A program made the translations under genes and the position numbers. A model generated the notes under the pieces. It did no database searches and was not told the DNA's origin. It was given only the letters and a program-made list of their open reading frames with translations. Below, piece by piece: positions 1-64,000 of a stretch of DNA of 64,000 nt (positions are counted from its first letter, which is position 1; the number at the start of each line of letters is the position of its first letter). This stretch comes from Bacteroidales bacterium (GTDB lineage Bacteria > Bacteroidota > Bacteroidia > Bacteroidales > UBA12077): positions 705,451 through 769,450 of the forward strand of contig OY762280.1 of the NCBI GenBank assembly GCA_963665525.1. The letters are read 5' to 3'.

Positions 1-1866
1 AATTTTAGGGATTGAGAAATTGCGAATGTCTTTATAATCATCAATTAATGATATTGTTAAAACAGCTTCTTCTTCGTAGATTTGGCTAACAATATCTTTC
101 TTTTCTTCCAGATCTTCTAGTTTCTTTTCTACTTCTGCTATTAAAATATCAGTATTTTCCAGTGTTGTACCACTAGGCATGGTAACATATAAGGTAATAT
201 CTTTTATTTCTGCTTCCTGCGATGAAATAAAACTTATTCCCAGGCTAATTAATAGAGTAACAAAGAATACTCCTAAAGCTCCTAAAATTGTTTTTCCGGG
301 TTTTCGCATACAGGTTTTTAAAATAACCATGTATATCTGGATGAGCCTGTTGTGAAACGAAATTTTTTCGAAAAGTATAGGTTTGCTTTTATCTCTTAAT
401 TTTAAGAAAGCATGTGTAATCATTGGAATGAGTAACAAGGCAACAACTAATGATACCAATAAAGTTGATATAATTGAAACTCCAATATGTTTACCGATTA
501 AACCAATGAAAAAATTAGTTGAGAAAACGAATGGAAGAAATACAGTAATGGTTGTTAATGTAGCTGCAAAAATAGATCTCCATACTTCTTTTGTTCCCTG
601 TGTTACTGCCTGATCTGGATTTATATTTTTTGAGGCCAGCCTGTAAATATTTTCCAACACAACGACACTGTTATCCAGGAGCATTCCTATGGCCAGGGCC
701 ATCCCCAGAAGCGTTAAACTATTTATGGTTATATCGAATGCGTAAAAGAAATTGAAAGCAGTATAAACAGAAATTGGTATTGCTAAAGCTATAGCTACTA
801 CTAATCGGAAGTTCTTTAAGAATATCCATAGTATAAATATGGCAAGCAATCCTCCAATTAATGCCAGCTGAATAATAGAATCGATGTTTTTTTCCATCGT
901 TTCTGCATTGTTGTTTTGTACAACGATTTCAATATCTTTTTCGGCAAGTTCTTCATTAAGAGCTGCTATTTCATCAATAACTGCATGAGATAGTGCAATG
1001 ATATTAGCCTGAGAGTCTTTGGTGAGGCTAATGGTTACAGATTCTTTACCATTGACTCTACTGTATGAAGTTTGTTCTTTAACTCCATAATGGATCTCAG
1101 CAATATCTTTGAGCTTTATTTTACCTTGTTCTTTTACAACGAGGTTATGAATATCATTAATATCATCAAATTCCGAAATCACATTCACAAAGTGCAGTTG
1201 GTTATTATTGGTTACTTTTCCTGCAAATGTTCTTGATTTACTGTTATTGCTTAAAGCAGTTCGTACATCGGCTGGTGTAATACCATAACTATCGCAGATA
1301 TCCTGATGTAGGATAATCTCTATAGATTTTTCGCGTCCACCAAATACTTCAGAATTAGCTACACCATCAATATTTTTGATTTTATTGATGATTTCACGAT
1401 CCGTAACTTGTCGTACTCGATCAACACCTCCGCTACCACGAACCTGGAGAGTCATAAACATATTATTCAGCATTTCCATGTCGAACTTAAATGTTTGTAC
1501 CTGGAATTCTTCTGGTAGCGTATTTTTTGCTTCATCAACTTTCTCGACAAGCTTTAAATAGGCAAACTTTAAATCTGTATTTTTTTGATACGAGATTCTG
1601 ATATTTCCTGATTGCTGGCCTGCGGTTGATTCAATTTTTTCGATATTTTCAAGTGTTCCAATAGCTCCTTCCAATGGAATAATTGCCTGGTTTTCCATGT
1701 ATTTAGGATCGACCTCTAAAGGAGTACCAACACTAACAAATAACATCGGATAAGTAGCATTAGGATAAAGCTCAACAGGAAGTTGTTTATATGAAATATA
1801 CCCAAGCATAGTTAGCCCCGTAAAGAGCATTGCAATAAGTACTTTTCGTTTTATTATAAAGTTCAT
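1..1866 (-). CDS. RND (AcrB/HAE1-type) efflux permease, N-terminal ~622 codons; 3' end lies outside the window
   Basis: Absent from the ORF track because it is open to nt 1. Reverse complement from ATG at 1866-1864 reads MNFIIKRKVLIAMLFTGLTMLGYISYKQLPVELYPN... and stays in frame to nt 1 (...LTISLIDDYKDIRNFSIPKI). N-terminal TM helix, large soluble loop, then a hydrophobic block (LDNSVVVLENIYR), parallel to the adjacent 1025-aa RND paralog. Confidence 0.8.
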   Translation of the reverse strand, partial: MNFIIKRKVLIAMLFTGLTMLGYISYKQLPVELYPNATYPMLFVSVGTPLEVDPKYMENQAIIPLEGAIGTLENIEKIESTAGQQSGNIRISYQKNTDLKFAYLKLVEKVDEAKNTLPEEFQVQTFKFDMEMLNNMFMTLQVRGSGGVDRVRQVTDREIINKIKNIDGVANSEVFGGREKSIEIILHQDICDSYGITPADVRTALSNNSKSRTFAGKVTNNNQLHFVNVISEFDDINDIHNLVVKEQGKIKLKDIAEIHYGVKEQTSYSRVNGKESVTISLTKDSQANIIALSHAVIDEIAALNEELAEKDIEIVVQNNNAETMEKNIDSIIQLALIGGLLAIFILWIFLKNFRLVVAIALAIPISVYTAFNFFYAFDITINSLTLLGMALAIGMLLDNSVVVLENIYRLASKNINPDQAVTQGTKEVWRSIFAATLTTITVFLPFVFSTNFFIGLIGKHIGVSIISTLLVSLVVALLLIPMITHAFLKLRDKSKPILFEKISFHNRLIQIYMVILKTCMRKPGKTILGALGVFFVTLLISLGISFISSQEAEIKDITLYVTMPSGTTLENTDILIAEVEKKLEDLEEKKDIVSQIYEEEAVLTISLIDDYKDIRNFSIPKI

Positions 1867-1900
1867 CTAAAATAGTTTCAGTTTAAAGTCTCTAGTTATC

Positions 1901-4900
1901 TTATGAAAACAACTTCACTTTTATTTTTTCAAAAACATAATAAACACACGGTATTACAACCAAGGTTAATAAGGTTGATGTGATCAAACCAGCAATAACT
2001 GCTATTGCCATTGGTGATCTTAATGCAGCACTTTCACCAATTCCAAATGTTAATGGAAGCAAAGCTAATATGGTTGTTAAACTGGTCATTATTATTGGTC
2101 TGATACGATTTTCACCTGCTCTTATGATAGAATCTTTTAGTGATAATCCTTGTGCTTTAAATTGATTAATCGCATCAACCAGAATAATGGAATCGTTTAC
2201 AGCTATCCCGGCTAACATAATTATTCCAATATAAGCCATAATACTAAGTGTTTTTCCTAATAATAGGAAAGCCCAAATGGCTCCAACTCCTGCAAGTGGG
2301 ATGGTAAGCAATATGGTAAATGGATGAATTAAAGATTCAAACTGAGAGGCCATTACCATATATACCAGAATGATTGAAAGTATTAAAGCAAAACTTAAGC
2401 TCGACATAGCTTCTTGTCTTTTCTGTTCTTCTCCTACAATCTCAATATTGTATTCTTGAGGAATATCAAGTGTGGTTAACTGCTCGCGTACCTTTGTAAT
2501 AACCTGATCGAATGCAATTGAACGATCAACATCGGCCATTACTTTACCTATTCGGTTCTGGTTTCTTCGGAATAATTGTTTTGGCGAAACTGATTTTTCA
2601 ATGTGAGCAACTTCATACAGTGGGACATTTTTATTTCCATTTTTTAGAGTAATAGAATTAAATTCAGATAAACTCATATCTGGCATTTTGACGGTAATAT
2701 CATTCATTTCACCATCTTTTTCATATTTACCTGCATCTTTACCCATAAGCAAATCTTTTAACTGAGTAATGATTTCGTCTATACTCATATTATAAATACC
2801 TGCTTTATAACGATCTATAATAACATCAATTTCAGGAGCACCTTCTTCGATATTGGTTTTAATGTTAAGTAACTCAGGAATTTCTTGCAGTTTGGCTTTT
2901 ATTTCAGATGATATCTGATCTAAAATATCCAAATCTTTTCCTTTAACTTCTATTACAAGAGGAGCTTCATCGGTTCCTAAAGTGGATTGCAGAGCTGTTT
3001 CGTCTCTTATAATTGAAATCTCAGCATCGGGAATGGTTCCCATTAATTCTTCGATAGAAGAAATAATATATTCCGATTCTTTCAGTAAATTATCTTTTAA
3101 ATGAATTTTGAGAGTAGCTGTGTTTTCGTTCTGGAAAACTGATTTTTCGTTACTGCTTGAACTTGTTGGGCCAATCTGACTGTATACAATTTCCATTTTA
3201 TCGCCCAACATTTCAGTTAACATAGACTCTACATTTTTAACCGTATTTGAAGTTCTTTCCAGTTTTGTTCCTTCTTTCAGTTTAATATCAATACTAAATT
3301 CACCGGCACCACTTTTTGGCAAATATTCAGATCCAACTTTCGGAAAAATAAATGCTGTTAGTGTAAGTAAAAGAACCGAAGAAATTAGAATTATTCCTTT
3401 ATGATCAAGTATCTTCGATAATAAATTTCCATACCATTCAATACGAACAGACTTAATTTCTTTTTTATTATTTTGTTTTCGATAAGCATAGTTGAAAAGC
3501 ATAGGAATTACCAAAATAGCTACAAATAATGAAGCCAGTAAAGAAAAAGCTACGGTCCAGGCCTGATCTTTAAATAGAGCTCCCGATGCACCATGTAAAT
3601 ACACGATAGGTAGAAATACTACAATGGTTGTCAGTGTTGAGGCTACAATTGCACCCCCAACTTCGGCAGTTCCTTGTATTGCAGCTTCGCGTACCGACAT
3701 TCCCTGCTCCATATTCCTGAAAATATTTTCCATTACCACAATTGCATTATCAACCAACATTCCGGCGCCAAGAGCTAGCCCTCCAAGTGTCATAATGTTA
3801 AGTGATAGTCCGTTGAAATACATTAGATTGAATGTTGCAATAACGGAAATAGGGATCGCAAAACTTATGATCGCTGTTACTTTTAATCTTCGTAAAAAGA
3901 TAAAAAGAACAAATACGGCAATTAAGATACCGACTAATGCAGTTTCCTGAACTTCGTCGATAGCAGTTTGAATAAACTCACCCTGATTTTGTACAATAAT
4001 AAATTCATAACCAGGAAGCGCCTTTTTAATTGATTCAAAAGATTTGGTTAAATCTTCGACTGCTTTTACGGTATTAAATCCTGTTTCTTTATAAATTGAT
4101 AATCCAACGCATCGTTTACCATTGATACGAACAATATTTTGAGGATCTTTATTTACAAAGCTTACTTTCGCAATATCTTTTAAGAATATTGGAGCTTTTT
4201 CAACAGAATTAGGATTTTGAGTGCTGTTTACCAGCTTGTAACTTAATATAATGTTTTCAATATCCTGAATATCTTCAACTAAGCTGGTACCTTTAATAAT
4301 GTATTTTTTGCCCATTTCAACAATGGTACCACCTGAAACATTCCTGTTTACATTCTGAATTTCCTGGACAATTTGGCTCGTTGTTAATCCATATGCTTCA
4401 AGTTTATATTGTTCAGTTTCTATGAGGATTTCTTTTTCTTCTGTTCCGGTAAGAGTAACATCAGCAATACCTTCTAAACGGATTAATTCATTGCGGATAT
4501 AATTTTCACCAGCTTTTCGAAGCTCATCCATATCTGTAATTTCGGGATGCAGCATTCCAATAATCATTACTGGCGATGCATTAGGATCGTGTTGAGTAAT
4601 TGTAAACTCATCAATATCGGAGCTTTGAGTGAAAGCTGTTAAAGCTTTTTGCAGATCAAGAAAAGCTTCATCCATATCGCGTCCCCAGTTATATTCTACA
4701 GTAACACGTGCAGAACCAACCATACAAACTGATGAGACTTGCGATACACCTTTTTGGCGAATGGATTGAGCTTCTATATCCTCTACAAATTGTTTTTCTA
4801 TCTCTTCCGGAGGGCGTTCTCCTGCTTTTATTTCGACAAATATTCTAGGAGCATTCATGTCAGGAAAAAGATCAACACTTAGTTTCCCAAATGAGATATA

Positions 4901-4978
4901 CCCTAAAAGAATAATTGCAATAACAATCATCGAAACCGTTACAGGATTATTAACCGAAAATTGTGTGATTTTCTTCAT
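1901..4978 (-). CDS. RND (AcrB/HAE1-type) efflux permease, 1025 aa
   Basis: Length and architecture typical of RND pumps. N-terminal TM (VTVSMIVIAIILLGYISF), two large periplasmic loops, two 5-6 helix bundles (GGLALGAGMLVDNAIVVMENIFR ... AGIAVNDSIILVDAINQF). Follows the MFP and TolC genes on the same strand. Confidence 0.9.
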   Translation of the reverse strand: MKKITQFSVNNPVTVSMIVIAIILLGYISFGKLSVDLFPDMNAPRIFVEIKAGERPPEEIEKQFVEDIEAQSIRQKGVSQVSSVCMVGSARVTVEYNWGRDMDEAFLDLQKALTAFTQSSDIDEFTITQHDPNASPVMIIGMLHPEITDMDELRKAGENYIRNELIRLEGIADVTLTGTEEKEILIETEQYKLEAYGLTTSQIVQEIQNVNRNVSGGTIVEMGKKYIIKGTSLVEDIQDIENIILSYKLVNSTQNPNSVEKAPIFLKDIAKVSFVNKDPQNIVRINGKRCVGLSIYKETGFNTVKAVEDLTKSFESIKKALPGYEFIIVQNQGEFIQTAIDEVQETALVGILIAVFVLFIFLRRLKVTAIISFAIPISVIATFNLMYFNGLSLNIMTLGGLALGAGMLVDNAIVVMENIFRNMEQGMSVREAAIQGTAEVGGAIVASTLTTIVVFLPIVYLHGASGALFKDQAWTVAFSLLASLFVAILVIPMLFNYAYRKQNNKKEIKSVRIEWYGNLLSKILDHKGIILISSVLLLTLTAFIFPKVGSEYLPKSGAGEFSIDIKLKEGTKLERTSNTVKNVESMLTEMLGDKMEIVYSQIGPTSSSSNEKSVFQNENTATLKIHLKDNLLKESEYIISSIEELMGTIPDAEISIIRDETALQSTLGTDEAPLVIEVKGKDLDILDQISSEIKAKLQEIPELLNIKTNIEEGAPEIDVIIDRYKAGIYNMSIDEIITQLKDLLMGKDAGKYEKDGEMNDITVKMPDMSLSEFNSITLKNGNKNVPLYEVAHIEKSVSPKQLFRRNQNRIGKVMADVDRSIAFDQVITKVREQLTTLDIPQEYNIEIVGEEQKRQEAMSSLSFALILSIILVYMVMASQFESLIHPFTILLTIPLAGVGAIWAFLLLGKTLSIMAYIGIIMLAGIAVNDSIILVDAINQFKAQGLSLKDSIIRAGENRIRPIIMTSLTTILALLPLTFGIGESAALRSPMAIAVIAGLITSTLLTLVVIPCVYYVFEKIKVKLFS

Positions 4979-5133
4979 GCCTTTATATTTCTAGCAAAGA
5001 TGCCAAGACGCAAAGAAATTGTAAACTTTTTCTTATGGTATTTACAATCTGAATTTCTTTGGTTTTGTTATTTCTATGCATTAATTCAATTTTTTTGATC
5101 TGTTATCTATAAATCTAAATTCTAATATCTAAA

Positions 5134-6183
5134 CTATTTAATAACTTTAACTTTGGAACGATTTCGAAGAGTTTCGAATCCTTTGATTACTAATCGATCG
5201 CCTTTTTCTAATCCTGATATAATTTGCACTTCATTTGGATTTTCTAGTCCAAATGTTACAACTCTTTCTTGTGCTAAAGCTTTATCAACTACAAATACTG
5301 TATTACCTCGTTGTTTAGAAAGAATAACATCTTTAGGAATCACAATAGTACTATCGGCCGATGCAACAATAATTTCACCTTTTGCAAACATTCCGGGACG
5401 CATTAAAAGATTTTTGTTGTTGATATTGATAATTGTTTTAAAAGATCTGGTATCAGCATCTATTGCAGGAGATATTTGTGTTATTTTACCTGTTAATGTA
5501 TCATTTGGAATCGTGTAATTCGTAATCTTAACATTTTGTCCGGGTTTAATATATCCTAAATCTTTTTCGGCTAAGTTGATTTCCATATATAATTTACTAT
5601 AATCCATTAATTTGAACATTAATGAATTTGCATCTATTTTGGTAGTAGGAGTATAATAAGGTAAATCAACAATTACTCCCGAAAATGGAGCTTTAATAAG
5701 CATTTTTTCTAGTCTTAGTAATGCATCTTTGTAGTTATAATCTGCATTGATATAATTAATTTCTGCATTCTTAAGCTCACTTAAAGTTACACCGCCTTTT
5801 TCGTACAGCGACTGCTGTTTCTCGAAAGTTTGTTTTGTAATCTCAAGATTTAGCTTCAAAGAATTTATTTTCAGGTTATTTTCATACTCTTTATCTTGTA
5901 ATTCGATGATTTTATCACCTTCTTTCACATAATCGCCCAATGCATATTTTTTACCGGTGTTTGGGTTGGTAAGTAGCATATATTTTCCTGCAATTTCAGA
6001 GCGTTTACTTATTTCTTTTACAGGGTTTACAGTTCCTGTTGTTTCAATATATTTCTCGATTGATTTCAATTTTAAATCGATGACCGATACAGGGATTGAA
6101 ATATCTTTATTCAAATCTTTTTCCTCGTTATTACAAGATGTGAATATTGCAATAGCAATGATGAATGTGATTAATCTTTTCAT
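5134..6183 (-). CDS. Periplasmic adaptor (membrane fusion protein, HlyD/RND-MFP family), lipoprotein
   Basis: 349 aa. Lipoprotein-type signal (AIAIFTSCNNEE), coiled-coil-rich middle (NNLKINSLKLNLEITKQTFEKQQSLYEKGG), beta-barrel-like C-terminus. Sits between the TolC-like and RND genes. Confidence 0.85.
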   Translation of the reverse strand: MKRLITFIIAIAIFTSCNNEEKDLNKDISIPVSVIDLKLKSIEKYIETTGTVNPVKEISKRSEIAGKYMLLTNPNTGKKYALGDYVKEGDKIIELQDKEYENNLKINSLKLNLEITKQTFEKQQSLYEKGGVTLSELKNAEINYINADYNYKDALLRLEKMLIKAPFSGVIVDLPYYTPTTKIDANSLMFKLMDYSKLYMEINLAEKDLGYIKPGQNVKITNYTIPNDTLTGKITQISPAIDADTRSFKTIININNKNLLMRPGMFAKGEIIVASADSTIVIPKDVILSKQRGNTVFVVDKALAQERVVTFGLENPNEVQIISGLEKGDRLVIKGFETLRNRSKVKVIK

Positions 6184-6210
6184 TGTATGATGTTTTTGTA
6201 TGGTTGTATT

Positions 6211-7728
6211 TTAATTTTCTGAATTAATATTATTTTGAAACTCTTGAGGAACAAATGAAGTGTTATTTTCAAAATCCCAGAGCGATTGTATTTTCATGTT
6301 TAGCAATTCAAGCTTATAATTGATTAAAGCATTTGCCAGATCCATTTTCTTTTGCGAGAGTTGATTTTGATATCTTTCTAAATCGATACTTGTTAAATCA
6401 CCATTTCGATATCTTTCTAGATTTATATCATATGTTAATTGTGCATTCTTTTCATTTTGTTTGGCAATGGTAATTTGTGAATTTAAATTCTGAAGATTTC
6501 GATAAACCTTGCGAATATTGATGACGATATCATCTTCGAGGCTTTTTAAATTTAACTCTTTAGATTCAACAGCAAGTTCAGCAGCTTTAATTCTGGCTTT
6601 TCTTTCTCCCCAGTCAAAAAGAGGAATTGAAAAAGTAACACCAACTTGAGGACTTCTAGTAGGTTTATCGTAAATATTTGCAAAATTTTCATCATTACCC
6701 ATAATCCCAATTGAAAGATCCATATCTCCACGGAATTCGTTGGTGGCAGATGTTTCAATTAAATCAAATTCAGCATTGTTTAAATCAATTTTTCTTTGCG
6801 AAAGTTCTAAGCGTTGTGATAATCCATTCTCAATTGCTTTTTCTAGATCAACAATTACAGGTGTATAATCAATATCTGTTGATATGGCAATATCTTCATA
6901 CAGAGATACTCCAATTAATTGTTTGAACTGATCTTTTGAGTTTTCTAAATCAACTCTTGCATTGTCAAGGTTTGATTGACTGGTGGCATAATTTAATTCG
7001 CCTTGCAATAATTCTTCCTGGGCTGATAATCCTGCTTCAACTTTACTTCTGATAATTTCAAAACTTACTTTCTGATTTGCAAATTCTTCTTCGGCTATCT
7101 GTACCGACATTTGTTTTTGATATATAGCATAAAATGCTTGAGTAACTTGTTGTTCAATATTTAACATTTGAATAGAGTAGGAGAGTGTTGAATTTTCAAG
7201 AGCAAGCTCCTGTCTTTTTAAATTCATTCTGGTCTTATTATAGGTAAACAAAGGTTGGTTGTAGCTTAAGTATAGGTTATTATCAAATCCTTCATATGTA
7301 TTTGTAATTTTGGTAGGATTAAGAGGATCAGTAAAGTTATCGAATGTTTCCGATGAGGTTGATCTGTATTGAAAATCGTTCCTTAAACTTAATGTTCCAT
7401 CTACCCATTTAATTGGTTGTGTTATAAGAAGTCCTCCTTTAGAGGTAGTGTTTTCTGAGTTATACCACTGCGAATAATATTCTTCGTATGTTTCACTGTT
7501 GGAATATTCGATAGGAGTAACATTTAGCGAAAAATGCGATTTTAACATTGCTAACTGAGCATTCAAATATTCCCGGTTTTGTTCCATGGTCAAACGGGAT
7601 TGTTTTATATCGGGACTATTCTCTAATGCAATATTCATAGCATCTTCTAATGTGAGCACCTTTTGCCCTTTTGAAAGTAAAGCACAGATAATGAATGTTC
7701 CTGTAAGCAGTAATTTTATTCGTGACAT
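6211..7728 (-). CDS. TolC-family outer-membrane efflux protein
   Basis: 505 aa. Signal peptide, typical N-terminus (LTLEDAMNIALENSPDIKQSRL), two repeated coiled-coil halves (AELAVESKELNLKSLEDD...). Start lies 10 nt after the upstream permease stop. Confidence 0.85.
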   Translation of the reverse strand: MSRIKLLLTGTFIICALLSKGQKVLTLEDAMNIALENSPDIKQSRLTMEQNREYLNAQLAMLKSHFSLNVTPIEYSNSETYEEYYSQWYNSENTTSKGGLLITQPIKWVDGTLSLRNDFQYRSTSSETFDNFTDPLNPTKITNTYEGFDNNLYLSYNQPLFTYNKTRMNLKRQELALENSTLSYSIQMLNIEQQVTQAFYAIYQKQMSVQIAEEEFANQKVSFEIIRSKVEAGLSAQEELLQGELNYATSQSNLDNARVDLENSKDQFKQLIGVSLYEDIAISTDIDYTPVIVDLEKAIENGLSQRLELSQRKIDLNNAEFDLIETSATNEFRGDMDLSIGIMGNDENFANIYDKPTRSPQVGVTFSIPLFDWGERKARIKAAELAVESKELNLKSLEDDIVINIRKVYRNLQNLNSQITIAKQNEKNAQLTYDINLERYRNGDLTSIDLERYQNQLSQKKMDLANALINYKLELLNMKIQSLWDFENNTSFVPQEFQNNINSEN

Positions 7729-7738
7729 ATTATTTTAT

Positions 7739-10700
7739 TTAATCGTTTTTAACCCATTTAATAGCGTCGGCAAAGATCATTTTACCAACCGATTTATTTG
7801 TTAATTCAACCTTTGCATTCTCTGGTGAGATATAGAATGTTCCCATATAGTTCCAGCCTTCATCTAATTCTTCATCGGCGAGTGTAATTTCGTCCATTCC
7901 ATCGTCGTGATAAATCTTGAAATTGTAATTTGGTTTCCTTTTAGATCGATCCCACTCTATATTTATCTTTTCTATATTGCAATAAACATCGTAATATCCA
8001 TCGTTTGGTAATTCTGCATTCCATTGAGCTATCCTGGTTCCTTCGCCAGTGCGAGTATACATTGCAGAACGAACATATTTGCCGTAAAATCCAGAACGAA
8101 GTACAGGTTTCCACTCCGATGGTGGATTCCAAAAATGTATTCCGGAATACTTGTAGCGGTCGACTTTATTTTTATGAATGACTGATCGTAAATAACTTTC
8201 GTTTGATTCTTGAATGTATTCAAATCCTTCGTCTTCATTGTCGACAATTATTTCGTTTTTACCAATCATTTCATTAAATAAAGGAATATCTCGTATTTCA
8301 TCGAGCATGGTGACCTTTTTAAGCTCATCAAAACCTGAAAACTCATAAATAAGATTGTTTGGAAGATTCTCTGAAATATTGGTAAAAATATTCATTCTGG
8401 TTGGTTCTGTAGGAAATACAACACCAACTTCTTTAGCTGATTTTGCCGAGATAAATATCTTGGTAGCGAAGTCAGGTTGTTGAGGACCTTCAGCTGTAAA
8501 ACTCCTTGAATTACTTTTATCATCTAAATCAATATTCATGGTAATGATGCCATCGATATCTTCAGGATTAGCTATCTTAAATCGGATTTGATATTTGGTA
8601 TATTCACCATCTAAAACCTTATAAGTCTCTAAATCTTTAATTAAAAATCCTGCTAGTTCTTTTTTAGTAAACCATTGATCAATTTCAGTTGCAATAGAAT
8701 CGCTGAATGTATTTTTAATTTCAGATTCGAGCTGGTTAAAATCAAAGCTTTTATGCTGATTGTTTTTGATAAGTTTATTTAGTAATCGGTTAAATTCTTT
8801 TTCTCCATAACGAGCTCTGAACAAAGAAAAAAGATAGTCTCCTTTAGCTAAAATAACATCGTTAATAGTAAGTGGATCACCATCTTCATCGTCTTCGTTT
8901 CCTTTTTCAACTCCTTTTCTTAATAAGTCGGCAAGACTTGCCTGTTTTAATTCAAGATTAATTTTTTCACCTTTACTAATCCCCCTGAAAAACCAACGAT
9001 ACGACGAGACACTATTTACATTTCGTTCGCGTAAATAAACTTCTAATGCGAGATTTAAAATTGGCCAATCTTCAGATTGTAAGCTGGTAATTTGTGTATA
9101 ATAATGAGGAATTAATGAGTAAGTATATTTATCGACAACTTCCCTGAATTGATACCATTCTGTTGGTGGAGCCATTAAATTCCCGCGAACAAATCGTTTG
9201 AAAATACGGCATTGTAATTCTTCAGGAGATACTTCTTCGTTATTTTCTTTCATTCTTTTTTCGAAGCGATTCCTACGGTTACGGAAATCAGTTTCTTCCA
9301 TAATAACTCCTTTTTCGGGATAGAGAATCATTTCAGGTTGCACCGCATCACTGGTAATTGACCATAAATGTTTATCGAGTGCAAAATGAATAGGAACTTC
9401 GGCAAAAGAAAATCGGTCGAAACCATAATTTAAATCCAGAAGAGTACCATACTCATCTCTTAATTCGCGAATTATTGCGGGCATGGTATCTTTAAATTCT
9501 GTAAAGTGTCGTAAATAGAATTCATTTCCTTTTGTAGTATATATCGAATACTCAACAGAATCGACTTTAACAGAATATTTATTATAATCAGCAATTAACA
9601 GACTAATTTTAGGTAAGGCATAAGTATTCTTAAATTGATATGTTCCAATATCTAAAGAATCGACTTCTCCTTGTGATACTGCAACCAAATCATTTGCTGT
9701 TTTAACTTTTAGGTTAAATAAGGTAAAATCGGGTTGATAAAATGCAGGTTTATTCGTTGCATATGTTACACCAGATTTAGGGTACCATAATGATTCGCTG
9801 GTTAAACAAACAAAATCTTTTTGAAGATAAGCAAAACGCTTTCTTGCTCTGAATATTTCCATCGGGAAATTATCCTCATAATCTTCCAGATTTTTATCGA
9901 GAAGATGTGTGTTTTCATTGATGCTTCCCTGGTATATAAATGTTATCGATTTGCTGTCGCCAACATTTAAATGATTAGCAATTTTTACCAGGTGTAAATT
10001 TCTGGTAAAGTCAACTTTCTTATTTTCAATTTCAATTGAACTGATGAATAATTCAGGATTCAAACTAAAAATTAAAGTGTCAATTGCTTGATTGTTTTTA
10101 TTCGTAACATTCAGTTGTGTAGTTGATTTTATTTGATTCTCCAGGTGTTCAATGTCAATATTGCATTGATTGACATAAACTCTTAAAGCATTAGAATATT
10201 GGTTATTTAGAGCAATAAATTGTTCTTTTTGGCGGATGTTGTCTTTTTTCATATCAATGAATCGATATCCTAAATAAAATCCTAAAAAGATTAAGATTAA
10301 AGCAATAGTAACAGGCAAAAATTTAAACGATTTTGACTGAGGTAATCGATTAAGTTTTGATATGGTAAAAAAGATTAATCCAAGGCCTACAAGAAAGTAT
10401 AAGCTTCGATGAAGTAAAATCTCGGTAAAATTTCCAAATCCTCCAATGGTAGAATGCATCATTGGGACTTTGTAGGCAATATAATCGAACAGGTGATAAT
10501 ATTTGTTTTGCAGGTAGAAAACCGTGAGTGCAATATACCCTAATAATAAGATAAAAGTTATGGCCTGATTTTTAAGAACTGTCATAAGAAAAAATGATAG
10601 TCCCAGGATGAATACCAATGTAGGAATACTAATAAAAATAGGGTATAAGAAAAATTCTAATATTCCTTTAGCTGAGTCGTTGCTTAAGAAAGAAAAACCC

Positions 10701-11089
10701 ATTCCCAGAATCAGAATGATAAAATTCAATATCATGAAAACAGAAATTACTCCAATTGCTTTTCCAATGATGTATTGTCCATTTGTCATCGATCGGGCAT
10801 AGATAACTTCTACCGTGTCATTTTTTCTATCCTGTTTTAAGAATTCAGATGCTAAGAAAACAGCAACAATAGCTTGTCCAAGATTTAGTATCATCAGATT
10901 TGCATACGGAACGGCAGCTGGTAAAGCTCGGTATAACCATGGGGCACCGCTTGATTCAACAAAAACAGCAACATTAAAAATGCCAATCCCAATAATAAAT
11001 AAGCCTGCAAAAATTCTGAAAAACCAACTTCTAAGAAGGGTTTTCATTTCAAATCGGGCAACTATTTTAATGGTTTGAATCGAACTCAT
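7739..11089 (-). CDS. ABC-2-type multi-pass permease fused to a large M1-aminopeptidase-like ectodomain that lacks the zinc motif; golvesin-C-like C-terminal domain
   Basis: 1116 aa. About 7 hydrophobic helices in the first ~280 aa, and the start is 1 nt from the ATPase stop. The soluble part is colinear with the 1206-aa paralog at 54219-57839 (SLLIADYNKYSVKVDSVEYSIYTTKGNEFYL vs SWLSADYEKVEDSWNGVDLAIYYHKGHEYNL), but no HExxH occurs anywhere in the translation. The C-terminus (AQWNAELPNDGYYDVY...GWNYMGTFYISPENAKVELTN...IFADAIKWV) resembles golvesin-C-terminal-like domains. Confidence 0.65.
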   Translation of the reverse strand: MSSIQTIKIVARFEMKTLLRSWFFRIFAGLFIIGIGIFNVAVFVESSGAPWLYRALPAAVPYANLMILNLGQAIVAVFLASEFLKQDRKNDTVEVIYARSMTNGQYIIGKAIGVISVFMILNFIILILGMGFSFLSNDSAKGILEFFLYPIFISIPTLVFILGLSFFLMTVLKNQAITFILLLGYIALTVFYLQNKYYHLFDYIAYKVPMMHSTIGGFGNFTEILLHRSLYFLVGLGLIFFTISKLNRLPQSKSFKFLPVTIALILIFLGFYLGYRFIDMKKDNIRQKEQFIALNNQYSNALRVYVNQCNIDIEHLENQIKSTTQLNVTNKNNQAIDTLIFSLNPELFISSIEIENKKVDFTRNLHLVKIANHLNVGDSKSITFIYQGSINENTHLLDKNLEDYEDNFPMEIFRARKRFAYLQKDFVCLTSESLWYPKSGVTYATNKPAFYQPDFTLFNLKVKTANDLVAVSQGEVDSLDIGTYQFKNTYALPKISLLIADYNKYSVKVDSVEYSIYTTKGNEFYLRHFTEFKDTMPAIIRELRDEYGTLLDLNYGFDRFSFAEVPIHFALDKHLWSITSDAVQPEMILYPEKGVIMEETDFRNRRNRFEKRMKENNEEVSPEELQCRIFKRFVRGNLMAPPTEWYQFREVVDKYTYSLIPHYYTQITSLQSEDWPILNLALEVYLRERNVNSVSSYRWFFRGISKGEKINLELKQASLADLLRKGVEKGNEDDEDGDPLTINDVILAKGDYLFSLFRARYGEKEFNRLLNKLIKNNQHKSFDFNQLESEIKNTFSDSIATEIDQWFTKKELAGFLIKDLETYKVLDGEYTKYQIRFKIANPEDIDGIITMNIDLDDKSNSRSFTAEGPQQPDFATKIFISAKSAKEVGVVFPTEPTRMNIFTNISENLPNNLIYEFSGFDELKKVTMLDEIRDIPLFNEMIGKNEIIVDNEDEGFEYIQESNESYLRSVIHKNKVDRYKYSGIHFWNPPSEWKPVLRSGFYGKYVRSAMYTRTGEGTRIAQWNAELPNDGYYDVYCNIEKINIEWDRSKRKPNYNFKIYHDDGMDEITLADEELDEGWNYMGTFYISPENAKVELTNKSVGKMIFADAIKWVKND

Positions 11090-11090
11090 T

Positions 11091-11999
11091 TTAAAAGTGG
11101 TTTTTGTCAGTTAAATATTCCATAAAATATACATAAGCATGTTCTAGATCGGGTTCAATTTCAATAGCATTTTTTGCTTCTAATTGGTCACCAACCAACT
11201 GAACTTCCCAGCCTTCTTCTGATGGTATAGTAGATATGATGGCGTATTTTTCTTTTAGCATTTCATATTCAAAACCTGAAGTATTAACCTGCCAAACGTG
11301 ACCTCGAGTTTTATTAATAAGTTCTTCAGGCGATCCTTTAAATCCAACTGTTCCCTTGTTTAGCAATGCCAGATCCTGGCAAACACTTGAAATATCTCCA
11401 ACAATATGTGTCGATAGAATTATAATAACGTCTTTCTGGCTTATCTCAGAGAGAATATTTCTAAATCGGATTCGCTCTTCGGGATCAAGGCCGGTGGTAG
11501 GTTCGTCAACAACAATAATTTTGGGATCACCAATTAAAGCCTGAGCTATTCCTAATCGTCGCTTCATTCCTCCAGAAAGCTTATTGGCACTACGCTCGCG
11601 AACATCGAATAAGCCCACTTTATCGAGCCATTCATCTACTTTTTCAAGCCGTTTGGTTTTGTTGTTAATGCCTGATAAACCAGCTGCATAATTTAAAAAT
11701 TCCCATGTTTTAAGTTTTGTAAAGAATCTAAAATCCTGAGGGAGATAACCTAGCATTTTACGAATTTCTCCTCGATCGCTCATTAGATTAAATCCATTTA
11801 CATTAACATTCCCATTGGTAGGTTTCATTAATGTAACAAGAATTCGCATCAAACTCGACTTGCCTGCTCCGTTCGGACCAAGAAGGCCAAACATTCCATT
11901 TTCGATTTCTAGATTTATTCCTGAAAGTGCACGTTTCCCGTTTTTGTAAACCTTATCCAGATTTTCAATTTGTATTTTCATTCTTTCCTGTCCATTCAA
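11091..11999 (-). CDS. ABC transporter ATP-binding protein
   Basis: Walker A GPNGAGKS, ABC signature LSGGMKRR, Walker B IIVVDEPTTGLD, H-loop STHIV. The true start may be the internal Met (MKIQIENL, ~11981). Confidence 0.9.
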   Translation of the reverse strand: MNGQERMKIQIENLDKVYKNGKRALSGINLEIENGMFGLLGPNGAGKSSLMRILVTLMKPTNGNVNVNGFNLMSDRGEIRKMLGYLPQDFRFFTKLKTWEFLNYAAGLSGINNKTKRLEKVDEWLDKVGLFDVRERSANKLSGGMKRRLGIAQALIGDPKIIVVDEPTTGLDPEERIRFRNILSEISQKDVIIILSTHIVGDISSVCQDLALLNKGTVGFKGSPEELINKTRGHVWQVNTSGFEYEMLKEKYAIISTIPSEEGWEVQLVGDQLEAKNAIEIEPDLEHAYVYFMEYLTDKNHF

Positions 12000-12157
12000 T
12001 AATTTATTGTCTAATAAACTATTGTTTAGGTTAATATTTTGATGTTAGACGACTAAGTTAGTAATCAGTTACAGATATTTCTTACATTTTTTTAATGTAA
12101 AAAATAATATTTAACTTAATTTAACTAAATCAGTGTCTTATAAAAAGGCAAGTTACA

Positions 12158-12186
12158 AAGAATGATCCTTTTTGAGGATCATTCTT
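12158..12186 (-). terminator. Candidate intrinsic terminator downstream of the metallopeptidase gene
   Basis: 12-bp perfect stem AAGAATGATCCT (12158-12169) / AGGATCATTCTT (12175-12186) with a 5-nt loop. On the minus strand the T-run is not immediately adjacent. Confidence 0.5.
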
Positions 12187-12210
12187 TAGAATAAATATGA
12201 GTGATGTGGT

Positions 12211-13719
12211 TTATTTTATTTGGTATGATTCAAGATAAGCATCAATATCGAGTGCTTTACCTGTTCCGTTTATAAGTCTATCATTCCAGTCGAAATACTC
12301 TCCGGCACTGTAAAAATGTTCGGCTAAATATTTTCCTACTTCCTTATTAAAAGCATAATCTTTTCCAAATTTTTCTTCCAGGGTTTGGTGTACTTGTCGA
12401 GCAACTACGTCGGCAAGTAAATAATTTTGTAAATACAGTGGATAGGTTACATAAATAATGTTGTTAAGATCTTGGGTTCTGATTTCTTCCGTTTCAATCA
12501 TCATATATTTTCTGGCCAATTCTTTTTGTATTTCATTATAGGTTTTATCAGGATGTAAATATAATTCGGTTTCGCGCATAAAATTTAATAAGTGATAACG
12601 AATAAAAGCAGGAGCGTATTTATTTACTATTTTTTGTTTTTCGGCAATTTGTTCTTCTGTTAGGTTAGTATATTCTTTTAACCATTCAGGGTTTCGAGTA
12701 AAATAAGCTGATGTTTCAGCCATTCCTTCAGCAAACGAAGGATTTGCATTTCCTGGAACCCATTCGTAACCTTCTAAAATAGGAGTGTTTATGGTGTTGT
12801 ATAAACCATGTAATCCATGCCCCATTTCGTGCATCCAAACACCAATATCCATTCCTAAAGTCATTACAGCACGGAAATCGTTAGGGATGTTTATCATTAA
12901 ACCTTGTCCGCCTATACCTTCCGGCAATTGTTGCTCCACTAGTTTCGCTGGTAAAGTATTATAATCAATTCCGATATTCGCAAGAGATGTTTTTACCAGC
13001 TCAATATTGTTTTCGTTTTTTAGATCAGTAGCATCAATATTTCGGTAGTACATTCCAATAAATGTAAAGGCATTTCTTTGCCCAAATTTTTCAATGTTTT
13101 GTTCCGTTTTTATTTCTTCAACTAGAGTTTTGTATGCTTCTTGTGATGATTGATCCATTTTTTCAATGAAATCCATAAACCAATCATAACCTAATCCATT
13201 TGTTTCAAAAATTAAGTGAACATAATTATCAAAGCCTAGTTCAACTGATTTTTTATTTCTAAGTTCAATCAATTGAAGCATTTTATCAGGAACTTGATCT
13301 GATGAACCTTCATTACCTTCTTTAACTTCTAACATTTTTTCTAGTTCGCCTCGAAGTCTCATGATTTCGACATCGTATTCCACTTTAGCTGCCAGTAAAA
13401 CACTATGCCATTTGATAACTCTAGCTCTGAGGATAGTATCTTTTATCTCTGTGTTTTTAGGATACCATTCCTGAATTAAAGTATTTAGTGTGTCGTTAAT
13501 CAATAAATTGTAGAATTTATCTTTAGGTGTTTCTAAATCATATTCTTCTTCAGCAGCATAAAAATTCCAGTAGGCATCGCCCAGTTCGAAAGCTGTTTGT
13601 TCGTATCTGTTTTCAATATCATCCAGAAACTTTTTTAAATTAGGTGAACTGGACAAACATGATGATGAAGTTAAAATAAGAAGTAGGAGAGTTAATAAGT
13701 GAGAAAGTTTATATTTCAT
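12211..13719 (-). CDS. Secreted/lipoprotein zinc metallopeptidase, M2 (ACE-like) gluzincin
   Basis: 502 aa. Signal/lipobox-like N-terminus (LLLILTSSSCLSS). HEMGH followed by GNANPSFAEGMAE, which closely resembles the ACE HEMGH...GANPGFHEAIGD third-ligand segment. Confidence 0.6.
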   Translation of the reverse strand: MKYKLSHLLTLLLLILTSSSCLSSSPNLKKFLDDIENRYEQTAFELGDAYWNFYAAEEEYDLETPKDKFYNLLINDTLNTLIQEWYPKNTEIKDTILRARVIKWHSVLLAAKVEYDVEIMRLRGELEKMLEVKEGNEGSSDQVPDKMLQLIELRNKKSVELGFDNYVHLIFETNGLGYDWFMDFIEKMDQSSQEAYKTLVEEIKTEQNIEKFGQRNAFTFIGMYYRNIDATDLKNENNIELVKTSLANIGIDYNTLPAKLVEQQLPEGIGGQGLMINIPNDFRAVMTLGMDIGVWMHEMGHGLHGLYNTINTPILEGYEWVPGNANPSFAEGMAETSAYFTRNPEWLKEYTNLTEEQIAEKQKIVNKYAPAFIRYHLLNFMRETELYLHPDKTYNEIQKELARKYMMIETEEIRTQDLNNIIYVTYPLYLQNYLLADVVARQVHQTLEEKFGKDYAFNKEVGKYLAEHFYSAGEYFDWNDRLINGTGKALDIDAYLESYQIK

Positions 13720-13789
13720 AATAAATACTTATTTAATGAATTGAATAATTTGTCTGTTATATGATTTAAAAAGAATTATTTGGTTTAAT

Positions 13790-15358
13790 TTATAATGTTC
13801 TTTTTATATCATTCAAAATCCATTCTAATTGATCATCGGTTTCAAGATTCGTATTATTTATATAGAAATCAGGCTTTATACCATATCCGTCGGGAGTAGT
13901 TTTGTAGGGCGAATTGACCGTTAATAAGCCAACTTTCATGTTTAGTTTTGAATTAGGAAGTTCAATGATAGCGCGTAATCCTGCAACAGTTCCATTGTAT
14001 GCTCCTCCGGTTTCGTTGCCAACAAAAGAGGCTCGGTTTGCAGCATCTAAATTTGTTGATAGTATGCAACTAGCCGAGAAACTTGTTGCATTGATTAAGA
14101 CATATATTTTTCCTTTAAAATTATTGTCTTTGGGTTTAGTTTTTTTAGAACTTTTAAAAGCAAAATATGGTACACCATCATATTTTCTTACTTTAGATAG
14201 CTGTATTCCTGCAAGAATTGGATAAAACAATACAGCGGCTGATTTAACAACTATAGAACTGGAATGAAAATATGGATACAAGAAACTTGTTCTTCGGGTC
14301 ATTTTTGATTTTTCGATAAAAACATATTCTTTATTTGTTAAATAAGAATATAATTCGTGTATTTCTGCTAATGAGCCACCGAGATTATTTCTTAAATCAA
14401 TAATTAAGTATTCAGATTTTGCAGAATCTATTTTAGCAAAAGATTCTTCGTAAAATTTCTTGTATTTACCTCCTTCAAATCCCCTGATTTTTATATAAGA
14501 AACCTCGGTAATGGAATCTATATCTATGAATTCAAGGCTTCTGTATTTTTCTTTTTTGTACTTGTCGTAAGCATATTTCTGTTCCCAGACTTTTCTTTGT
14601 TTTTTGCTTTTTCTGTCAAGTTTTTCTTTAGGTTCAGGTTTTGTTGATATAGTATCTGTGCTATCTTTTTTAATGTCCGATTCCTTTCTCTTATGTGAAA
14701 ATAAGTAATGAGAATAAATAGAGTCGTTTTTCAACAAGGTTATTTTAATGCTGTCTTTAAGTTCATGTGTATTTAAATATAATCTGCTAAAAGACGTCAT
14801 CGTGTATCGTGGTACAAAAGTTTTATTGTAACCATCGCCGGTAACCAGGCTTTGAAATGATGAAACTAAATCTTCTGTTTTTTCATTATCCACACTAAGC
14901 ACTTCTGATCCCTCAATAATTGTACTGTCTTTGCCATAATTCTTACTGATAACTAACTTGTTATCTATATTATCGAAAGCGTATGGTTTAAAAGGATTTA
15001 CAACACGTCCATTTTCTTTTATTTCTTTTTTGGTTTGTTTTATGTTGGGAGTATTGGCATAAGTATGTCCTTGCCTGATACTTGCGATTGCAGGAGCTAA
15101 CTGCTTATAAAAATCAATACTCGACATAGGTTCTTGTATACTATTCTTAACCTTGCTAAATTCTTGGTATAATGAATCTTCGCTTATATACCAATATAAA
15201 TCCGGGTGCAGCTTTTTAATTTTCTTATAAGCAAAATCAACATCGCTTTGGAGCTCTTCAGGACTATGTAATTTGGAAATACTTTGATTATACTTTTCTA
15301 CAGAAGTACAACTTGTAAATAATAATAGGAGAAGGTAGATGAACTTGTTTTTAGACAT
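13790..15358 (-). CDS. S41-family (C-terminal processing / tail-specific) serine peptidase
   Basis: 522 aa. Signal peptide with Cys (LLLLFTSCTS). S41 signature blocks YLIIDLRNNLGGS and VLINATSFSASCIL. Confidence 0.75.
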   Translation of the reverse strand: MSKNKFIYLLLLLFTSCTSVEKYNQSISKLHSPEELQSDVDFAYKKIKKLHPDLYWYISEDSLYQEFSKVKNSIQEPMSSIDFYKQLAPAIASIRQGHTYANTPNIKQTKKEIKENGRVVNPFKPYAFDNIDNKLVISKNYGKDSTIIEGSEVLSVDNEKTEDLVSSFQSLVTGDGYNKTFVPRYTMTSFSRLYLNTHELKDSIKITLLKNDSIYSHYLFSHKRKESDIKKDSTDTISTKPEPKEKLDRKSKKQRKVWEQKYAYDKYKKEKYRSLEFIDIDSITEVSYIKIRGFEGGKYKKFYEESFAKIDSAKSEYLIIDLRNNLGGSLAEIHELYSYLTNKEYVFIEKSKMTRRTSFLYPYFHSSSIVVKSAAVLFYPILAGIQLSKVRKYDGVPYFAFKSSKKTKPKDNNFKGKIYVLINATSFSASCILSTNLDAANRASFVGNETGGAYNGTVAGLRAIIELPNSKLNMKVGLLTVNSPYKTTPDGYGIKPDFYINNTNLETDDQLEWILNDIKRTL

Positions 15359-15451
15359 AATATGTTTTTATATGATTTTAGAAAATGCTGTTAAAACTAA
15401 AAAAATACGATTTAGTAAAAAAGGATTGTTTACATATAATGGAGATATATT

Positions 15452-16786
15452 TTAAAATGATAAAGTAAAAGTCGTATTTGAATTTTGCTCGGATTGAACA
15501 GAAATATTACCGCCATGTAAATGTATTATTTGTTGGGCAAGGCTTAATCCAATGCCTGATCCATTCTCTTTGTTTGTATAAAAAGGTAGAAAAATTTTAT
15601 CCATTTCATTTTCTTCTATACCAAATCCATTATCTGTTATTGTAATACATGATTTGTTATCATAGTAAAAAGCTTTTAATACAATTCGCTTATCCTGAAC
15701 ATTTTTTAAGGCATGAATTGAATTCGTGATTAAGTTAATGATGATTTGTTCCAGCAAACTTTCATCGGCATTAATACTCATGCTAATAGGTTCAATTACA
15801 ATATCAAATTGTATATCTTGTAACTCAATTTCGTTTATTAGTAGTTTCTTTATACGACCAAATAAGTTATTCAACTTTATTTCTTTGATAACAGGTTGAG
15901 GAATCTTGGTAAGTTTCTTATAGTTCGTTACAAAATCAGTTAGATTAGAACTTCTTTTTTCGATTGCCTGAATACCTTCTAAAATATTTTCTAATTGAAT
16001 TTTATCAATGTTTTCATTCTTTAATTCATCTGATAATGTTTCATAAATAGTCGATGAAAGAGATTTTATAGGACTTATTGAGTTCATGATTTCATGTGAA
16101 ATTACACGAATGACTTCTTGCCATGTTTTCATCTCTTTTTCTTGCAACTCACTTTTTACATTATAGAAAGTATACAATTTGATTTCTTTATCCTTTATTT
16201 TAAAGTGAGTTAAATTTATTGAGATCGGAATATTCTCACCTTTAATATTGAATATGTGTACGAGCGAATTGTCAAGTGTAACTTTTTGAAGGATGTTTTC
16301 TAATGAAATGTGTAGTTGATTTATATGCTTAATATTCTGAATGTTTTGCTTAAAAATAGTATTGATAAATGAATTATGAAATTCTATATTTTTATCGTTA
16401 ATAGCTAAAACCCCAACATTAACACTTTCAAGCAAATATGAAAGATAATATTCATTAAATAACTTTTCTTTTTCGAGACTTTTATATTTGGATGATAGAT
16501 TGTTTGAAATGTTCTTAATTAATTCTTCATTAAGATTATAAGAGGTGTTGACTAATCTATCTTCTGCATCTTTTAATGTAATATTCTTTAAATAGTGAAT
16601 GATTTTCTGATTCTTTCGCTGTACATAATAGTACAATATGAATCCTTGTCCAATAAGTATAGCAATAAAATAGAAGGTAGTAAATTGTAAGTTTTCTTTT
16701 TGAGTGCTAAATGCAATTAAAAGACTAACCACAATAATTAGTATTATCTGAGTAATAAGACTTATTTCGAATTTCTTATATTCCAT
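15452..16786 (-). CDS. Sensor histidine kinase (module 1), two N-terminal TM helices with a very short outside loop
   Basis: 444 aa. TM1 ISLITQIILIIVVSLLIAFS, ~9-aa loop, TM2 TFYFIAILIGQGFILYYYV. H-box VISHEIMNSISPI, N-box INLITNSIHAL, G-boxes ITDNGFGI and GSGIGLSLAQQIIHLHGG. Confidence 0.9.
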   Translation of the reverse strand: MEYKKFEISLITQIILIIVVSLLIAFSTQKENLQFTTFYFIAILIGQGFILYYYVQRKNQKIIHYLKNITLKDAEDRLVNTSYNLNEELIKNISNNLSSKYKSLEKEKLFNEYYLSYLLESVNVGVLAINDKNIEFHNSFINTIFKQNIQNIKHINQLHISLENILQKVTLDNSLVHIFNIKGENIPISINLTHFKIKDKEIKLYTFYNVKSELQEKEMKTWQEVIRVISHEIMNSISPIKSLSSTIYETLSDELKNENIDKIQLENILEGIQAIEKRSSNLTDFVTNYKKLTKIPQPVIKEIKLNNLFGRIKKLLINEIELQDIQFDIVIEPISMSINADESLLEQIIINLITNSIHALKNVQDKRIVLKAFYYDNKSCITITDNGFGIEENEMDKIFLPFYTNKENGSGIGLSLAQQIIHLHGGNISVQSEQNSNTTFTLSF

Positions 16787-18140
16787 GTTTTTTCATTTTA
16801 CGATATAGAGTAGCTCTGGTAATACCAAGTTGGTTGGATGTTTCCGAAATATTATAATTAAACTTTCTAAGAGCATCCTGAATAATTCTTTTTTCGTTAG
16901 TGTCTAAATTAAAAGTACGTGTTTGAGAAGTTTCAGTGCTTAAGGCCTGATTAATTTGAATATCTTCTTGTTTAATGACATCGTTCTCACATAATATAAG
17001 TGCTTTTTCAATAGTATGCTCAAATTCTCTTATGTTTCCTGGCCAGTTATGCTTAATTAGTAGGTCAATTACATTTGGATAAATTTTAATATCTTCTTTT
17101 TGATATTTTCTTTTGTATTTCTCAAGAAAGAACGAAGTAAGCGCAGGTATATCTTCTTTTCTTTCTCTTAATGGAGGTAGTTCAATTTGGATGGTATTAA
17201 TTCGATAAAGGAGATCTTCCCTGAATTTTGATTGATTAATCATTTCGTATAATGGCATGTTCGTAGCACTTATAAGTCTTATGTTAACCGGAACAGGCTT
17301 ATTTGAACCTACTTTATAAATTTCACGATTTTGTAAAACAGTAAGTAATTTAGCTTGCTGCTCAATGGGTAAATTTCCAATTTCATCTAAGAATAGAGTA
17401 CCTTCCGAAGCTATCTCAAAACGGCCTGTTCGGTCCTTATTCGCACTGGTAAACGAACCTTTTAAATGTCCAAATAATTCACTTTCAATTAAGGATGAAG
17501 GAAAGGAGCTAATATCAACAGAAACAAAAATATCGTTGGCCCGATTAGATTGTTTATGAATTTCACGTGCAATGATTTCTTTCCCTGTTCCGTTTTCTCC
17601 CAGAATTAAAATATTCGTTTCTGTCTTAGCAACCTTCTGAATGGTTGAAAATACCTTTTGAATAGATGCAGATTCACCAACAAATAATCCATACGATTTT
17701 GAGATATCGTATTTTAGTTGTTGTTGTTTGTTTTTAAGCGTTTTTATTTCAATTTTAGACTGCTTTAATTTAACAGCATTTTGAATAGTGGCTAGAATTT
17801 TTTCATTATCCCAGGGTTTCTCGATAAAATCCATTGCACCTTCTTTTAGGGTTCGAACTGCGAGTTCCACATTGCCATAAGCAGTTAAAAATATAATGGA
17901 TGAATCGGGCGAGATTTCTTTGATACGCTTCATCCAGAAAATCCCTTCATTACAATTATTAATTCCTGAAGTAAAATTCATATCCAAAACAATTACATCA
18001 TAATCTTTCGATGAAACATTACTTGGGATCTGTTCCGGGTTACTTATTGTATCAATTGTTGAAAAGTGTTTTGATAAGAACATTTTAAGAGCCAGAAGAA
18101 CTTCTTTATTATCATCAACAATTAGAATATTTGCTTGCAT
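16776..18140 (-). CDS. Sigma-54-dependent response regulator (NtrC family bEBP), module 1
   Basis: 454 aa. Receiver (ILIVDDN...VIVLDMNF), AAA+ Walker A GENGTGKE, GAFTGA-type loop GSFTSA, Walker B LFLDEIG, C-terminal Fis-type HTH (LGITRATLYRKMKKHGI). 11-nt overlap with the HK start. Confidence 0.9.
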   Translation of the reverse strand: MQANILIVDDNKEVLLALKMFLSKHFSTIDTISNPEQIPSNVSSKDYDVIVLDMNFTSGINNCNEGIFWMKRIKEISPDSSIIFLTAYGNVELAVRTLKEGAMDFIEKPWDNEKILATIQNAVKLKQSKIEIKTLKNKQQQLKYDISKSYGLFVGESASIQKVFSTIQKVAKTETNILILGENGTGKEIIAREIHKQSNRANDIFVSVDISSFPSSLIESELFGHLKGSFTSANKDRTGRFEIASEGTLFLDEIGNLPIEQQAKLLTVLQNREIYKVGSNKPVPVNIRLISATNMPLYEMINQSKFREDLLYRINTIQIELPPLRERKEDIPALTSFFLEKYKRKYQKEDIKIYPNVIDLLIKHNWPGNIREFEHTIEKALILCENDVIKQEDIQINQALSTETSQTRTFNLDTNEKRIIQDALRKFNYNISETSNQLGITRATLYRKMKKHGI

Positions 18141-18152
18141 GTATTTATTTGG

Positions 18153-18169
18153 TGTTTAAAAACAATACA
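18153..18169. promoter_or_regulatory. TGT-N11-ACA dyad (candidate regulator site) in divergent region 1
   Basis: TGTTTAAAAACAATACA. The same TGT-N11-ACA spacing recurs in divergent regions 2 and 3. Confidence 0.3.
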
Positions 18170-18177
18170 CAAATGTA
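18170..18177 (-). promoter_or_regulatory. Bacteroidota-type -7 box (TAnnTTTG) for the RR1-HK1 operon
   Basis: Minus strand reads TACATTTG, 30 nt upstream of the RR1 ATG. A TTTG (-33-like) lies 20 nt further upstream (plus-strand CAAA at 18198-18201). Confidence 0.4.
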
Positions 18178-18254
18178 TTAATATTAAACATCAAAATCAA
18201 ATTAAATTTTAATAATAGTCATATAATCAATGATATATGATTTCGGAATAAGAT

Positions 18255-18271
18255 TGGCATACACCTAACTG
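18255..18271 (+). promoter_or_regulatory. Candidate sigma-54 -24/-12-like element upstream of FtsX permease 1
   Basis: TGGCATACACCTAACTG, 50 nt before the ATG. TGGCA matches the -24 box. The -12 GC is not canonical. Confidence 0.3.
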
Positions 18272-18304
18272 AAAAATTAGATTTATTCATTAAATTTATA
18301 GACC

Positions 18305-20692
18305 ATGTTTAGAAATTATTTAAAAATAGCTCAACGAAATATCTTAAAACGAAAAGTTTTTTCTTTAATCAACATCGTTGGTTTATCGGTTAGTATTGCT
18401 GTTAGTATTTTAATATTACTTTATGCTGTGCACGAATTATCATACGATAGTTATTATGATAATGTTGATGCTAAGTATCGTGTTGTTTCGCATGTAATAC
18501 ACGGTGAAGAAGAGTATACCAATAATGTATCGAATGGAACACTGGCAGGCGATATTTTAGAAATAATCCCTGGGGTTAAAAATGCTTTCCAGGTATATAT
18601 TGATTTTCCATATGTTCAGGTTGGTAATGAAACATATTTAGAAGACAATTATGATGTTTATTATGCCGGGGATGGAATATTTGATTTTTTTTCAGTAAAA
18701 TTCACTGAGGGGAATCCTGAAACGGCATTGAAAGAACCTTTTTCTATTGTTCTTACAGAGACCTATGCTCATAAATATTTTGGGGATTCATTAGTATTGG
18801 GTAAATCCTTATTGGTTAATTCAAAATTGGAATATAAAGTAACCGGAGTTGTAAAGGATTTACCTGAAAATACTCATTTTAAGTTTAATATCTTATTCTC
18901 CTTACCATCTCTTTTAAAGACTTATGGTTTAAATGATTATCATCCATTTAGAAATTCTTTTATAACTTATGTTGAATTCTCACACAATGAGAATATTGAA
19001 CAAGTTGAGAAAAAGATAACAGAAATTTCATTGAGTTATTTACCTCCTCAATTAAAAGAAATGATTACTGTTTGGAAAACTTTACAGCCAATAAAAGATA
19101 TTCATTTAAAATCTGATTTTGAAGATAAATACAAGGGAGGAAATATTAAAATTATCTATATTTTCTCATCCATTGCCATATTAATATTACTACTTGCATG
19201 TATTAATTATATTAACTTATCTACTGCCCAATATTCTTCAAGAACAAAAGAGGTTGCTATAAGAAAAACAACAGGAGCGAACAGGAGTAGTCTGGTTAAG
19301 CAATTTATTACTGAATCGGTTATAATAATATTACTAAGTTTAGCAACAGCAATCGTTATTGCCGAATTTTTCTTGCCAATATTTAATACAATTATAAATT
19401 TCCAATTAAAAATAGCATATTTCGAGAAATGGTATAATGTACTTCTTATTCTGGGAGTAGGATTTCTTGTAAGTTTGATTTCATCGCTATATCCTGCATT
19501 TTATCTTTCGTCATTTAAAGTTGTTGATGTATTTAAAATGAAAATTCGTATTGGTAAAGGAAATATTAACATTCGAAGAGTTCTGGTTGTATTTCAATTT
19601 ACTGTGACTGTTTTTTTGATTATTAGTACTTTAATAATTAGTAAGCAGCTTAATTATGTGAATAATAAAGATTTGGGATTTAATAAAAATAACTTAATGA
19701 CTGTTAGGCTAAATAATAAACAGGCTATTAGTCAATTAGAAGTATTAAAAAATGAAATTGAAAATCTTTCTTGTGTTCATTCATCTACAGTTAGTTCTAA
19801 TTTTCCAAGTGGTACAGCTAGTTGGGAGAATATATTTGAATTTGAAGGCCATGAAAGTGAGCAATTTGATGTAATGCCATTATTAGATGTTGATTATAAT
19901 TTCTTAGAAACAATGCAAATTAGTTTATCTAGAGGGCGAAATTTTTCTACAGAATTTTTTACTGATTCAAATGCAGTATTAGTTAATGAAACTTTGGTTA
20001 AATTAATGAATTGGAAAGAACCAATAGGGAAGAAAATTATTGAGAGAGTTGAAGATAAGACTTATACATATCACGTGATTGGAATTTTTAGGGATTATCA
20101 TAAGGAATCGTTACATTCTGCTGTGAAGCCAATGATGCTTAGGTTAGCGCAGAGAAAAAGATATTTGTTGGTTAGATTGACTCATGATTTTTCAGAAGAA
20201 AATATTCAAGAGATAAAAGCAGTTTGGGATAAGTTTTGTCCAGGCAAACCTTTTCAAAATATTTTCATTGACGATGCCTTTGATAGGCTATATCAATCAG
20301 AAAGAAATTTATCAAATATTTTTATTTACTTTTCGGTTATTGCAATAATCATAGCATGTTTGGGACTATTAGGTTTAATAACTTTGTTTACTCAACAAAA
20401 AACAAAAGAAATATCTATTAGAAAAATACTTGGTGCAAAAGCTTCTAATATAACATTGATATTAACCAAGGAGTTTATTATACTTCAACTTATTGCTAAT
20501 GTAATAGCAATGCCTGTTGCTTATTTTGCTATGAACAAATGGCTGGCTGGTTTTACTTTTCATGTTAAAATTGGCTGGCTTGTTTTTGTATTAGGAGCCG
20601 TGATAACAGCTATTATTTCTATTGCAGCAATTAGTATTCAAACTTATAAAGCTGCAGTTTCTAATCCATCAGAAAACCTTCGTTACGAGTAG
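18305..20692 (+). CDS. MacB/FtsX-family permease 1, double FtsX module (about 8 TM, two periplasmic domains), no ATPase domain
   Basis: 795 aa. Family-typical N-terminus (YLKIAQRNILKRKVFSLINIVGLSVSIAV...ELSYDSYY). TM1 + ~240-aa loop + 3 TM, repeated once. C-terminus NPSENLRYE. Confidence 0.85.
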   Translation: MFRNYLKIAQRNILKRKVFSLINIVGLSVSIAVSILILLYAVHELSYDSYYDNVDAKYRVVSHVIHGEEEYTNNVSNGTLAGDILEIIPGVKNAFQVYIDFPYVQVGNETYLEDNYDVYYAGDGIFDFFSVKFTEGNPETALKEPFSIVLTETYAHKYFGDSLVLGKSLLVNSKLEYKVTGVVKDLPENTHFKFNILFSLPSLLKTYGLNDYHPFRNSFITYVEFSHNENIEQVEKKITEISLSYLPPQLKEMITVWKTLQPIKDIHLKSDFEDKYKGGNIKIIYIFSSIAILILLLACINYINLSTAQYSSRTKEVAIRKTTGANRSSLVKQFITESVIIILLSLATAIVIAEFFLPIFNTIINFQLKIAYFEKWYNVLLILGVGFLVSLISSLYPAFYLSSFKVVDVFKMKIRIGKGNINIRRVLVVFQFTVTVFLIISTLIISKQLNYVNNKDLGFNKNNLMTVRLNNKQAISQLEVLKNEIENLSCVHSSTVSSNFPSGTASWENIFEFEGHESEQFDVMPLLDVDYNFLETMQISLSRGRNFSTEFFTDSNAVLVNETLVKLMNWKEPIGKKIIERVEDKTYTYHVIGIFRDYHKESLHSAVKPMMLRLAQRKRYLLVRLTHDFSEENIQEIKAVWDKFCPGKPFQNIFIDDAFDRLYQSERNLSNIFIYFSVIAIIIACLGLLGLITLFTQQKTKEISIRKILGAKASNITLILTKEFIILQLIANVIAMPVAYFAMNKWLAGFTFHVKIGWLVFVLGAVITAIISIAAISIQTYKAAVSNPSENLRYE

Positions 20693-20693
20693 T

Positions 20694-22046
20694 TTAAAAT
20701 GATAAAGTAAAGGTCGTATTTGAATTTTGCTCCGATTGAACAGAAATACTACCTCCATGTAATCGCATAATTTGTTGAGCAAGGCTTAGTCCAATTCCTG
20801 AGCCTTGTTCTTTCGTTGTAAAAAACGGAATAAATATCTGATCCATAATATCTTTTGGAATTCCTGCGCCATTATCGCTAATTTCTAAATGGGGTTTACC
20901 TTTATGATTAATAAATGCTCTTAAGTTAATTTGCCCAGATTTTCCTGAAACTGCATCTACCGAGTTTTTTATCAGATTAATAAAAGTTTGTTCAATGTAT
21001 CTTTTATCAGCATTAATCTCCAGATCAATTGGTAAAATACTGATGTTAAGCTTAATTTCTTTTGTCTCAAGTTTTTCTTTTAACAAGAGTTCCAGGTTAT
21101 AAAAAAGCTCGGCAACTTTAAATCTCTCAAAGTTCATTGTTTTAAGAGAAGAAATACTACGGTAGTTATTTACAAAATCAACCAATCCTTCACCTCGTTT
21201 AGTTATGATGTGTAGACCTTCGGTTGTTTTTGAAATGATATGATCTGTAATTTCGGTTTTTGTGATAGCCCTGTTTTGTTCTTTTATAAAAAGCTTTTCT
21301 AATGAATTGGATAAAGAGGTAATAGGAGATATGGTATTGTTAATTTCGTGTGTTAGTATTCGAATTAATTTATGCCACGATTCGATTTCTTTTTCACTAA
21401 GTTCTGTTTCTATATTTTGAAACGAAACTAGTTTTAACTGATCATTCTTGATTTTAAATTCTGAAATTTTTATGGACAGTGGTAATGCTTTTGTTTGGCC
21501 TTTAATCATCATTGATTTCTCATCTCCAGAATGACTGTTCTTTAAAAAATGATAGAAATTAGGATGAATATTTTCAATTTCTTCAATCTGGTGTATCTTT
21601 TTTATATTAAGAAGCTCGGTAGCACTTTTATTAATTAAATCAACATGACCCGAACTATTAATTGTAATAATTCCTGTTTGTGCATGCTCTATAACCGTTT
21701 TATAATATGACTGTTGGATTTCTTTTAATTCGGTTATATTAAATAACTGATCTCTGATATAGTTAATATTATTTTGAAATTCTTGATTGATATAAGGAAA
21801 TACTTTATCGTGAAATGCAAACGAAGCATCTTGAGTTTTTAGTGCAGCAAAAAAGTTTACAATTTCGCGGTTAAAACGATTGATATATTTTAAAAGCAAA
21901 CCAATTTGCACGATTAGTAAAGCGATCAGGCTGAGTACTGTAAAAAGTTTTTCTGGATTACGAAAAAACGGAACAATGCTAATGCATGTTACAAGGATGA
22001 GAATTATCCTTACCAGTATGTTGATATAAAAATTTTTACTTAACAC
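20694..22046 (-). CDS. Sensor histidine kinase (module 2), short-loop 2-TM type
   Basis: 450 aa with a GTG start. TM1 NILVRIILILVTCISIVPFF, loop RNPEKLFT, TM2 VLSLIALLIVQIGLLLKYI. H-box ILTHEINNTISPI, G-boxes ISDNGAGIP and GSGIGLSLAQQIMRLHGG. Confidence 0.9.
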   Translation of the reverse strand: MLSKNFYINILVRIILILVTCISIVPFFRNPEKLFTVLSLIALLIVQIGLLLKYINRFNREIVNFFAALKTQDASFAFHDKVFPYINQEFQNNINYIRDQLFNITELKEIQQSYYKTVIEHAQTGIITINSSGHVDLINKSATELLNIKKIHQIEEIENIHPNFYHFLKNSHSGDEKSMMIKGQTKALPLSIKISEFKIKNDQLKLVSFQNIETELSEKEIESWHKLIRILTHEINNTISPITSLSNSLEKLFIKEQNRAITKTEITDHIISKTTEGLHIITKRGEGLVDFVNNYRSISSLKTMNFERFKVAELFYNLELLLKEKLETKEIKLNISILPIDLEINADKRYIEQTFINLIKNSVDAVSGKSGQINLRAFINHKGKPHLEISDNGAGIPKDIMDQIFIPFFTTKEQGSGIGLSLAQQIMRLHGGSISVQSEQNSNTTFTLSF

Positions 22047-22048
22047 GA

Positions 22049-23410
22049 TTATAAATTGTATTTTTTAATCTTATTATATAATGTTTGACGTGTTAATCCT
22101 AATTCTTTGGCAGCATCTATCATCTTACCGGAATTATTAGCTAAAGCTCTTTGTATAGCTGTTTTTTCAATTTCTTCAAATTTTAACGGCCATTCCGATG
22201 ATGTTTGCACAGATTTAAGCATAAAATCGCTGGGCTGTAATGTATTGCCAGCACACAAGATAACTGCTTTTTCTATCGTATGCTTAAGTTCGCGGATATT
22301 GCCAGGCCAAGCGTAGGATTGCAATGTATTTATTGCATTATGACTTAATTTCAAGAAAGGCTTTTCGTATTTTGTTGTGAATATCTTTAAATAATATTCG
22401 GCGATTGGAATTATATCATCTTCTCTTTGTCGTAGTGGTGGAAGTTCAATTTGTAACGTATTTATTCGATAATATAAATCTTCACGAAATAAACCTTCCT
22501 GAATGAGCTTGTCAAGATTCTTATTAGTTGCTGAAATTAATCTTACATCAATTTCTGTTGATGAGTTGCTTCCTATTGGAGTTATAGTTTTATTTTGCAG
22601 AGCAGTTAGCATTTTGGCTTGTAGTGAGGTAGGGATATTCCCAATTTCGTCTAAGAATAAAGTGCCTTTATTGGCAATTTCAAATCTGCCTGTACGGTCT
22701 TCTTTTGCATCGGTAAAAGATCCTTTTTTATGTCCAAAGAGCTCACTTTCAAATAATGTTTCAGGAATAGATCCTAAATCTATGCCTATCATAGGGTTAG
22801 ATTTTCGCTTCGATTTTCTATGGATTTCTTTGGCGATAAGTTCTTTACCTGTTCCGTTCTCGCCCAGTATAAGAACATTTACTTCGGTTCCTGCAACTTT
22901 CTCAATCAGATCAAAAACCTCTTTCATTTTAGATGAGAATCCAATGATCTTTTCGGTGGGTTTATTTATTTCATTGCTTAATGTATCTTTTTCTTTCGAA
23001 AGTTTCTTAATCTCTAGTTGCGATTCCCTGATCTTTAAAGCAGACCTTAAGGTGCTTATTAGTTTTTCGTTATTCCATGGTTTGATTACAAAATCAGTAG
23101 CTCCTTCTTTAATGGCTTTAACTGCTAAATCAACATCTCCATAAGCTGTTATGAAAATTACAATCGCATTTTCGTCTGCTTTAAGTATTTCATGTAACCA
23201 AAATATTCCTTCATTTCCGGTATTTAATCCTGCCGAGAAATTCATATCAAGAAGAATAACATCATACTCTTCTTTTTTGTATTCAGATAAAAGAGAATTG
23301 GGATTAGATATTGTTTTGACGACCTCAAATTCGTTATCTAATAATATTTTTAATGAACGTAAGATGTTTTTATCATCATCTACAATTAATATCTTACCTT
23401 TAGATAGCAT
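22049..23410 (-). CDS. Sigma-54-dependent response regulator (NtrC family), module 2
   Basis: 453 aa. Receiver (ILIVDDD...VILLDMNF), GENGTGKE, GSFTDA, LFLDEIG, HTH LGLTRQTLYNKIKKYNL. Confidence 0.9.
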   Translation of the reverse strand: MLSKGKILIVDDDKNILRSLKILLDNEFEVVKTISNPNSLLSEYKKEEYDVILLDMNFSAGLNTGNEGIFWLHEILKADENAIVIFITAYGDVDLAVKAIKEGATDFVIKPWNNEKLISTLRSALKIRESQLEIKKLSKEKDTLSNEINKPTEKIIGFSSKMKEVFDLIEKVAGTEVNVLILGENGTGKELIAKEIHRKSKRKSNPMIGIDLGSIPETLFESELFGHKKGSFTDAKEDRTGRFEIANKGTLFLDEIGNIPTSLQAKMLTALQNKTITPIGSNSSTEIDVRLISATNKNLDKLIQEGLFREDLYYRINTLQIELPPLRQREDDIIPIAEYYLKIFTTKYEKPFLKLSHNAINTLQSYAWPGNIRELKHTIEKAVILCAGNTLQPSDFMLKSVQTSSEWPLKFEEIEKTAIQRALANNSGKMIDAAKELGLTRQTLYNKIKKYNL

Positions 23411-23455
23411 TATATACTTAAAAATTGAATTGAACGTAAAATAAATTTACCTAAA

Positions 23456-23472
23456 TGTAAAAATATTTTACA
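23456..23472. promoter_or_regulatory. Inverted repeat TGTAAAA-ATA-TTTTACA (TGT-N11-ACA) in divergent region 2
   Basis: 7-nt perfect arms with a 3-nt spacer, about 65 nt upstream of the candidate -24/-12 element at 23537. Confidence 0.35.
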
Positions 23473-23536
23473 TTTTAAAAAAGTTTAATTAATTGAGTGA
23501 GGTTTAAAGCGCAGATTATCAATGAATAAATTATGT

Positions 23537-23553
23537 TGGCATTTTTATTGGCA
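23537..23553 (+). promoter_or_regulatory. Candidate sigma-54 -24/-12-like element upstream of FtsX permease 2
   Basis: TGGCATTTTTATTGGCA, 52 nt before the ATG. TGGCA is at -24. TTGGC stands in place of TTGC, so the GC is offset by 1 nt. Confidence 0.35.
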
Positions 23554-23588
23554 TATTGAGTAAAAATGTTAAATAAAAATTCAAAATT

Positions 23589-26006
23589 ATGTTACGCAAT
23601 TTTTTTAAAGTATCTATACGGAATCTAATTCGAAATAAGACCTACTCATTGATTAATATTCTGGGGTTATCAATTGGTATGGCCTGTAGTATCTTGATTT
23701 TTCTCTTCATCATGGATGAATTGAGCTATGATCGTTATCACGAAAAGTCAGATCAAATTTATAGAGTAGGTGTTGACGCAATGTTGCAGGGCAATGAAAT
23801 GAAAGCTTTTGTTACAGGCGCACCAGTGGGAAGAACCTTTGTAAATGAAATTCCGGAGTTTATTAATTCAGCCAGGGTAGTTCGGTTCGAAGATGTTACT
23901 ATTAAAACTGGTGATAAAAAGTTTACTGAAAATAATGCGTTTTTTGTTGATAGTACTTTTTTTGACATGTTTACTGTAGAATTTATTAGTGGGAATTCAG
24001 ATAAGGTACTAAATATGCCCCATACAATATTACTTACAGAATCGACAGCTAAAAAATATCTTGGAAGTGATGATGTTGTTGGGAAATCAATGAATATTGA
24101 GAACGAGGAATATCTTATTCAAGGAATAATTAAAGATTGTCCTGTAAACTCACATTTTCATTATAATATTCTGGTTTCTGCAGTAAGTGCTCCGTTTGCA
24201 AATTTTGAAACCTGGATGTCGAATGATTTTTCATATAACTATGTTTTGCTTGAGAAAGGAGCGGATAGTGAAAAGTTAACCGAGAAAATGTATGAAGTCT
24301 CTATGAAATATATAGGACCTGAGATAGAAGCAGTTTTTGGGACTTCTGCAGATAATTTAATAAATGTAGATGGTAATAGTTATGAATACGTATTGCAGCC
24401 CATAACCGACATCCATTTAAAATCGCATACTACATATGAAATAGAGCCAAACTCCAATATAGTTTACGTTTATACTTTTTCAATCATTGCAATATTTATT
24501 TTGTTTGTTGCTATTATAAACTTTATGAATCTTTCAACAGCACGTTCGGCAACAAGAGCTAAAGAGGTTGGTATTCGAAAAGTAGTTGGAGCCTTTAGGA
24601 TGAGTTTATTTAAACAGTTTCTTTTTGAGTCTATTGTTATGAGTGTTATTTCATTAATAATAGCTATGATTATTATTGAATCTGTGTTGTCTGTTTTCAA
24701 TAGTTTTACTTTAAAAGAATTAACCATCGGATATTTTTCAAACTTATACGTTTTACCTGCTCTTCTTTTATTGGCAATTGTTGTTGGTGTATTGTCAGGA
24801 TTATATTCTGCCAGCTATTTATCGTCAACAAAAATTCTGAATGTTATTAAGGGTAAAATTTTGTCTGGAAATACACACAGTTGGTTTAGAAGTTTCTTGG
24901 TGGTTTTTCAGTTTTCGGTTTCTATAGCTTTATTCATTTGTACTTTTATAATTTATAATCAGCTAAATCTTTTAAGAAATAAAGATGTTGGATTTAATAA
25001 AAAGAATATTGTTGTAATTGAAAATATGGGTGAATTAGGGAACTCGTATCAATCCTTTAAAGACGAATTAGAAGCTAATCCGATTGTTAGAAGTATAAGC
25101 ACTTCTAGTTCATTGCCGGCAAGAAGTATTGGAGGATTGCCATTGGCAATTGAAGGGGATGCTTCGAATAAAGTGTATGCGCCTAGGTTATTTGCTGTTG
25201 AAAACAGTTTTATGGAGTCATATGAACTTAAATTAAAAGAAGGAAGATTTTTTTCAGATGATTTAGCAAGTGATTCATTCGCTATTGTTCTTAACGAGGC
25301 TGCTGTTAAAGAGTTTGAATTGGAAGATCCTGTGGGTAAAAGACTGGTGACGAAATTTTATGGTCATGTTTTTCGTTGGAATATTATCGGAGTTGTTGAA
25401 GATTTTAATTACAGATCTTTTCACGATGATATTGATGGAGTTGTTTTAACATCGTTTGCAGTTAGTGTTCCAAGCTTGATATCAATTAAGCTTAATACTG
25501 AAATCAATGAAAGTTCATTAAAAACCATCAATAAAGTATGGGATAGTTTTGCAGAAGGAACCCCTATGGATTATTATATTATGGAAGATGATTTTGATAA
25601 TCTTCATAGCGAAGAGTTCAGAACCGGTGATATATTTGTTGTTTTTTCTATTCTGGCAATATTTATAGCATGTTTAGGATTGTTTGGTTTAGCTTCTTTT
25701 ATGGCAGAAAATAAAACCAAAGAGATAGGTATAAGAAAAGCACTGGGAGCATCAACTCGAAAAGTGGTAAGTATTTTAATCGTACAATTTACAAAATGGG
25801 TATTATGGGCAAATGTAATAGCTTGGCCTGTTGCCTATTTGTTTATGAATAATTGGTTGCAAAATTTTGAATATCGAGTAAAAATCCAATGGTGGGTGTT
25901 TATTGTATCAGCTATTTTGGGATTCTTTATTGCTATAACTACTGTTAGTTTCCAAGCTCTAAAAGCAGCAAGGGCAAATCCTGTGAATAGTTTAAGATAT
26001 GAGTAA
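23589..26006 (+). CDS. MacB/FtsX-family permease 2, double FtsX module, no ATPase domain
   Basis: 805 aa. N-terminus FFKVSIRNLIRNKTYSLINILGLSIGMACSILIFLFIMDELSYDRYH, two TM1-loop-3TM halves, C-terminus NPVNSLRYE. Confidence 0.85.
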   Translation: MLRNFFKVSIRNLIRNKTYSLINILGLSIGMACSILIFLFIMDELSYDRYHEKSDQIYRVGVDAMLQGNEMKAFVTGAPVGRTFVNEIPEFINSARVVRFEDVTIKTGDKKFTENNAFFVDSTFFDMFTVEFISGNSDKVLNMPHTILLTESTAKKYLGSDDVVGKSMNIENEEYLIQGIIKDCPVNSHFHYNILVSAVSAPFANFETWMSNDFSYNYVLLEKGADSEKLTEKMYEVSMKYIGPEIEAVFGTSADNLINVDGNSYEYVLQPITDIHLKSHTTYEIEPNSNIVYVYTFSIIAIFILFVAIINFMNLSTARSATRAKEVGIRKVVGAFRMSLFKQFLFESIVMSVISLIIAMIIIESVLSVFNSFTLKELTIGYFSNLYVLPALLLLAIVVGVLSGLYSASYLSSTKILNVIKGKILSGNTHSWFRSFLVVFQFSVSIALFICTFIIYNQLNLLRNKDVGFNKKNIVVIENMGELGNSYQSFKDELEANPIVRSISTSSSLPARSIGGLPLAIEGDASNKVYAPRLFAVENSFMESYELKLKEGRFFSDDLASDSFAIVLNEAAVKEFELEDPVGKRLVTKFYGHVFRWNIIGVVEDFNYRSFHDDIDGVVLTSFAVSVPSLISIKLNTEINESSLKTINKVWDSFAEGTPMDYYIMEDDFDNLHSEEFRTGDIFVVFSILAIFIACLGLFGLASFMAENKTKEIGIRKALGASTRKVVSILIVQFTKWVLWANVIAWPVAYLFMNNWLQNFEYRVKIQWWVFIVSAILGFFIAITTVSFQALKAARANPVNSLRYE

Positions 26007-27371
26007 TTAAAACGATAAAATAAAAGTTGTAGTGTAATTAGAATCGGAAGAAGATACAACATAGATATTACCATTGTGTAATCGCATAATTTGACGAGCA
26101 AGGCTTAACCCTATTCCGGAGCCTTGCTCTTTTGTTGTAAAAAATGGCATAAAAATTTCGTCGATAATTTCCTGGTTAATCCCTTTCCCGTTATCACTGA
26201 TTGTAATTAGTAATTGATTATTTTTATCTTTTGTTGAACTCATCTTTATCGAATTGGCATCTGCTTCAAGCGCATTTTTAATTAGATTAATAATGATTTG
26301 TTCTATTTGATTTTTATCAATAAGAATGTGCTCCGTTAAATGATCTTCAGGTATCTTAAATTCAATTTTTTTATTTTCGAATTCGTTTTTCCAGAATGAT
26401 TTTATGTTTTCAAATAAATCTTTAATGATGATCTTTTCAAAGTTAGGTTTTGGTAATTTTGAAATTGATCTGAATTTATCGACAAATTGTTGCAATCCAA
26501 TATTCCTTTCTTTTACTATCTTTAATCCTGATGAAATATCACTGATGATCTCGTTATTTAAATGATCTATCTGAACTATTTGGTTATTGTCAGGGTTGGT
26601 GATTAACTCATTTAAAGTATCTATGGTTGATGAAATAGGCCCGATAGAGTTCATTATTTCGTGACGCAGAGTATGCACCAGTTTTTGCCACGATTCCAGT
26701 TCTTTTTCATCTAATTCATTTTTAATATCATGTATAGAAACAATTCTTAATTTCTCATCTTGGGTTTTAAAATCTGCCGAACGAAGTATTAATTGCAGCA
26801 ACTCTTTGTTCGCATTATTCGAAAGTGTAATTTTAATTAATTTGTGTTCTGTAGGAGAAAGTGTTTTTAAAATCTCTGCAAAATTAGGGTGAAAAACATT
26901 GAGTTCTTTAATATTTACAATATTGTTAAGCTTGAATAGATCTTTTAAAGCTTTATTAGCAAGTTTTACACTTCCTTTTTCATTAAAACTTAACAAACCA
27001 ACATTGGCTAATTCTGTTATGGTTTGGAAGTACTGATTTTCGCGAGCGCTTTTTTCTTTCAGTTTTAATATTTGATTATTTACAGTTTGTAATCTTCGAC
27101 TGAGTCGCATATAATTTATATGCTGAAACTCATTGGTTAATAAAATTGAAGAATCATCGTATTTGAGTGAATCAAAAAAAGCAATTAAATCACGATTTAG
27201 GTAATTTAATCTTCTAATTAGCAATATAACCTGTATGATTAATGCTCCAACTATATTTATATTGATAATAATATCTTGAAACTTTTTATGAGCAAATGGT
27301 AGTAAAAAGCAAGTTGCAGCAATTAATATAACTCTGATAATAATATTATAATAAAGGTTTTTAAATATCAT
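26007..27371 (-). CDS. Sensor histidine kinase (module 3), short-loop 2-TM type
   Basis: The ORF track extends to 27407. I prefer the Met at 27371 (MIFKNLYYNIIIRVIL), which aligns with the HK4 start MIYKRFYFNIIIRIIL and recreates the 11-nt ATG...TAA overlap seen in modules 1 and 4. H-box TLRHEIMNSIGPI, G-boxes ISDNGKGI and GSGIGLSLARQIMRLHNG. Confidence 0.85.
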   Translation of the reverse strand: MIFKNLYYNIIIRVILIAATCFLLPFAHKKFQDIIININIVGALIIQVILLIRRLNYLNRDLIAFFDSLKYDDSSILLTNEFQHINYMRLSRRLQTVNNQILKLKEKSARENQYFQTITELANVGLLSFNEKGSVKLANKALKDLFKLNNIVNIKELNVFHPNFAEILKTLSPTEHKLIKITLSNNANKELLQLILRSADFKTQDEKLRIVSIHDIKNELDEKELESWQKLVHTLRHEIMNSIGPISSTIDTLNELITNPDNNQIVQIDHLNNEIISDISSGLKIVKERNIGLQQFVDKFRSISKLPKPNFEKIIIKDLFENIKSFWKNEFENKKIEFKIPEDHLTEHILIDKNQIEQIIINLIKNALEADANSIKMSSTKDKNNQLLITISDNGKGINQEIIDEIFMPFFTTKEQGSGIGLSLARQIMRLHNGNIYVVSSSDSNYTTTFILSF

Positions 27372-28734
27372 ATCTCTCAATTTTTCTGTATAAAGTCTGA
27401 CGACCAATATTTAATTCTTTCGCTGTTTCACTTATGTTCCAGTTATTTCTCTGGAGTGCATTTCTTATAATGATTTTTTCTCCATCTTCGAGCGAAATAA
27501 CTTTGTTAAGCTCATCACTCGTTGATACCTGTTTTTCGAAAAAGAAATCTTCAGTAGTTAATGTGTTTTCATTACATAGAATAACTCCTTTTTCTATGGT
27601 ATGTCTTAACTCGCGAATGTTTCCTGGCCATGAGTAAGTAATTATTTTTTCAATGGCTTTATTATTGATTTTTAGTCCTGGTTTATTATATCTTTTTGAA
27701 AATAAATCTAAAAAATGATTGGTAAGAATAAGAATATCTTCTTTTCTTTCCCTTAGTGGTGGTAGATATATTTGAATGGTATTAATTCGATATAACAAAT
27801 CTTCTCTGAAAAGATTTTCTACAATTAATTGATCTATATTTTTATTTGTAGCTGATATGAGCCTAACGTCGAGAGGTATTTTTGTATTAGAACCAACTTT
27901 AGAAATTTCTTTATTTTGTAATGCAGTTAAAAGTTTGGCTTGCATCGAAAATGATAGATTACCTATTTCGTCTAGAAATAGGGTTCCGCCCGAAGCTGCT
28001 TCAAATTTACCTGTTCTATCTTCTTTGGCATCAGTAAAAGCACCTTTGCAATGGCCAAAAAGCTCACTTTCAAAAAGAGTTTCTGTTAGCGAAGCCATGT
28101 CGATATTCATAAAAATCTCATTATTTCTTGACGAGAGCTGATGAATTCTTCTGGCTATAAGTTCTTTTCCTGTACCATTTTCTCCTAAAATTAAAACATT
28201 TGCATTGGTTTTGGCAACTTTGCTTACAGTACTTAAAACCTTATCCATTGCCGTTGAATTTCCTATTATAAAATCAAAATCCTGATTAATATTTTGTTTT
28301 AGGATGTGCTCTTTATTTTCAAGTTCTTTTACTTTTAATTTTGATTTCCGTAACTCAAAAGCTGCATTTAAAGTTGCCAGTAGTTTTTGATTATTCCATG
28401 GCTTTTCAATAAAATCAAATCCACCATTTTTTATGGCTTTTACGGCTAGTTCTGTATCTGCATATGCAGTTATTAAAATTGTTATGATTTCAGGATCTAT
28501 TCTTGAGATTTCATTTAACCAAAACAAGCCTTCGTTACCTGTATTTATTCCTGCTGAAAAATTCATATCCAGAAGAACAATATCAACATGATTTGATCTA
28601 ATGGTATGTTGAAGATTGCTAGGATTACTAATTGTTAAAACTTCGGTAAACTTGTATTTTAAAAATAATTTAAGTGAATTAAGAACACTTTGATTATCAT
28701 CCACAATAAGTATGGTTCCTTCTCTAATATCCAT
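27361..28734 (-). CDS. Sigma-54-dependent response regulator (NtrC family), module 3
   Basis: 457 aa. ILIVDDN...IVLLDMNF, GENGTGKE, GAFTDA, LFLDEIG, HTH LNIGRQTLYRKIERYDI. Confidence 0.9.
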   Translation of the reverse strand: MDIREGTILIVDDNQSVLNSLKLFLKYKFTEVLTISNPSNLQHTIRSNHVDIVLLDMNFSAGINTGNEGLFWLNEISRIDPEIITILITAYADTELAVKAIKNGGFDFIEKPWNNQKLLATLNAAFELRKSKLKVKELENKEHILKQNINQDFDFIIGNSTAMDKVLSTVSKVAKTNANVLILGENGTGKELIARRIHQLSSRNNEIFMNIDMASLTETLFESELFGHCKGAFTDAKEDRTGKFEAASGGTLFLDEIGNLSFSMQAKLLTALQNKEISKVGSNTKIPLDVRLISATNKNIDQLIVENLFREDLLYRINTIQIYLPPLRERKEDILILTNHFLDLFSKRYNKPGLKINNKAIEKIITYSWPGNIRELRHTIEKGVILCNENTLTTEDFFFEKQVSTSDELNKVISLEDGEKIIIRNALQRNNWNISETAKELNIGRQTLYRKIERYDI

Positions 28735-28753
28735 AATAAATACTTTTGTAAAT

Positions 28754-28761
28754 CAAAGCTA
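28754..28761 (-). promoter_or_regulatory. Bacteroidota-type -7 box (TAnnTTTG) with -33 TTTG for the RR3-HK3 operon
   Basis: Minus strand reads TAGCTTTG, 20 nt upstream of the RR3 ATG. A TTTG lies 19 nt further upstream (plus-strand CAAA at 28781-28784). Confidence 0.45.
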
Positions 28762-28790
28762 TTGTTTATTTTCATTGATTCAAAATATGT

Positions 28791-28807
28791 TGTATGATTT
28801 TGGAACA
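28791..28807. promoter_or_regulatory. TGT-N11-ACA dyad in divergent region 3
   Basis: TGTATGATTTTGGAACA. It overlaps a direct repeat ATGATTTTGGA (28794-28804 and 28816-28826). Confidence 0.3.
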
Positions 28808-28893
28808 CTTGGTGGATGATTTTGGATCATAGTATGTAAAAGATTAAATTTAAAAATTCATTAAGTAATTGATTGTAAGCTTGAAAAAGTTTT

Positions 28894-28910
28894 TGGTATA
28901 AGATTAGATT
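28894..28910 (+). promoter_or_regulatory. Candidate sigma-54 -24/-12-like element upstream of FtsX permease 3
   Basis: TGGTATAAGATTAGATT, 45 nt before the ATG. GG is present at -24, but the -12 box is weak. Confidence 0.25.
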
Positions 28911-28938
28911 TAATCATCTAAACCGAAAATTACTAGTT

Positions 28939-31308
28939 ATGTTTATAAAGAATATTATTTTATCGATACGAATTATGTTAAGAAGCAAACTGTTTTCGTT
29001 TCTTAATATTGTTGGATTAGCTTTTGGATTGGCTTGTACAATTCTATTGTATTTATGGGTTACCGATGAATTATCATATAATACTTACCACGAAAAAGTC
29101 GATCGTATATTTATTGTTCAGCACTGGCAACATTATGGCGACGAAGATTATCATGTTTGGGTGGGACCTGGTCCTATGGCTGCAGCATTTAAAGAAAAAT
29201 ATCCAGAGGTTGAGGCAATTGCGCGATATAGTAGAGCTTATAATGGTTTAGTAAGTTATAAAGATAAAAAATTAACACAAGAGGTAGGTGCTGCTGATCC
29301 TGAAATTCTTGATATTTATACCTGCCCGTTTGTACAAGGAAGTAAGGAGGATTTTGCTTCAGGACTAGATAATATAATTATTTCAGAAGAGATTGCTCAA
29401 CAATATTTTGGAGATGATGACCCCATTGGAAAAACATTGGTTGTTGATGGTAAATTTTCTTTTATCGTACAAGGAGTATTTAAGAATTTTCCAGATAATG
29501 TAAGTTTTGATTTTGATATTTTAATCCTCTTTGAAAAACTTAAAGATTTTGGACAGGATTTAGAGTCTTGGGGTACGAATTGGTGTTTTAATCTTGCTTT
29601 GCTTCACGAAGGAGTAGACTACAAAGAATTTGAGAAGAAAGCAGTTACCTTTCTTGATGAGATGAAGGAAAATCCGGAGGACCGTAAAAACGAAGTATTT
29701 TTAAATCCTTTAGCTAGGGTGTACTTGCATGACATTGAAGGTGGCGGTCGCATTGAAATGGTTCGTCTTTTTGGTATCATTGCTGCTTTTATTCTAATTA
29801 TTGCTTGTTTTAATTATACCAATTTGGCTACAGCTAGAGCTGAGAACAGGGCAAAAGAAATAGCGGTTCGAAAAGTGATGTCTGCTTCAAAAGGCAGGTT
29901 AATTAAACAATTTTTAGGTGAGTCTTTAATTTTTACATTTTTAGCTCTTAATTTTTCGCTCATCATTGTTCAGCTTTTACTGCCAACATTTAATGAAATG
30001 GCTAATAAAGAGCTATACATGGATTATTCAAATATAACAATCATATTAAGTTTAATATTTATATGGTTGTTTACAAGTTTAGCAGCAGGAATTTATCCTG
30101 CTTTTGTATTATCATCATTTAAAGTAGTAAGCACATTAAAAGGATCCAAAGGAAATAGTTCTCGAGGTGGAGTTTTTAGAAAAGTGCTTGTAGTTATTCA
30201 GTTTTCGTTATCTATTGGGTTAATAATATGTACTTTAGTTGTTAATAAGCAAATAGAGTTTCTAAAGCAGAAAGATTTAAAGTTTGATAAAAACAACATG
30301 GTGTATGTTCAAATTCAAGGAAAAATGATGGATAGGTATGATATTATTAAACAGGGATTGTTAAATAATCCTAACATTCTTAGCCTTACAAGAACATCTC
30401 ATCAATCTCCATTTATGGTAGGTAGTAATGGTGGTGGATGGCAATGGGAAGGGAAAGATCCAGATGTTAGTCCATTAGTATCAGCGATGGTTGCAGATGA
30501 GAATTTTATTAAAACATTTAAAATTAAGCTTTTCGAAGGTAGATATTTTTCTCCCGAATTTAGTTCAGATACTGCTAGTGCCAGCACAAAGGTATACAAT
30601 ATCGTAATTAATAAAATGTTTGCCGATATTATTGGCGATAATGCGGTTAATAAGATTTTGCATCGCGGCGGGACATATAAATTCCCTGTAATTGGAATTA
30701 TTGATGATTTTGCATATTTACCGGCAAATCAAATGAACAGGCCGTTAGCTATTTATTTTTATGAAGGTGAATATCGTTATATTTTTATTCGGGTAACTGG
30801 AAACGAAATAGCAGAAACAATTAAATATATTCAGTCAGTATTTGAGGAATATAACCCTGGTTTTGTATTCGATTATGGTTTCTTAGCTGAAGGATATGAA
30901 ACTTTATATAGTGATGAAGAACGTGTTAGTAAGATTATGAGATCGTTTACCATTTTTGCAATTTTAATCTCATGTTTAGGATTATTTGGTTTGGCGGCCT
31001 TTTCGGCACAAAAGAAAACTAAAGAAATTGGAATAAGAAAAGCTTTAGGAGCTCCAGTTATGAACATTATCTTATTGCTTTCGAAAGAAATGACAAAGTG
31101 GGTATTGATTTCTAATATTATTGCCTGGCCTGTTGCATATTTTCTAATGAATAAACTTTTAGATAATTATCCATATCACTACGAAATGACCATCTGGATA
31201 TTTTTAATAGCTGGAGTAACTGCATTTGGTTTATCAATCTTAACAGTCATTTATCAAGCCTTGGTTGCATCAGTTAGAAATCCAGTCGATAGCTTAAGGT
31301 ATGAATAA
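28939..31308 (+). CDS. MacB/FtsX-family permease 3, double FtsX module, no ATPase domain
   Basis: 789 aa. N-terminus IILSIRIMLRSKLFSFLNIVGLAFGLACTILLYLWVTDELSYNTYH, two TM1-loop-3TM halves, C-terminus NPVDSLRYE. Confidence 0.85.
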   Translation: MFIKNIILSIRIMLRSKLFSFLNIVGLAFGLACTILLYLWVTDELSYNTYHEKVDRIFIVQHWQHYGDEDYHVWVGPGPMAAAFKEKYPEVEAIARYSRAYNGLVSYKDKKLTQEVGAADPEILDIYTCPFVQGSKEDFASGLDNIIISEEIAQQYFGDDDPIGKTLVVDGKFSFIVQGVFKNFPDNVSFDFDILILFEKLKDFGQDLESWGTNWCFNLALLHEGVDYKEFEKKAVTFLDEMKENPEDRKNEVFLNPLARVYLHDIEGGGRIEMVRLFGIIAAFILIIACFNYTNLATARAENRAKEIAVRKVMSASKGRLIKQFLGESLIFTFLALNFSLIIVQLLLPTFNEMANKELYMDYSNITIILSLIFIWLFTSLAAGIYPAFVLSSFKVVSTLKGSKGNSSRGGVFRKVLVVIQFSLSIGLIICTLVVNKQIEFLKQKDLKFDKNNMVYVQIQGKMMDRYDIIKQGLLNNPNILSLTRTSHQSPFMVGSNGGGWQWEGKDPDVSPLVSAMVADENFIKTFKIKLFEGRYFSPEFSSDTASASTKVYNIVINKMFADIIGDNAVNKILHRGGTYKFPVIGIIDDFAYLPANQMNRPLAIYFYEGEYRYIFIRVTGNEIAETIKYIQSVFEEYNPGFVFDYGFLAEGYETLYSDEERVSKIMRSFTIFAILISCLGLFGLAAFSAQKKTKEIGIRKALGAPVMNIILLLSKEMTKWVLISNIIAWPVAYFLMNKLLDNYPYHYEMTIWIFLIAGVTAFGLSILTVIYQALVASVRNPVDSLRYE

Positions 31309-31309
31309 A

Positions 31310-32659
31310 TTAAAATTGTAAAGAAAAACTTGTTTCTGTTTCGCTAGACTGAGCAGAAATACTACCACCATGCAATCGCATTATTTGACGAGCAAGGCTT
31401 AATCCAATTCCGGAGCCTTGCTCTTTTGTTGTAAAGAATGGCATAAATATTTGGTCTATGATTTCGTCAGGTATGCCAGGTCCATTATCTACTACTGATA
31501 TTTCGGTTCTTTTATCTGCGTTCACATGTGCAATCATCTTTATTTCTTTATGATCAGTATGAATAATGGATTCGATTGCATTCTTTAAAAGATTAATTAA
31601 TATTTGCTCAATAAGTTTTTTATCAGCTTCAATCATAATTGCTTCTGGATTTGTATTTGTTGCAATTTTGATATTATTCTTATCTATAGAATCTTGAAAA
31701 AGTAAAATAATCTTATGAAAAAGAGGGGTGAGTTCAATTTTACTAATTTTTAAAGCTTGTATTTTTGTCAAACTTCTGTATTTCTCTACAAATTCTTGAA
31801 GTCCGGCACTTCTATCTTCAATTAAGGAAGTGTTTATGAGTGCATCTTTAATTTGATCATTATCTAAATTTTCAATAGTCCCCGGTTCTCCATCAATAGT
31901 TAGACACTTATTTATTGCAAGGGTTAGATTAGAAATAGGAGTAATGGAGTTCATGATTTCGTGAGTTAAAATACGAATTAGTTTTTGCCACGAAATCAAT
32001 TCGTTTTCTTCCAGTTCATTTTTAACATCCTGAAATGAGATAAGTTTTAGATGATCATTTTCGAATTTAAATTTTGTTGAACGAACTAATATTTGAGTAA
32101 ACTGATTGTTTATTTTTAAACGTATAACCTTTTGATCTCCCGGGTTTATATTATCTAATTCCTTATGTAAATCAGGAATTGTAGATTTAATTTTGCCTAG
32201 AGAATTAACTGATTCCAGGCAAAGTAATTTTTTTAGTGCTTGATTAGTATGTATTATATTTCCGGTTTCATTAACTGTCAATATTCCTATAGGGATATGT
32301 TCGACAACAAATTCGAAATATTTGGAGCTTTTTTCTGATTTAATTCTAGATTGTCCAATTAAATCAGCCACTTCGTTTAAGGTAGAAGCTAATTCCTTAA
32401 ATGCACCTTTATTATCGTTAAATTTTAATTGTGTTGATGAACCTTCATCTTTCAGTGCAGCAAAGAAACGAGATAGTTCAAAATTTGTTTTATTAATATA
32501 ATTGATAAGCGAAATCACTTGTATTACAAGTAATGAACTTAAAGTGATAATGGTATATATTTTATCAAGCTCACGAAAACTAAATGATAACCACAGACAA
32601 TTAAGCAAAAGCAAAATTATTCTGATAATGATATTAAAATAGAATCTTTTATAAATCAT
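31310..32659 (-). CDS. Sensor histidine kinase (module 4), short-loop 2-TM type
   Basis: 449 aa. TM1 FNIIIRIILLLLNCLWLSFSF, loop RELDKIYT, TM2 IITLSSLLVIQVISLINYI. H-box ILTHEIMNSITPI, G-boxes VVDNGPGIP and GSGIGLSLARQIMRLHGG. Confidence 0.9.
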   Translation of the reverse strand: MIYKRFYFNIIIRIILLLLNCLWLSFSFRELDKIYTIITLSSLLVIQVISLINYINKTNFELSRFFAALKDEGSSTQLKFNDNKGAFKELASTLNEVADLIGQSRIKSEKSSKYFEFVVEHIPIGILTVNETGNIIHTNQALKKLLCLESVNSLGKIKSTIPDLHKELDNINPGDQKVIRLKINNQFTQILVRSTKFKFENDHLKLISFQDVKNELEENELISWQKLIRILTHEIMNSITPISNLTLAINKCLTIDGEPGTIENLDNDQIKDALINTSLIEDRSAGLQEFVEKYRSLTKIQALKISKIELTPLFHKIILLFQDSIDKNNIKIATNTNPEAIMIEADKKLIEQILINLLKNAIESIIHTDHKEIKMIAHVNADKRTEISVVDNGPGIPDEIIDQIFMPFFTTKEQGSGIGLSLARQIMRLHGGSISAQSSETETSFSLQF

Positions 32660-34022
32660 ATTTACTCATTTTGGAATATAATGTAGATCTTGAAATATCT
32701 AATATCTTGGCTGCTTTACTTAGATTGCCATTTGCCTTTTTTAGAGCATTCTCAAGAACAAGTTTTTCGGCATCAGCTAAGGTCTCAATATTTGTGAATC
32801 CTTGCTGTTTAATAGTGTAATCGTGACCAAAGAAATCCGATTCATTTAAACTGTTTGATTCGCATAAAATAACTGCTTTTTCAACAGTATGTTTTAATTC
32901 TCGAATATTTCCCGGCCAGTTGTGATTCATTAATTTATCGTAAGCCTTTCCGCTTAATTTTAATAATGGCTTTTGATATTGTTTACAGTATTTCTTAACA
33001 AAATATTCAGCAAGTTCAATAATATCATCGTCTCTGTCTCGTAATGGAGGTACAGTTATTTCAATTGTATTTAATCGATATAACAAATCTTCTCGGAAAA
33101 GATTTTCTTTCACTAAATTTTTCAGGTTATTATTTGTGGCAGAAATTAAGCGAATATCAATAGGAATATTAGTATTTGAACCCAGCGGTACTATTTGTCT
33201 TTGCTCTAATACAGTTAATATTTTCGATTGTAGTAATAATGATAGATTACTGATCTCATCTAAGAATAAAGTTCCTTTATCGGCTAATTCAAATCTACCA
33301 ATACGCGATTCTTTGGCATCGGTAAAAGCACCCTTAGCGTGTCCAAAAAGCTCGCTTTCAAAAAGGGTTTCTGCAACTGATCCCATATCAACACTAATAA
33401 ATGGATCTTTATTTCGTGCCGATAAAAGATGAATCTCACGTGCAATGAGTTCTTTCCCGGTTCCATTTTCTCCCTGAATTAAAATATTAGCATCAGTCTC
33501 AGCAACTTTTTGGATCGTTTTTAAAAGATTTTTAATGACAGGTGAGTTTCCAATTATTTGGTTTTCTAATTTATTGATATCGGCATTTAAAGCTTTATTT
33601 TTGTTTTTCAACTTATTCAGTTCGGTTTTTGCTTTTCTAAGTTTTAGTCCTGATTGAATGGTTGTGATCAGTTTGTTAGGATCCCAGGGTTTGGTAATGA
33701 AGTCGGTTCCACCTTCTTTTATTGCTTTTACAGCAAGTTCTATGTCACCATATGCTGTCATTAATAAAACAATGGCATTTGGATCTATATTTAAGATTTC
33801 TCTCAACCAGTAAATCCCTTCGTTTCCCGTATTTTCAGAAGCTTTAAAGTTCATGTCCAATAATATTACATCAAATTGCAATGTGCTAATCAGATGATGT
33901 ATGGAATTTGGATTTGAAATGGTTTTTATCTCGTTAAAATCGTGTTTTAATAATTGTTTTAGAGAACTAAGTATGCTGGTGTTGTCGTCAACAATTAAGA
34001 TATTTCCTTCTTTTTTAGTCAT
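32649..34022 (-). CDS. Sigma-54-dependent response regulator (NtrC family), module 4
   Basis: 457 aa. ILIVDDN...VILLDMNF, GENGTGKE, GAFTDA, LFLDEIS, HTH LDISRSTLYSKMSKYDL. Confidence 0.9.
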   Translation of the reverse strand: MTKKEGNILIVDDNTSILSSLKQLLKHDFNEIKTISNPNSIHHLISTLQFDVILLDMNFKASENTGNEGIYWLREILNIDPNAIVLLMTAYGDIELAVKAIKEGGTDFITKPWDPNKLITTIQSGLKLRKAKTELNKLKNKNKALNADINKLENQIIGNSPVIKNLLKTIQKVAETDANILIQGENGTGKELIAREIHLLSARNKDPFISVDMGSVAETLFESELFGHAKGAFTDAKESRIGRFELADKGTLFLDEISNLSLLLQSKILTVLEQRQIVPLGSNTNIPIDIRLISATNNNLKNLVKENLFREDLLYRLNTIEITVPPLRDRDDDIIELAEYFVKKYCKQYQKPLLKLSGKAYDKLMNHNWPGNIRELKHTVEKAVILCESNSLNESDFFGHDYTIKQQGFTNIETLADAEKLVLENALKKANGNLSKAAKILDISRSTLYSKMSKYDL

Positions 34023-34042
34023 TTTAATACTTATATTTAATA

Positions 34043-34050
34043 CAAATATA
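34043..34050 (-). promoter_or_regulatory. Bacteroidota-type -7 box (TAnnTTTG) for the RR4-HK4 operon
   Basis: Minus strand reads TATATTTG, 21 nt upstream of the RR4 ATG. Confidence 0.35.
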
Positions 34051-34064
34051 AATTAAAAAATAAA

Positions 34065-34105
34065 ATTGTATAAAATATGGCACCTATTGTCGTATTTTAT
34101 ACAAT
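34065..34105. promoter_or_regulatory. 13-nt perfect inverted repeat ATTGTATAAAATA-N15-TATTTTATACAAT in divergent region 4
   Basis: Arms at 34065-34077 and 34093-34105. The spacer contains TGGCAC (34078-34083). It lies 64-104 nt upstream of the candidate -24/-12 element at 34169. Confidence 0.4.
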
Positions 34106-34168
34106 TCTTAATGTGAAAGTATTAGTATATTGTAGGTAAGTTGCATATATATAATATTTTAAGTTGTT

Positions 34169-34185
34169 TGGTATAATGTTGGCAA
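34169..34185 (+). promoter_or_regulatory. Candidate sigma-54 -24/-12 element upstream of FtsX permease 4
   Basis: TGGTATAATGTTGGCAA, 37 nt before the ATG. The GG and GC dinucleotides are at canonical -24/-12 spacing. Confidence 0.35.
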
Positions 34186-34205
34186 TATGTAAATAAAATA
34201 TTGTT

Positions 34206-36569
34206 ATGATAAAAAATTATTTTAAAACAGCCATAAGAAACTTGTTACGTTACAAGTGGAACTCTTTATTTAACATCTTAGGATTGTCAATTGGAATTGC
34301 ATGTTTTATTTACATTTTATTTTTATTGAGGTTTGAACTAAAGTATGATAGCTTTCATAAAGATATTGAGAGGATTTATCGTATTCCTATGACATTGAAG
34401 GTTAAAGGACGAACAACTAACTATGCTGGTATGCCTAGTAAATATGGTAGGTATATAAAGAATAATTTTAGCGAGGTTGAGAAATTTGCCAGAATAAGAC
34501 CATCAACAACGACTATCTTCTCGTATCAGGATAAAAAGTTTATTGAGGAAAATTTTAAATATGTAGAACAAGATATCTTCGATATTTTCACATTTGAATT
34601 TATTAATGGAAATCAAAAAACAGCTTTGGTCAATCCTTTTACTGCAGTTATTACCGAAGAGATATCTGCTAAGTATTTTGGTGCAGAAAACCCAGTTGGA
34701 AAACTTATTAAAATTGATACTGCATTTTATGAAGTTACTGGGGTTATTAAAAAACTTCCTCGAAATTCCAGATTAAAACTCGATGTGTTTTTATCTTTTG
34801 TTACAGGAAACCCTGATCAACATGATGATTGGAGAGCAGGAGGTTTTTTGCATACCTTTATTAAATTAAAAGAAGGGATTAATCCAGATGAATTTAATAA
34901 GAAACTACTACAAGTTCCTGAAATAGTATCGGGTGAAACCCTTAAAGAGCAAGGAGAAGTAAATATACCATATCTTCAAGCTTTAAAAGATATTCATACG
35001 GATAATTCTATTGATTATACATGGGATACAGAACCAATTACAAACCCTACATATATTTATATTCTTTTTGTAACAGGTATATTTATTTTAATCATTGCCA
35101 GTTTAAATTTCATTAATCTATCAACAGCAAAATATATATCACGTTCAAAAGAAGTTGGTTTAAGAAAAGTATCGGGGGCTTCACGTTGGCAGTTAATTAT
35201 TCAATTTTTTGGGGAATCGGTTTTATTGGTTTTTATTGCTCATATTATAGGAATGTTTTTAGTAGAACTAAGTATTGATAAGTTTAACGAGATAACACAA
35301 ATTAATCTGGATGTCGATTATAGTTCTCTGTTTATATGGATTATTATAATTGGGTTGATTTTATTTATAGGGATTATTGCAGGAAGTTATCCTGCATTTC
35401 TATTATCTTCATTCAACCCTGTTAATATTTATAATAATAAAGCTGGACGTAAAAGAGGAAGCAGCCTAAGAAAGATACTGGTAATCATTCAATATACAGT
35501 AACAATAATTCTGATAATTGGTACAACGTTTATTATTAAACAAGTCAATTTTATGGTTAACGCTCCTTTGGGTTTTAATAAAGAGCAAAAACTGATTGTT
35601 GAATTTCCTCGTGAGTTATTGAATATAAATAGTTATAAAGCTGTTAAAAATGAGTTCAACGAAATTCCTGGAGTATATTCAACTTGTTTTTCGTCAAGCG
35701 TTCCCGGAAGATGGCGTTATAAGTGGAGAATATGGGCTACTGGCGAAGAAGAGATGTCTAAACATATTTATTGCACTCAGGTTGATAATGACTATTTTGA
35801 TGTTTATGATATTAAGCTATTAAAAGGAGAGAAATATTTTATAGAAAATACAAGAGATACTGATTGGATATTGAATGAATCGGCAATGAAAATTTATGGA
35901 TGGAATATTGATTCAGTTTTGTATCAATCGTTACAAGGAAGACATAATATTAAAGCTGTTGTTAAAGATTACCATTTTGAAGGTTTACAGAAAAAGATTG
36001 AACCTTTAGCTTTCTTTCATATTAGTGATGATATTCGTTATTTGACAATTCAGTTAGAAAAAGGAAATACAGGTCAGCAATTAGCACGTGTTAAAGAGAA
36101 GTATCTGGCATTATATCCTGATTTAGTTTTCAATTACTTTTTTCTTGATCAAGATTTTGAAAGGCAGTATCAAGCAGAAAAACGTATTGTTAAACTGTTT
36201 TCAATATTTACAACAATAGGTTTAATCATAGCGATAATAGGAATATTTGGGTTGGCAGTGTTTATGTGTCAACAAAAAGAAAAAGAAATTGGAATTCGAA
36301 AAGTGAATGGAGCTTCAAGTTGGGATATATTCAAGCTTTTATCTTTCGATTTTTCTAAATGGATTTTCATATCCTTTGTTATTTCTATTCCAATTGTGTA
36401 TTGGGGAGTAAGTATTTGGATTAAAAACTTTGCTTATCAGGTTAATGTTTCTTGGTTTGTGATCTTATTATCAGGCATTTTAGCTTGGTTGATTGCTATA
36501 CTAACCATATCTTATCAGGCATTAAGGTCGGCACGAAAAAATCCTATTGAGTCATTGAGATACGAATAA
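34206..36569 (+). CDS. MacB/FtsX-family permease 4, double FtsX module, no ATPase domain
   Basis: 787 aa. N-terminus YFKTAIRNLLRYKWNSLFNILGLSIGIACFIYILFLL, two TM1-loop-3TM halves, C-terminus NPIESLRYE. Confidence 0.85.
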   Translation: MIKNYFKTAIRNLLRYKWNSLFNILGLSIGIACFIYILFLLRFELKYDSFHKDIERIYRIPMTLKVKGRTTNYAGMPSKYGRYIKNNFSEVEKFARIRPSTTTIFSYQDKKFIEENFKYVEQDIFDIFTFEFINGNQKTALVNPFTAVITEEISAKYFGAENPVGKLIKIDTAFYEVTGVIKKLPRNSRLKLDVFLSFVTGNPDQHDDWRAGGFLHTFIKLKEGINPDEFNKKLLQVPEIVSGETLKEQGEVNIPYLQALKDIHTDNSIDYTWDTEPITNPTYIYILFVTGIFILIIASLNFINLSTAKYISRSKEVGLRKVSGASRWQLIIQFFGESVLLVFIAHIIGMFLVELSIDKFNEITQINLDVDYSSLFIWIIIIGLILFIGIIAGSYPAFLLSSFNPVNIYNNKAGRKRGSSLRKILVIIQYTVTIILIIGTTFIIKQVNFMVNAPLGFNKEQKLIVEFPRELLNINSYKAVKNEFNEIPGVYSTCFSSSVPGRWRYKWRIWATGEEEMSKHIYCTQVDNDYFDVYDIKLLKGEKYFIENTRDTDWILNESAMKIYGWNIDSVLYQSLQGRHNIKAVVKDYHFEGLQKKIEPLAFFHISDDIRYLTIQLEKGNTGQQLARVKEKYLALYPDLVFNYFFLDQDFERQYQAEKRIVKLFSIFTTIGLIIAIIGIFGLAVFMCQQKEKEIGIRKVNGASSWDIFKLLSFDFSKWIFISFVISIPIVYWGVSIWIKNFAYQVNVSWFVILLSGILAWLIAILTISYQALRSARKNPIESLRYE

Positions 36570-36713
36570 GCAAATGTTGAAAAATAAAATACTTGCTTAA
36601 ATTCATTGATATAATGGATCAACTTATTTGTATAATTAAGTCACATGTTTGTATAATATCTTTTTTTCATTTTTAGAAATATCTTTAATTTATGAGGTAT
36701 TAAAAAATAGAAA

Positions 36714-38432
36714 ATGGATTTACATAAATATTTTAGAAATACCTTTCTAATGATTATTTTAAGTTTAGTTAATCTTTTTAATCTGTTTGGTTTATCTAAC
36801 TCAGCAGGATTACAAGAAAATCAAGAGAAATCTGCTCCAGTAAAGATCTTTTACGGTTTAAATGAAAGTCATAGTAATGACTGGGCACAAATTGCAACTA
36901 ATGGAGAAGTGGGTATCGTCTATTTTAATGAGGTAAATAAGCTAATTTACAGGTCAATAAATCAGTCTGGGGAAAGCAATGAAGAAGTAATAACCACTGG
37001 AAATCATTTAGAGATTTCAGTTTTGTTATTCGATTTGAATTCAAGCCCTCATGTGTTTACTGCAAGCTCGAGTGATACAAAACAAATTATTACTCACTAC
37101 TTTAAGAATGAAAACAAAGATTGGATAGAAGAGCAAACTATTAGTTTTCAAAACGAAGGAGGAAAATTTATTTATGAGCTTTCTGCAGAAATTGGAAATG
37201 ATGGTTCTTTTCATTTACTTGCATTGAAAACCAGATCAAATCCAGACTCGGAAGACTATTACTATGCTTACCTCGATGCCCATTTATATTATATTACGAA
37301 TAGAGATAATAGGTGGGTAAAAGAATTAATTTGCAATTACGATATGATTTATACTGCTGATGAATATTCTAAGGCTTTAAATCGACAAGATATTGATATT
37401 GATGAGGATGGATTTGTTCATGTTGTATTTGGAGAGCAAATTGATGGTTCATCTTGGAGTTCACCTAGTAGATTACAGTACGTAACAAATAAAACTGGTA
37501 ATTGGGTAATCGAAACAGCATTTAACCCTAATTTAAGCTCAAGAGATGATGCGGGCTGGTTTCCATCATTGAAATTAGATCATAATAATAATCCAAATAT
37601 TGCTTGTACATATGTTAAAAGGTATGCTACAGGTTCGTCAATGAGTGCAAAGTTATACTATTTAAAACGATCTGGTAATTCACAATGGAGTTCAGAAATT
37701 GTTGTAGAATCAGATGATGGTTATTATGGAACAGATGGCAGAAGATTTTCAGGAGGATTAAATAGCTTACTTTTTGATAAAGAAAATAATCCTCATATTA
37801 TTTTTACAGATATAGCTTCTTCACATGCTGGCCGAAATTATTGGAATTTGGGAAATGTGAGGCATGCTACAAGAAGTTATAATAAATGGCAGACTGCAAA
37901 CATATATAGACAGCCGAATCCCGATAGTTATTACGACGCAAAAGAAATATACAGTATTTGCGGACTAAGTACTCAAGATTCTATTATAAATGTGGTTGTT
38001 CAAGAGTTAGATATTTCAAGTGTTAGTAATTATAGCTTTTTTATTAAGACTTTTAGATATAACTATTTTAATGATTTAATCGATACAATTACTGATGTTA
38101 CTAATAATACAGATACAGTTGCAACATTTAATAATATGAGTGATGAATTAGTTAAGAATACTTTTATAATGACTTATCCTAATCCTTTTAAAGATTTAAC
38201 AAATATAAAAGTGAATGTTCCAGAACCAACAATTATAAATCTTGATATTTATGATATAAATGGAAGAATAATAAAACATTTAGTTAACGATACCTATATT
38301 CGAGATGAAGATATATTTGAATGGAATGGCATTGATAATTCAGGAAATGAAACCATGGATGGAGTTTATTTTTGTGCTTTAACTACAGATGATAATATGT
38401 TTATAATTAAACGAATATTGCTAGTTAAATAG
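36714..38432 (+). CDS. Secreted repeat (beta-propeller-like) protein with T9SS C-terminal sorting domain
   Basis: 572 aa. N-terminal hydrophobic signal. A recurring blade-like unit (SSPHVFTASS, GSFHLLALK, GFVHVVFGEQ, NNPNIACTYV, NNPHIIFTDI, each followed by a W-containing strand). The last ~85 aa (YPNPFKDLTNIKVNV...DGVYFCALTTDDNMFIIKRILLVK) fit the T9SS CTD pattern. Confidence 0.6.
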   Translation: MDLHKYFRNTFLMIILSLVNLFNLFGLSNSAGLQENQEKSAPVKIFYGLNESHSNDWAQIATNGEVGIVYFNEVNKLIYRSINQSGESNEEVITTGNHLEISVLLFDLNSSPHVFTASSSDTKQIITHYFKNENKDWIEEQTISFQNEGGKFIYELSAEIGNDGSFHLLALKTRSNPDSEDYYYAYLDAHLYYITNRDNRWVKELICNYDMIYTADEYSKALNRQDIDIDEDGFVHVVFGEQIDGSSWSSPSRLQYVTNKTGNWVIETAFNPNLSSRDDAGWFPSLKLDHNNNPNIACTYVKRYATGSSMSAKLYYLKRSGNSQWSSEIVVESDDGYYGTDGRRFSGGLNSLLFDKENNPHIIFTDIASSHAGRNYWNLGNVRHATRSYNKWQTANIYRQPNPDSYYDAKEIYSICGLSTQDSIINVVVQELDISSVSNYSFFIKTFRYNYFNDLIDTITDVTNNTDTVATFNNMSDELVKNTFIMTYPNPFKDLTNIKVNVPEPTIINLDIYDINGRIIKHLVNDTYIRDEDIFEWNGIDNSGNETMDGVYFCALTTDDNMFIIKRILLVK

Positions 38433-38452
38433 TGTTTTTAAGGACTAAAATT

Positions 38453-38495
38453 ATGTCCGAAATTGTGCAAAAGCTGTTCAGTTTCGGGCATTTTT
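38453..38495 (+). terminator. Candidate intrinsic terminator after the T9SS cargo gene
   Basis: 10-bp stem ATGTCCGAAA (38453-38462) / TTTCGGGCAT (38482-38491) with one G-U pair and a 19-nt loop, followed by TTTTT. Confidence 0.5.
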
Positions 38496-38547
38496 CATTA
38501 TTCACAGATGTAAGTAAATGTCACATAATCAAGTGATAATAATATTG

Positions 38548-38564
38548 TGGCATAAAATGTGATA
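38548..38564 (+). promoter_or_regulatory. Candidate sigma-54 -24/-12-like element upstream of FtsX permease 5
   Basis: TGGCATAAAATGTGATA, 110 nt before the ATG. This is farther from the start than in the other five copies, and the -12 box is weak. Confidence 0.25.
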
Positions 38565-38657
38565 TTTCTAACTATTCAATAAGCGGGGAAATAAGAATAA
38601 AATACCTTAACAATATTATTAAGAATTAATTTGTCAATTAACCTAAAATAATGAATT

Positions 38658-41042
38658 ATGCTTAAAAACCTTTTTAAAACTGCTATAAGAAATATATTTA
38701 AGGACTTTGGTTATAGTAGTTTAAATATTCTTGGTTTAACACTTGGAATTGCCAGTGCCTTATTTTTAATTATTTATATTGCTGATGAAATTAGTTATGA
38801 TAAATACCACGAAAATGCTGAACGTATTTATCGAGTGGCATCACACATAACAGAAACCGATGATGAATTTACCTGGATTGTTGCTCAAGTTCCTTTTGCA
38901 CCTCAAGTTGTACAGGATTATCCAGAAGTTGAGCATTCGGTTCGTTTTATTGATAACGGGCGCGAATTATTTAAATACGAGGATAAAGAGTTTTATGAAG
39001 AGAGTTTCTTTTACACAGATTCTAACGTTTTTGATGTTTTTACATACGAATTTATCAAAGGTAATCCTGTTGATGCTTTAACTGAACCAAACAACATAGT
39101 TTTAACAGAAACAGTTGCCGCAAAATATTTTGGTAAAGAAGATCCAATAGGTAAATCATTAGTAAATAGGGATGATACTTATAAAGTAACAGGAGTAATT
39201 AAGGATGTTCCTAATAATTCTCACTTTCGTTTCGAAGGCTTAATGTCAAGAAGTAGTTTACCTCCGGATTTTGGAAATTCATGGGGAAATTTTGGAGTTT
39301 TTACTTATTTGCTTTTGCCCGAACATGTAGATTATAAGGTTTTTGAGAGTAAGATACAGGAAATGTATGGAAAATATATGGCCGAGATTTTTGAACGAAT
39401 GGGAATTAAAATAGAGTATGTATTAGATCCAATTACAGATATTCATTTAAAATCTACATATCAAGGAGAACCTGAACCAACAGGGAGTTATGCTTATGTA
39501 ATAATATTTGCAATTGTTGCTTTATTCTTAATACTAATTGCAGCTATGAATTATATGAATCTGGCCACAGCTCGATCTACCAAACGTGCTCGTGAGGTTG
39601 GTTTAAGAAAAGTGGTTGGTTCTCATCGAGGTAGTTTAATATTTCAGTTTTTAACTGAATCAACAGTTTTAACATTTATTTCATTGTTGCTGAGTATAAT
39701 ACTCTTAATTCTTTTGTTGCCATACTTTAATCAATTGGCAGGTAAATCATTTAATATTGATGTTTTATATAGTCCGGTAGCAATTATAAGTATTGTATCA
39801 GTAATTGTTGTCGTAGGTATAATTGGGGGAAGTTATCCTGCTTTTTATTTATCGAAATTTAACCCCGTTATTGTGTTTAAGGGAGAAGTAACAAAAGGAT
39901 CTTCAGGAAGCATGTTTAGAAAAGTTTTAGTTGTGATTCAGTTTACGATATCGGTTGCCATGATTGTATCAACTTTGGTTGTTTATAAACAATTGAATTA
40001 TTTAAAAACAAAAGATTTGGGTTATGATATGGATAACGTTGTTAGTCTTGAGTTTACAACTCGACAAATGGTTGATAAATATCCAGTGCTAAAACAAGCA
40101 TTACTCGAAAATCCGAATATAAAATATGTAGGTTCAACAGGGACAAGAGTAGGAGAAGGTTCTGGGAAAGTAATTCTGAATGTTGAGACAGAAGATGGTA
40201 TGCAAGAAAGAGGAATTAACCTGGCAAGTGTTGATCATGATTTTATTGAGGCATTAGGAATTACAATGAAAGAAGGGAGAGATTTCCAGGAAAACATGCC
40301 ATCTGATACTCTTCTGGGAGTTATTGTAAATGAAACCATGGCAAAACGCTTGAATTGGGAAAATCCAATAGGAAAAAGAGTTGAGATGGAAGGTAGAGGA
40401 GGTCAGGAATTTCTTAGAGCTACAGTTGTTGGTGTTATGAAAGATTTTCACCAAACAGGAATGTATAACGAAATAGAAACAATCTTATATTTTTATCGTG
40501 TTAATAACCGTTTGGTTTACATAAAACTTACCGACGCTTCAGTTCAGGAAACAATAAAATTTATTGAGAATGCCTGGAATGAAGTATTTCCTGAACAGCC
40601 ATTTGAATATTCGTTTTTATCGGATAGATTTAATGAACAGTTTGGTGCTGACGAAAAAAGGGGCTTTATTTTTACTTTATTTACTGTACTGGCAATATTG
40701 ATAGCATGTTTAGGCTTGTTTGGATTAGCTTCGTATACCGTTGAACAACGTACTAAGGAAATTGGAATCAGAAAAGTTGTTGGCGCTAGTGAAGGAACTG
40801 TAGTGAAGTTAATTTCTCGAGAATTTTTAATACTGGCAACGATTTCAATTCTAGTAGCATTCCCATTATCTTTTTATTTTATGCGCGACTGGTTACAACA
40901 ATTTGTGTATAGAACTAATTTAGGATTATTTGTGTTTATAATTGCGGGATTAATTACAATAACGATAACTTTTATAACAATTAGCTATCAGGCATGGAAA
41001 GCAGCAAATGCTAATCCTGCAGAGTCGTTACGGGTAGAATAA
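38658..41042 (+). CDS. MacB/FtsX-family permease 5, double FtsX module, no ATPase domain, no adjacent two-component system
   Basis: 794 aa. N-terminus LFKTAIRNIFKDFGYSSLNILGLTLGIASALFLIIYIADEISYDKYH, two TM1-loop-3TM halves, C-terminus NPAESLRVE. Confidence 0.85.
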   Translation: MLKNLFKTAIRNIFKDFGYSSLNILGLTLGIASALFLIIYIADEISYDKYHENAERIYRVASHITETDDEFTWIVAQVPFAPQVVQDYPEVEHSVRFIDNGRELFKYEDKEFYEESFFYTDSNVFDVFTYEFIKGNPVDALTEPNNIVLTETVAAKYFGKEDPIGKSLVNRDDTYKVTGVIKDVPNNSHFRFEGLMSRSSLPPDFGNSWGNFGVFTYLLLPEHVDYKVFESKIQEMYGKYMAEIFERMGIKIEYVLDPITDIHLKSTYQGEPEPTGSYAYVIIFAIVALFLILIAAMNYMNLATARSTKRAREVGLRKVVGSHRGSLIFQFLTESTVLTFISLLLSIILLILLLPYFNQLAGKSFNIDVLYSPVAIISIVSVIVVVGIIGGSYPAFYLSKFNPVIVFKGEVTKGSSGSMFRKVLVVIQFTISVAMIVSTLVVYKQLNYLKTKDLGYDMDNVVSLEFTTRQMVDKYPVLKQALLENPNIKYVGSTGTRVGEGSGKVILNVETEDGMQERGINLASVDHDFIEALGITMKEGRDFQENMPSDTLLGVIVNETMAKRLNWENPIGKRVEMEGRGGQEFLRATVVGVMKDFHQTGMYNEIETILYFYRVNNRLVYIKLTDASVQETIKFIENAWNEVFPEQPFEYSFLSDRFNEQFGADEKRGFIFTLFTVLAILIACLGLFGLASYTVEQRTKEIGIRKVVGASEGTVVKLISREFLILATISILVAFPLSFYFMRDWLQQFVYRTNLGLFVFIIAGLITITITFITISYQAWKAANANPAESLRVE

Positions 41043-41070
41043 GACCTTGAAAATAATCATATTTAAAAAA

Positions 41071-41102
41071 CAAATTCCCGCTTTCTGTGGGAATTTGTTT
41101 TT
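41071..41102 (+). terminator. Rho-independent terminator after FtsX permease 5
   Basis: 9-bp stem CAAATTCCC (41071-41079) / GGGAATTTG (41089-41097) with a 9-nt loop, followed by TTTTT and preceded by an A-run. Confidence 0.75.
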
Positions 41103-41215
41103 ATATAATATAGTCAATAACTTACCTTTTGTCGGATATAAAAACCTCTCGAAGAAAAAACATTTTATTCAATTTAATAAATTAAAATCTTGCAGAAACC
41201 TAACTTACAAATCTA

Positions 41216-42898
41216 ATGAAAACAAAAATCTATTTATTATTAACATGGCTATTCATATCAACAAGATTATTTGCACAAACATTTTATCAGGATTTATGGC
41301 AAGGAAATACAGAAAATGTTGAAGAATATATCAAGAATAATCCTGATATAGTTCATGATGTGAATCAATGGGGTTTGTCACCAATTCAAGTAGTAATTTC
41401 CTGGGGGCATAGAAATCATAAAGAAATAATAGATAAACTTTTGATAAATGGTGCTGATATCAATCAGCTTTCTAATAACGGGCGAACGGTTATCCATTTT
41501 GCAGCAGAGTCTGCTTCCATTGACTTATTAAAATACTTAATTGATAAAGGTGCTGATATTTCAATTCTAGATGATGATAACAATAGCGCATTATACTATG
41601 CTGTATTAAGGAAAGATAATCAGATTATTGACTTAGTTAATAATGAAACTATTCAACTACCTGCTACTGGAGAAAAAGGACGAAAGTTATTGTTAAGTGC
41701 AGTGTCATGTGGTAATGAAAAAATAGTGAATGCTCTAATTCAAAATGGGGCCGATATTTATGTAAAAAGAGCAGATGGGGCAACGCTTTTACATTGTGCA
41801 GCAGAAGGGAATATGATAAATTTGTTAGATCAATTGATTCGAGAAGGTTTCGATATTAATGCACAAAACAAATACTATTATACTCCTTTGCACTTAGCGG
41901 TTAAGAACAAGAATATTGGTGCTATAAAGAAACTGATTAAGAAAGGAGCTAATATTGAGAGTGAAACTAATACCGGACTAAAACCATATCATATAGCAAT
42001 TGAAAATGAAAATAAGGATATAGTAGAAATATTGGTAAACTCTGGAGCCAAAACTGATCAATTCGAATTTAATATTGTAGGAGAATATTTTGGACAAAAA
42101 CTGCCAGGAAGTATACCTGAAATTTTTGCTCCGGGAATTGTATCTACTATGGATGGTTTTGAGTTTGCCGGGGTATTTACTCCCGATAATAAAGAATTTT
42201 TCTTTACACAGCGAGGTTTGGGATTTGGGCAAAGAATCAGATATTTAAAAGTTAAAGATGGAAAATGGCAACGGCCAGATTTTGCACCTTTTACATATGA
42301 TTGTTTTGAGTTTGAACCTGGAATATCTCCTGATGGAGAGGCCATTTTCTATGGATCCATGAGACCATTGCCAGGTTCTGATGAGATAAACCGAAGTATA
42401 TTCATCTGGAAAGTAACAAAAAATGAAGGTTGGAAAAATCCGCAATTGATTGGTGGTGAGATGATGTATGTAAATGTTGCAGCTAATGGCAACATTTATA
42501 CTACTAGCCTCAAAAGAGATGGCGATAAGGGGATAATAAAAAGAGAATTGCATAAGAATGAATATAGCGATTTCATCAATTTAGGTGATAGTATAAATTT
42601 TATGTTGGGTACAGCTCATCCTTATATTGCTCCTGATGAAAGCTATGTAATTTTCGATGCACAACCTGAAGAATATGGTGAAAATGGAGCTTTGTTTATT
42701 AGTTTTAAAAAGAATAATGGAACCTGGACCAAAGCAAAAGCTTTTGGAGATGAGATTAATTTTGGCCAGGTCATGACCGCGTGGGTATCGCACGATCAGA
42801 AATATATGTTCTTTCATTCTACAGTAGATGGTTTTGGTGATATATATTGGGTTGATGCTTCAGTAATTCAAAAAATGAAAAAAGAAATATTGAAATGA
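41216..42898 (+). CDS. Periplasmic/secreted ankyrin-repeat protein fused to a PD40 (TolB-like beta-propeller) domain
   Basis: 560 aa. Signal peptide (LLLTWLFISTRLFAQ). About 7 ANK repeats (GRTVIHFAAESASIDLLKYLIDKGADI, GATLLHCAAEGNMINLLDQLIREGFDIN, YTPLHLAVKNKNIGAIKKLIKKGANI...). C-terminal ~275 aa are homologous to the three downstream PD40 proteins (GQKLPGSIPEIFAPGIVST, HPYIAPDESYVIFD, DIYWVDASVIQKMKK). Confidence 0.7.
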   Translation: MKTKIYLLLTWLFISTRLFAQTFYQDLWQGNTENVEEYIKNNPDIVHDVNQWGLSPIQVVISWGHRNHKEIIDKLLINGADINQLSNNGRTVIHFAAESASIDLLKYLIDKGADISILDDDNNSALYYAVLRKDNQIIDLVNNETIQLPATGEKGRKLLLSAVSCGNEKIVNALIQNGADIYVKRADGATLLHCAAEGNMINLLDQLIREGFDINAQNKYYYTPLHLAVKNKNIGAIKKLIKKGANIESETNTGLKPYHIAIENENKDIVEILVNSGAKTDQFEFNIVGEYFGQKLPGSIPEIFAPGIVSTMDGFEFAGVFTPDNKEFFFTQRGLGFGQRIRYLKVKDGKWQRPDFAPFTYDCFEFEPGISPDGEAIFYGSMRPLPGSDEINRSIFIWKVTKNEGWKNPQLIGGEMMYVNVAANGNIYTTSLKRDGDKGIIKRELHKNEYSDFINLGDSINFMLGTAHPYIAPDESYVIFDAQPEEYGENGALFISFKKNNGTWTKAKAFGDEINFGQVMTAWVSHDQKYMFFHSTVDGFGDIYWVDASVIQKMKKEILK

Positions 42899-43866
42899 GA
42901 AGAATTAGAATTTTAGTATTAACAGTTTTAGTTTCAGTCAATTTTGCTATAGGACAAACAAATGTAGATTTCTTTGGTCAAAAGCCAATTGGTGAGAATG
43001 CGGTTATATTTGCTCCTGCAATACTATCAACAATCCATCACGAGCATAGTAGATTAGAGTTTTCAAAAGATGGGAATGAAATATTTTGGGCTGTTATACC
43101 AATTGATACAGTTAAAAGAAATAAGCATCAGAATGCGTATTTAATTGATCAGCAAAAAATATGGCATATTTATAAAACAAAACAAGGTTGGTCAGAGCCT
43201 AGGGTTCTTGAATTTACTGCAGATTCGAAAAGTGGAGTGCCGACTTTATTGGTAGATCAGCAGTCTTTATTCTTTTACCAAACAGATCCTAATACTCCCA
43301 AAGATGTTCGTCCTAAAAAATCAAACTTACTATCCGTTAAAAGGAAGGGTGAAAATTGGGGTAAGCCTGAAATTATAGAAAATATGATACCTAAAGTAGA
43401 AGGAAAGGCTACTATGGCATTCACAATTGCAGATAATGGAAATGTATATTACGACTTGGGTGGACCTGATGAACATGGAAACTGGATTTGGAAAATATAT
43501 TTCAGAGAATTTAAGGATGGGAAATATCAAGATCCGATCATGCTTAAAAATAAAATTGATATTTCAATGGTAAACTGGTGCCCGTTTGTTGCACCTGATG
43601 AGAGCTATCTGATATTTTCTTCGCATAGGTATGGAGGTTATGGAAATGGCGATTTGTACATTTGTTTCAAAGGTAAAAATAATGGCTGGACTGAACCAAT
43701 TAATATGGGGCAGAGCGTAAATACATCTTCACAAGAACGATTCCCTTCGGTAAGTCCTGATGGTAAATACTTATTTTTTGCACGTCATCAGTATAAAACC
43801 TTTAATGATTATTTCTGGATAGATGCTTCAATAATTGAAAAATTAAAAAAACAAATATATAAATGA
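42895..43866 (+). CDS. Periplasmic PD40 (TolB-like beta-propeller repeat) protein, paralog 2
   Basis: 323 aa. Signal peptide. PD40-type motifs FVAPDESYLIFSSHRYGGYGNGDLYICF and SVSPDGKYLFFARH. ATGA start/stop overlap with the upstream gene. Confidence 0.65.
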   Translation: MRRIRILVLTVLVSVNFAIGQTNVDFFGQKPIGENAVIFAPAILSTIHHEHSRLEFSKDGNEIFWAVIPIDTVKRNKHQNAYLIDQQKIWHIYKTKQGWSEPRVLEFTADSKSGVPTLLVDQQSLFFYQTDPNTPKDVRPKKSNLLSVKRKGENWGKPEIIENMIPKVEGKATMAFTIADNGNVYYDLGGPDEHGNWIWKIYFREFKDGKYQDPIMLKNKIDISMVNWCPFVAPDESYLIFSSHRYGGYGNGDLYICFKGKNNGWTEPINMGQSVNTSSQERFPSVSPDGKYLFFARHQYKTFNDYFWIDASIIEKLKKQIYK

Positions 43867-44834
43867 AAACAATTAAAGTTCTAATAAGCTTATTAATCTT
43901 AAGTTGTAGTCTAGTCTATGCTCAAAATAATAATGATTATTTGGGTCAAAAATTTCCAGGAAGTACGCCTCAATTATTTGCACCGGGGATTGTTTCATCG
44001 GGTAATCACGATATGGATATTACTATTTCCCCAGATGGGAATGAGATTTTTTTTACAAGATGTGGAATAAATTGGTATGCTGAAATACTTTATGTCCAAC
44101 GAACTGAAAATGGTTGGCAAGATCCTGTTGTTTTACCTTGGACAATAACTCGTAATAATAATTATCCATTTGTATCTCCTGATGGAAATTATTTGTTATT
44201 TGAATCTAAGGTAAAGTCCAAAGAAGGAGATGGCGATAATCGTGAAGTATTTTATTGTAAAAAAACCAAGAGAGGATGGAGTAAAGCAGTTATTTTCGAT
44301 AATGGATTAAACACAGAATATGCAGAGATGTACACGAGTATTTCATCGAATGGTACCATATATTTTTGTGCCAATTATCCAGAAAGTAATGGTAGGTTTG
44401 ATATTTACAAGTTCAATCCCGATAAAGATACAAAAGCAGTTAATTTGGGTGATTCTATTAATAATGAGTCCAATGAATTTCATCCATATATTGCCCCTGA
44501 TGAAAGCTATATTATATTTGATGCATCGCGAGAAGAAGGATTTGGAAGTAATGATTTATACATTAGCTTTAAGAAATCAGATGGAACTTGGTCAAAAGCT
44601 GTTAATATTGGCGAATCTATAAACACTCCTTATTCAGATATGCGCCCATTTGTTACTTACGATGGTAAGTATTTGTTTTTTTCAAGTACCAGAACGTTAA
44701 AAGAAGATATGCCTAATAATGAAATAGATTATGAAATCTTTATGAACAAGATTAATTCTTCAGGCAATGGAAGCCAGGATATTTATTGGGTCGATGCAAA
44801 AATTATTGACGAACTTAAAAAGAAAGTATTATAA
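43863..44834 (+). CDS. Periplasmic PD40 (TolB-like beta-propeller repeat) protein, paralog 3
   Basis: 323 aa. Signal peptide. ISPDGNEIFFTR, FVSPDGNYLLFES, YIAPDESYIIFDASREEGFGSNDLYISF, DIYWVDAKIIDELKKK. ATGA overlap with the upstream gene. Confidence 0.65.
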   Translation: MKTIKVLISLLILSCSLVYAQNNNDYLGQKFPGSTPQLFAPGIVSSGNHDMDITISPDGNEIFFTRCGINWYAEILYVQRTENGWQDPVVLPWTITRNNNYPFVSPDGNYLLFESKVKSKEGDGDNREVFYCKKTKRGWSKAVIFDNGLNTEYAEMYTSISSNGTIYFCANYPESNGRFDIYKFNPDKDTKAVNLGDSINNESNEFHPYIAPDESYIIFDASREEGFGSNDLYISFKKSDGTWSKAVNIGESINTPYSDMRPFVTYDGKYLFFSSTRTLKEDMPNNEIDYEIFMNKINSSGNGSQDIYWVDAKIIDELKKKVL

Positions 44835-45763
44835 TGAGAAAAATAGTAATATTTATTCTAGTTGGATTTTCTTTTATAAATATTAATGCTCAAACAAATA
44901 TTGATTATTGTGGGCAAAAAGTGCCTGGAAAAATACCAGAGCTATTTGCCAAGGGAATTGTTTCTTCGAATAATCAGGAACATAGTTTACTTTGTATTTC
45001 GCAAGATGGAACAGAAATGTGGTGGAGTATTTGGGACTTACCCTATTCACCTGAAAGTGTGCAAAAAATATATTTTATAAAAAAAGAAGATGGGAAATGG
45101 CAACAGGCACAGTTAGCTCCATTTAGTGGAAAATACAGGGATGGAGGACCATTTTTAAGTTATGATGGGAATAAGTTATTCTTTTACTCTAGAAGACCTA
45201 TTATGCATGATTCTTTAGTAAACGATAATGATATTTGGTATATTAATCGAACTAAAGATGGATGGAGTGAGCCTGTAAATGCTGGTAATATTATAAATAC
45301 TGATTTTGTTGAGGCTAATCCTGTGCTGGTAAAGAATAACAATCTGTATTTTACGTCAAATCGAGATGGTAATCCTGATATTTATTTATCAAAGTTTATT
45401 AATGGAGATTATACCAAACCTGTAAAACTGAGCGAAAATATCAATACTAGAGATGCCCGCGAAATGTTCTTTACCGTTTCTCCTGATGAAAGCTTTATCA
45501 TATTTACTCGTGATGACAGAAAATTTTCAACTGAAGGAGAGTTATTAGGAGGCGACAGGAATTTAATGATCAGTTTTAAAAATGAAGATGGAAGTTGGGG
45601 ATATGCAAAAGATATGGGGAGTATTTTTAATGATAAAAAGGCTCGATTTCCAAGTTTATCACCCGATGGTAAGTATTTGTTTTTTACTCGTTATACTGAA
45701 GGTAATGATGAGGACTTTTATTGGGTTGATGCTAACATCATTAGAACCCTGAAGACAGAGTAG
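44834..45763 (+). CDS. Periplasmic PD40 (TolB-like beta-propeller repeat) protein, paralog 4
   Basis: 309 aa. Signal peptide. GQKVPGKIPELFAKGIVSS, TVSPDESFIIFTRDD, SLSPDGKYLFFTRY, FYWVDANIIRTLK. TAATG 1-nt overlap with the upstream gene. Confidence 0.65.
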   Translation: MRKIVIFILVGFSFININAQTNIDYCGQKVPGKIPELFAKGIVSSNNQEHSLLCISQDGTEMWWSIWDLPYSPESVQKIYFIKKEDGKWQQAQLAPFSGKYRDGGPFLSYDGNKLFFYSRRPIMHDSLVNDNDIWYINRTKDGWSEPVNAGNIINTDFVEANPVLVKNNNLYFTSNRDGNPDIYLSKFINGDYTKPVKLSENINTRDAREMFFTVSPDESFIIFTRDDRKFSTEGELLGGDRNLMISFKNEDGSWGYAKDMGSIFNDKKARFPSLSPDGKYLFFTRYTEGNDEDFYWVDANIIRTLKTE

Positions 45764-45853
45764 TACATAATTGAACATTTATGTCCAAAAACGTACACTT
45801 TTAAAAGATTTCAAACATTTATAATTAACTTAAAGTCAATCAAATAGATCTTT

Positions 45854-45870
45854 TGGAATATAGTTTGATT
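45854..45870 (+). promoter_or_regulatory. Candidate sigma-54 -24/-12-like element upstream of FtsX permease 6
   Basis: TGGAATATAGTTTGATT, 49 nt before the ATG. GG at -24, and TTGA in place of TTGC at -12. Confidence 0.3.
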
Positions 45871-45902
45871 AATGAAAATTATAACCATTTAATAACTATC
45901 AT

Positions 45903-48317
45903 ATGTTTAAACATAATTTAATAATTGCATTGAGGAATATTGTTAAGTATTGGAATTATTCAATAATTAACATTGGAGGTTTAGCAATAGGTTTAGCTAG
46001 TTTTATTTTTATCGTACTTTATATCGATGATGAATTAAAATACGATCAACATCACGAAAATGCAGAAAGTATTTATCGTGTTAACAGGTTGTATAATAGC
46101 AATGATGTAGATGAAGATGCTGCAACTTTATCATTTCCAGCAGGGCCAACACTTGTTTTAGATTATCCAAATATTGTAAAAAATCAAGTCCGGTTTTTTA
46201 ATCAACTAAGAAACCAATGGTTTTTTGATTATCAAAAAAATGAGGATGAAATCATTCGTTTTAACGAACCACGATTTATGTTAGCTGATTCAACGGTATT
46301 TGATGTATTTACATTTCCGTTTATTGAGGGAGATCCGGAAACAGCTTTAGATAACCCTGGAACAATTGTTGTTACAGAATCAACTGCTAAAAGATATTTT
46401 GGTGATGAACCAGCAATAGGAAAAGTATTACGTGTTGAGGAAGGTTTAAATTTTGAAATAACTGGTGTTATAGAAGATTTACCTACTCAATCGCATTTTA
46501 AAATTGATATTTTAGGTTCTTTAAATACATTTCGTCAGTTTAATAGGAATGGACAGTTCCCTCAGACCTGGATATGGAATCCTTGTTGGACTTATGTTCA
46601 ACTACACGATGGCATAGATCCTGGAATGCTTGACGAAAGAATGCCAGAATTTTATCAAAATCATTACAATGATCTGCAAGATGCTGATGTAACTTTATAT
46701 TTACAGGCACTTACAGATATTCATCTTAAATCTCATCATGTATATGAAATGAGGCCTAATAGTAATATCGTTTATGTTTATATATTGTCTATTGTTGCAG
46801 CTATCATTTTAATTCTGGCATGCATAAATTTCATGAATCTGGCAACTGCCAGTTCTGCCGGAAGAGCAAAAGAGATTGGGGTTAAAAAGGTTTTCGGAAG
46901 TCATAAAAAAAGTTTGGTTTTTCAGTTTCTTGGTGAAGCTGTTGTACAAAGCTTTGTTGCTATGTTAATTGCCATTATCATTGTAGAGCTTTTACTTCCG
47001 GGATATAATAATTTTACCGGGAAAAATATTACTCCTTCCTTTTTGGTTGAGCTAAAAATACTTGGTTTCATATTAGGTGTTGCTTTTGTTGTAGGACTGA
47101 TTTCTGGTATTTATCCTGCATTTATTCTTTCTTCATTTAAACCTTTAAAAGTGCTTAAAGGAGCATTAAAAAGTGGAGCAAAATCAGGAACAGCCCGAAA
47201 AGTGTTGGTTATTGTACAGTTTTCTATTTCAATAAGTTTAATTATAGGAAGTTTGGTAGTCTTTTCTCAACTAAAGTTCTTACGAAATGCGGAGCTCGGG
47301 TTTAAAAAAGATCATATTATTAACATTAGAAGAGTAGGGCCTTTGTTTAATAACTATGAAGCTTTCCGACAAGAACTATTAAGTCATAAAGATATTGATT
47401 TTGTTACCGGTGCAGAAGATTACTTAGGAATAAACCATAATACTCGTGATTATGAGGTTGAAGGACTTACTCCGGGACAAAGGTTTTATATTCCAACTTT
47501 TATGGTAGATTGGGATTTTATAGAGGCATTTGATATAAAGGTAGTTGAAGGACGAGCATTCTCTCGTGATTTCCCTAGCGATACTATCAATGCAGTAATG
47601 ATCAATGAAACCATGGCGAAAGATATGGGATGGTCGAATGCTGAAGCTATTGGTAAAAGAATTACTTCTAGAGATGGCGATGAGAGAGTAATTGGAGTTT
47701 ATAAAGATTTTAATGCCATGTCGTTACATCGTCCGGTGAATAAGTTTATTCTGGATATGTTCCGAAGACCAGATGTTTTTGCACGCGTAATATCAGTTCG
47801 GTTTAGCTCAAATAATTATCAAGAAGTGGTTAAGCATATTGAGAAAACATGGAATGATTTTGTTCCTACCAGGCCGTTCGAATATCAGTTTTTCGATCAA
47901 CAGTTAGATGATCTTTATAAAGATGAGTTGAAATTTGGTAGATTCTCTGTAATGTTAACTATTCTGGCTATTATAATTGCAAGTATGGGACTTATTGGGT
48001 TAACATCATTTTTGGCAGAACAACGAACAAAAGAAATTGGTATTAGAAGAGCTTTAGGGTCTTCAACAGGTGGAATTATAGGATTAATGGCAAAAGAGTT
48101 TTTATGGTTACTACTTGTTGCTAATGCTATTTCATGGCCAATAACTTACTATTTTACAACAAACTGGTTGGAGAGTTATTCAAAACATATAAATACTAAC
48201 TGGGGGATTTATGTTCTTTCTGGTATTCTTACCATGTTTATAGCAATGTCAATAATTACATACAGAGCATATAAAACAGCATTATTGAATCCTGCACAAA
48301 CTTTACGTTACGAATAA
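45903..48317 (+). CDS. MacB/FtsX-family permease 6, double FtsX module, no ATPase domain, no adjacent two-component system
   Basis: 804 aa. N-terminus LIIALRNIVKYWNYSIINIGGLAIGLASFIFIVLYIDDELKYDQHH, two TM1-loop-3TM halves, C-terminus NPAQTLRYE. Confidence 0.85.
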   Translation: MFKHNLIIALRNIVKYWNYSIINIGGLAIGLASFIFIVLYIDDELKYDQHHENAESIYRVNRLYNSNDVDEDAATLSFPAGPTLVLDYPNIVKNQVRFFNQLRNQWFFDYQKNEDEIIRFNEPRFMLADSTVFDVFTFPFIEGDPETALDNPGTIVVTESTAKRYFGDEPAIGKVLRVEEGLNFEITGVIEDLPTQSHFKIDILGSLNTFRQFNRNGQFPQTWIWNPCWTYVQLHDGIDPGMLDERMPEFYQNHYNDLQDADVTLYLQALTDIHLKSHHVYEMRPNSNIVYVYILSIVAAIILILACINFMNLATASSAGRAKEIGVKKVFGSHKKSLVFQFLGEAVVQSFVAMLIAIIIVELLLPGYNNFTGKNITPSFLVELKILGFILGVAFVVGLISGIYPAFILSSFKPLKVLKGALKSGAKSGTARKVLVIVQFSISISLIIGSLVVFSQLKFLRNAELGFKKDHIINIRRVGPLFNNYEAFRQELLSHKDIDFVTGAEDYLGINHNTRDYEVEGLTPGQRFYIPTFMVDWDFIEAFDIKVVEGRAFSRDFPSDTINAVMINETMAKDMGWSNAEAIGKRITSRDGDERVIGVYKDFNAMSLHRPVNKFILDMFRRPDVFARVISVRFSSNNYQEVVKHIEKTWNDFVPTRPFEYQFFDQQLDDLYKDELKFGRFSVMLTILAIIIASMGLIGLTSFLAEQRTKEIGIRRALGSSTGGIIGLMAKEFLWLLLVANAISWPITYYFTTNWLESYSKHINTNWGIYVLSGILTMFIAMSIITYRAYKTALLNPAQTLRYE

Positions 48318-48339
48318 ATATACGATAGTATAGAGAAAT

Positions 48340-48389
48340 AGCCTTTAATCGATAAGTTTTACCGCTTAAAGATTAAGGGCTTTTCTTTT
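48340..48389 (+). terminator. Candidate terminator after FtsX permease 6 (long loop)
   Basis: Stem AGCCTTTAATC (48340-48350) / GATTAAGGGCT (48371-48381) with one mismatch and a 20-nt loop, followed by TTTTCTTTT. Confidence 0.4.
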
Positions 48390-48432
48390 GCTTTTGATAA
48401 ATTACTTTTGAAATAAAACAATAGAAAAAAGA

Positions 48433-49956
48433 ATGTTAAAAAACTTGATAGTTATATTACTTCTTGTTCTTAGTCCATGTTTGTACGGACAGAACATCAT
48501 TGAAAAAGCAAATTTAATTGCAGGAAAATACCATGTGGGGTTTCAGTTGAAAGAATACAAAGATTATTCGCGAACAGCAATTTTGAATAGTAAAGATGTT
48601 ACTCTTTTGGCAGAAGAGCAAGCTCGAACAATCAGGATGTATATGTGGTATCCGGCCAAAAGTAATCAACAAGAACCAAATACCGTAAAAGACTTTTTTA
48701 CGAAACAAGTTGAGGACTTTGGAAAATTAGATCAAAATAAATTAGAAGAGATAATTTATTATGCTCCTCAGTTTAATCGAATTCCAAAATCGAAAGTAGA
48801 TAAGCTCTTGATGCAAGAGTGCGCATCAGTTGATAATGTTTCATTTGCTGAAGGTAAATTCCCGGTTATTATTTTAGGGCAAGGTTACTACTACGAATCG
48901 CCAATATCGCATTTGGTTTTGTGTGAATATTTGGCCAGTCATGGATATATCGTGATGACTTGTCCATTGTTTGGAACAAATTCGAAAGCTGTTGAGCTTA
49001 ATATGATCGACTTTGAAACTCAAATTCGAGATCTCGAATTTCTGATGTCAAAAGCTAATGAATTACAAAATGCCGATTTAAATAGTATAGCGGCGCTTGG
49101 TTTCGATTTGGGAGCCATGTCGGCTACTTTAGTACAAATGCGTAATTCGAATATAAAAGCACTTATAACTTACGATGGTGGAATTATGTTTGAGCATAAT
49201 ACAACACAATTATTGAATCCTTCTCCATATTACCAACCTGAAAAATTGGATGTGCCAACTATGATATTTACAAGAACAATTGAAGGTAATATACAAATGG
49301 GACTAAAGGAGGATAGCACCATATTTCATCATTCGCCTTATGCAAAAAAATATTTAGTTCGTACCGAAGGAATGAAACATAACTATTATACTTCGCTACC
49401 TGTATTGGGAATTGAAAGTCGTCCATCACCTGAACTTGCTATTAAAGCATATCCTATAATTTGTTCTTATACATTAAATTTTTTCGATTTTTATTTAAAA
49501 AATAATGAAAAAGGATTGCAGTTTATTAAAGATGATCCAACAAGATTTAATGAAGATGGGGTTCATATATCTGTTGAAGAAATTGAGGCAAAAGAAAAGC
49601 CTATTAATTTAAGCATGTTAGAATATGCAATATTGAATGGAGAAGTCGATGATGGAATAAGTCTATACCACAAGGCAAGATCTAAGAATCAGATTATTTC
49701 TGAAGAAAAGCTTAACAGTTTAGCGTATCTTTTTTTATATAATTACGGACGTCCTCACGATGCCATATCAATTTTTAAACTAATAATTAGTGAATATCCA
49801 CAATCGGCTAATGCTTACGATAGCTTAGGAGAGGCTTACCTTTACACAAAAGATTATACCAAGGCCAAAGAAAATTATCAAAAATCATTGGATTTAAATC
49901 CTAAAAATGCCAATGCAAAAAGAATTATTAATCAACTATCAAAATTAAACATATAA
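48433..49956 (+). CDS. Secreted alpha/beta-hydrolase-fold protein (dienelactone hydrolase / PAF-acetylhydrolase-like) with C-terminal TPR repeats
   Basis: 507 aa. Signal peptide. RMYMWYPA and VIILGQGYYYES blocks typical of this fold. The nucleophile-elbow position reads GFDLGA, not GxSxG. C-terminal TPR (ANAYDSLGEAYLYTKDYTKAKENYQKSLDLNPKNANA). Confidence 0.5.
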   Translation: MLKNLIVILLLVLSPCLYGQNIIEKANLIAGKYHVGFQLKEYKDYSRTAILNSKDVTLLAEEQARTIRMYMWYPAKSNQQEPNTVKDFFTKQVEDFGKLDQNKLEEIIYYAPQFNRIPKSKVDKLLMQECASVDNVSFAEGKFPVIILGQGYYYESPISHLVLCEYLASHGYIVMTCPLFGTNSKAVELNMIDFETQIRDLEFLMSKANELQNADLNSIAALGFDLGAMSATLVQMRNSNIKALITYDGGIMFEHNTTQLLNPSPYYQPEKLDVPTMIFTRTIEGNIQMGLKEDSTIFHHSPYAKKYLVRTEGMKHNYYTSLPVLGIESRPSPELAIKAYPIICSYTLNFFDFYLKNNEKGLQFIKDDPTRFNEDGVHISVEEIEAKEKPINLSMLEYAILNGEVDDGISLYHKARSKNQIISEEKLNSLAYLFLYNYGRPHDAISIFKLIISEYPQSANAYDSLGEAYLYTKDYTKAKENYQKSLDLNPKNANAKRIINQLSKLNI

Positions 49957-49967
49957 GAACTTTTAAG

Positions 49968-51122
49968 ATGAAAACTTTGAATACGCTAATTGTTATGTTG
50001 TTATTTATCAACTCTTTCGGGCAGCCAGAAGATTTGAATAATAATACTTTTATTAAATCGGATCAGGATTTTGAGCCTGCCAGAACAAATACGGTTGGAT
50101 TAGCTGATTTAGATTCAGACGGTGATTTAGATGCTGTTTTCGCCAATATGGGTTTTAACGATTCTCGAATTTTGCTAAATGATGGGAACGGGAATTTTAC
50201 ATATACAAAACAGAAGTTAACGCAGCAAGGTCATGGTACAGGTATAGGAGATATAGATGCTGATGGCGACCTAGATTTGATAATTCCATGTGCAGGATTT
50301 GGCTCAAAAGATAATTATAGGCAATTATCTACAAAAATTTATTTGAACAATGGAGAAGGTTATTTTACAGATTCTGGGCAGAGCCTGGGAGATTCTTTAG
50401 AGTCTGGTAATGGAGTTAATTTAATTGATATTGATTCGGATAATGACTTAGATGCTCATATTTATTATTATTCAACAGAAACGAATTCTCATTATCATCG
50501 AATTTATTTGAATGATGGTAAAGGTAAATTTACTCTTAGTAAGATTTCCTTTAAAGAAGGATATAACATAACTTGGGGAGATTTGGATAATGATTCAGAT
50601 GTAGATGCCTTGGTAAGATACTATGGAAAAGGAATATTATTATTTACTAATAATGGTAATGCAGAATTTACCGAATCCTGGATTATAAAAGATACTAGTA
50701 TTTATCGTGGAGGTACTGGTTTATGCGATTTTGATGATGATAAAGATATAGATATTATAGTGACACGAGGAACAAGAAAGAATCCTGAATCAACAGTAGT
50801 GTTAATAAACCAGGGAGATGGTATTTTTAAAAAGATGAACAAGGAATTGCCAGTTTTATCTGCTGCAGCTAAATTTTTATTTGCAGATCTTAATAATGAT
50901 GGAAATATGGATACATATATTAGAGGATTTTTTAGGCCTAATCTAATTTGGATGGGTGATGGGAAAGGTAATTTTATTGAAACTGAAATAAAATTATGTG
51001 ATAAAGAACCAACCGGAACTTGTGGCTTAGGCGATTTGGATAAAGATGGTGATATAGACATTTTTAATGCCTTTTTTGGGAATGGATCAAATAGTGTTTA
51101 TTTTAATCAAACAATAAAATAA
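49968..51122 (+). CDS. Secreted FG-GAP/VCBS-repeat (integrin-alpha-like 7-bladed propeller) protein
   Basis: 384 aa. Signal peptide. Seven Ca-binding-type DxDxDGxxD loops: DLDSDGDLD, DIDADGDLD, DIDSDNDLD, DLDNDSDVD, DFDDDKDID, DLNNDGNMD, DLDKDGDID. Confidence 0.75.
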   Translation: MKTLNTLIVMLLFINSFGQPEDLNNNTFIKSDQDFEPARTNTVGLADLDSDGDLDAVFANMGFNDSRILLNDGNGNFTYTKQKLTQQGHGTGIGDIDADGDLDLIIPCAGFGSKDNYRQLSTKIYLNNGEGYFTDSGQSLGDSLESGNGVNLIDIDSDNDLDAHIYYYSTETNSHYHRIYLNDGKGKFTLSKISFKEGYNITWGDLDNDSDVDALVRYYGKGILLFTNNGNAEFTESWIIKDTSIYRGGTGLCDFDDDKDIDIIVTRGTRKNPESTVVLINQGDGIFKKMNKELPVLSAAAKFLFADLNNDGNMDTYIRGFFRPNLIWMGDGKGNFIETEIKLCDKEPTGTCGLGDLDKDGDIDIFNAFFGNGSNSVYFNQTIK

Positions 51123-51128
51123 AAAGAC

Positions 51129-51941
51129 ATGAAACAACAGATTAGAAGATGGTTAACGATTAGCTATTTATTAATAGCATGTACTCCAATTTCTTATAGC
51201 AATCATCCGGTAAATGATAATTCATCGGGACAAGAAATAAAAGTAAGCATCATATATGACAACTATGATTTTAAACCAGGCTTAGAATCAGATTGGGGAT
51301 TTTCGTGTTTAATTGAAGGATGTGAGAAAACTATTCTTTTTGATACAGGTGCAAGAGGAAGAATCTTTAAACAAAATTTTGATGCTCTGAATATTGATGC
51401 AAATAAAGTTGATTATGTAGTTATATCTCACGATCATTATGATCATGTGGATGGCTTAGAAGTATTTATTGAAATGAATAAAGAAGCTTCAGTTTATATG
51501 CTGCATGAATTTTCTAATAAGGTAAAGAATATTGTTGAAGACTTGGGAGGTAAAATTGTATATGAGCCTGAAATTACAGAAATATGCAAAAATGTTTACT
51601 TGAGTGGCGAACTTGGGAATAGAATAAAAGAACAATCATTAGCTATTGATACCCCCAATGGTTTAGTTATTATAACAGGTTGTTCGCATCCGGGAATTAT
51701 TGAGATATTAAAACATTTTAAAATAGAATTGACTAAAGAAATTTATATGGTTTTTGGAGGTTTTCACTTAATGCAAAAGAATAAAACCGAAATAGATCAA
51801 ATTATTACAGAAATGAAAGCCCTTGGAGTTCAAAAGTGTGGAGCCACACATTGTACAGGTAAGAAACAAATAGAAATGTTTAAAGAATCTTTTGGCGCCG
51901 ATTATGTCCAAATGGGTGTTGGTAATTTGGTTGAATTATAA
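51129..51941 (+). CDS. MBL-fold metallo-hydrolase (MJ0301-like subfamily) with signal/lipoprotein N-terminus
   Basis: 270 aa. HxHxDH motif in VVISHDHYDHVDGL. The upstream block IIYDNYDF...DWGFSCLIEG..TILFDTGA is typical of this MBL subgroup. Confidence 0.7.
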   Translation: MKQQIRRWLTISYLLIACTPISYSNHPVNDNSSGQEIKVSIIYDNYDFKPGLESDWGFSCLIEGCEKTILFDTGARGRIFKQNFDALNIDANKVDYVVISHDHYDHVDGLEVFIEMNKEASVYMLHEFSNKVKNIVEDLGGKIVYEPEITEICKNVYLSGELGNRIKEQSLAIDTPNGLVIITGCSHPGIIEILKHFKIELTKEIYMVFGGFHLMQKNKTEIDQIITEMKALGVQKCGATHCTGKKQIEMFKESFGADYVQMGVGNLVEL

Positions 51942-51950
51942 ATAGATCGT

Positions 51951-53093
51951 ATGAAAAAAATAACCTTTATTCTTTGTTTGATTTTAACAAGTAAGATTTA
52001 TGCACAAAATGTAGGAGATGATATTGTAATTGGAAAATACGATCGAGTACATTCAGAGATTCTTAACGAAGATAGATTACTTTTAGTTAGTCTTCCAGAT
52101 GGCTATGATAAAACGAATATTGATTATCCTGTTGCTTATCTGTTTTATGGCGATCGGATAATGCAATACTATGCTCCTACAATATCCGAAATTGATAAAC
52201 TCAGTTCGGATGGTTTTATGCCACAAATGATTGTTGTTGGAATTGGAAATACTGATCGATATGGTAATTTTTTACCTAATAATAGAAATGGAGTTAATGC
52301 AGGGGTTGATGATTTTAGAAAATTTTTAAAAGAGGAGTTGTTCCCTTTTGTCGAGAATAAGTTTAGAACTAAAGAATCGCGTATATTTATTGCGCCACAA
52401 GCTTCTGGGGTATTTAGCATGAATGTCATGTTCGAAGAGCAAGATATGTTCGATGCTTGTTTTATGAATAATCCGTTTCGTTGGCCTTATAATCGTGAAT
52501 ATTTATTGAATAAAAGTTTAAAATACTTTAATTCAAACCCTGAGGCTAAGAATTATATCTATGCATCATTTAATTTAAATGATGAGCTTGATAAAATTGG
52601 GTTAGAATATATTCGAAAATGGGAAAAGCAAATCGATTCTTTAAACCTTAAGAATTTTCATGTAGAGGTTAATTTTCAATCAGAAAGTAATGATTTTGTA
52701 TCATCGCTTGAACTTAAAGATGGGTTAAAAAGTTATTTTAAAGATTATATTTTCCCTAATGATGTAAAAGTTGAAAGTCTGGCAGATATTCAAAAATTTT
52801 ATAAAGATTTATATTCTAAATTTGGGTATGTGCCTGATGAACCGGATGTTATCATGACATTGGAAAGTGATAAGTTACAGCAGAAAGGAGAAGTGGAAAA
52901 ATCAAAAGAAATATTAAACTACATTCTTTCAAAATATCCTGAATCGTTAAATGCCTTATATCGTTTGGCAAATATTTATCGCGAAGAGGGAAATACAGAA
53001 AAAGCGATCGAATATTATACAAAGTGTGTTGAAATTAATGCTGATATGGCACCTGCTCGTAGGTGGCTCGAAACTTTACAGAAAAAGGAATAA
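51951..53093 (+). CDS. Secreted esterase-family alpha/beta-fold protein with C-terminal TPR repeats
   Basis: 380 aa. Signal peptide. YPVAYLFYGD and MIVVGIGNTDRY blocks resemble the putative-esterase family. The closest thing to a nucleophile elbow is PQASGVF. C-terminal TPR (LNALYRLANIYREEGNTEKAIEYYTKCVEINADMAPA). Confidence 0.5.
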   Translation: MKKITFILCLILTSKIYAQNVGDDIVIGKYDRVHSEILNEDRLLLVSLPDGYDKTNIDYPVAYLFYGDRIMQYYAPTISEIDKLSSDGFMPQMIVVGIGNTDRYGNFLPNNRNGVNAGVDDFRKFLKEELFPFVENKFRTKESRIFIAPQASGVFSMNVMFEEQDMFDACFMNNPFRWPYNREYLLNKSLKYFNSNPEAKNYIYASFNLNDELDKIGLEYIRKWEKQIDSLNLKNFHVEVNFQSESNDFVSSLELKDGLKSYFKDYIFPNDVKVESLADIQKFYKDLYSKFGYVPDEPDVIMTLESDKLQQKGEVEKSKEILNYILSKYPESLNALYRLANIYREEGNTEKAIEYYTKCVEINADMAPARRWLETLQKKE

Positions 53094-53125
53094 ATCGTAC
53101 TGTAATTTAAATACTATCAACTAAA

Positions 53126-53163
53126 TTTAGGGATCATTAACAGAGTTAAAAATGATCCCTAAA
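53126..53163 (+). promoter_or_regulatory. 13-bp perfect hairpin/palindrome whose 3' arm contains the AraC-family gene start codon
   Basis: TTTAGGGATCATT (53126-53138), a 12-nt loop, then AATGATCCCTAAA (53151-53163). The ATG is at 53152-53154. No T-run follows on the plus strand, so it is not a canonical terminator. Confidence 0.5.
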
Positions 53164-54084
53164 AATCGATATCAAAAAGAATATATTTATAGAATCAATA
53201 AGGTTGTTGATTACATTGATGCAAATCTTAATCAAGAATTAAATCTTGAAATTCTGGCAGAAGTTGCCAATTTTTCTCCTTTTCATTTTCATAGAATTTT
53301 TACTGCTTTTACCGGTGAAACTTTAAATGGTTTTGTAAAGCGTATTAGAGTTGAGAAAGCAGCTAGTTTATTGTTAACTAATGAAGATTGGACTATAGGA
53401 GAGATTGCATATTATTGTGGTTATAACAGTGCTTCAGTATTTAGTAGAACGTTTAAAAGTCACTTTAAAATGAGTGCACAGGACTATAGAAAAAGCATGC
53501 TTTTTGAATTTAGCAAGAATGGTCAAATCAAAAGCAAGAAGGATAAACAAGAAGATTCTTCCGATAACTACATTCGTATGGTAGAATTTAACGAAAAATG
53601 GAAGAACATGATGAAAACAAACATTGAAGTAAAAGAAATGCCGGCACTGGATTTAATTTATTGTCGACACATTGGTCAATACGATCAAATAGGTAAAGCT
53701 TATGAAAAATTATTTAAATGGGCAGGACCAAGAGGATTATTAAACTTTCCTGAGACCAAGACAGTAACTGTTTATCATGACGATCCTAAGGTTACAGATA
53801 TTGAAAAGGTTCGTCAGAGTGCTTGTATTACGGTAAATAAGGATGTAAAACCAGAAGGAGAATTTGGTAAACTAAATGTTCCTGCCGGGAAATATGCCGT
53901 TGGTCGATTCGAGATTGATGTTACAGAATTTGCTCAGGCTTGGGATGCCATGTGTATTTGGGTGTCGGAGAGTGGTTATCAACCTGCTGATGAAAATCCT
54001 TACGAATTGTATTATGCCGATCCTGAAAATCATCCAGAGAATAAATTCGAACTGGATATTTGTATTCCCGTAAAGCCTTTATAA
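53152..54084 (+). CDS. AraC-family transcriptional regulator with C-terminal GyrI-like (Rob/SbmC-type) effector-binding domain
   Basis: 310 aa. AraC HTH (FSPFHFHRIFTAFTGETLNGFVKRIRVEKAASLL ... GYNSASVFSRTFKSHF). C-terminal ~150 aa with GyrI-like hallmarks (VKEMPALDLIYCRHIGQY ... YELYYADPENHPENKFELDICIPV). Confidence 0.8.
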   Translation: MIPKNRYQKEYIYRINKVVDYIDANLNQELNLEILAEVANFSPFHFHRIFTAFTGETLNGFVKRIRVEKAASLLLTNEDWTIGEIAYYCGYNSASVFSRTFKSHFKMSAQDYRKSMLFEFSKNGQIKSKKDKQEDSSDNYIRMVEFNEKWKNMMKTNIEVKEMPALDLIYCRHIGQYDQIGKAYEKLFKWAGPRGLLNFPETKTVTVYHDDPKVTDIEKVRQSACITVNKDVKPEGEFGKLNVPAGKYAVGRFEIDVTEFAQAWDAMCIWVSESGYQPADENPYELYYADPENHPENKFELDICIPVKPL

Positions 54085-54090
54085 TAAGAA

Positions 54091-54121
54091 AAAGACCGAA
54101 GTTAATTAGACTTCGGTCTTT
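54091..54121. terminator. Bidirectional intrinsic terminator between convergent genes
   Basis: 12-bp perfect stem AAAGACCGAAGT (54091-54102) / ACTTCGGTCTTT (54110-54121) with a 7-nt loop. An A-run lies upstream, and the 3' arm itself ends in TCTTT, followed by T at 54122. Confidence 0.75.
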
Positions 54122-54218
54122 TAATTTATAAATGCTGCCCTTAGATTTAATGAATAGAGTAATAGAAAATGACTGTGTTTTAAATCCGGGGCAGCATTTG
54201 CTTAAGCATCGTTAATAA

Positions 54219-57200
54219 TTATGTTGAAATCGTTGCAGTCGATTTGGTATTATCATCCCTGTGACGATCAATTAATTTATAATAAGGATCAATTCCAACC
54301 TTACTAGGTTTATGGTCTATAACGAATTCAAAATCTCTATTATTTTCTTCAATTTTAAATTTCTTTAAGAAAATTTCAGTTTCCTTTTTAGTACTGTCGT
54401 TAACTTCTTTCGAGAAAACTGCTATATCAATCCAGTCGTTCAATGGAATTTCTTCTTCTCGACCTAGGCTGTCTGCTCTAAATTTCTGACATTCAACAGA
54501 GAAATTTACTTTGTATTTTCCGTCTTCAAGCTCTTCATAATCTACTTCAGCAACTTTATTTTCAAATAAAGTAATGGTTTCAAACATATCGTGAATTAAA
54601 TATTGAAGCGAATCAGGAGTAACTTCTTTAATGTAATCGATAAACTCAAGTGAGGTAACAAACGGTGGTTCCTGGAAAGCGTAATCTGCCACAAACTTTT
54701 TGAGAGCTTCATTAATTTTATCTTCACCAATATAATCGGCTAATGCATACATCACAACATTTCCTTTTTTATAGTGTAAATAGCCTTGATCCGGGCGTAG
54801 ATATAACAATGGTGGCTCATAATGTGACTCTGTACTTCGTCCACTTAAATAACTATCCATATCGTATTTAACCATATCACGAACCTTTTCAATACCATAA
54901 GCCTTCTCAATAACTTTAAGTGAAGAATATTGACAAAGCACTTCGGATGTTACGGTAGCACCTTCAACAAATGCGCCAATTACCTGGTGTGCCCACCATT
55001 GATGTGCTACTTCATGCGAGGTTACCCAGAATGGATAATTGTTGTCTTCTTCTTCAATTTTTGCTATAAAACCAATGCTTTCACTAAATGGAATCATATT
55101 TGGAAAAGACTGAGCGAAACTAGAAAATCGAGGGAATTCGAAAACTCTTAACTGTCGATATTGGAATGGGCTAAAGTTCTCAGTATAATACTCAAGCGAC
55201 ATTTTCATAGCTTTCATCATATCTTCAAGGTTATATTCATGTCCCTTATGATAGTATATTGCTAAATCAACACCATTCCAGCTATCTTCAACCTTTTCGT
55301 AATCGGCCGATAACCACGATACAAAATTCAGGATCTTACTATCCATCTTGTAATGGAAATATTTACGTCCGTTTTCTTCCCATTCTTTTTCAAGATACCC
55401 TGGAGCAATGGCTGTTTGTTCCGGAATGGTACTGACTACGGTTTCAAATCGAATCCAGTCGCCATCGTTAGAAATATAAGTATTTTGTAGTGCTATGGTA
55501 TCATTTATACTTGCTATGAGTTGCTTTTCGGGCAAATCATATTTCTTCCGTTTTTTCTCATTAGTAAGCTCATAACCTTCATTATAACCAATGGATGGTA
55601 ACATACTACTTGTTAAAAATGAACCATTATGTATTAACCTTGTATTTGAACCACTATTGCGGAAGCCTTTGGTAATCATATTTTGTTCTATAATAACTTT
55701 GGTAGAGTCTCCCGGCATTAATGGTTCTTTAAATTTGCAAATACGGAATTCCATGTTGGTATCATCATAAACAATGTCGAAAGGTTTTTCGAAATCAAAT
55801 TTGATGAGATCTATATTTCCACTATAGTTTACAAAAACAGAATCGATAGGTTTATTCGACTTGTTTTTTACAATGTAGAATCCTTTAAAATAAGCATTAC
55901 GTTTTTTTGGATAGATATCCACATTTATATTCATTTCAACAATTCTTGGTTGATTATATCCCTGGTATTTTTTGTATTGCTTTTCATAATTAACCGATTC
56001 CATTAATCTTTCTTTACTTGTGGTATATTCGTTTAGAATATTGGTATTGTAATAGATATATCCTCCAAGTCCAATAAAAATGATGATGAAAACTGATAAA
56101 GCAATTCTGGTTTTTAGAGTTATTCTTTGTTTAAAGAGTTTTAATCTTTCAGAGAATTTTTTATCATTCCCTCTAACCCAAAGTAAATTTGATAAGATAG
56201 CTAGAATGATAGCAAACGAAATCCAGTAAGCCTTATATATTAAGAATGGTCCTACGAAATGGCCATATCCATTCATGTCGGAATATGCAATTCCTGGGTC
56301 AGAAGCAAAATCATAAAGATTATGTTCTAGTCCCATTCCTCCCATAAAGGAGCTAAATAGATAGTAGAGGATCATTACAAAATGACCGATGTATTTATTA
56401 TTGACAAGTGTATGTACAATAAAAGCCAAAAAGCAAAGTAAGATATAGTCTATCATGGCTACACCATATAAGCCTTTGATGTACAGTCCAATTTCAAAAT
56501 TGAAATATCCCATTACGGCTTGTGCAATAATACCAATAAACATTATAATTGTCATTAAGATAACTTGCACTGAAAAAAGAGCTGAAAGTTTCGATGTGTA
56601 AATAGTCCAAGTAGGTATAGGCAACGAGTCAACAATTTCATTTACTTTAAATGACCTTTCGTTCCATACAATTTCGCCCGATAAGAAGGTTATTATAATT
56701 AGCACAAACAGGGTAAATGTTGCCCCTAGTATTTCAATAACCTGATATGTTACAGGGTAAGTAGTTGTTCCGTAGAATCTACCCAGTTGAGCTGTATTAA
56801 TCATGATAAACAAAATACCTGTAGCTAAGATGCCTAAAAAATAAGGATTCTTAATGAGATTTTTGGTTTCAAATTTAATAAGCCTAATAAGTTGACTAAT
56901 CCTTGCTTTTGTAGAAAAAACCTGATTTACTTTAGGAAGTTTAAGCTTGAATAATTTATGAACAGGATTAATGTTTGCAAATATCATCCTCGAATTTTTT
57001 CTAAAGCGTAATTGAAATACACTTTGAGAAAATTTGAAGCGAATCAATAAAATTGAAAATACGACTACAGCAACAGAACTCCAAATTAAACGGTTAAACA
57101 GTAATAGCCAGGTAAACGGAATGAGCATTTCGTTTTTCTCTGTTACTGTCCAGTATTTTGTTAGTGTTTCAAACGCTGTTCCTCCAAAAGGATCAATTAG

Positions 57201-57839
57201 CGAAGAAAGGGTGGTGTTTTCAATGTCACTGATCAAGCTACCAGCAACTCCATATAATACTAATAAAGCAATGCAACCTAAATAAGTTGCAAGAAGATTT
57301 CTGGAGATAGCAGCAATTGTAAAAATTAGAATTCCTACAATTAAGATATTTGGAATAACATTGGATAAATAAGGACTTATATAAGCCATAAACTGATTGT
57401 CACCAAAGAAATCTCTGTTTAAATACGGCATTAACGATGCCATATACATTCCTAAGCCAATACTTGAAAAAACAAAAATCGCGGCAATAAATCCACCAAA
57501 AAATCTTCCTCCCAAATATCCAAACTTACTCATCGGATATGAGAATAAAAGTGCATGTGTATTATTTTCGTAATCTCTATAGATCGAATTTCCTACGAGA
57601 GCAGGAAGAAGAATTAAGGCCATAAAGCTTAAGCCAGTTACCATGTTGTATATAACAAAAGGCGAATTGGTAAGAACTTTGCCTCCCATACCTCCAATAG
57701 ATACTGATACTCCATCAATTAAACCACTGAATGCATTAATGATAAGAAAAGTTAAGGCAAATAAAATTCCCCAGTAGATATATACAGCTGGTCGACGGAA
57801 TTTATATTTTAATTCAAATGATAATATTCTGAAAAACAT
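54219..57839 (-). CDS. ABC-2-type multi-pass permease fused to an M1-family aminopeptidase domain (zinc site intact)
   Basis: 1206 aa. Roughly a dozen hydrophobic helices in the first ~600 aa, then a soluble domain with HEVAH (nt 55002-55016) in WVTSHEVAHQWWAH, followed about 20 residues later by a Glu (TSEVLCQY). Lies 16 nt downstream of an ABC ATPase gene. Confidence 0.75.
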   Translation of the reverse strand: MFFRILSFELKYKFRRPAVYIYWGILFALTFLIINAFSGLIDGVSVSIGGMGGKVLTNSPFVIYNMVTGLSFMALILLPALVGNSIYRDYENNTHALLFSYPMSKFGYLGGRFFGGFIAAIFVFSSIGLGMYMASLMPYLNRDFFGDNQFMAYISPYLSNVIPNILIVGILIFTIAAISRNLLATYLGCIALLVLYGVAGSLISDIENTTLSSLIDPFGGTAFETLTKYWTVTEKNEMLIPFTWLLLFNRLIWSSVAVVVFSILLIRFKFSQSVFQLRFRKNSRMIFANINPVHKLFKLKLPKVNQVFSTKARISQLIRLIKFETKNLIKNPYFLGILATGILFIMINTAQLGRFYGTTTYPVTYQVIEILGATFTLFVLIIITFLSGEIVWNERSFKVNEIVDSLPIPTWTIYTSKLSALFSVQVILMTIIMFIGIIAQAVMGYFNFEIGLYIKGLYGVAMIDYILLCFLAFIVHTLVNNKYIGHFVMILYYLFSSFMGGMGLEHNLYDFASDPGIAYSDMNGYGHFVGPFLIYKAYWISFAIILAILSNLLWVRGNDKKFSERLKLFKQRITLKTRIALSVFIIIFIGLGGYIYYNTNILNEYTTSKERLMESVNYEKQYKKYQGYNQPRIVEMNINVDIYPKKRNAYFKGFYIVKNKSNKPIDSVFVNYSGNIDLIKFDFEKPFDIVYDDTNMEFRICKFKEPLMPGDSTKVIIEQNMITKGFRNSGSNTRLIHNGSFLTSSMLPSIGYNEGYELTNEKKRKKYDLPEKQLIASINDTIALQNTYISNDGDWIRFETVVSTIPEQTAIAPGYLEKEWEENGRKYFHYKMDSKILNFVSWLSADYEKVEDSWNGVDLAIYYHKGHEYNLEDMMKAMKMSLEYYTENFSPFQYRQLRVFEFPRFSSFAQSFPNMIPFSESIGFIAKIEEEDNNYPFWVTSHEVAHQWWAHQVIGAFVEGATVTSEVLCQYSSLKVIEKAYGIEKVRDMVKYDMDSYLSGRSTESHYEPPLLYLRPDQGYLHYKKGNVVMYALADYIGEDKINEALKKFVADYAFQEPPFVTSLEFIDYIKEVTPDSLQYLIHDMFETITLFENKVAEVDYEELEDGKYKVNFSVECQKFRADSLGREEEIPLNDWIDIAVFSKEVNDSTKKETEIFLKKFKIEENNRDFEFVIDHKPSKVGIDPYYKLIDRHRDDNTKSTATIST

Positions 57840-57855
57840 ATTTTTAGCGATTTAA

Positions 57856-58740
57856 TTAAACATGAACTGTTTCTTTTACTTTTTTTATGGATGAAAAGTA
57901 AACATCTTCCAATGTTGGAGTTACCTGTTCAAAAGAATCAGGATTTATGTCGCTAAAAGCATGAATAATGATTTTCCCGGTATATAATCGTGATGAAATA
58001 ATGTTATATTTCTCCTGATGTTCTTTCAGTTCATTTTTCTCAATAACCTTTTCCCATATTTTACCTTCAACATTTTTAATTAAATCAGCAGGCTCACCTT
58101 GAAGTAATAGCTGACCTTCATTTATAATAGCCATGTTTTTACATAAATCGCTTACATCATCTACGATGTGTGTTGAAAGAATAACAATGATATTTTCACC
58201 AATTTCGCTTAATAAGTTATGAAAACGATTTCTTTCAGCAGGATCTAAACCAGCTGTAGGCTCATCTACTATGATTAGTTTTGGGTTTCCAATCAAAGCT
58301 TGGGCAATACCAAAACGTTGCTTCATACCTCCCGAATATCCGCTCAGGTTTTTCTTTCTAACATGATAAAGGTTTGTTTGTTCTAATAAAGATTTAACAA
58401 GCTCTTTACGTTCTTTTTTATCTATAACTCCTTTTAATTCTGCAAAATGATCCAATAGCATTTCCGCTGATATCTTAGGATATACACCAAACTCTTGAGG
58501 TAAATAACCTAGTTGTTTTCTCACTTCATCTTTTTGTTTTAAGACATTCATTCCATCCAGAGTAACATTGCCTTGATCTGCTTCTTGCAAGGTTGCAATA
58601 GTTCGCATTAAGGTTGATTTCCCAGCTCCGTTTGGACCGAGTAGTCCAAACATGCCTTTGGGTATTGTTAAATCAACATTTTTTAAAGCCTGTACTCCGT
58701 TAGGGTAAGTCTTTGATAGACCAGAAATTTTTAATTCCAT
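57856..58740 (-). CDS. ABC transporter ATP-binding protein (paralog of 11091-11999)
   Basis: 294 aa. Walker A GPNGAGKS, signature YSGGMKQR, Walker B LIIVDEPTAGLD, H-loop STHIV. Confidence 0.9.
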   Translation of the reverse strand: MELKISGLSKTYPNGVQALKNVDLTIPKGMFGLLGPNGAGKSTLMRTIATLQEADQGNVTLDGMNVLKQKDEVRKQLGYLPQEFGVYPKISAEMLLDHFAELKGVIDKKERKELVKSLLEQTNLYHVRKKNLSGYSGGMKQRFGIAQALIGNPKLIIVDEPTAGLDPAERNRFHNLLSEIGENIIVILSTHIVDDVSDLCKNMAIINEGQLLLQGEPADLIKNVEGKIWEKVIEKNELKEHQEKYNIISSRLYTGKIIIHAFSDINPDSFEQVTPTLEDVYFSSIKKVKETVHV

Positions 58741-59002
58741 TGTATTTTGTTATTAAATTATGTGTTAAGTTAATGACGATTGATTGTATAGTTAGTTACA
58801 GCAAATGGTAATTTATTACATTTTTCAGGATTAAAATTAATAAGAATATAGATTACAAATAAAATTAAATGAAAAGCATGGTAAGATTTATTTATAGCAA
58901 ATGTATTTTCATATCTAAAACCTTTTGTTAAAATTAATGTTTTAAAATTGACTACAATCATATAATGTTATAAGTTTACATTACATAATGATAGGATAAG
59001 AT

Positions 59003-59488
59003 ATGAAAAATATAAAAAATATAATTGTCATTTTATTGCTGTTTCTTGCAGGTTGTGCTACGAAACAAAAAAGTACTCAAGTTAATACATTAAATAATAA
59101 AGAAACAAAGTTAATTGAGATTGGCATTATAGAAAAGAGCGATAAGCTTGTTTTTAATGTAAAAAATATTTCTGATGCACCCATTGACTTTTTTCAACTA
59201 AATAAACTACAGATTGAAAAATATATTGATGGAGAATGGAAAGGATTAAGAATCTTAGCTTGTCCTTGCGATGCACCATGCAATGCTCCATCTGAAAGGA
59301 CAGAACTTAAAAAAGAAGAATCTTATGAAATTATCTGGAATAAGCAAGAAAGTTGGTGTGGTACTGAAAGAATAGGGCATGTTAGGAATATAGTAAGACA
59401 AGATGTCGAAGAGGGAAAGTATAGAATCAAAATTTCTTTTTATAAAGGAAATGCAATAGAGACTACGTTCAAGGAATTTTCAATATAA
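59003..59488 (+). CDS. Small lipoprotein of unknown function (Cys-containing beta-sandwich-like)
   Basis: 161 aa. Lipobox LFLAGCATKQ. Cys cluster LACPCDAPCNAPSE...WCGTE. No family recognised. Confidence 0.5.
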   Translation: MKNIKNIIVILLLFLAGCATKQKSTQVNTLNNKETKLIEIGIIEKSDKLVFNVKNISDAPIDFFQLNKLQIEKYIDGEWKGLRILACPCDAPCNAPSERTELKKEESYEIIWNKQESWCGTERIGHVRNIVRQDVEEGKYRIKISFYKGNAIETTFKEFSI

Positions 59489-59509
59489 ATCATTAAACAG
59501 GATAGGGAT

Positions 59510-62500
59510 ATGAAAACAAAATTACTTTTAATTGTATTGGCATTTTTAACCTTAAATGTAAAAGCACAACCATGGTTGCCTGTGCTTGAGAAAGAGGCTA
59601 ATACAAAAGCAGAACTTACTTTTTACGATATTCAGAAAATAGTCAATAAGTATTATAAAGATGATCATTTTGATAAAGGCTATTATTATATTGAAGGGAA
59701 AAAGAGTAAAGCTCCCGGCTGGAAACAGTTTAAACGTTGGGAATGGTATTGGGATACAAGAGTTGATGTTAAAACAGGTGAATTTCCTAAAACATCTAGC
59801 GTAATTGAAAAGGAGAAATTTCTAAATGACAATCCAAAAGCAAAATCTGTGTCAGGAAATTGGCAGGCATTGGGACCAAATTTATCGGATGGTGGATATG
59901 CTGGCATAGGAAGAATTAATTGTATTTCATTTCATCCTTCAGATACGAATACATATTGGGTCGGTGCACCGTCTGGTGGCTTATGGAAAACAACAGACGA
60001 TGGAGAAAACTGGACAGTTTTTACCGATGAAAATAGTGTGTTGGGTATAAGTGATATTGCAATACCTTCCGATTATGAAACAACCAATACGATTTATATT
60101 GCTACAGGAGATAGAGATGGAGGTTCTGTTTGGACACTAGGAGGTGCCCAGCATTATGATAATCATACCATTGGTGTTTTAAAATCAACAGATGGTGGTA
60201 CAACCTGGAACGAAACAGGATTAGATTATACTGTTGATGAGTCTTCAATCATAGGGCGATTATTGATTGATACTACCGATAATATAACTTTATATGCATC
60301 TTCAAATACAGGAATATATAAAACTACAAACGGAGGAGTAGATTGGACTAAGGTTTTAACTGCAGATTATGTTATTGATATGGAGTTTAAACCAGGAGAT
60401 CCAAATACAATTTATGCATCAACAATAGCATGGAACAGTTCAAAAATATATCGAACAATTAATGGAGGAGATAACTGGACTGAAGTAAAGAATTTTAGTA
60501 CTGGTTCAAGACGTACAGAGTTAGCTGTTACAGATGATGATCCCGAGTATGTATATGCTTTAGTATCCAATACAAGCGGTGGATTACGTGGGATTTATAA
60601 GTCAAGAGATGGGGGCGATAATTTTGAAGAAACATTTAGTGGTACTGGTACAGATCATAGTTTATTGTATTATTATAGTGATGGATCAGGAGATAATTCA
60701 GGGCAAGGAAGTTATGATCTGGCTATAGCAGTTGCTCCTAATGATACGAATACTATTATTATTGGAGGTGTTAATTCGTGGAAATCGGAAGATGGAGGTT
60801 ACACCTGGAATATTAATAATATGTGGACATCTCATGCTAGTTATAATTTTGTAGGAGCACCTGCTGTACATGCTGATAAGCACGTTTTAAAATATAGAGA
60901 CACACTGGCATTGTTTGAGGGTAATGATGGAGGAATTTATAAAACAAACAATGAAGGTATAGATTGGACCGACTTAACAGATGGAATGGTCATAAGCCAG
61001 TTTTATCGATTAAGTACATCTCAGTCTTCAGCTAATATGGTTATTGGGGGCTTGCAGGATAATGGTACCAAATTGTTATATACCGATGGAAATTGGTATG
61101 ATGTAAAAGGAGGGGATGGAATGGAATGTATTATTGATCCAACAAATGATAATTACCAATATGGAACTTATATTGATGGTGAAATAGAACGGACAACGGA
61201 TGGATGGTATTTGAGTGAAAATAGAACAATTATTTCTGATAATATTGCTGATGCTGATGGTGGTTGGTGGGTTTCTCCATATATGTTAGATCCAAATAAT
61301 TCGCAAATACTTTATGTGGGTTATAATGATGTTTGGAAATCGACAGATAGAGGAGATAGTTTTACTCAAATTTCATCAATGAACAGTAGCGATAATTTAA
61401 GATCGATGGCTATGTCACCTGCAAATAGTAGTGTTTTATATGTGGCAGATAGATATAATATTTGGAAAACCGATAATGGAGGGACATCCTGGACGGATAT
61501 AACAGGTACTTTGCCTGGAGCATATGCTATTACCAATATTGCAGTTAAGCATACAAGTGCAGATACGCTTTGGGTTACCTTCGGAGGTTACGATGCCAAC
61601 AGAATATATGAATCTACTGATGGAGGTTCGTCGTGGTCAAATATCTCTGCTGGTTTGCCAAATTTACCAGTGTTCTCAGTTATTCAAAATCGACAAGTGC
61701 TAGATTCTGTTTCATTATATTTAGGTACCGATATGGGAGTCTTTGTTAAAAACGGCAATGATAATTGGACGATGTTTAGTGAGGGATTGCCAAATGTAAT
61801 GGTTACTGAACTTGATATTTATTATGATGATGTTACTCCTGAAAATAGCCGATTAAGAGCTGCAACATTTGGAAGAGGATTATGGGAATCTGATTTGTTC
61901 AGTGAACCTGAAATAACAGTGGATGATATTAATGAAATATTTTATATTTCTGAAACAGTTACTGATGAGGCTGATATAACATTTAAGATCTATACAACAT
62001 TCTCTTCCAATACTTTTACTGCATATTTATCTGATGAAACCGGAGATTTTTCATCCGAAACAGCAATAGGTACTTTAACATCAGATAATGAAGGGACTAT
62101 AATTTGTACTATTCCTGCAAATATACTATCTGGAACAGAATATAAAGTAAGAGTGAAATCTTCTAATCCGATTTATACAAGTGCGGCAAGTAATGCATTC
62201 GAAATTGTTTTAGATAATATTGCTCCAACCGTTAGTATCACATCATCAGAAAGTGGAACAACATCAACAAATCCATTTGATATAGATATTGAATTTAGTG
62301 AGAAAGTATATGGTTTTGAACAAACGGATGTTGTTATTGCGAATGCTACTATTTCCGATTTTGATGATTCATCGGCTCCTGTATATACACTTGCAATTTC
62401 TCCAACAGCAAGTGGTAGTATTACTATTGATGTGCCAGAAAATTCTGCTACTGATTCTATAGGCAATCAGAATACTGCAGCAAGTCAGTGGTCCATATCA

Positions 62501-62764
62501 TATACTGCTACAGGAATTGAAGATTTTGATAACTTAGGTATTAATATCTTTCCAAACCCTTCGAATGGTAAGTTTACTGTTGAGTTTAATAAAGAAAAAA
62601 CAGGAGATATAATTATTTATAATTTGTCAGGAAAGAAAGTTTACCATGAACAATTAAGTGAAAAATCTCAAGAAATTGATTTGAGTTCTTTGCCAAAGGG
62701 AGTTTATATTCTTCGGTTGAATATTGATAAGAATGAGCTTTCAACAAAATTACTTATTAAATAA
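59510..62764 (+). CDS. Large secreted BNR/Asp-box repeat (sortilin/VPS10- or Ycf48-like double propeller) protein with Ig-like domain and T9SS C-terminal sorting domain
   Basis: 1084 aa. Signal peptide. At least 10 Asp-box-type motifs (TTDDGENWT, STDGGTTWN, TTNGGVDWT, TINGGDNWT, SRDGGDNFE, SEDGGYTWN, TNNEGIDWT, STDRGDSFT, TDNGGTSWT, STDGGSSWS). Ig-like segment (APTVSITSSESGTTSTNPFDIDIEFSEKV). CTD (IFPNPSNGKFTVEF...LPKGVYILRLNIDKNELSTKLLIK). Confidence 0.75.
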   Translation: MKTKLLLIVLAFLTLNVKAQPWLPVLEKEANTKAELTFYDIQKIVNKYYKDDHFDKGYYYIEGKKSKAPGWKQFKRWEWYWDTRVDVKTGEFPKTSSVIEKEKFLNDNPKAKSVSGNWQALGPNLSDGGYAGIGRINCISFHPSDTNTYWVGAPSGGLWKTTDDGENWTVFTDENSVLGISDIAIPSDYETTNTIYIATGDRDGGSVWTLGGAQHYDNHTIGVLKSTDGGTTWNETGLDYTVDESSIIGRLLIDTTDNITLYASSNTGIYKTTNGGVDWTKVLTADYVIDMEFKPGDPNTIYASTIAWNSSKIYRTINGGDNWTEVKNFSTGSRRTELAVTDDDPEYVYALVSNTSGGLRGIYKSRDGGDNFEETFSGTGTDHSLLYYYSDGSGDNSGQGSYDLAIAVAPNDTNTIIIGGVNSWKSEDGGYTWNINNMWTSHASYNFVGAPAVHADKHVLKYRDTLALFEGNDGGIYKTNNEGIDWTDLTDGMVISQFYRLSTSQSSANMVIGGLQDNGTKLLYTDGNWYDVKGGDGMECIIDPTNDNYQYGTYIDGEIERTTDGWYLSENRTIISDNIADADGGWWVSPYMLDPNNSQILYVGYNDVWKSTDRGDSFTQISSMNSSDNLRSMAMSPANSSVLYVADRYNIWKTDNGGTSWTDITGTLPGAYAITNIAVKHTSADTLWVTFGGYDANRIYESTDGGSSWSNISAGLPNLPVFSVIQNRQVLDSVSLYLGTDMGVFVKNGNDNWTMFSEGLPNVMVTELDIYYDDVTPENSRLRAATFGRGLWESDLFSEPEITVDDINEIFYISETVTDEADITFKIYTTFSSNTFTAYLSDETGDFSSETAIGTLTSDNEGTIICTIPANILSGTEYKVRVKSSNPIYTSAASNAFEIVLDNIAPTVSITSSESGTTSTNPFDIDIEFSEKVYGFEQTDVVIANATISDFDDSSAPVYTLAISPTASGSITIDVPENSATDSIGNQNTAASQWSISYTATGIEDFDNLGINIFPNPSNGKFTVEFNKEKTGDIIIYNLSGKKVYHEQLSEKSQEIDLSSLPKGVYILRLNIDKNELSTKLLIK

Positions 62765-62784
62765 TCATTTATCATTTTATAACT

Positions 62785-62820
62785 AAAGAGCCCTTAGTAT
62801 AATAAGGGCTCTTTTCTTTT
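62785..62820 (+). terminator. Rho-independent terminator after the BNR-repeat gene
   Basis: 12-bp perfect stem AAAGAGCCCTTA (62785-62796) / TAAGGGCTCTTT (62803-62814) with a 6-nt loop, followed by a T-rich run. Confidence 0.8.
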
Positions 62821-62935
62821 ACTAATAATTTAAAAATTAGGTTGTAGAATAGAAAAAAGCTTTAACTTTGCCTCGCTAAATTATGATATTTCTCATGATT
62901 TTAATGTGATCTGTTATATTATTAAAATAGAGCAT

Positions 62936-64000
62936 ATGATTAATACACAGTATAAAGAGAATGTAGCTTTAATTACCAAAGATAAGTCTTATACTTATCT
63001 TCAACTTTTTGAGAAGATTAATCAGTATTCGCAGCTTTTCGAAAAGAAAACATATCAAAGAATAGCTATACATTCAGAGAATAGAGAAGAGTGGGTGTTT
63101 GCGTTTTATGCAAGCTGGAAGTATAATTGTATTGTTGTTCCAATCGATTTTTTATCATCAGTTGATGATGTATCATATATATTAAATGATTGTACTCCGG
63201 ATCTGGTATTCATTAGTAATGAGACTGCTAAAAAATTTGAAAAGGTTCAAGAGAAATTAGAGTATACGCCAGAAATTCAGAGTTTCGATGAACTATCATT
63301 GGCTGAAACGAAGAGTGAATTTGCCTGGAATGTTTCGGCGAATAAAGAAGAAACAGCAGTTATAATATATACTTCAGGAACAACAGGAAGTCCTAAAGGC
63401 GTTATGCTTAGCTATAAAAATTTATTGGCAAATGTTGATGCAGTGTCTAATAAAGTAAGAATATTTACGAAAGATAGACAAACACTATTATTACTTCCTT
63501 TACATCATATTTTTCCTTTAGCAGGCTCAATGATGGCACCTCTTTTTGTGGGTGGAACAATTGTGATGTCTCCTTCGATGCAATCGTCCGATTTATTGGA
63601 AACCTTAAAGAGTAATAAGGTGAATATTATGATTGGAGTCCCAAGATTGTATGATTTATTATATAAAGGATTAAAAGCAAAGATTTATGCTTCGTTTGTA
63701 GGTAAAGTTGTTTTTAATATAGTGAAGGCATTACATTCTAAAAAAATTGCCAAGAAGGTTTTAAAGAAAGTTCATGAAGGTTTTGGAGGACAACTTACTT
63801 ATCTTGTTGCAGGTGGAGCAGCATTGAACAAAGAAACAGGAAGTTTTTTTCATGCTTTAGGATTTGAAGTATTAGAAGGCTTTGGAATGACAGAAGCAGC
63901 ACCCATGATAACTTTTACACGACCTGGGAAAGTTAAGATAGGATCTCCAGGACATGTTTTACCTGGTTTATCAGTTGAAATTAGAGATGGCGAGATATGT
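62936..64000 (+). CDS. AMP-dependent synthetase/ligase (long-chain acyl-CoA ligase-like), N-terminal 355 codons; 3' end outside the window
   Basis: Absent from the ORF track because it is open to the window end. ATG at 62936, in frame through nt 64000. Reads MINTQYKENVALITKDKSYTYLQL... with the AMP-binding core motif IIYTSGTTGSPKGVMLS and, later, EGFGMTEAAP. Confidence 0.8.
   Translation, partial: MINTQYKENVALITKDKSYTYLQLFEKINQYSQLFEKKTYQRIAIHSENREEWVFAFYASWKYNCIVVPIDFLSSVDDVSYILNDCTPDLVFISNETAKKFEKVQEKLEYTPEIQSFDELSLAETKSEFAWNVSANKEETAVIIYTSGTTGSPKGVMLSYKNLLANVDAVSNKVRIFTKDRQTLLLLPLHHIFPLAGSMMAPLFVGGTIVMSPSMQSSDLLETLKSNKVNIMIGVPRLYDLLYKGLKAKIYASFVGKVVFNIVKALHSKKIAKKVLKKVHEGFGGQLTYLVAGGAALNKETGSFFHALGFEVLEGFGMTEAAPMITFTRPGKVKIGSPGHVLPGLSVEIRDGEIC

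Follow-up and report, generated by a model that had tools for sequence, protein, structure and literature searches.

The locus studied here raises the question of whether an ABC transporter whose permease carries a peptidase-like tail works together with the outer-membrane factor, the adaptor and the two RND permeases encoded in the same gene string. To our knowledge, RND and ABC efflux systems have been treated as separate machines, which at most share TolC. We analysed a 64,000-nucleotide stretch of a Bacteroidales genome (referred to as the window), in which this string lies at the left end on the minus strand.

In the direction of transcription, the string begins with NBD1, an ABC ATPase of the DrrA/GldA (ABC-2) type (11091..11981, 296 aa). 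It is followed by a fusion permease of 1116 aa (7739..11089), a TolC-like outer-membrane factor (OMF) of 505 aa (6211..7728), an RND-type periplasmic adaptor (MFP) of 349 aa (5134..6183), and RND_A, an RND permease of 1025 aa (1901..4978). The last gene, RND_B (1..1866), is cut by the window start, leaving the N-terminal 622 aa of a second RND permease. The window therefore carries five whole genes of the module and 622 aa of the sixth. A sequence-only reading of this DNA had described a minus-strand string of six genes; all of its open reading frames are found where it placed them, and the recomputed intergenic gaps (34, 155, 27, 10 and 1 nt from RND_B to the ATPase) agree with it. That the string ends at the second RND gene does not hold, however, as the loci of relatives show a continuation that here falls outside the window.

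The family assignments of all these genes are confirmed by Pfam and NCBIfam. The ATPase matches ABC_tran with an E value of 3e-30 and has canonical Walker A, signature, Walker B and H-loop motifs. In NCBIfam it scores highest with drrA (192 bits) and GldA (188 bits), without reaching the equivalog cut-off of either. OMF contains two OEP repeats (E 8e-49), RND_A matches ACR_tran (E 2e-222), and RND_B is matched by RND models, the two RND proteins being only 27% identical to each other.

The open reading frame of the ATPase extends to a TTG at 11999, but the ATG at 11981 is the more likely start, because the orthologues are mostly 292–300 aa long and the match to the GldA model begins at residue 7 of the TTG frame. 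Just after the stop of the upstream gene, a 14-bp hairpin with a T-rich tail (12141..12187, minus strand) is, from its sequence and fold, a probable terminator and the probable 5' boundary of the transcription unit of the module. The gene content upstream of the module differs among relatives. No strong terminator was found within the string. The scans for sigma-70 promoters and terminators stayed at chance level, with models that were not made for Bacteroidota promoters. Meanwhile, no TAnnTTTG motif occurs in the intergenic gaps of the string, and positions 1–12400 of the window contain no Rfam families and no meaningful repeats.

The 1116-aa protein is a 7-TM permease, probably of the ABC-2 type, with a periplasmic tail of approximately 840 aa. 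The membrane domain (residues 1–298; 10196..11089) shows seven hydrophobic segments and the corresponding AF2 helices, forming a six-helix core and a seventh TM helix that leads the remainder into the periplasm. It is the most conserved stretch of the protein in a 77-member family alignment. The match to PF12679 (ABC2_membrane_2) is weak (18.4 bits, cut-off 27.2). The domain is homologous to the ABC2_membrane_4-positive domain (TMD-b) of a 1206-aa protein encoded elsewhere in the window, and its DrrA/GldA-type ATPase partner is adjacent, with a 1-nt gap and a pairing kept in 71 of 72 loci.

Residues 299–530 (9500..10195) fold as the N-terminal beta-sandwich of M1 peptidases, with AF2 pLDDT mostly above 85, and are aligned to residues 620–872 of the 1206-aa protein by both BLASTP and hhalign. 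The remnant of the thermolysin-like catalytic domain of M1 follows (residues 531–815; 8645..9499), recognised by hhalign and by PF01433 in relatives. Residues 816–1000 (8090..8644) are beta-rich and may comprise more than one domain, with AF2 strands between 816 and 960; the first of them corresponds, in an hhalign alignment that reaches residue ~931, to the C-terminal beta domain of the 1206-aa family. When the AF2 model was searched with Foldseek, the best 50 matches were all M1 aminopeptidases (E 1.4e-17 to 5e-15, ~650 columns), including IRAP, ERAP1/2, PSA, PepN and tricorn F3. The model is of moderate quality, with a mean pLDDT of 67, and is poor at ~567–601 and 640–661, which is the former active site.

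The protein ends in a Golvesin_C / Xly carbohydrate-binding-module-like domain (residues 1001–1116 plus the stop; 7739..8089). PF25275 matches residues 1002–1113 (E 7.7e-13, 49.1 bits, cut-off 31.6) and is precomputed in nearly all relatives of the fusion, and the family profile matches the C-terminal domain of the Paenibacillus xanthan lyase 6f2p (E 0.0016). The golvesin-like end proposed earlier is thus borne out, as is its absence from the 1206-aa protein, in which PF25275 finds no match. In public data, the family of the fusion has more than 1500 matches, which are labelled ‘hypothetical’ or ‘golvesin C-terminal-like domain-containing’. Relatives also carry the JGI annotation NosY-like.

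The tail has kept the M1 fold and lost its catalytic residues. HExxH, HxxEH and CxxC are absent throughout the 1116-aa protein, and none of the 77 family members has HExxH in the catalytic domain. Across these sequences, neither His nor Cys is conserved anywhere in residues 531–815, and His is absent from the family consensus between residues 600 and 660. Neither G.MEN nor MEN, which would mark the GxMEN exopeptidase motif, occurs anywhere in the protein. PF01433 has no match in the window protein at E≤0.01. In relatives it is borderline (25.5–28.6 bits, cut-off 27.7) and covers only profile positions 103–218, at residues 689–804.

Single-sequence BLASTP and hhalign comparisons with the 1206-aa protein ended at residue ~530, so that the zinc site could not be mapped in this way, whereas a profile of 44 sequences of the 1206-aa family mapped it (probability 99.2%, E 1e-19). 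In the alignment of that family, H942, E943, H946, E966 and Y1023 are invariant. T643 stands opposite H946, L680 opposite E966 and L747 opposite Y1023, while N637/L638 in one hhalign run and E623/E624 in the other face H942/E943, neither of which is a ligand pair. The Y-x-K-G helix has lost its catalytic Tyr to L747 and retains K749-G750, and the alignment with PDB 3cia also places a Leu opposite the catalytic Tyr. The fusion tail is an M1 fold stripped of its zinc ligands and catalytic Tyr. Both the missing HExxH and the zinc-site-less M1 derivative of the sequence-only reading are upheld, since the profile-profile alignment places non-ligand residues opposite all five catalytic positions and Foldseek recovers the M1 fold.

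Conservation reaches 97% or more at 139 positions of the 77-sequence alignment and runs over the full length of the protein, which rules out that the fusion gene is decaying. The conservation extends to the old active site, where E564, E592 and D601 are invariant in the region that AF2 models poorly, and this region may form some ligand or metal site. E564, P566, E592, Y685 and K749-G750 also coincide with invariant positions of the active family. These residues could be taken to mean that the domain is still catalytic through a non-canonical, e.g. acidic, site and processes a periplasmic peptide or glycopeptide for export. We consider this highly improbable, given that other residues take the place of all three zinc ligands, of the general-base Glu and of the catalytic Tyr, that no His or Cys is conserved in the domain, and that fold and ligand binding explain the conserved positions equally well. 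As a pseudoenzyme, the protein is a clean case of a peptidase scaffold under strong selection inside a transporter.

The active relative allows a direct comparison in the same window. At 54219..58740 on the minus strand, an ABC ATPase (57856–58740) is followed by the 1206-aa fusion of a permease and an active M1 peptidase (54219–57839), which no dedicated NCBIfam model matches. Both fusions have the same kind of ATPase partner (48% identical), and they share a homologous membrane domain, the M1 N-domain, the catalytic scaffold and the beta domain that follows, with the M1 part predicted to be periplasmic in both. In contrast, the 1206-aa family has two membrane domains per chain with 13 TM segments instead of 7, keeps HExxH...E and the catalytic Tyr, and lacks Golvesin_C. 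Its canonical GAMEN motif is missing too, the consensus being FAQSF. The 1206-aa protein in the window belongs to a stand-alone two-gene unit without OMF, MFP or RND.

The two proteins are 23% identical, and only residues ~310–1201 of the 1206-aa protein are covered, that is, its second membrane domain and M1 part. The colinearity proposed for them holds over this range and fails at the N-terminus of the 1206-aa protein, where an additional 6-TM domain has no counterpart in the 1116-aa protein. Calling them paralogs was an overstatement considering the low identity, the partial coverage and the fact that they belong to separate families, both large and old (at E≤1e-30, the 1206-aa family has 1808 representative clusters). 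Judged from these alignments, the 1116-aa fusion is not a recent paralog of the 1206-aa protein.

On the basis of loci from Bacteroidales/Marinilabiliales, Cytophagia, Melioribacteraceae, Krumholzibacteriota and KSB1, with fusion identity down to 36%, we compared the surroundings of the fusion gene. The order ATPase, fusion, TolC, MFP, RND, RND is found in virtually all of the 80 best-matching loci, which span several phyla. The ATPase lies upstream of the fusion in 71/72 loci, and OMF (67/67), MFP (63/63), RND_A (58/59) and RND_B (57/59) are linked to it almost without exception. No fusion without OMF and MFP directly downstream occurs among those of the 80 loci that extend far enough. The exceptions are one locus with two inserted genes and one in which the RNDs are missing. 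The extra genes of a few relatives (DUF418 in a subclade, a PDDEXK nuclease, ATPase_2), which might be taken for breaks of the module, were read as insertions. The flanks beyond the module vary among relatives. The operon is an ancient one.

In most relatives, RND_B is extended at its C-terminus by six further TM helices and then by a second ABC ATPase (NBD2). RND_B reads through into ABC_tran in ~43 loci, with open reading frames of up to 1460 aa that are all cut by the locus end, and the combination of PF00873 with PF00005 recurs in many independent partial gene calls. It is on these read-through frames and partial gene calls that the fusion is based. A full-length RND_B::NBD2 protein was not found, the listed matches of RND_B and of the tail profile reaching at most 1089 and 700 aa. 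The fusion is known from relatives only, and in this genome the region concerned is beyond the window. NosF is one of the structural matches of NBD2. In loci L081–L085, NBD2 is followed by TMD2, a 6-TM ABC-2-like permease of ~233 aa, which is assigned to ABC-2 on its six TM segments, a weak PF12698 match in one orthologue and a shared motif seen by eye. No significant pairwise similarity links TMD2 to the membrane domain of the 1116-aa fusion (TMD1), nor to the two membrane domains of the 1206-aa protein.

The module thus consists of eight genes: NBD1, permease::pseudo-M1::CBM, OMF, MFP, RND_A, RND_B, NBD2 and TMD2. NBD2 and TMD2, downstream of the window, change the picture of ABC–RND coupling. 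The tie of the ABC pair to the OMF, MFP and RND genes that had been suspected from the window is strengthened by the near-universal synteny across phyla and by the NBD2::RND_B fusion in most relatives. The conserved gene order and the widespread fusion together argue for a hard-wired ABC and RND combination. Our literature search on RND–ABC fusions found no report of such a fusion, and searches on M1/ABC-permease fusions and on golvesin in this context returned nothing relevant.

We infer that BT_0295–BT_0302, which have the same gene order, are the Bacteroides thetaiotaomicron module. Each component is 33–64% identical to its counterpart, with the ATPase 64% identical to the gene assigned as BT_0295, OMF 46% to BT_0297, RND_A 55% to BT_0299 and RND_B 54% to BT_0300. 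In the literature, this copy is treated only as the ‘RND cluster BT0297-0300’, which is reported as bile-induced, and the flanking ABC genes go unmentioned. The expression data show that BT0296–BT0302 are lowly expressed and rise jointly with bile (log2FC +1.1 to +2.8), whereas BT0295, encoding the ATPase, has read counts ~8-fold above those of BT0296 and is not bile-induced (log2FC -0.5) (PMC11078008 Table S3). Since it is both higher and uninduced, BT0295 may be under its own promoter. The bile induction of the cluster points to amphiphile or envelope stress.

The uncoupled expression of BT0295 is consistent with another arrangement, in which the ABC pair works by itself as an ABC-2 exporter or mechanotransducer (e.g. 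for a glycan, lipid or peptide) that answers the same envelope stress as the RND pump and makes no contact with it. A single nucleotide (1 nt) separates NBD1 from TMD1, and NBD2 and TMD2 are neighbours in the same way, which suggests two cognate, self-sufficient ABC pairs, and the active 1206-aa relative does stand alone as a two-gene unit. Co-regulation alone, however, rarely preserves such a gene order. Here the same order recurs in several phyla, even where protein identity is down to 36% and with variable flanks on either side, and no fusion lacks the downstream OMF and MFP among the sufficiently extended loci of the 80. We therefore regard mere co-regulation as unlikely.

Our findings favour the idea, to which we give a probability of about 0.6, that the eight products form one envelope-spanning export system with the pseudo-peptidase as a non-cleaving, periplasmic binding or docking module. 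In such a system, a two-paralog RND pump with MFP and OMF would be coupled to ATP-driven ABC-2 components. The pseudo-peptidase would cleave nothing and would bind or dock a ligand, a glycan or a partner subunit in the periplasm, and NBD1 would drive its conformation. NosDFY, MacB and FtsEX are ABC complexes that pass ATP-driven movement to periplasmic parts. Counting against the one-system view, the MFP is RND-type and not MacA-type, and ABC-2 transporters often work without adaptors. If the view is right, the periplasmic appendage of a coupled ABC–RND system is a dead M1 peptidase fold. As B. thetaiotaomicron is genetically tractable and its cluster responds to bile, bile or amphiphile tolerance and the combination of ATP with proton-motive force are directly addressable.

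A more specific version of the one-system view is tentative, and we think it rather unlikely as a whole: a dual-energy pump, driven by proton-motive force and ATP, that comprises a tethered RND trimer, an ABC-2 heterodimer and a dead M1 plus CBM receptor. The RND_A/RND_B trimer would be tethered covalently to an ABC-2 ATPase via the six extra TM helices of RND_B, and NBD1/NBD2 with TMD1/TMD2 would make up one heterodimeric ABC-2 complex beside it. The dead M1 and CBM domains would act as the periplasmic receptor for a peptide- or glycan-bearing amphiphile, which, once captured, would be passed to the RND/MFP/OMF duct. If this holds, a genetically tractable gut commensal would possess a tripartite pump of a new class.

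Among known systems, MacAB-TolC is the one that the locus first recalls, since there too the genes for an MFP and an OMF lie beside that for an ABC transporter whose periplasmic domain is large. The corresponding mechanism would have the NBD1–fusion pump and the RND pump dock, as alternative engines, on the same MFP hexamer and TolC channel. Consistent with this, the module has one gene each for OMF and MFP next to two ABC sets and two RNDs, 10 nt separate the ABC pair from OMF immediately downstream of it, the synteny is near-universal, and a precedent exists in E. coli YbhGFSR, where an MFP is encoded alongside an ABC-2 transporter (PMC7190983). The defining features nevertheless fail. The permease is of the 7-TM ABC-2 type, not the 4-TM MacB/FtsX type, and has neither FtsX nor MacB_PCD, and the MFP scores 184.9 bits as RND_mfp (cut-off 94.9) and 62.8 bits as MacA (cut-off 342). 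The ~840-aa M1-like and CBM tail would probably fill the space that the MFP hexamer takes on MacB. Furthermore, the fusion of NBD2 to RND_B argues that the ABC parts are joined to the RND pump and do not take its place. The MacAB-TolC analogy drawn earlier is therefore set aside: the module is not a look-alike of that pump, and we judge the docking of both pumps on a shared MFP and channel quite unlikely. FtsX and MacB_PCD are found in other proteins of the window, e.g. at 18305–20692.

E. coli MdtABC-TolC resembles the module in having OMF, MFP and two adjacent, divergent RND genes in one string; the two RND paralogs of the module (27% identical) are kept as separate orthologous lineages across taxa. 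The earlier likening to MdtBC stands for the two adjacent RND genes with an MFP and falls for orthology, as RND_A scores only 409 bits against MdtC (cut-off 1774) and 375 against MdtB (cut-off 1584), and RND_B is similarly low. The module differs by adding two ABC ATPases and two ABC-2 permeases, and, in relatives, its RND_B is usually fused covalently to one of the ATPases.

YbhGFSR is an ABC-2 exporter with two ATPase domains and two different permeases, encoded with an MFP (PMC7190983). Its likeness to NBD1/NBD2 and TMD1/TMD2 is architectural only, and RND genes, a pseudo-peptidase and a CBM-like domain are all missing from it. NosDFY and FtsEX can be compared with the role proposed here for the fusion tail. 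NosFY is an ABC-2-type complex and FtsEX is not, and in both systems the energy of ATP hydrolysis goes into moving a periplasmic protein module, and not (only) into solute pumping. The comparison is one of analogy. In the module studied here, the periplasmic part belongs to the permease chain and has an M1 fold.

On the minus strand, a tight gene string runs from an ABC ATPase (NBD1; mechanical ORF at 11091–11999; ABC_tran, E 3e-30) through the 1116-aa permease fusion (7739–11089), a TolC-like OMF (6211–7728; Pfam OEP, E 8e-49), the adaptor MFP (5134–6183; RND_mfp, 184.9 bits against a cut-off of 94.9) and the RND permease RND_A (1901–4978; Pfam ACR_tran, E 2e-222) to a second RND permease, RND_B (1–1866), truncated by the window start. 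ORF listing and translation reproduced exactly the string given by the sequence-only reading, with gaps of 34, 155, 27, 10 and 1 nt from the RND_B end to the ATPase end, and Pfam and NCBIfam bear out its family assignments. The most likely start of the ATPase is the ATG at 11981, for a product of 296 aa: in the TTG-start ORF, the match to the GldA model begins at residue 7, and the orthologue lengths are mostly 292–300 aa. Immediately after the stop codon of the gene upstream comes a 14-bp hairpin with a T-rich tail (12141–12187), and no comparable terminator was found inside the string. Between MFP and RND_A, the 155-nt gap has a weak A/U-rich hairpin as its only structure, and transcription may start or partly terminate within it. 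Two peptidase-like genes (12211–15358) adjoin the module on its upstream side and lie on its strand. One encodes a 502-aa protein that is weakly M3/M32-like, scoring under the Pfam cut-offs, and the other a 522-aa S41 peptidase. The M3-like gene occupies this place in the closest relatives only (loci L003, L008 and L039).

Hydropathy and the AF2 model both place seven TM helices within residues 1–298 of the fusion. The membrane part is modeled as an ABC-2-like core of six helices with one more helix after it, and the remaining ~820 residues are therefore placed in the periplasm. The model has a mean pLDDT of 67, with values mostly above 85 at residues 300–390 and 420–510. Searching it against the PDB with Foldseek returned M1 aminopeptidases exclusively among the top 50 matches, led by IRAP (8cgp_B, E 1.4e-17) and including ERAP1/2, puromycin-sensitive aminopeptidase, PepN and tricorn F3, in alignments of ~650 columns at 9–12% identity. 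Meanwhile, positions 103–218 of Pfam PF01433 match residues 689–804, the C-terminal half of the catalytic domain, in three close relatives (25.5–28.6 bits, cut-off 27.7). The golvesin-like end noticed earlier is a Golvesin_C domain at residues 1002–1113 (49.1 bits against 31.6). Together with the match of the fusion-family profile to the C-terminal domain of the Paenibacillus xanthan lyase 6f2p (E 0.0016), it fits a putative carbohydrate-binding-module-like (CBM) role for the C-terminus.

A motif search over the full length of the fusion found no HExxH, as the sequence-only reading had claimed, and neither HxxEH nor CxxC. The comparator is the 1206-aa fusion (54219–57839, minus strand), whose family yielded 1808 clusters at E≤1e-30 when 1.84 billion representative proteins were searched; its profile was built from 44 sequences of that search. 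H942, E943, H946, E966 and Y1023 are invariant in this profile, and the 1206-aa family is therefore an active M1 lineage. Its members carry 'FAQSF' at the position of the canonical M1 GAMEN, and their substrate anchoring may differ from that of classical aminopeptidases. Aligning the two family profiles (probability 99.2%, E 1e-19; fusion residues 3–931 against residues 310–1201) revealed that the zinc ligands and the catalytic Tyr are replaced. H946 corresponds to T643, the following 'QWW' to 'EWY' (644–646), E966 to L680 and Y1023 to L747, while H942/E943 face N637/L638 or, in an alternative run, E623/E624. A separate alignment to the cold-active aminopeptidase 3cia likewise puts a Leu opposite the catalytic Tyr.

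The same loss is seen throughout the fusion family. In an alignment of 77 members, the window protein and those of 76 loci with identity down to 36%, the catalytic domain contains HExxH in 0 of 77, and no His or Cys is conserved within residues 531–815. The zinc site is thus, as far as the alignment tells, absent across the family. Several residues are conserved in both families (E564/E901, P566/P903, E592/E920, Y685/Y971 and K749-G750/K1025-G1026), and conservation of D601 is confined to the 1116-aa family. A decaying gene is ruled out by 139 positions that are at least 97% conserved across the 77 sequences; the fusion is a predicted pseudoenzyme under purifying selection. With the AF2 model poor at residues 567–601 and 640–661, the acidic residues may still make up a residual ligand pocket.

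The two fusions had been described as colinear. This holds for the second membrane domain and the M1 part of the 1206-aa protein, which has two membrane domains and 13 hydrophobic segments, but the rest is unmatched. BLASTP aligns residues 5–526 with 316–871 at 23% identity (E 5e-10). This low identity, the partial overlap and the separate large families (1548 matches at E≤1e-5 for the fusion, 1808 representative clusters for the 1206-aa protein) reject a recent duplication with one dead copy. Judged by these alignments, the two are ancient homologues, each in its own large family. The 1206-aa gene and its own ATPase form a stand-alone pair, with OMF, MFP and RND absent nearby.

Scanning one genome per GTDB species yielded at least 538 stretches encoding relatives of the fusion, and we examined the best 80 loci. 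They come from Bacteroidales and Marinilabiliales (among them Labilibaculum, Marinifilum, Ancylomarina, Perlabentimonas, Mariniphaga, Draconibacterium), Cytophagia and Cyclobacteriaceae, Melioribacteraceae, Krumholzibacteriota and KSB1. Where the contig extends far enough, the gene order is the same: the ATPase lies directly upstream of the fusion in 71 of 72 loci, and OMF (67/67), MFP (63/63), RND_A (58/59) and RND_B (57/59) are in place. The flanking gene content varies, and the few interruptions are all inserted genes (a DUF418 membrane protein, a PDDEXK nuclease, an ATPase_2 gene). In one subclade, the DUF418 (YeiB-like) gene sits between MFP and RND_A (L011:16035-17333, L016:14703-15947, L027:16046-17281 and L021, in the coordinates of each locus). 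From its synteny, the gene string is an ancient module.

Apart from the ATPase start, the six genes of this module stand as the sequence-only reading described them, but the string runs on past the second RND, outside the window. In about 43 loci the RND_B frame overruns normal RND length and, up to the end of the fetched DNA, measures as much as 1460 aa. Two such read-through ORFs show ACR_tran at 1–1041, a linker of ~250 aa and then ABC_tran. Public databases also contain numerous independent partial gene calls with both PF00873 and PF00005, and some RND-containing fragments bear the NCBI name 'ABC transporter ATP-binding protein'. The linker has six further TM segments, and in an AF2 model (pLDDT 81) the strand 'IKIRNLVKIY' is similar to the one that opens an ABC ATPase. 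In protein P0391 (residues 98–300; the equivalent is L082:13200-14711 in the Bacteroides thetaiotaomicron locus), this first strand of the second ATPase (NBD2), with the motif 'IxIRNLVKIYD', seems to be parted from the rest of the domain by an insertion of ~185 residues that includes four TM helices. Structural matches of the ATPase part are NBDs of the ABC-2/NosF/LptB type, and all NBDs of the module have canonical motifs. Always next after NBD2 is TMD2, an ABC-2-like permease of ~233–238 aa with six TM segments and a weak ABC2_membrane_3 match in one orthologue; the gene content beyond it varies. The succession of RND_B, NBD2 and TMD2 is seen at L079:18958-23337, L036:19117-23340, L082:10001-15428 and L083–L085. 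RND_B and NBD2 are fused in most relatives and split in B. thetaiotaomicron VPI-5482 and a few MAGs. The full module, as reconstructed from these loci, is NBD1, TMD1::pseudo-M1::CBM, OMF, MFP, RND_A, RND_B(::)NBD2 and TMD2, with TMD1 the permease part of the fusion.

B. thetaiotaomicron carries the whole module (L082, AE015928.1 positions 344807–368001), with products of 297, 1101 (Golvesin_C), 498 (OEP), 353 (MFP), 1038 and 1064 (both ACR_tran), 503 (ABC_tran) and 233 aa. Each window protein finds its best match in the corresponding product, at identities of 64% for NBD1, 33% for the full-length fusion, 46% for OMF, 51% for MFP, 55% for RND_A and 54% for RND_B, while RND_A and RND_B share merely 27%. 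From published tables, the tags are inferred to be BT_0295–BT_0302; there BT_0297 appears under the name 'outer membrane lipoprotein SilC' (PMC4380924), BT0299 as an RND permease and BT0302 as a hypothetical protein (PMC10434189). In VPI-5482, RND_B and NBD2 occupy two ORFs with 4 nt between them, and comparison with other species suggests that BT_0300/BT_0301 is one gene broken by a frameshift (L082:13140-13215).

Functional data were found in a single study (PMC11078008): 'BT0297-0300' is one of seven RND clusters reported there to be bile-induced, and its deletion leaves bile-induced biofilm formation unaffected. In the RNA-seq table of that study, the base mean and log2FC with bile are 422 and −0.50 for BT0295, 54 and +1.13 for BT0296, 28 and +2.14 for BT0297, 29 and +2.80 for BT0298, 71 and +1.20 for BT0299, and 11 and +2.04 for BT0302. 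The fusion and the distal TMD2 trend up with the pump genes, the adjusted p being <0.05 for BT0298 only, and the first ATPase, BT0295, departs from this trend. We notice that the table has no entry for the RefSeq tag between BT_RS01470 and BT_RS01480, and that the Table S2 value for 'BT0300' equals the Table S3 value for BT0302 (PMC11078008). A literature search found no discussion of the module's ABC genes, the RND-ABC fusion or the M1/ABC-permease fusion.

Elsewhere in the window, four tandem units (15452–36569; the first assigned by Pfam, the others from repeating ORF sizes) each combine minus-strand genes for a histidine kinase and a sigma-54 response regulator with a plus-strand gene for a MacB-type (MacB_PCD + FtsX) permease of ~790–805 aa. 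Two more permeases of the same size lie downstream (38658–41042, 45903–48317), and no ABC ATPase gene adjoins any of them. The intervals 36714–38432, 41216–42898 and 59510–62764 encode two proteins with type-IX-secretion C-terminal sorting domains, one of which also has Sortilin/Vps10 and Big_12 domains, and a 560-aa ankyrin-repeat protein.

We infer that the eight module products act together. The RND_B::NBD2 gene fusion is, by the 'Rosetta stone' argument, strong evidence that the ABC and RND parts interact physically. NBD1 and the fusion permease invariably head the module, which argues for their belonging to the same system. Of the sequence-only proposal of a shared export apparatus, the joining of ABC and RND parts in one apparatus is the best-supported reading, while its MacAB-TolC form fails on the defining features of permease type and adaptor type. 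The module genes are already in databases, with one copy in a model organism; an RND::ABC-ATPase fusion and a dead-peptidase ABC subunit would surprise a pump specialist and are directly testable in B. thetaiotaomicron. Most likely, by analogy, the dead M1 domain would act in the periplasm as a module for binding or docking, with NBD1 driving its conformation. NosDFY, MacB and FtsEX are ABC complexes that pass ATP-driven movement to periplasmic parts; the likeness lies in this movement and is one of analogy. NBD1/TMD1 and NBD2/TMD2 may make up two homodimeric ABC units or a single heterodimeric one; the latter would mirror YbhFSR (PMC7190983) and the 1206-aa protein with its two TMDs and one M1 part. 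The system appears to be a variant of tripartite RND efflux, with a composite ABC/RND architecture and a pseudo-peptidase pump subunit that both appear previously undescribed.

Follow-up and report, generated by a model that had tools for sequence, protein, structure and literature searches.

Four diverged histidine kinase/NtrC-type regulator/FtsX permease cassettes in a Bacteroidales genome and their apparent kinship with regulators of MacB-type transporter operons

Permeases with the FtsX fold and a periplasmic domain between TM1 and TM2 are known from MacAB-TolC and DarBCD, and DarB carries two FtsX modules. The members of the ADOP family (TIGR03434), which are ~800 aa long, consist of two MacB_PCD+FtsX halves, form tandem arrays of paralogs and usually have no adjacent ATPase; for Bacteroidota, arrays of orphan ADOP-like permeases have been published from Psychroflexus torquis and Dyadobacter (PMC3914696, PMC11573002). 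In Firmicutes, the BceRS-BceAB modules couple a two-component system genetically to an FtsX-fold ABC permease and occur in several paralogous copies in one genome (PMC11009047, PMC10314905); in the Bce kinases, which have no extracytoplasmic domain, a very short linker connects the two TM helices (PMC11009047). In an in-silico survey from 2025, genes of COG0577 (FtsX-like permeases) were predicted to be preceded by sigma-54 promoters, with an enrichment in Bacteroidia, and this was described as the first sigma-54 link to that transporter family; in its accessible part, the survey reports enrichment at the COG level only, and no dedicated kinase or regulator family, cassette arrays, enhancer elements or experiments (PMC12316311).

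The locus described here lies in a 64,000-nucleotide stretch of a Bacteroidales genome, called the window in the following, and consists of four consecutive units (15452-20693, 20694-26006, 26007-31309 and 31310-36569). Each unit encodes a sensor histidine kinase (HK) and an NtrC-type response regulator (RR) on the minus strand, divergently from a double-FtsX/MacB-like permease (FX) of ~790 aa on the plus strand. The open reading frames are HK1 (15452-16786), RR1 (16776-18140) and FX1 (18305-20692) in unit 1, HK2 (20694-22046), RR2 (22049-23410) and FX2 (23589-26006) in unit 2, HK3 (26007-27407), RR3 (27361-28734) and FX3 (28939-31308) in unit 3, and HK4 (31310-32659), RR4 (32649-34022) and FX4 (34206-36569) in unit 4, in exact agreement with the four-fold repeat of three genes in one geometry claimed by the original prediction. 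HK3 probably starts with the ATG at 27371 rather than with the TTG at 27407, because the overlap with the regulator gene is then 11 nt, as in units 1 and 4. At the convergent junctions, the units are separated by 0-1 nt, without terminators. Two more permeases are encoded on the plus strand of the window, FX5 (38658-41042), which has no adjoining two-component system, and FX6 (45903-48317). Esterase/MBL genes are located downstream of FX6.

The array is old. Between the units, sequence identities amount to 33.6-40.9% for the kinases, 49.2-56.1% for the regulators and 31.4-40.1% for the permeases; RR2 and RR3, judged by eye to be a little over half identical, share 56.1%. Orthologs of units 2 and 3 are found on another Bacteroidales contig (L039; 67% identity for HK2, 77% for RR2 and 78% for FX3) and orthologs of units 3 and 4 on a further one (L161; 62-69% for FX3), with HK3 represented on both and the relative order kept. 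This bears out the earlier view of an old, maintained array. That the units arose by recent amplification or through misassembly is suggested by nothing but the repeated layout, and this explanation, with a negligible residual probability, is refuted: whole units are only ~65% identical at the DNA level (31-56% for the proteins), and other assemblies contain distinct orthologs of units 2, 3 and 4. The paralogs are about equally distant from one another and from homologs in Ignavibacteria, and FX2 is closer to an Ignavibacteria permease (46.5% identity) than to its paralogs in the window (38.4% or less). The proposal that the cassettes were amplified as a unit holds in part: the favoured quartet for both kinases and permeases is (1,2|3,4), while that for the regulators, (1,3|2,4), conflicts with it. 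Hence, the trees lend partial support to a duplication en bloc.

Pfam detects MacB_PCD and FtsX in both halves of every permease, with one MacB_PCD stretch passing in FX4. Hydropathy suggests about eight TM helices and two large periplasmic domains, one between TM1 and TM2 of each four-TM FtsX module, as is typical of the MacB/type VII ABC superfamily; the nearest solved structure is MacB 5lil. Divergence is greatest in the periplasmic domains (26-32% identity versus 41-43% for the TM regions). With a duplicated FtsX module, a large paralog family and no adjoining ATPase, the permeases show the layout by which ADOP is defined, and they match its model over the full length, but with 228.8-297.9 bits they remain below the cutoff of 622.3, and the lineage is not Acidobacteria. 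Also, a sigma-54 two-component system is tied to each permease of the four units, which is unmentioned in the ADOP reports found in our literature search. The score against the DarB equivalog model is 98.9-150.9 bits at a cutoff of 700.

Within the 64-kb window, neither a MacB-type ATPase, i.e. the cognate nucleotide-binding domain that is present beside relatives, nor a matching membrane fusion protein (MFP) was found. The only two ABC ATPases (11091-11999 and 57856-58740) are DrrA/GldA-like ABC-2 types, are coupled to large permease genes of their own and share only ~30% identity with the MacB/DarD-type ATPases that adjoin related permeases elsewhere, so the description of the permeases as orphans holds for the window. 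The cassettes thus differ from MacAB and DarBCD in lacking ATPase and MFP and in their dedicated sigma-54 two-component regulation, and, in contrast to DarBCD, no RiPP biosynthesis genes accompany them in the window. In 33 of 47 long permease loci, the surrounding ±10 kb contain no ATPase; four or more permeases are encoded in 14 of the 33. Each half of all six permeases has, without variation, a KEIGIRKALGA-like motif between TM2 and TM3; judging from MacB structures, this loop should be the coupling helix through which the ATPase is contacted. In two other loci (L003, L008), operons of up to six permease genes begin with one or two ATPase genes. Both observations led us to assume that the permeases still depend on an ATPase. 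FX5 and FX6 are no loose additions to the array, as in L161 the FX5 ortholog directly follows the FX4 ortholog, and the ortholog of FX6 (85% identity) lies downstream of that of FX5; by this gene order, FX5 and FX6 belong to the unit 4 block. FX6 groups with the first permease of an MFP-FX-ATPase-FX operon (L082).

All four regulators combine a receiver, an AAA+ domain with Walker A motif and a Fis-type HTH (Response_reg, Sigma54_activat with 222-228 bits, AAA_lid_14 and HTH_8 in Pfam) and are thus bacterial enhancer-binding proteins of the NtrC family by domain composition. As noted before, they carry the motifs GENGTGKE, which like D53 is invariant, and G(A/S)FT(D/S)A. Compared with the standard GAFTGA, the L1 loops of RR1 to RR4 read GSFTSA, GSFTDA, GAFTDA and GAFTDA, with F and T kept, and G(A/S)FTDA is found in 31 of 34 family members. 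For D. vulgaris, GAFTDA is listed among the variants that are tolerated (PMC4641369); GSFTSA of RR1 lacks such backing. An identity as NtrY/NtrX was considered and rejected: the NtrX model yields 292-316 bits at a cutoff of 600, the genomic context is nearly always a transporter, and NtrY is not among the best 25 of 62 NCBIfam matches for HK1.

HATPase_c was detected in all four kinases. A structural model of HK4 (pLDDT 79) comprises a TM hairpin (residues 3-29 and 34-70), a PAS-like domain (125-211), a DHp domain (216-298) and a catalytic domain (306-448); the same architecture, with the H-box HEIMN, is assigned to HK1 from this model. The outer turn of the hairpin measures four residues and no extracytoplasmic domain is present. 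In 98 kinase homologs, no hydrophobic segment extends beyond about residue 56-70. The kinases are therefore predicted to be membrane hairpins with essentially no external loop, followed by a cytoplasmic PAS domain. Orthologs agree, and paralogs differ, in DHp helix 1, receiver α1 and the HTH recognition helix. Such unit-specific kinase-regulator interfaces, together with unit-specific HTH motifs and enhancer-like repeats, are best explained by insulated modules. They also fit the earlier suggestion that each unit may be tuned to a different signal or substrate, as do the diverged periplasmic domains.

The divergent intergenic regions between regulator and permease genes are 164-204 bp long. 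Across the family, TGGCAY-N5-TTG directed towards the transporter occurs in 10 of 25 intergenic regions (none on the other strand, 0.02 in shuffled sequences), and a relaxed −24/−12 pattern in 16 of 25, compared to 0.10. These sites are mostly situated 14-51 nt from the start codon, with one at 86 nt. In the window, a canonical consensus score of at least 13 within 80 nt was obtained for five of the six FX genes versus 3 of 22 control genes. We further ranked 127,970 window positions with a sigma-54 position weight matrix (PWM) trained only on other loci. The predicted promoter of unit 2, TGGCATTTTTATTGGC (23537-23552), located 36 nt before the ATG and conserved in L039, ranked first. The candidates of units 1, 3 and 4 are weaker PWM matches: CGGAATAAGATTGGCA in unit 1 (18244-18259, 45 nt before the ATG, rank 2208) and TGGTATAATGTTGGCA in unit 4 (34169-34184, 21 nt, rank 1460) retain GG-N10-GC, whereas TGGTATAAGATTAGAT in unit 3 (28894-28909, 29 nt, rank 231) has a degenerate −12 element. 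In the L161 ortholog, the 16-mer of unit 4 is preserved without change, despite a kinase identity of only 62%, and L039 has TGGTATGACTTTGGTA at an equal distance from the ATG of its unit 3 ortholog. For FX5, the candidate TGGCATAAAATGTGAT (38548-38563, 94 nt, rank 61) aligns with TGGCATAATGTATGCA in L161, the −24 element being conserved; for FX6, TGGAATATAGTTTGAT (45854-45869) lies 33 nt before the ATG with rank 23. All these sites are on the plus strand, and ortholog conservation backs those of units 2, 3 and 4 and FX5. Hence, −24/−12 elements upstream of the permeases are strongly indicated family-wide and, in the window, strongly for unit 2 and moderately to weakly for units 1, 3 and 4, FX5 and FX6.

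Upstream of these sites, each unit carries its own candidate enhancer. In unit 1 it is an inverted repeat with 22-nt arms, 82% complementary (18148-18195); in unit 2 a palindrome, AAATGTAAAA-N3-TTTTACATTT (23453-23475), mostly kept in the L039 ortholog; in unit 3 two 20-nt direct repeats with 22-nt spacing containing ATGATTTTGGA (28788-28829), conserved in L039 and L161; and in unit 4 a perfect 12-nt inverted repeat, TTGTATAAAATA-N15-TATTTTATACAA (34066-34104), which is absent from the L161 ortholog with its shorter intergenic region.

Other genomes place the cassettes in a broader context. Starting from the permeases, an HK-RR pair divergent from a HlyD-type MFP, an ATPase and one or more permeases was observed in 10 of 80 loci. 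Starting from the kinases, the RR-HK genes face MFP, ATPase or permease genes in all 15 metagenome loci with a full-length relative and a usable upstream flank (among L081-L111), the permease standing alone in L085 and L094. Transporter genes are likewise faced in L161, L163 and L164; the exception is L165, where an ATPase fragment but no permease lies beside the two-component system. The ATPases of the relatives' operons best match DarD, MacB and LolD, and the adjacency extends over Bacteroidota, Ignavibacteria and unclassified metagenome contigs. Thus, the proposed dedicated pairing of a sigma-54 two-component system with a MacB-like permease is found again in many genomes, mostly with MFP and ATPase, as nearly all full-length kinase relatives with enough flank face FtsX-type transporter genes bearing −24/−12 elements. 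By gene neighbourhood, the HK-RR pair constitutes a large family almost always facing genes of MacB-type transporters, most commonly in the arrangement MFP–ATPase–permease, and the window cassettes appear to be a reduced form in which neither MFP nor MacB-type ATPase lies alongside. The claim of a cassette without characterised counterpart therefore needs qualification, because it seems to derive from this widespread operon type and because permease arrays and sigma-54 link are partly published.

We consider it probable, at about 0.6, that the array represents four insulated modules for envelope-defence efflux. The kinase of each unit would phosphorylate its own regulator, which would bind the unit-specific repeats in the divergent intergenic region and activate the −24/−12 promoter of the adjoining double-FtsX, MacB-type (type VII ABC) permease; FX5 and FX6 would be additional permeases of the unit 4 block under sigma-54 control. 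The two-component family may serve as a dedicated regulator of MacAB/DarBCD-like operons, of which the cassettes of this lineage would retain only the permease. Once induced, the permeases would most likely dock on a MacB-type ATPase, and probably on an MFP and an outer-membrane channel, supplied in trans from elsewhere in the genome. Their likely role is the expulsion or extraction of envelope-acting compounds, with specificity set by the diverged periplasmic domains.

A tentative supplement to this explanation is flux sensing by analogy to Bce modules, in which the permease would be the real sensor and signal its transport activity to the kinase by TM-TM contact. The kinase hairpin with its four-residue turn corresponds to the defining trait of Bce-type kinases (PMC11009047) and would be unable to see the periplasm, which would leave sensing to the permease and its pair of large periplasmic domains; the strict co-location with FtsX-fold permeases across phyla and the multiply paralogous cassettes, as in Firmicutes, point in the same direction. 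However, the PAS-like domain, foreign to the Bce scheme, could sense by itself, BceB has 10 TM helices, one extracytoplasmic domain between TM7 and TM8 and an adjacent BceA instead of about eight TM helices, two domains and no ATPase, the regulator is of the NtrC and not the OmpR type, and the host is a diderm.

FtsEX acts as a mechanotransmitter and scaffold for cell-wall hydrolases. That the permeases work without an ATPase, or serve chiefly as mechanotransmitters or as scaffolds of periplasmic enzymes instead of exporting, agrees with the prevailing orphan status, on which the ADOP family description was also built, and with the hydrolase genes found near permeases in L161 (β-lactamase family and DUF4932), L163 (a β-lactamase-family gene), L164 (S9 peptidase) and, after FX6, the window. 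We regard it as unlikely in view of the invariant putative coupling-helix motif and of close relatives in operons with MacB/DarD-type ATPases and MFPs; moreover, FtsX itself requires FtsE. Finally, the two-component systems might regulate something else, e.g. nitrogen metabolism, next to the permeases by chance, as the label NtrY given to many homologs by JGI and NCBIfam matches to NtrX, AtoC, ZraR and others could suggest. All these matches are below their cutoffs, the kinases have no periplasmic domain, transporter adjacency recurs in several taxa and the promoter elements point toward transporter genes only, which makes such other targets very improbable.

Orphan permease arrays (PMC3914696, PMC11573002) and, in the accessible part of the survey, a predicted sigma-54–FtsX link (PMC12316311) have already been published. 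New are the HK-RR family facing MacB-type operons, its family-wide −24/−12 elements, the unit-specific repeats, HTH motifs and interfaces, the kinase hairpin with PAS domain and the placement of FX5 and FX6 in the unit 4 block. The sensor/activator/permease module turns out to be widespread yet unstudied. If flux sensing applied, each cassette would be a self-monitoring detoxification module. More speculatively, an induced cassette could, across the terminator-free junctions, read antisense into the kinase-regulator operon of its neighbour and so impose a hierarchy on the units. A doubtful but far-reaching extension would be a sigma-54-wired Bacteroidota counterpart of Bce modules with plug-in permeases, in which the kinase, having no sensor of its own, would read how active its partner permease is, every signal would induce another permease, and the permeases would compete for one shared chassis of ATPase, MFP and outer-membrane channel; if true, this would explain the frequent orphaning and the high multiplication of ADOP-type permeases.

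The ORF map shows two minus-strand genes, for a sensor histidine kinase (HK1-4) and an NtrC-type sigma-54 activator (RR1-4), diverging from a plus-strand gene for a double-FtsX, MacB-like permease of ~790 aa (FX1-4) in each of the four ~5.3-kb units between 15452 and 36569, in exact agreement with the coordinates of the original prediction. Two extra permeases, FX5 (38658-41042) and FX6 (45903-48317), follow downstream of the units. The predicted domain assignments are supported by Pfam: the regulators carry Response_reg, Sigma54_activat, AAA_lid_14 and HTH_8, the kinases HATPase_c, with an additional weak PAS match in HK4, and both halves of the permeases MacB_PCD and FtsX, with one MacB_PCD stretch passing in FX4. 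The regulator motifs quoted before are also found in the sequences. Between paralogs in the window, protein identities are 34-41% for the kinases, 49-56% for the regulators and 31-40% for the permeases, and entire units share only ~65% of their DNA sequence. At such low identities (31-56% in protein) the copies must be old, as had been proposed, and a recent amplification or an assembly artefact is rejected. A role of the kinase-regulator pairs in NtrY/NtrX nitrogen regulation was considered and rejected as well. Rfam gave no matches over window positions 12-50 kb. A 213-aa ORF antisense within RR2 (22503-23144, plus strand) is most likely spurious.

The pairing of a sigma-54 two-component system with a permease was expected to be conserved in other genomes. 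Searching metagenomes with the kinase alignment yielded about 25 full-length relatives, and in all 15 with a usable upstream flank the regulator-kinase operon faces transporter genes. These are arranged as membrane-fusion protein (MFP), optional permease, ATPase and permease, as ATPase and permease, as ATPase and permease genes 2-4 kb from the regulator (loci L098-L100 and L105), or as a permease without other transporter genes (L085, L094). The same pairing is present at L161, L163 and L164, the contexts of further kinase homologs. The exception is L165 (CP070654.1, 7824-9969), where the only genes faced by the regulator-kinase pair encode a 184-aa ABC ATPase and a small T9SS-tailed protein; a permease is absent for 10 kb around. 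Hence, the pairing represents a conserved module and did not arise by chance in this genome. Kinases of this family are numerous, with at least 7847 proteins at E<=1e-30 among 8000 candidates scored.

Scanning reference genomes with the alignment of the six permeases gave 80 loci, spread over Bacteroidota, Ignavibacteria, Aminicenantes, Acidobacteriota and further groups. Long runs of tandem permeases are frequent, the longest comprising 11 consecutive genes, and a MacB-type ATPase is absent within ±10 kb in 33 of the 47 long permease loci. A recurrent layout, seen at ten loci, has the minus-strand kinase and regulator genes diverging from a ~416-aa HlyD-type MFP, a ~230-aa ATPase and one to six permeases; by NCBIfam, these ATPases are nearest to DarD, MacB and LolD.

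Within the window the permeases are indeed orphans, as originally proposed. The two ABC ATPases present are DrrA/GldA-like (11091-11999 and 57856-58740), each located upstream of its own 1100-1200-aa gene at a distance of 1 and 16 nt, respectively; their identity to the MacB/DarD-type ATPases beside related permeases is only ~30%. They belong to two paralogous ABC-2-type systems on the minus strand (7739-11999 and 54219-58740), with ATPases 48% identical to each other; one of the 1100-1200-aa genes encodes a Golvesin_C domain, the other an ABC2_membrane domain fused to an M1 peptidase domain. Envelope and efflux genes are plentiful throughout the window, including a complete RND efflux operon on the minus strand (1901-7728) with an outer-membrane factor (6211-7728), a HlyD-type adaptor (5134-6183) and an AcrB-family pump (1901-4978). 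Hydrolase genes recur beside these permeases: in the window, FX6 is followed on the plus strand by α/β-hydrolase-TPR, FG-GAP, metallo-β-lactamase-fold and esterase-TPR genes (48433-54084), the first preceded by a sigma-54-like GGGCTTTTCTTTTGCT, while L161 has a β-lactamase-family gene with DUF4932 (16301-18842), L163 a β-lactamase-family gene (16698-17900) and L164 an S9 peptidase (2496-5327).

The closest solved structure to the FX permeases is MacB. Hydropathy indicates about eight TM helices and two periplasmic domains of ~230 aa, and the permeases match the model of the duplicated orphan permease family (ADOP) along their full length, with scores far under its cutoff. One motif in the TM2-TM3 loop shows no variation in either half of any of the six paralogs; judging from MacB structures, we take it to be the coupling helix. 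Its invariance speaks for continued engagement of an ATPase by FX1-6. Divergence is greatest in the periplasmic domains (26-32% identity vs 41-43% in the TM regions), consistent with differing substrates.

To evaluate the control of these genes, 25 intergenic regions between regulator and transporter genes across the family were searched for sigma-54 promoters. The pattern TGGCAY-N5-TTG pointing toward the transporter occurs in 10 of the 25 regions and never on the opposite strand, while shuffled sequences lead to an expectation of 0.02; a relaxed −24/−12 pattern is found in 16 regions vs 0.10 expected. The sites mostly lie 14-51 nt from the start codon, with one at 86 nt. The −12 element is the canonical TTGCT at L101, TTGGC in unit 2 as well as at a number of Cytophagia-type loci, and TTAGT or TTGAT at others. 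The canonical element (L101, 803-966) is the sole one of its kind and is faced by the sole GAFTGA-loop regulator of the family loci (967-2358); regulators with G(A/S)FTDA, whose GAFTDA form is on record as a variant of the L1 loop (PMC4641369), all face TTGGC, TTAGT or TTGAT. This single case hints that the L1 loop and the −12 region co-vary.

A weight matrix built from foreign sites only and run over 127,970 window positions ranked the unit 2 site 1st, FX6 23rd, FX5 61st and FX3 231st. The sites of units 1 and 4 score poorly, yet are the sole window sites that keep GG-N10-GC. With a canonical score set a priori, a value of >=13 within 80 nt is reached by five of the six permease genes vs 3 of 22 control genes (Fisher p about 0.003). 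Several elements are retained in orthologs. The 16-mer of unit 4 recurs unchanged in L161, which carries orthologs of units 3 and 4, although kinase identity to the window is only 62%; L039, with orthologs of units 2 and 3, keeps the unit 2 promoter and the unit 3 −24 element; and the FX5 −24 element is kept in L161 beside a near-canonical −12 (ATGCA). Judged from these promoter patterns, sigma-54 control is well supported for the family transporters and unit 2, and plausible for the remaining window permeases.

The intergenic regions also contain unit-specific repeats: an inverted repeat with 22-nt arms in unit 1, the palindrome AAATGTAAAA-N3-TTTTACATTT in unit 2, two 20-nt direct repeats with 22 nt spacing in unit 3, and a perfect 12-nt inverted repeat in unit 4. 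Those of units 2 and 3 are conserved in orthologs; that of unit 4 is not conserved in its ortholog in L161. Kinase DHp helix 1, receiver α1 and the recognition helix of the HTH all show conservation among orthologs and differences between paralogs. Together, this is the picture expected of four pathways that avoid cross-talk and have distinct DNA targets.

HK4 was modelled with AlphaFold2 on a 98-sequence alignment (mean pLDDT 79). The model places two helices (residues 3-29 and 34-70), separated by a 4-residue turn, before a helical linker, a PAS-like α/β domain (125-211), the DHp helices (216-298) and the catalytic domain. The hydropathy segmentation of the family is crude and fragments helices, so that only the end of the hydrophobic segments was used; it falls by about residue 56-70 in 98 of 98 homologs, leaving no space for a periplasmic sensor domain. 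Intramembrane-sensing kinases such as BceS (PMC11009047) have the same topology, to which the window kinase would add the PAS domain.

The original prediction that whole cassettes were co-duplicated, which congruent trees would indicate, is partly supported: the kinase and permease trees agree, but the regulator tree conflicts. As deep nodes of broad neighbour-joining trees were poorly supported, nearest-neighbour identities and restricted quartet bootstraps were used instead; the bootstraps group (1,2|3,4) for the kinases (97%) and permeases (70%), and (1,3|2,4) for the regulators (92%). The receiver accounts for the regulator signal (97%), and the kinase DHp by itself prefers (1,4|2,3). These are the two interacting surfaces, and selection for partner specificity after duplication may be one explanation of the conflict. 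At the junctions (20692/20694, 26006/26007 and 31308/31310) the convergent permease and kinase stops are 0-1 nt apart in three of three cases, compared to 3 nt in L161 and L163, which fits one junction copied repeatedly; in L039 the gap is 370 nt. Terminator matches at these junctions were no commoner than in shuffles, and the hairpins inside the kinase 3' ends stem from GSGIGLSLA, a conserved coding motif; read-through would give RNA antisense to the adjacent kinase-regulator operon. The window paralogs are about equally distant from each other and from Ignavibacteria homologs, and each permease has some outside relative closer than any window paralog. En-bloc duplication is plausible and partly supported and, if real, is ancient.

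Parts of the array recur elsewhere. L039, from a Bacteroidales MAG, carries units 2 and 3, likewise in this order, with identities of 67-78%; it also encodes an 855-aa protein of nearly all pentatricopeptide repeats (15156-17723, minus strand; PPR_2, 351 bits), unusual in bacteria. L161 has unit 3, with the predicted targets ordered β-lactamase-family, DUF4932, FX3a, FX3b, and then unit 4, followed almost contiguously by the orthologs FX4', FX5' (84%) and FX6' (85%). This order indicates that FX5 and FX6 belong to the unit 4 block by ancestry. FX4, FX5 and FX6 are separated in the window by a T9SS-tailed protein (36714-38432) and an ankyrin-repeat protein with three tandem PD40 β-propeller paralogs (41216-45763); these genes look like insertions into the ancestral three-permease block.

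Earlier reports describe arrays of ADOP-like orphan permeases in Bacteroidota (PMC3914696, PMC11573002), and a 2025 in-silico survey describes an enrichment of sigma-54 promoters ahead of COG0577 permease genes in Bacteroidia (PMC12316311). Our literature search found no account of a dedicated kinase/regulator family, cassette arrays or enhancer elements and no experimental work, and searches within the sigma-54 review by Francke et al. gave nothing on the module. Functionally, the Bce module of Firmicutes comes closest, but the window lacks several of its defining features. The initial interpretation, a sigma-54 two-component system and MacB-like permease amplified as a unit, was right in essence but needs recasting: what lies here is a reduced form of a widespread sigma-54-regulated MacAB-like system, repeated four-fold with insulated units, and FX5 and FX6 belong to it.

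Few membrane-protein families of Bacteroidota and Acidobacteriota are as expanded and as poorly understood as the double-FtsX 'orphan' permeases. The dedicated kinase and activator pair, the recognisable promoters and the unit-specific enhancer-like sites provide an experimental handle, and four adjacent insulated copies form a natural system for studying both the matching of stimulus to permease and the avoidance of cross-talk between paralogous sigma-54 pathways. If the permeases do share one ATPase, such modularity would be unusual among ABC exporters. The chief value of the locus is a tractable route to what orphan double-FtsX permeases do and how they are energised.

Follow-up and report, generated by a model that had tools for sequence, protein, structure and literature searches.

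The window, by which we mean the entire 64,000-nucleotide stretch of Bacteroidales DNA analysed here, carries four neighbouring cassettes, each with a response regulator (RR), a histidine kinase (HK) and a duplicated FtsX-type permease (PERM), and these are a real, largely undescribed variant of the transporter-linked two-component modules. The best overall explanation of the arrangement, which we offer tentatively, is a sigma-54 induction circuit whose input would be membrane-proximal and derived from the transporter.

Architecture of the kinases

HK1 (15452..16786, 444 aa), HK2 (20694..22046, 450 aa), HK3 (26007..27371, 454 aa) and HK4 (31310..32659, 449 aa), the last assigned from its open reading frame, Pfam matches and hydropathy, all lie on the minus strand. 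The length of HK3 is counted from the ATG at 27371, which the family alignment favours over the TTG at 27407. The initial annotation had ascribed to each kinase two N-terminal hydrophobic helices and no extracytoplasmic sensor domain, and both points are borne out: Kyte-Doolittle scans place exactly two hydrophobic peaks within the first ~55 residues of HK1–HK4 and show no segment exceeding 1.11 beyond residue 80 in any of the four, and the family alignment and an AlphaFold2 model of HK2 (81 homologues in the alignment, mean pLDDT 82) agree. The hairpins correspond to nt 16622-16786 in HK1 (residues ~8-55), 21882-22046 in HK2, 27207-27371 in HK3 and 32495-32659 in HK4. In the HK2 model, a helix spanning residues 4-28 is followed by a two-residue turn and a continuous helix from 31 to 70. 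Because the turn in this model comprises residues 29-30 only, the loop is shorter than the ~8-12 residues first given as the helix spacing. The loop strings quoted at that time are indeed present in the sequences, except that the one given for HK3, HKKFQDIIININ, extends into TM2. Over all four kinases, the hairpin leaves only about 2-8 residues exposed. A helical hairpin with practically no periplasmic loop thus anchors each HK in the membrane. The charges read from the sequence, K4 and R13 ahead of TM1 and K53, R57 and R60 past TM2, fit an N-in/C-in topology, which would place the kinase in the cytoplasm.

The kinase family is widespread in the Bacteroidota and allied phyla. The same two peaks are present in 73 of 79 members, the N-termini align nearly gap-free, and conservation reaches at least 90% at R13, Q47 and N59. 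The hairpin module is specific to this family, is found in at least 1135 clusters at 50% identity (E ≤ 1e-3), and always occupies residues 1-121 of proteins of ~450 aa. From the geometry of the HK2 hairpin, R13 and Q47 should lie at equal depth near the cytoplasmic leaflet. The loop itself varies among the paralogues (RNPEK, TQKEN, HKKFQD and RELDK), and the family alignment shows it to be unconserved even in close orthologues. An alternative role for the conserved polar residues at the cytoplasmic membrane boundary may be to hold together the four-helix bundle of the HK dimer, as Glu8, Arg9, Arg56 and Glu60 do in BceS (PMC10314905).

Beyond the tight hairpin, all four kinases continue with a juxtamembrane segment, a stalk helix, a PAS domain that is weak, and the DHp/CA core. 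The linker with a PAS-like region and the HisKA/HATPase core that had been described earlier are supported by weak Pfam matches to PAS_8/PAS_9 at residues ~115-212, an H-box reading THEIMNSI with His233, and a HATPase_c match at E ~1e-22 (6e-22 in HK1, where linker, PAS-like region, DHp and CA succeed the hairpin). The HK2 model has a PAS fold at residues 122-211 (pLDDT 85-89), and ~160 cytoplasmic residues, this fold included, separate TM2 from DHp. Among 81 family members, Pfam matches PAS_8 or PAS in 33-39 and HAMP in none; N139 is the sole invariant residue of the PAS region in the family alignment, and no cofactor-binding signature is seen there in the family conservation. The nearest kinases by sequence are of the ThkA/ZraS/FixL/AtoS type, the resemblance to BceS is limited to the catalytic domain (E = 5e-10), and the best fold matches to the HK2 model are the HAMP/PAS-DHp-CA kinases WalK, VicK, YF1 and ThkA. 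With this ~160-residue interval and its PAS fold, the kinases do not have the BceS-type shape originally suggested. With a PAS fold interposed between the membrane and DHp, input from the cytoplasm is possible, and it therefore does not follow that such a kinase is unable to sense by itself.

Regulators and promoters

The four regulators, all on the minus strand, are NtrC-type sigma-54 activators with REC, AAA+ (Sigma54_activat in Pfam) and HTH_8 domains. RR1 (16776..18140) has Pfam matches to Response_reg, HTH_8 and Sigma54_activat, the last at E = 6e-66. RR2 (22049..23410) shares this architecture and is 49-56% identical to its paralogues, RR3 (27361..28734) has orthologues 68-77% identical in the related loci L004 and L049, and RR4 (32649..34022) was recognized from its translation. 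RR and HK form an operon, with a gene overlap of 11 nt in cassettes 1, 3 and 4; in the first, the RR1 stop overlaps the HK1 start.

The divergent spacers between RR and permease genes measure 165-205 bp and hold a sigma-54-type -24/-12 element along with cassette-specific repeats. All four permease ATGs have near-matches to the family motif 37-52 nt upstream, on the plus strand. The element of PERM1, TGGCATACACCTAACT (18255..18270), lies 50 nt from the ATG and shares the position and strand of the family motif, its -12 part being weak. That of PERM2, TGGCATTTTTATTGGC (23537..23552), is 52 nt from the ATG; both it and the inverted repeat AAATGTAAAA-ATA-TTTTACATTT (23453..23475), a candidate RR2 binding site (UAS), are conserved in the orthologous spacers of L001, L002 and L008. 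The L001 and L002 promoters have the canonical GG-N10-GC spacing. In cassette 3, TGGTATAAGATTAGAT (28894..28909) lies 45 nt upstream of the PERM3 ATG, the orthologous position in L004 reads TGGCATGAGTTTGG, and a direct repeat with two copies of TGATTTTGGA (28790..28828), conserved in L004 and L049, is a candidate RR3 binding site. The promoter and upstream-repeat footprints of cassettes 2 and 3 are thus both conserved in orthologous loci. For PERM4, the element TGGTATAATGTTGGCA (34169..34184) is found 37 nt upstream of the ATG, and the perfect 14-bp inverted repeat AATTGTATAAAATA-N15-TATTTTATACAATT (34064..34106), read directly from this single sequence, is a candidate RR4 binding site; the repeat, like PERM4 itself, lies outside the portion covered by the initial annotation. 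The -12 elements are degenerate in all four window promoters.

In the related loci, TGGCAY-N5-WWGH occurs on the divergent (pump) strand in 31 of 71 and on the RR strand in 0 of 71; at a background of 0.014 per region, about one locus would be expected by chance among the 71. The plain sigma-54 consensus is unenriched in the window, with 28 matches against 25.5 expected. In independent work from 2025, enrichment of sigma-54 promoters was found in Bacteroidia upstream of FtsX permeases of COG0577 (PMC12316311). We propose that every cassette works as an induction circuit complete in itself, in which the phosphorylated RR would bind its own upstream repeats and switch on, through sigma-54, the gene for its own 8-TM MacB-type permease. 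We consider this wiring, from RR through sigma-54 to permease, very probable.

Permeases and related loci

PERM1 (18305..20692), PERM2 (23589..26006), PERM3 (28939..31308) and PERM4 (34206..36569, in the fourth cassette) are encoded on the plus strand. The permeases carry MacB_PCD and FtsX twice, with eight hydropathy peaks ordered 1+3+1+3, as assigned by Pfam and hydropathy; among solved structures, PERM2 is closest to a putative permease domain (3is6) and to MacB. The 64-kb window contains no MacB/LolD-type ATPase, and its two ABC ATPases are DrrA/GldA-type. The missing MacB-type ATPase counts against flux sensing, because flux sensing would need one. We suppose that the ATPase, plus any HlyD/TolC partners, would be encoded beyond this window.

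The linkage of a short-loop HK to an FtsX/MacB-type transporter, as first pointed out for the window, recurs across several phyla: among 80 related loci, 59 have the RR-HK operon divergent from MacB-type pump genes, which comprise TolC-like, HlyD-like, DarD/MacB-type ATPase and duplicated FtsX permease genes. In most related loci the neighbour of the RR is an HlyD-type adaptor, and ATPases of the DarD/MacB/LolD type are present. In seven related loci, this two-component system is accompanied by HlyD, ATPase and TolC genes and the locus holds no FtsX permease; therefore, the constant partner is the pump operon as target, not the permease specifically. The PERM-RR-HK cassettes are orthologous units passed on in other Bacteroidales genomes, and in the window cassettes and their orthologues the permease alone is kept beside the two-component system.

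Route of the stimulus

No part of the kinase is better conserved within orthologue groups than the juxtamembrane segment, residues 54-87 (0.75 and 0.92 identity); between paralogues, at 0.30, it ranks with the least conserved parts. The PAS domain has the lowest identity of any part inside orthologue groups (0.55 and 0.66), and its identity between paralogues is 0.26-0.30. In distance-matrix co-variation with RR divergence controlled, the TM hairpin, alone among the HK regions, tracks permease divergence. It does so with a partial Pearson correlation of 0.38 (reached by 0 of 500 permutations) and a partial Spearman of 0.15 (8 of 300 permutations), weak by rank, and the partial correlation of the hairpin is -0.05 with the ATPase and 0.10 with the adaptor, all figures for which it holds that partial Mantel tests overstate significance when sequences are related. 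The hairpin-permease co-variation is a weak signal in the predicted direction.

We lean slightly towards a stimulus that would enter by the membrane-proximal module, that is, the TM hairpin and juxtamembrane segment, and neither from the periplasm nor mainly through the PAS. The likeliest stimulus would come from the cognate MacB-type transporter, through its conformation or its transport state, or from the membrane-embedded substrate of that transporter; by analogy, such an input from the transporter itself, through a Bce-like mechanism, is plausible but doubtful. It is also conceivable, if somewhat unlikely, that the PAS senses a cytoplasmic ligand, such as a pump substrate that has entered or a metabolic or redox cue, with the hairpin as a tether and the permease as output only. 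The modelled PAS fold, its best fold matches and the Pfam counts all suit this explanation, strong divergence of the PAS between paralogues would be expected with a different ligand per cassette, and the permease-less loci agree with an input independent of the transporter. However, within orthologue groups it is the juxtamembrane segment, not the PAS, that is most conserved, the PAS region offers N139 alone as an invariant residue and no visible cofactor-binding signature, and an in-register hairpin with near-invariant R13, Q47 and N59 over at least 1135 clusters would go unexplained.

Direct detection of membrane-active compounds or bilayer perturbation by the hairpin or its 5-8 exposed residues, with the permease as an induced defence, we judge unlikely. 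LiaS and DesK are kinases that sense membrane state. There are short-loop precedents in GraS, whose signalling hinges on a single loop residue (PMC10581149), and SaeS, where a linker peptide adjusts the activity of the kinase (PMC4388633). Both the topology and the polar positions conserved within the membrane suit such sensing, loop differences between paralogues could tune its specificity, and the permease-less loci are compatible with it; but the loop varies even in close orthologues, the HK2 model leaves a turn of two residues, and general membrane stress fails to account for four maintained, diverged cassettes with private repeats. There is a small chance that the hairpin docks instead on the single TM helix of the HlyD-type adaptor, on the ATPase or on an unlinked membrane protein, in which case the permease-only cassettes would be derived and the partners located elsewhere. 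The position of the adaptor beside the RR, the presence of the ATPase in related loci, and the seven loci that keep adaptor, ATPase and TolC-like genes without a permease point this way, whereas hairpin divergence is untied to the ATPase and only weakly tied to the adaptor, and the window cassettes and their orthologues retain only the permease.

Comparison with known systems

PilS, the kinase of the NtrC-family, sigma-54-dependent PilS-PilR system, has six TM helices. It provides a precedent in that it reads inner-membrane PilA by intramembrane contacts and controls the PilA gene (PMC6058289), although the sensed protein is a pilin and not a transporter. The PAS kinases of the WalK/VicK, ThkA and ZraS/AtoS types, which give the best structure and sequence matches, share the cytoplasmic linker, PAS, DHp and CA, but none has the conserved N-terminal hairpin and juxtamembrane module found here. 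ZraS and AtoS have extracytoplasmic sensor domains.

The permeases resemble those of MacAB-TolC and DarBCD in their MacB_PCD and FtsX domains. MacB is among their closest solved relatives, DarB, with the same duplicated ~780 aa layout, is the second-best NCBIfam match, and the related loci carry DarD/MacB/LolD-type ATPases with HlyD and TolC-like genes. Unlike those systems, the permeases of the window are unfused, duplicated and orphan, with no ATPase, adaptor or outer-membrane gene in the cassette. To our knowledge, no dedicated hairpin kinase or sigma-54 system has been described for MacAB or DarBCD. The best full-length NCBIfam match is ADOP (acidobacterial duplicated orphan permease, TIGR03434), which likewise has a duplicated FtsX layout, orphan status and many paralogues per genome; at 271-276 bits (271 for PERM1), the scores fall far under the 622-bit family cutoff, and the permeases are therefore ADOP relatives, not members. 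We know of no description of ADOP genes with NtrC-type two-component systems.

Another close likeness is to BceRS-BceAB of Firmicutes, and also PsdRS-AB and GraXSR-VraFG: a two-TM kinase without an extracytoplasmic domain beside a type VII (FtsX-domain) ABC transporter that it induces, large extracytoplasmic domains on the transporter, and several diverged paralogous modules per genome. BceB carries one large extracellular domain. The parts differ, however. BceS is a TM-HAMP-DHp-CA protein of 334 aa, against 444-454 aa with an added PAS fold here. As initially stated, the regulator is of the NtrC/sigma-54 type where Bce uses an OmpR type, which the Pfam domains and the sigma-54-type promoter directed at the transporter genes confirm, and the permease, with two MacB_PCD domains, has 8 TM by our hydropathy count against 10 in BceB (PMC10314905). 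Unlike Bce, the cassettes encode no ATPase and occur in diderm Bacteroidota, and HlyD and TolC partners are present as well in most relatives. Membership in the Bce family was rejected on a PAS kinase of the ThkA/ZraS/AtoS type, an NtrC-type regulator, an 8-TM MacB-type permease and the lack of a cognate ATPase in the window. Flux sensing has been demonstrated in Bce, whereas here we propose it from analogy. With such an input, permease synthesis would rise with need, and the cassettes would follow the logic of a Bce module made of unrelated parts.

Organization of the cassettes and their permeases

Four tandem cassettes of like construction occupy 15.4–36.6 kb of the window. In each, the gene of an NtrC-type response regulator (RR1 to RR4) and then that of a histidine kinase (HK1 to HK4) lie on the minus strand, and a permease gene (PERM1 to PERM4, with products of 787–805 aa) lies on the plus strand beyond an intergenic region of 165–205 bp. 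The cassettes are old paralogues, with pairwise identities of 32–39% for the kinases, 49–56% for the regulators and 31–38% for the permeases, and since they are nearly equidistant, congruence of the paralogue tree topologies is uninformative. In cassettes 1, 3 and 4 the regulator gene ends inside the kinase gene, sharing 11 nt with its start (16776–16786, 27361–27371 and 32649–32659); the same overlap recurs in most of the related loci from other genomes (around 6001–6011 of those loci), which suggests translational coupling kept family-wide. The start of HK3 is most likely the ATG at 27371 rather than the upstream TTG at 27407.

Each permease carries two MacB_PCD and two FtsX domains (Pfam), with eight hydropathy peaks, arranged 1+3+1+3, flanking a pair of periplasmic domains, each about 240 residues long. 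The FtsX bundle and the MacB periplasmic core domain, by which MacB-type or type VII ABC permeases are defined, are thus both present. The top curated-family matches (NCBIfam) are the duplicated orphan permease ADOP, at 271–276 bits, and then the darobactin exporter permease DarB; ADOP membership (TIGR03434) was rejected at 271 and 276 bits against a curated cutoff of 622.3 bits. Among solved structures, a PDB search placed 3is6, a putative permease domain, and MacB nearest, and BceB, the permease of the Firmicutes BceRS–BceAB module, is not among the PDB matches at E ≤ 0.01.

Two further permeases of the same type, at 38658–41042 and 45903–48317, have no adjacent two-component system, and with PERM1 to PERM4 they therefore make six orphan permease paralogues in the window. 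No MacB- or BceA-type ATPase is encoded in the window; its two ABC ATPases belong to the DrrA/GldA (ABC-2) type and were for that reason discarded as candidate partners for the FtsX permeases. Each of these ATPases has a protein exceeding 1100 aa as its neighbour, at 7739–11999 and 54219–58740; neither large protein has an NCBIfam match, and a Golvesin_C domain is present in one of them. Beside the cassettes in two of the related loci, L001 and L004, the first ATPase is kept at 88–90% identity. Upstream, at 1901–7728 on the minus strand, lies an RND efflux operon, complete with AcrB-type pump, HlyD-type adaptor and TolC-like outer membrane protein. Interleaved with the two extra permeases, at 36714–38432 and 41216–45763, are genes for a T9SS-sorted protein (Por_Secre_tail), a 560 aa ankyrin-repeat protein and three consecutive PD40/WD40-like beta-propeller proteins, and a TGGCAT element stands 110 nt upstream of the 38658–41042 permease gene.

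Each of the first three permease genes meets the convergent kinase gene of the next cassette stop to stop, 0–1 nt apart (20692/20694, 26006/26007 and 31308/31310). This leaves no room for a terminator, so that induced permease transcripts could run antisense into the neighbouring kinase–regulator operon. The corresponding gaps in loci L002 and L008 are 79–370 nt, and the abutting stops are thus not a conserved arrangement. Terminator-like stems with a T-run are found on the plus strand at 20777–20810, 26118–26130 and 31412–31424, 85–112 nt past the stops of PERM1 to PERM3, where they read antisense to conserved kinase G2-box codons (TTKEQGSG). As a terminator scan gave 7 such matches and shuffling 7.5, with no excess, the stems may simply follow from the coding sequence.

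A kinase family with an N-terminal membrane hairpin

The initial annotation described the kinases as beginning with two hydrophobic helices joined by a short loop, with no periplasmic domain. Hydropathy, the family alignment and an AlphaFold2 model of HK2 (mean pLDDT 82, from an alignment of 81 sequences) all agree with it, and the description is correct because both the hydropathy peaks and the model show the hairpin. Each kinase (444–454 aa) has exactly two strongly hydrophobic segments within its first 55 or so residues and none later. In the model, helix 4–28 and helix 31–70 are joined by a two-residue turn, so the loop is indeed very short and, if it differs, shorter than the 8–12 residues first proposed. 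A poorly ordered connector (71–87) leads to a stalk helix (88–121), a PAS fold (122–211), the DHp helices (212–299, with His233) and the CA domain.

The N-termini are nearly gap-free in an alignment of 75 homologues from the 80 genomic loci, and the same two hydropathy peaks are seen in 73 of 79 sequences. R13, Q47 and N59 are each at least 90% conserved in the 81-sequence alignment, and the geometry of the model would place R13 and Q47 equally deep, close to the cytoplasmic leaflet. Residues 1–121, used as a profile in an exhaustive search (E ≤ 1e-3), matched at least 1135 cluster representatives, every full-length match being 435–462 aa long with the module at its N-terminus; the kinases with this hairpin module are a single uniform, sizeable family.

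The juxtamembrane segment, residues 54–87 (window 21786–21887 in HK2), has the family motif N-R-x-L-x-x-F-[FL]-x-[AS]-[IL]-[KR]-x-x-D-[FAS]-[ST] and matched no Pfam family, HAMP included. A HAMP label for residues 54–104, an idea that came from helix spacing in the HK2 model and from some database names, was rejected: at E ≤ 0.1 none of the 81 members had a Pfam HAMP match, and the residues are therefore left as a juxtamembrane segment of no assigned type. The name NtrY, carried by some source annotations, was likewise dropped, the top NCBIfam matches being AtoS, PnpS and ZraS, all far below cutoffs. In intramembrane-sensing histidine kinases the input region consists of the transmembrane helices and their short loops, and the strict definition bars a cytoplasmic sensor domain. 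The present kinases have the transmembrane arrangement of that class and fall outside its strict definition because of the PAS fold.

Putative sigma-54 promoters and operators

The regulators consist of REC, Sigma54_activat, AAA_lid_14 and HTH_8 domains, and their translations show GAFTGA-type loops (GSFTSA, GSFTDA and GAFTDA). They thus have the REC domain, the AAA+ domain with its loop and the Fis-type HTH that mark enhancer-binding proteins of the NtrC family, and these Pfam domains agree with the earlier proposal of a regulator of the NtrC/sigma-54 type, not of the OmpR type used by Bce modules.

A plain search of the whole window for the consensus TGGCAC-N5-TTGC, at no more than 2 mismatches, gave 28 matches with 25.5 expected, hence no enrichment; a sigma-54 signal emerged only with a position- and strand-aware comparison across loci. 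TGGCAY-N5-WWGH is present on the strand that carries the divergent pump operon, 120–280 bp from the regulator start, in 31/71 loci, and on the regulator strand in 0/71, against a background of 0.014 per region, or about one expected. Flavobacterial sigma-54 uses typical -24/-12 elements (PMC9723704). The near-matches in the window, TGGCATACACCTAACT, TGGCATTTTTATTGGC, TGGTATAAGATTAGAT and TGGTATAATGTTGGCA, lie at the corresponding position in the four intergenic regions, 37–52 nt upstream of the permease ATGs; all four retain TGG[CT]AT, and their -12 elements are degenerate or shifted.

Across four orthologous intergenic regions, the conserved islands of cassette 2 are its promoter element and the inverted repeat AAATGTAAAA-N3-TTTTACATTT. 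Footprinting likewise shows conservation of a direct repeat, two copies of TGATTTTGGA, and of the TGGCAT element in cassette 3. Cassette 4 has a perfect 14-bp inverted repeat in its intergenic region, seen in the window sequence alone. For cassettes 2 and 3, phylogenetic footprinting supports a function for the predicted promoter elements and repeats. With cassette-specific repeats and promoters, each regulator appears to have a private putative operator from which it would drive its own permease gene, and transcription of that gene by sigma-54 upon phosphorylation of the regulator is very probable. An independent comparative study in 2025 found sigma-54 promoters enriched upstream of COG0577 FtsX permeases in Bacteroidia (PMC12316311).

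Association with MacB-type pumps in other genomes

Homologues number more than 7900, and a scan of one genome per species gave more than 576 relatives. The best 80 of these, examined as loci with neighbouring ORFs typed by BLAST, Pfam and locally built HMMs, span Bacteroidales, Marinilabiliales, Flavobacteriaceae, Ignavibacteria, Cloacimonadota and Latescibacterota. In 59 of the 80 loci, about 71 of which extend far enough upstream to be scored, the regulator–kinase operon and a set of MacB-type tripartite pump genes are arranged divergently; the pump genes encode a TolC-like outer membrane protein, an HlyD-type adaptor, an ATPase of about 230 aa, which scores highest against DarD, MacB and LolD, and a duplicated FtsX permease of about 800 aa. 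All four pump genes, in the form OEP-MFP-ABC-PERM, are present in isolates of Zobellia and Flagellimonas (L047, L048 and L076). The regulator lies directly beside the permease, as in the window, in a subset of Bacteroidales genomes (L001–L004, L008, L034 and L049), whose permease–regulator–kinase units are orthologous, as entire cassettes, to cassette 2 or 3 (identities of 57–69% for kinases, 68–77% for regulators and 58–72% for permeases). In seven other Bacteroidales loci (L009, L014, L020, L029, L031, L043 and L059) the same regulator–kinase pair lies beside HlyD–ATPase–TolC genes, and no FtsX protein was found in these loci even at E < 10. The permease-less loci and the permease-only cassettes of the window together suggest that, in different genomes, pump parts have separate coding loci and separate regulation.

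Comparison with Bce modules

To our knowledge, transporter-coupled flux sensing is so far confined to Firmicutes, where it is tied to the kinase BceS and the permease BceB. In Bce modules kinase and permease form a complex, and signalling depends on the transporter and on ATP hydrolysis by it. Like BceS, the present kinases have two N-terminal transmembrane helices, a very short loop and no periplasmic sensor domain. BceS, however, is a TM-HAMP-DHp-CA protein of 334 aa without a further input domain, whereas HK1 to HK4 have 444–454 aa and a PAS fold at 122–211. ThkA, ZraS and FixL types rank first in a PDB profile search, BceS (8g3a_D) being matched through its CA domain only (residues 305–451, E = 4.8e-10); a fold search returned WalK, VicK, YF1 and ThkA, all with PAS or LOV domains upstream of DHp-CA. 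The BceS-type kinase shape initially proposed is therefore not sustained: a PAS fold is added, HAMP is not matched and kinship to BceS runs through the CA domain alone.

The permeases differ as well. BceB has one large extracellular domain and is co-encoded with the ATPase BceA, whereas the PERMs have two MacB_PCD domains and no ATPase in the cassette. The earlier count of eight transmembrane helices against ten in BceB holds, with eight hydropathy peaks here and the BceB figure published (PMC10314905). The kinase cassettes are not members of the Bce family. In the BceAB–S structure, the four-helix transmembrane bundle of BceS docks, through lipids, on the N-terminal TM1–4 region of BceB (PMC10314905); by analogy, the PERMs, which contain FtsX-type four-helix bundles, may offer a similar docking surface.

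Where the signal enters

We lean slightly toward the hairpin and juxtamembrane module, rather than the periplasm or mainly the PAS domain, as the part that would read the stimulus. Residues 54–87 show identities of 0.75 and 0.92 within two orthologue groups, the highest of the protein, and of 0.30 between paralogues, where they are among the least conserved parts. The PAS fold of the HK2 model does offer an alternative route, for a cytoplasmic stimulus, but among orthologues no other part of the kinase is conserved as poorly as the PAS domain, and we consider this route somewhat unlikely. The contrast between juxtamembrane segment and PAS domain suggests, at the level of sequence conservation, a cassette-specific function near the membrane. 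The hairpin, conserved in register with near-invariant polar residues, also counts for membrane-proximal input. A Glu/Arg cluster of BceS stabilises the kinase dimer (PMC10314905), and by analogy the conserved polar cluster may serve dimer stabilisation alone.

If the hairpin module is the input, what does it read? A source in the MacB-type transporter itself, with Bce-like, need-based induction, is an analogy that we hold to be doubtful. Distance-matrix (mirror-tree) co-variation was measured over 31 cassettes with regulator divergence controlled, a test known to be liberal. Alone among kinase regions, the hairpin correlated positively with the permease throughout, with partial coefficients of 0.38–0.39 by Pearson (reached in 0/500 permutations) and 0.15 by Spearman (8/300 permutations). 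The kinase core reached 0.20 with the periplasmic domains of the permease, in the Pearson test only. Dropping from 0.38 to 0.15 by ranks, the hairpin–permease signal is suggestive only. Coupling to another partner, for instance the adaptor, is very unlikely, since by partial Spearman correlation the hairpin tracks the adaptor weakly (0.10) and the ATPase not at all (-0.05). The seven loci that keep the two-component system without an FtsX permease count against permease coupling. Direct sensing of the membrane, or sensing by the short loop, independent of a transporter, we rate as quite unlikely.

Returning to coupling with the transporter, the proposal of Bce-like sensing draws on analogy and on weak, indirect signals and is weakly supported; it is concrete and testable. 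Taken jointly, the cassettes and the wider family of at least 1135 clusters would be an independently arisen counterpart of Bce modules in diderms (Bacteroidota and allied phyla), in which a hairpin-anchored PAS kinase, complexed with a MacB-type permease, reads transport activity and drives need-based, sigma-54-dependent permease synthesis; the four private cassettes would re-equip one shared ATPase/adaptor/TolC set with substrate-specific permeases on demand. As a whole, we regard this scheme as unlikely.

Significance

Three elements are already known: two-component systems linked to transporters, kinases lacking a periplasmic domain and, computationally since 2025, sigma-54 control of FtsX permeases. 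In the searchable literature we found no description of the hairpin-module kinase family, of its systematic association with pumps of the MacB type among Bacteroidota and allied phyla, of four-fold private cassettes around orphan permeases or of Bce-like sensing in Bacteroidota, the sole related report being the sigma-54/COG0577 enrichment (PMC12316311). Should the coupling prove false, a kinase family with a conserved N-terminal module is still defined, and for four paralogous circuits there remain concrete predictions of promoters and operators. Should it prove true, the combination of a loop-less kinase, NtrC/sigma-54 control and MacB-type pumps in a family widespread in Bacteroidota and allied phyla would mean that Bce logic evolved independently in diderms from unrelated parts, and it would give a handle on the duplicated orphan FtsX permeases that are numerous in Bacteroidota.
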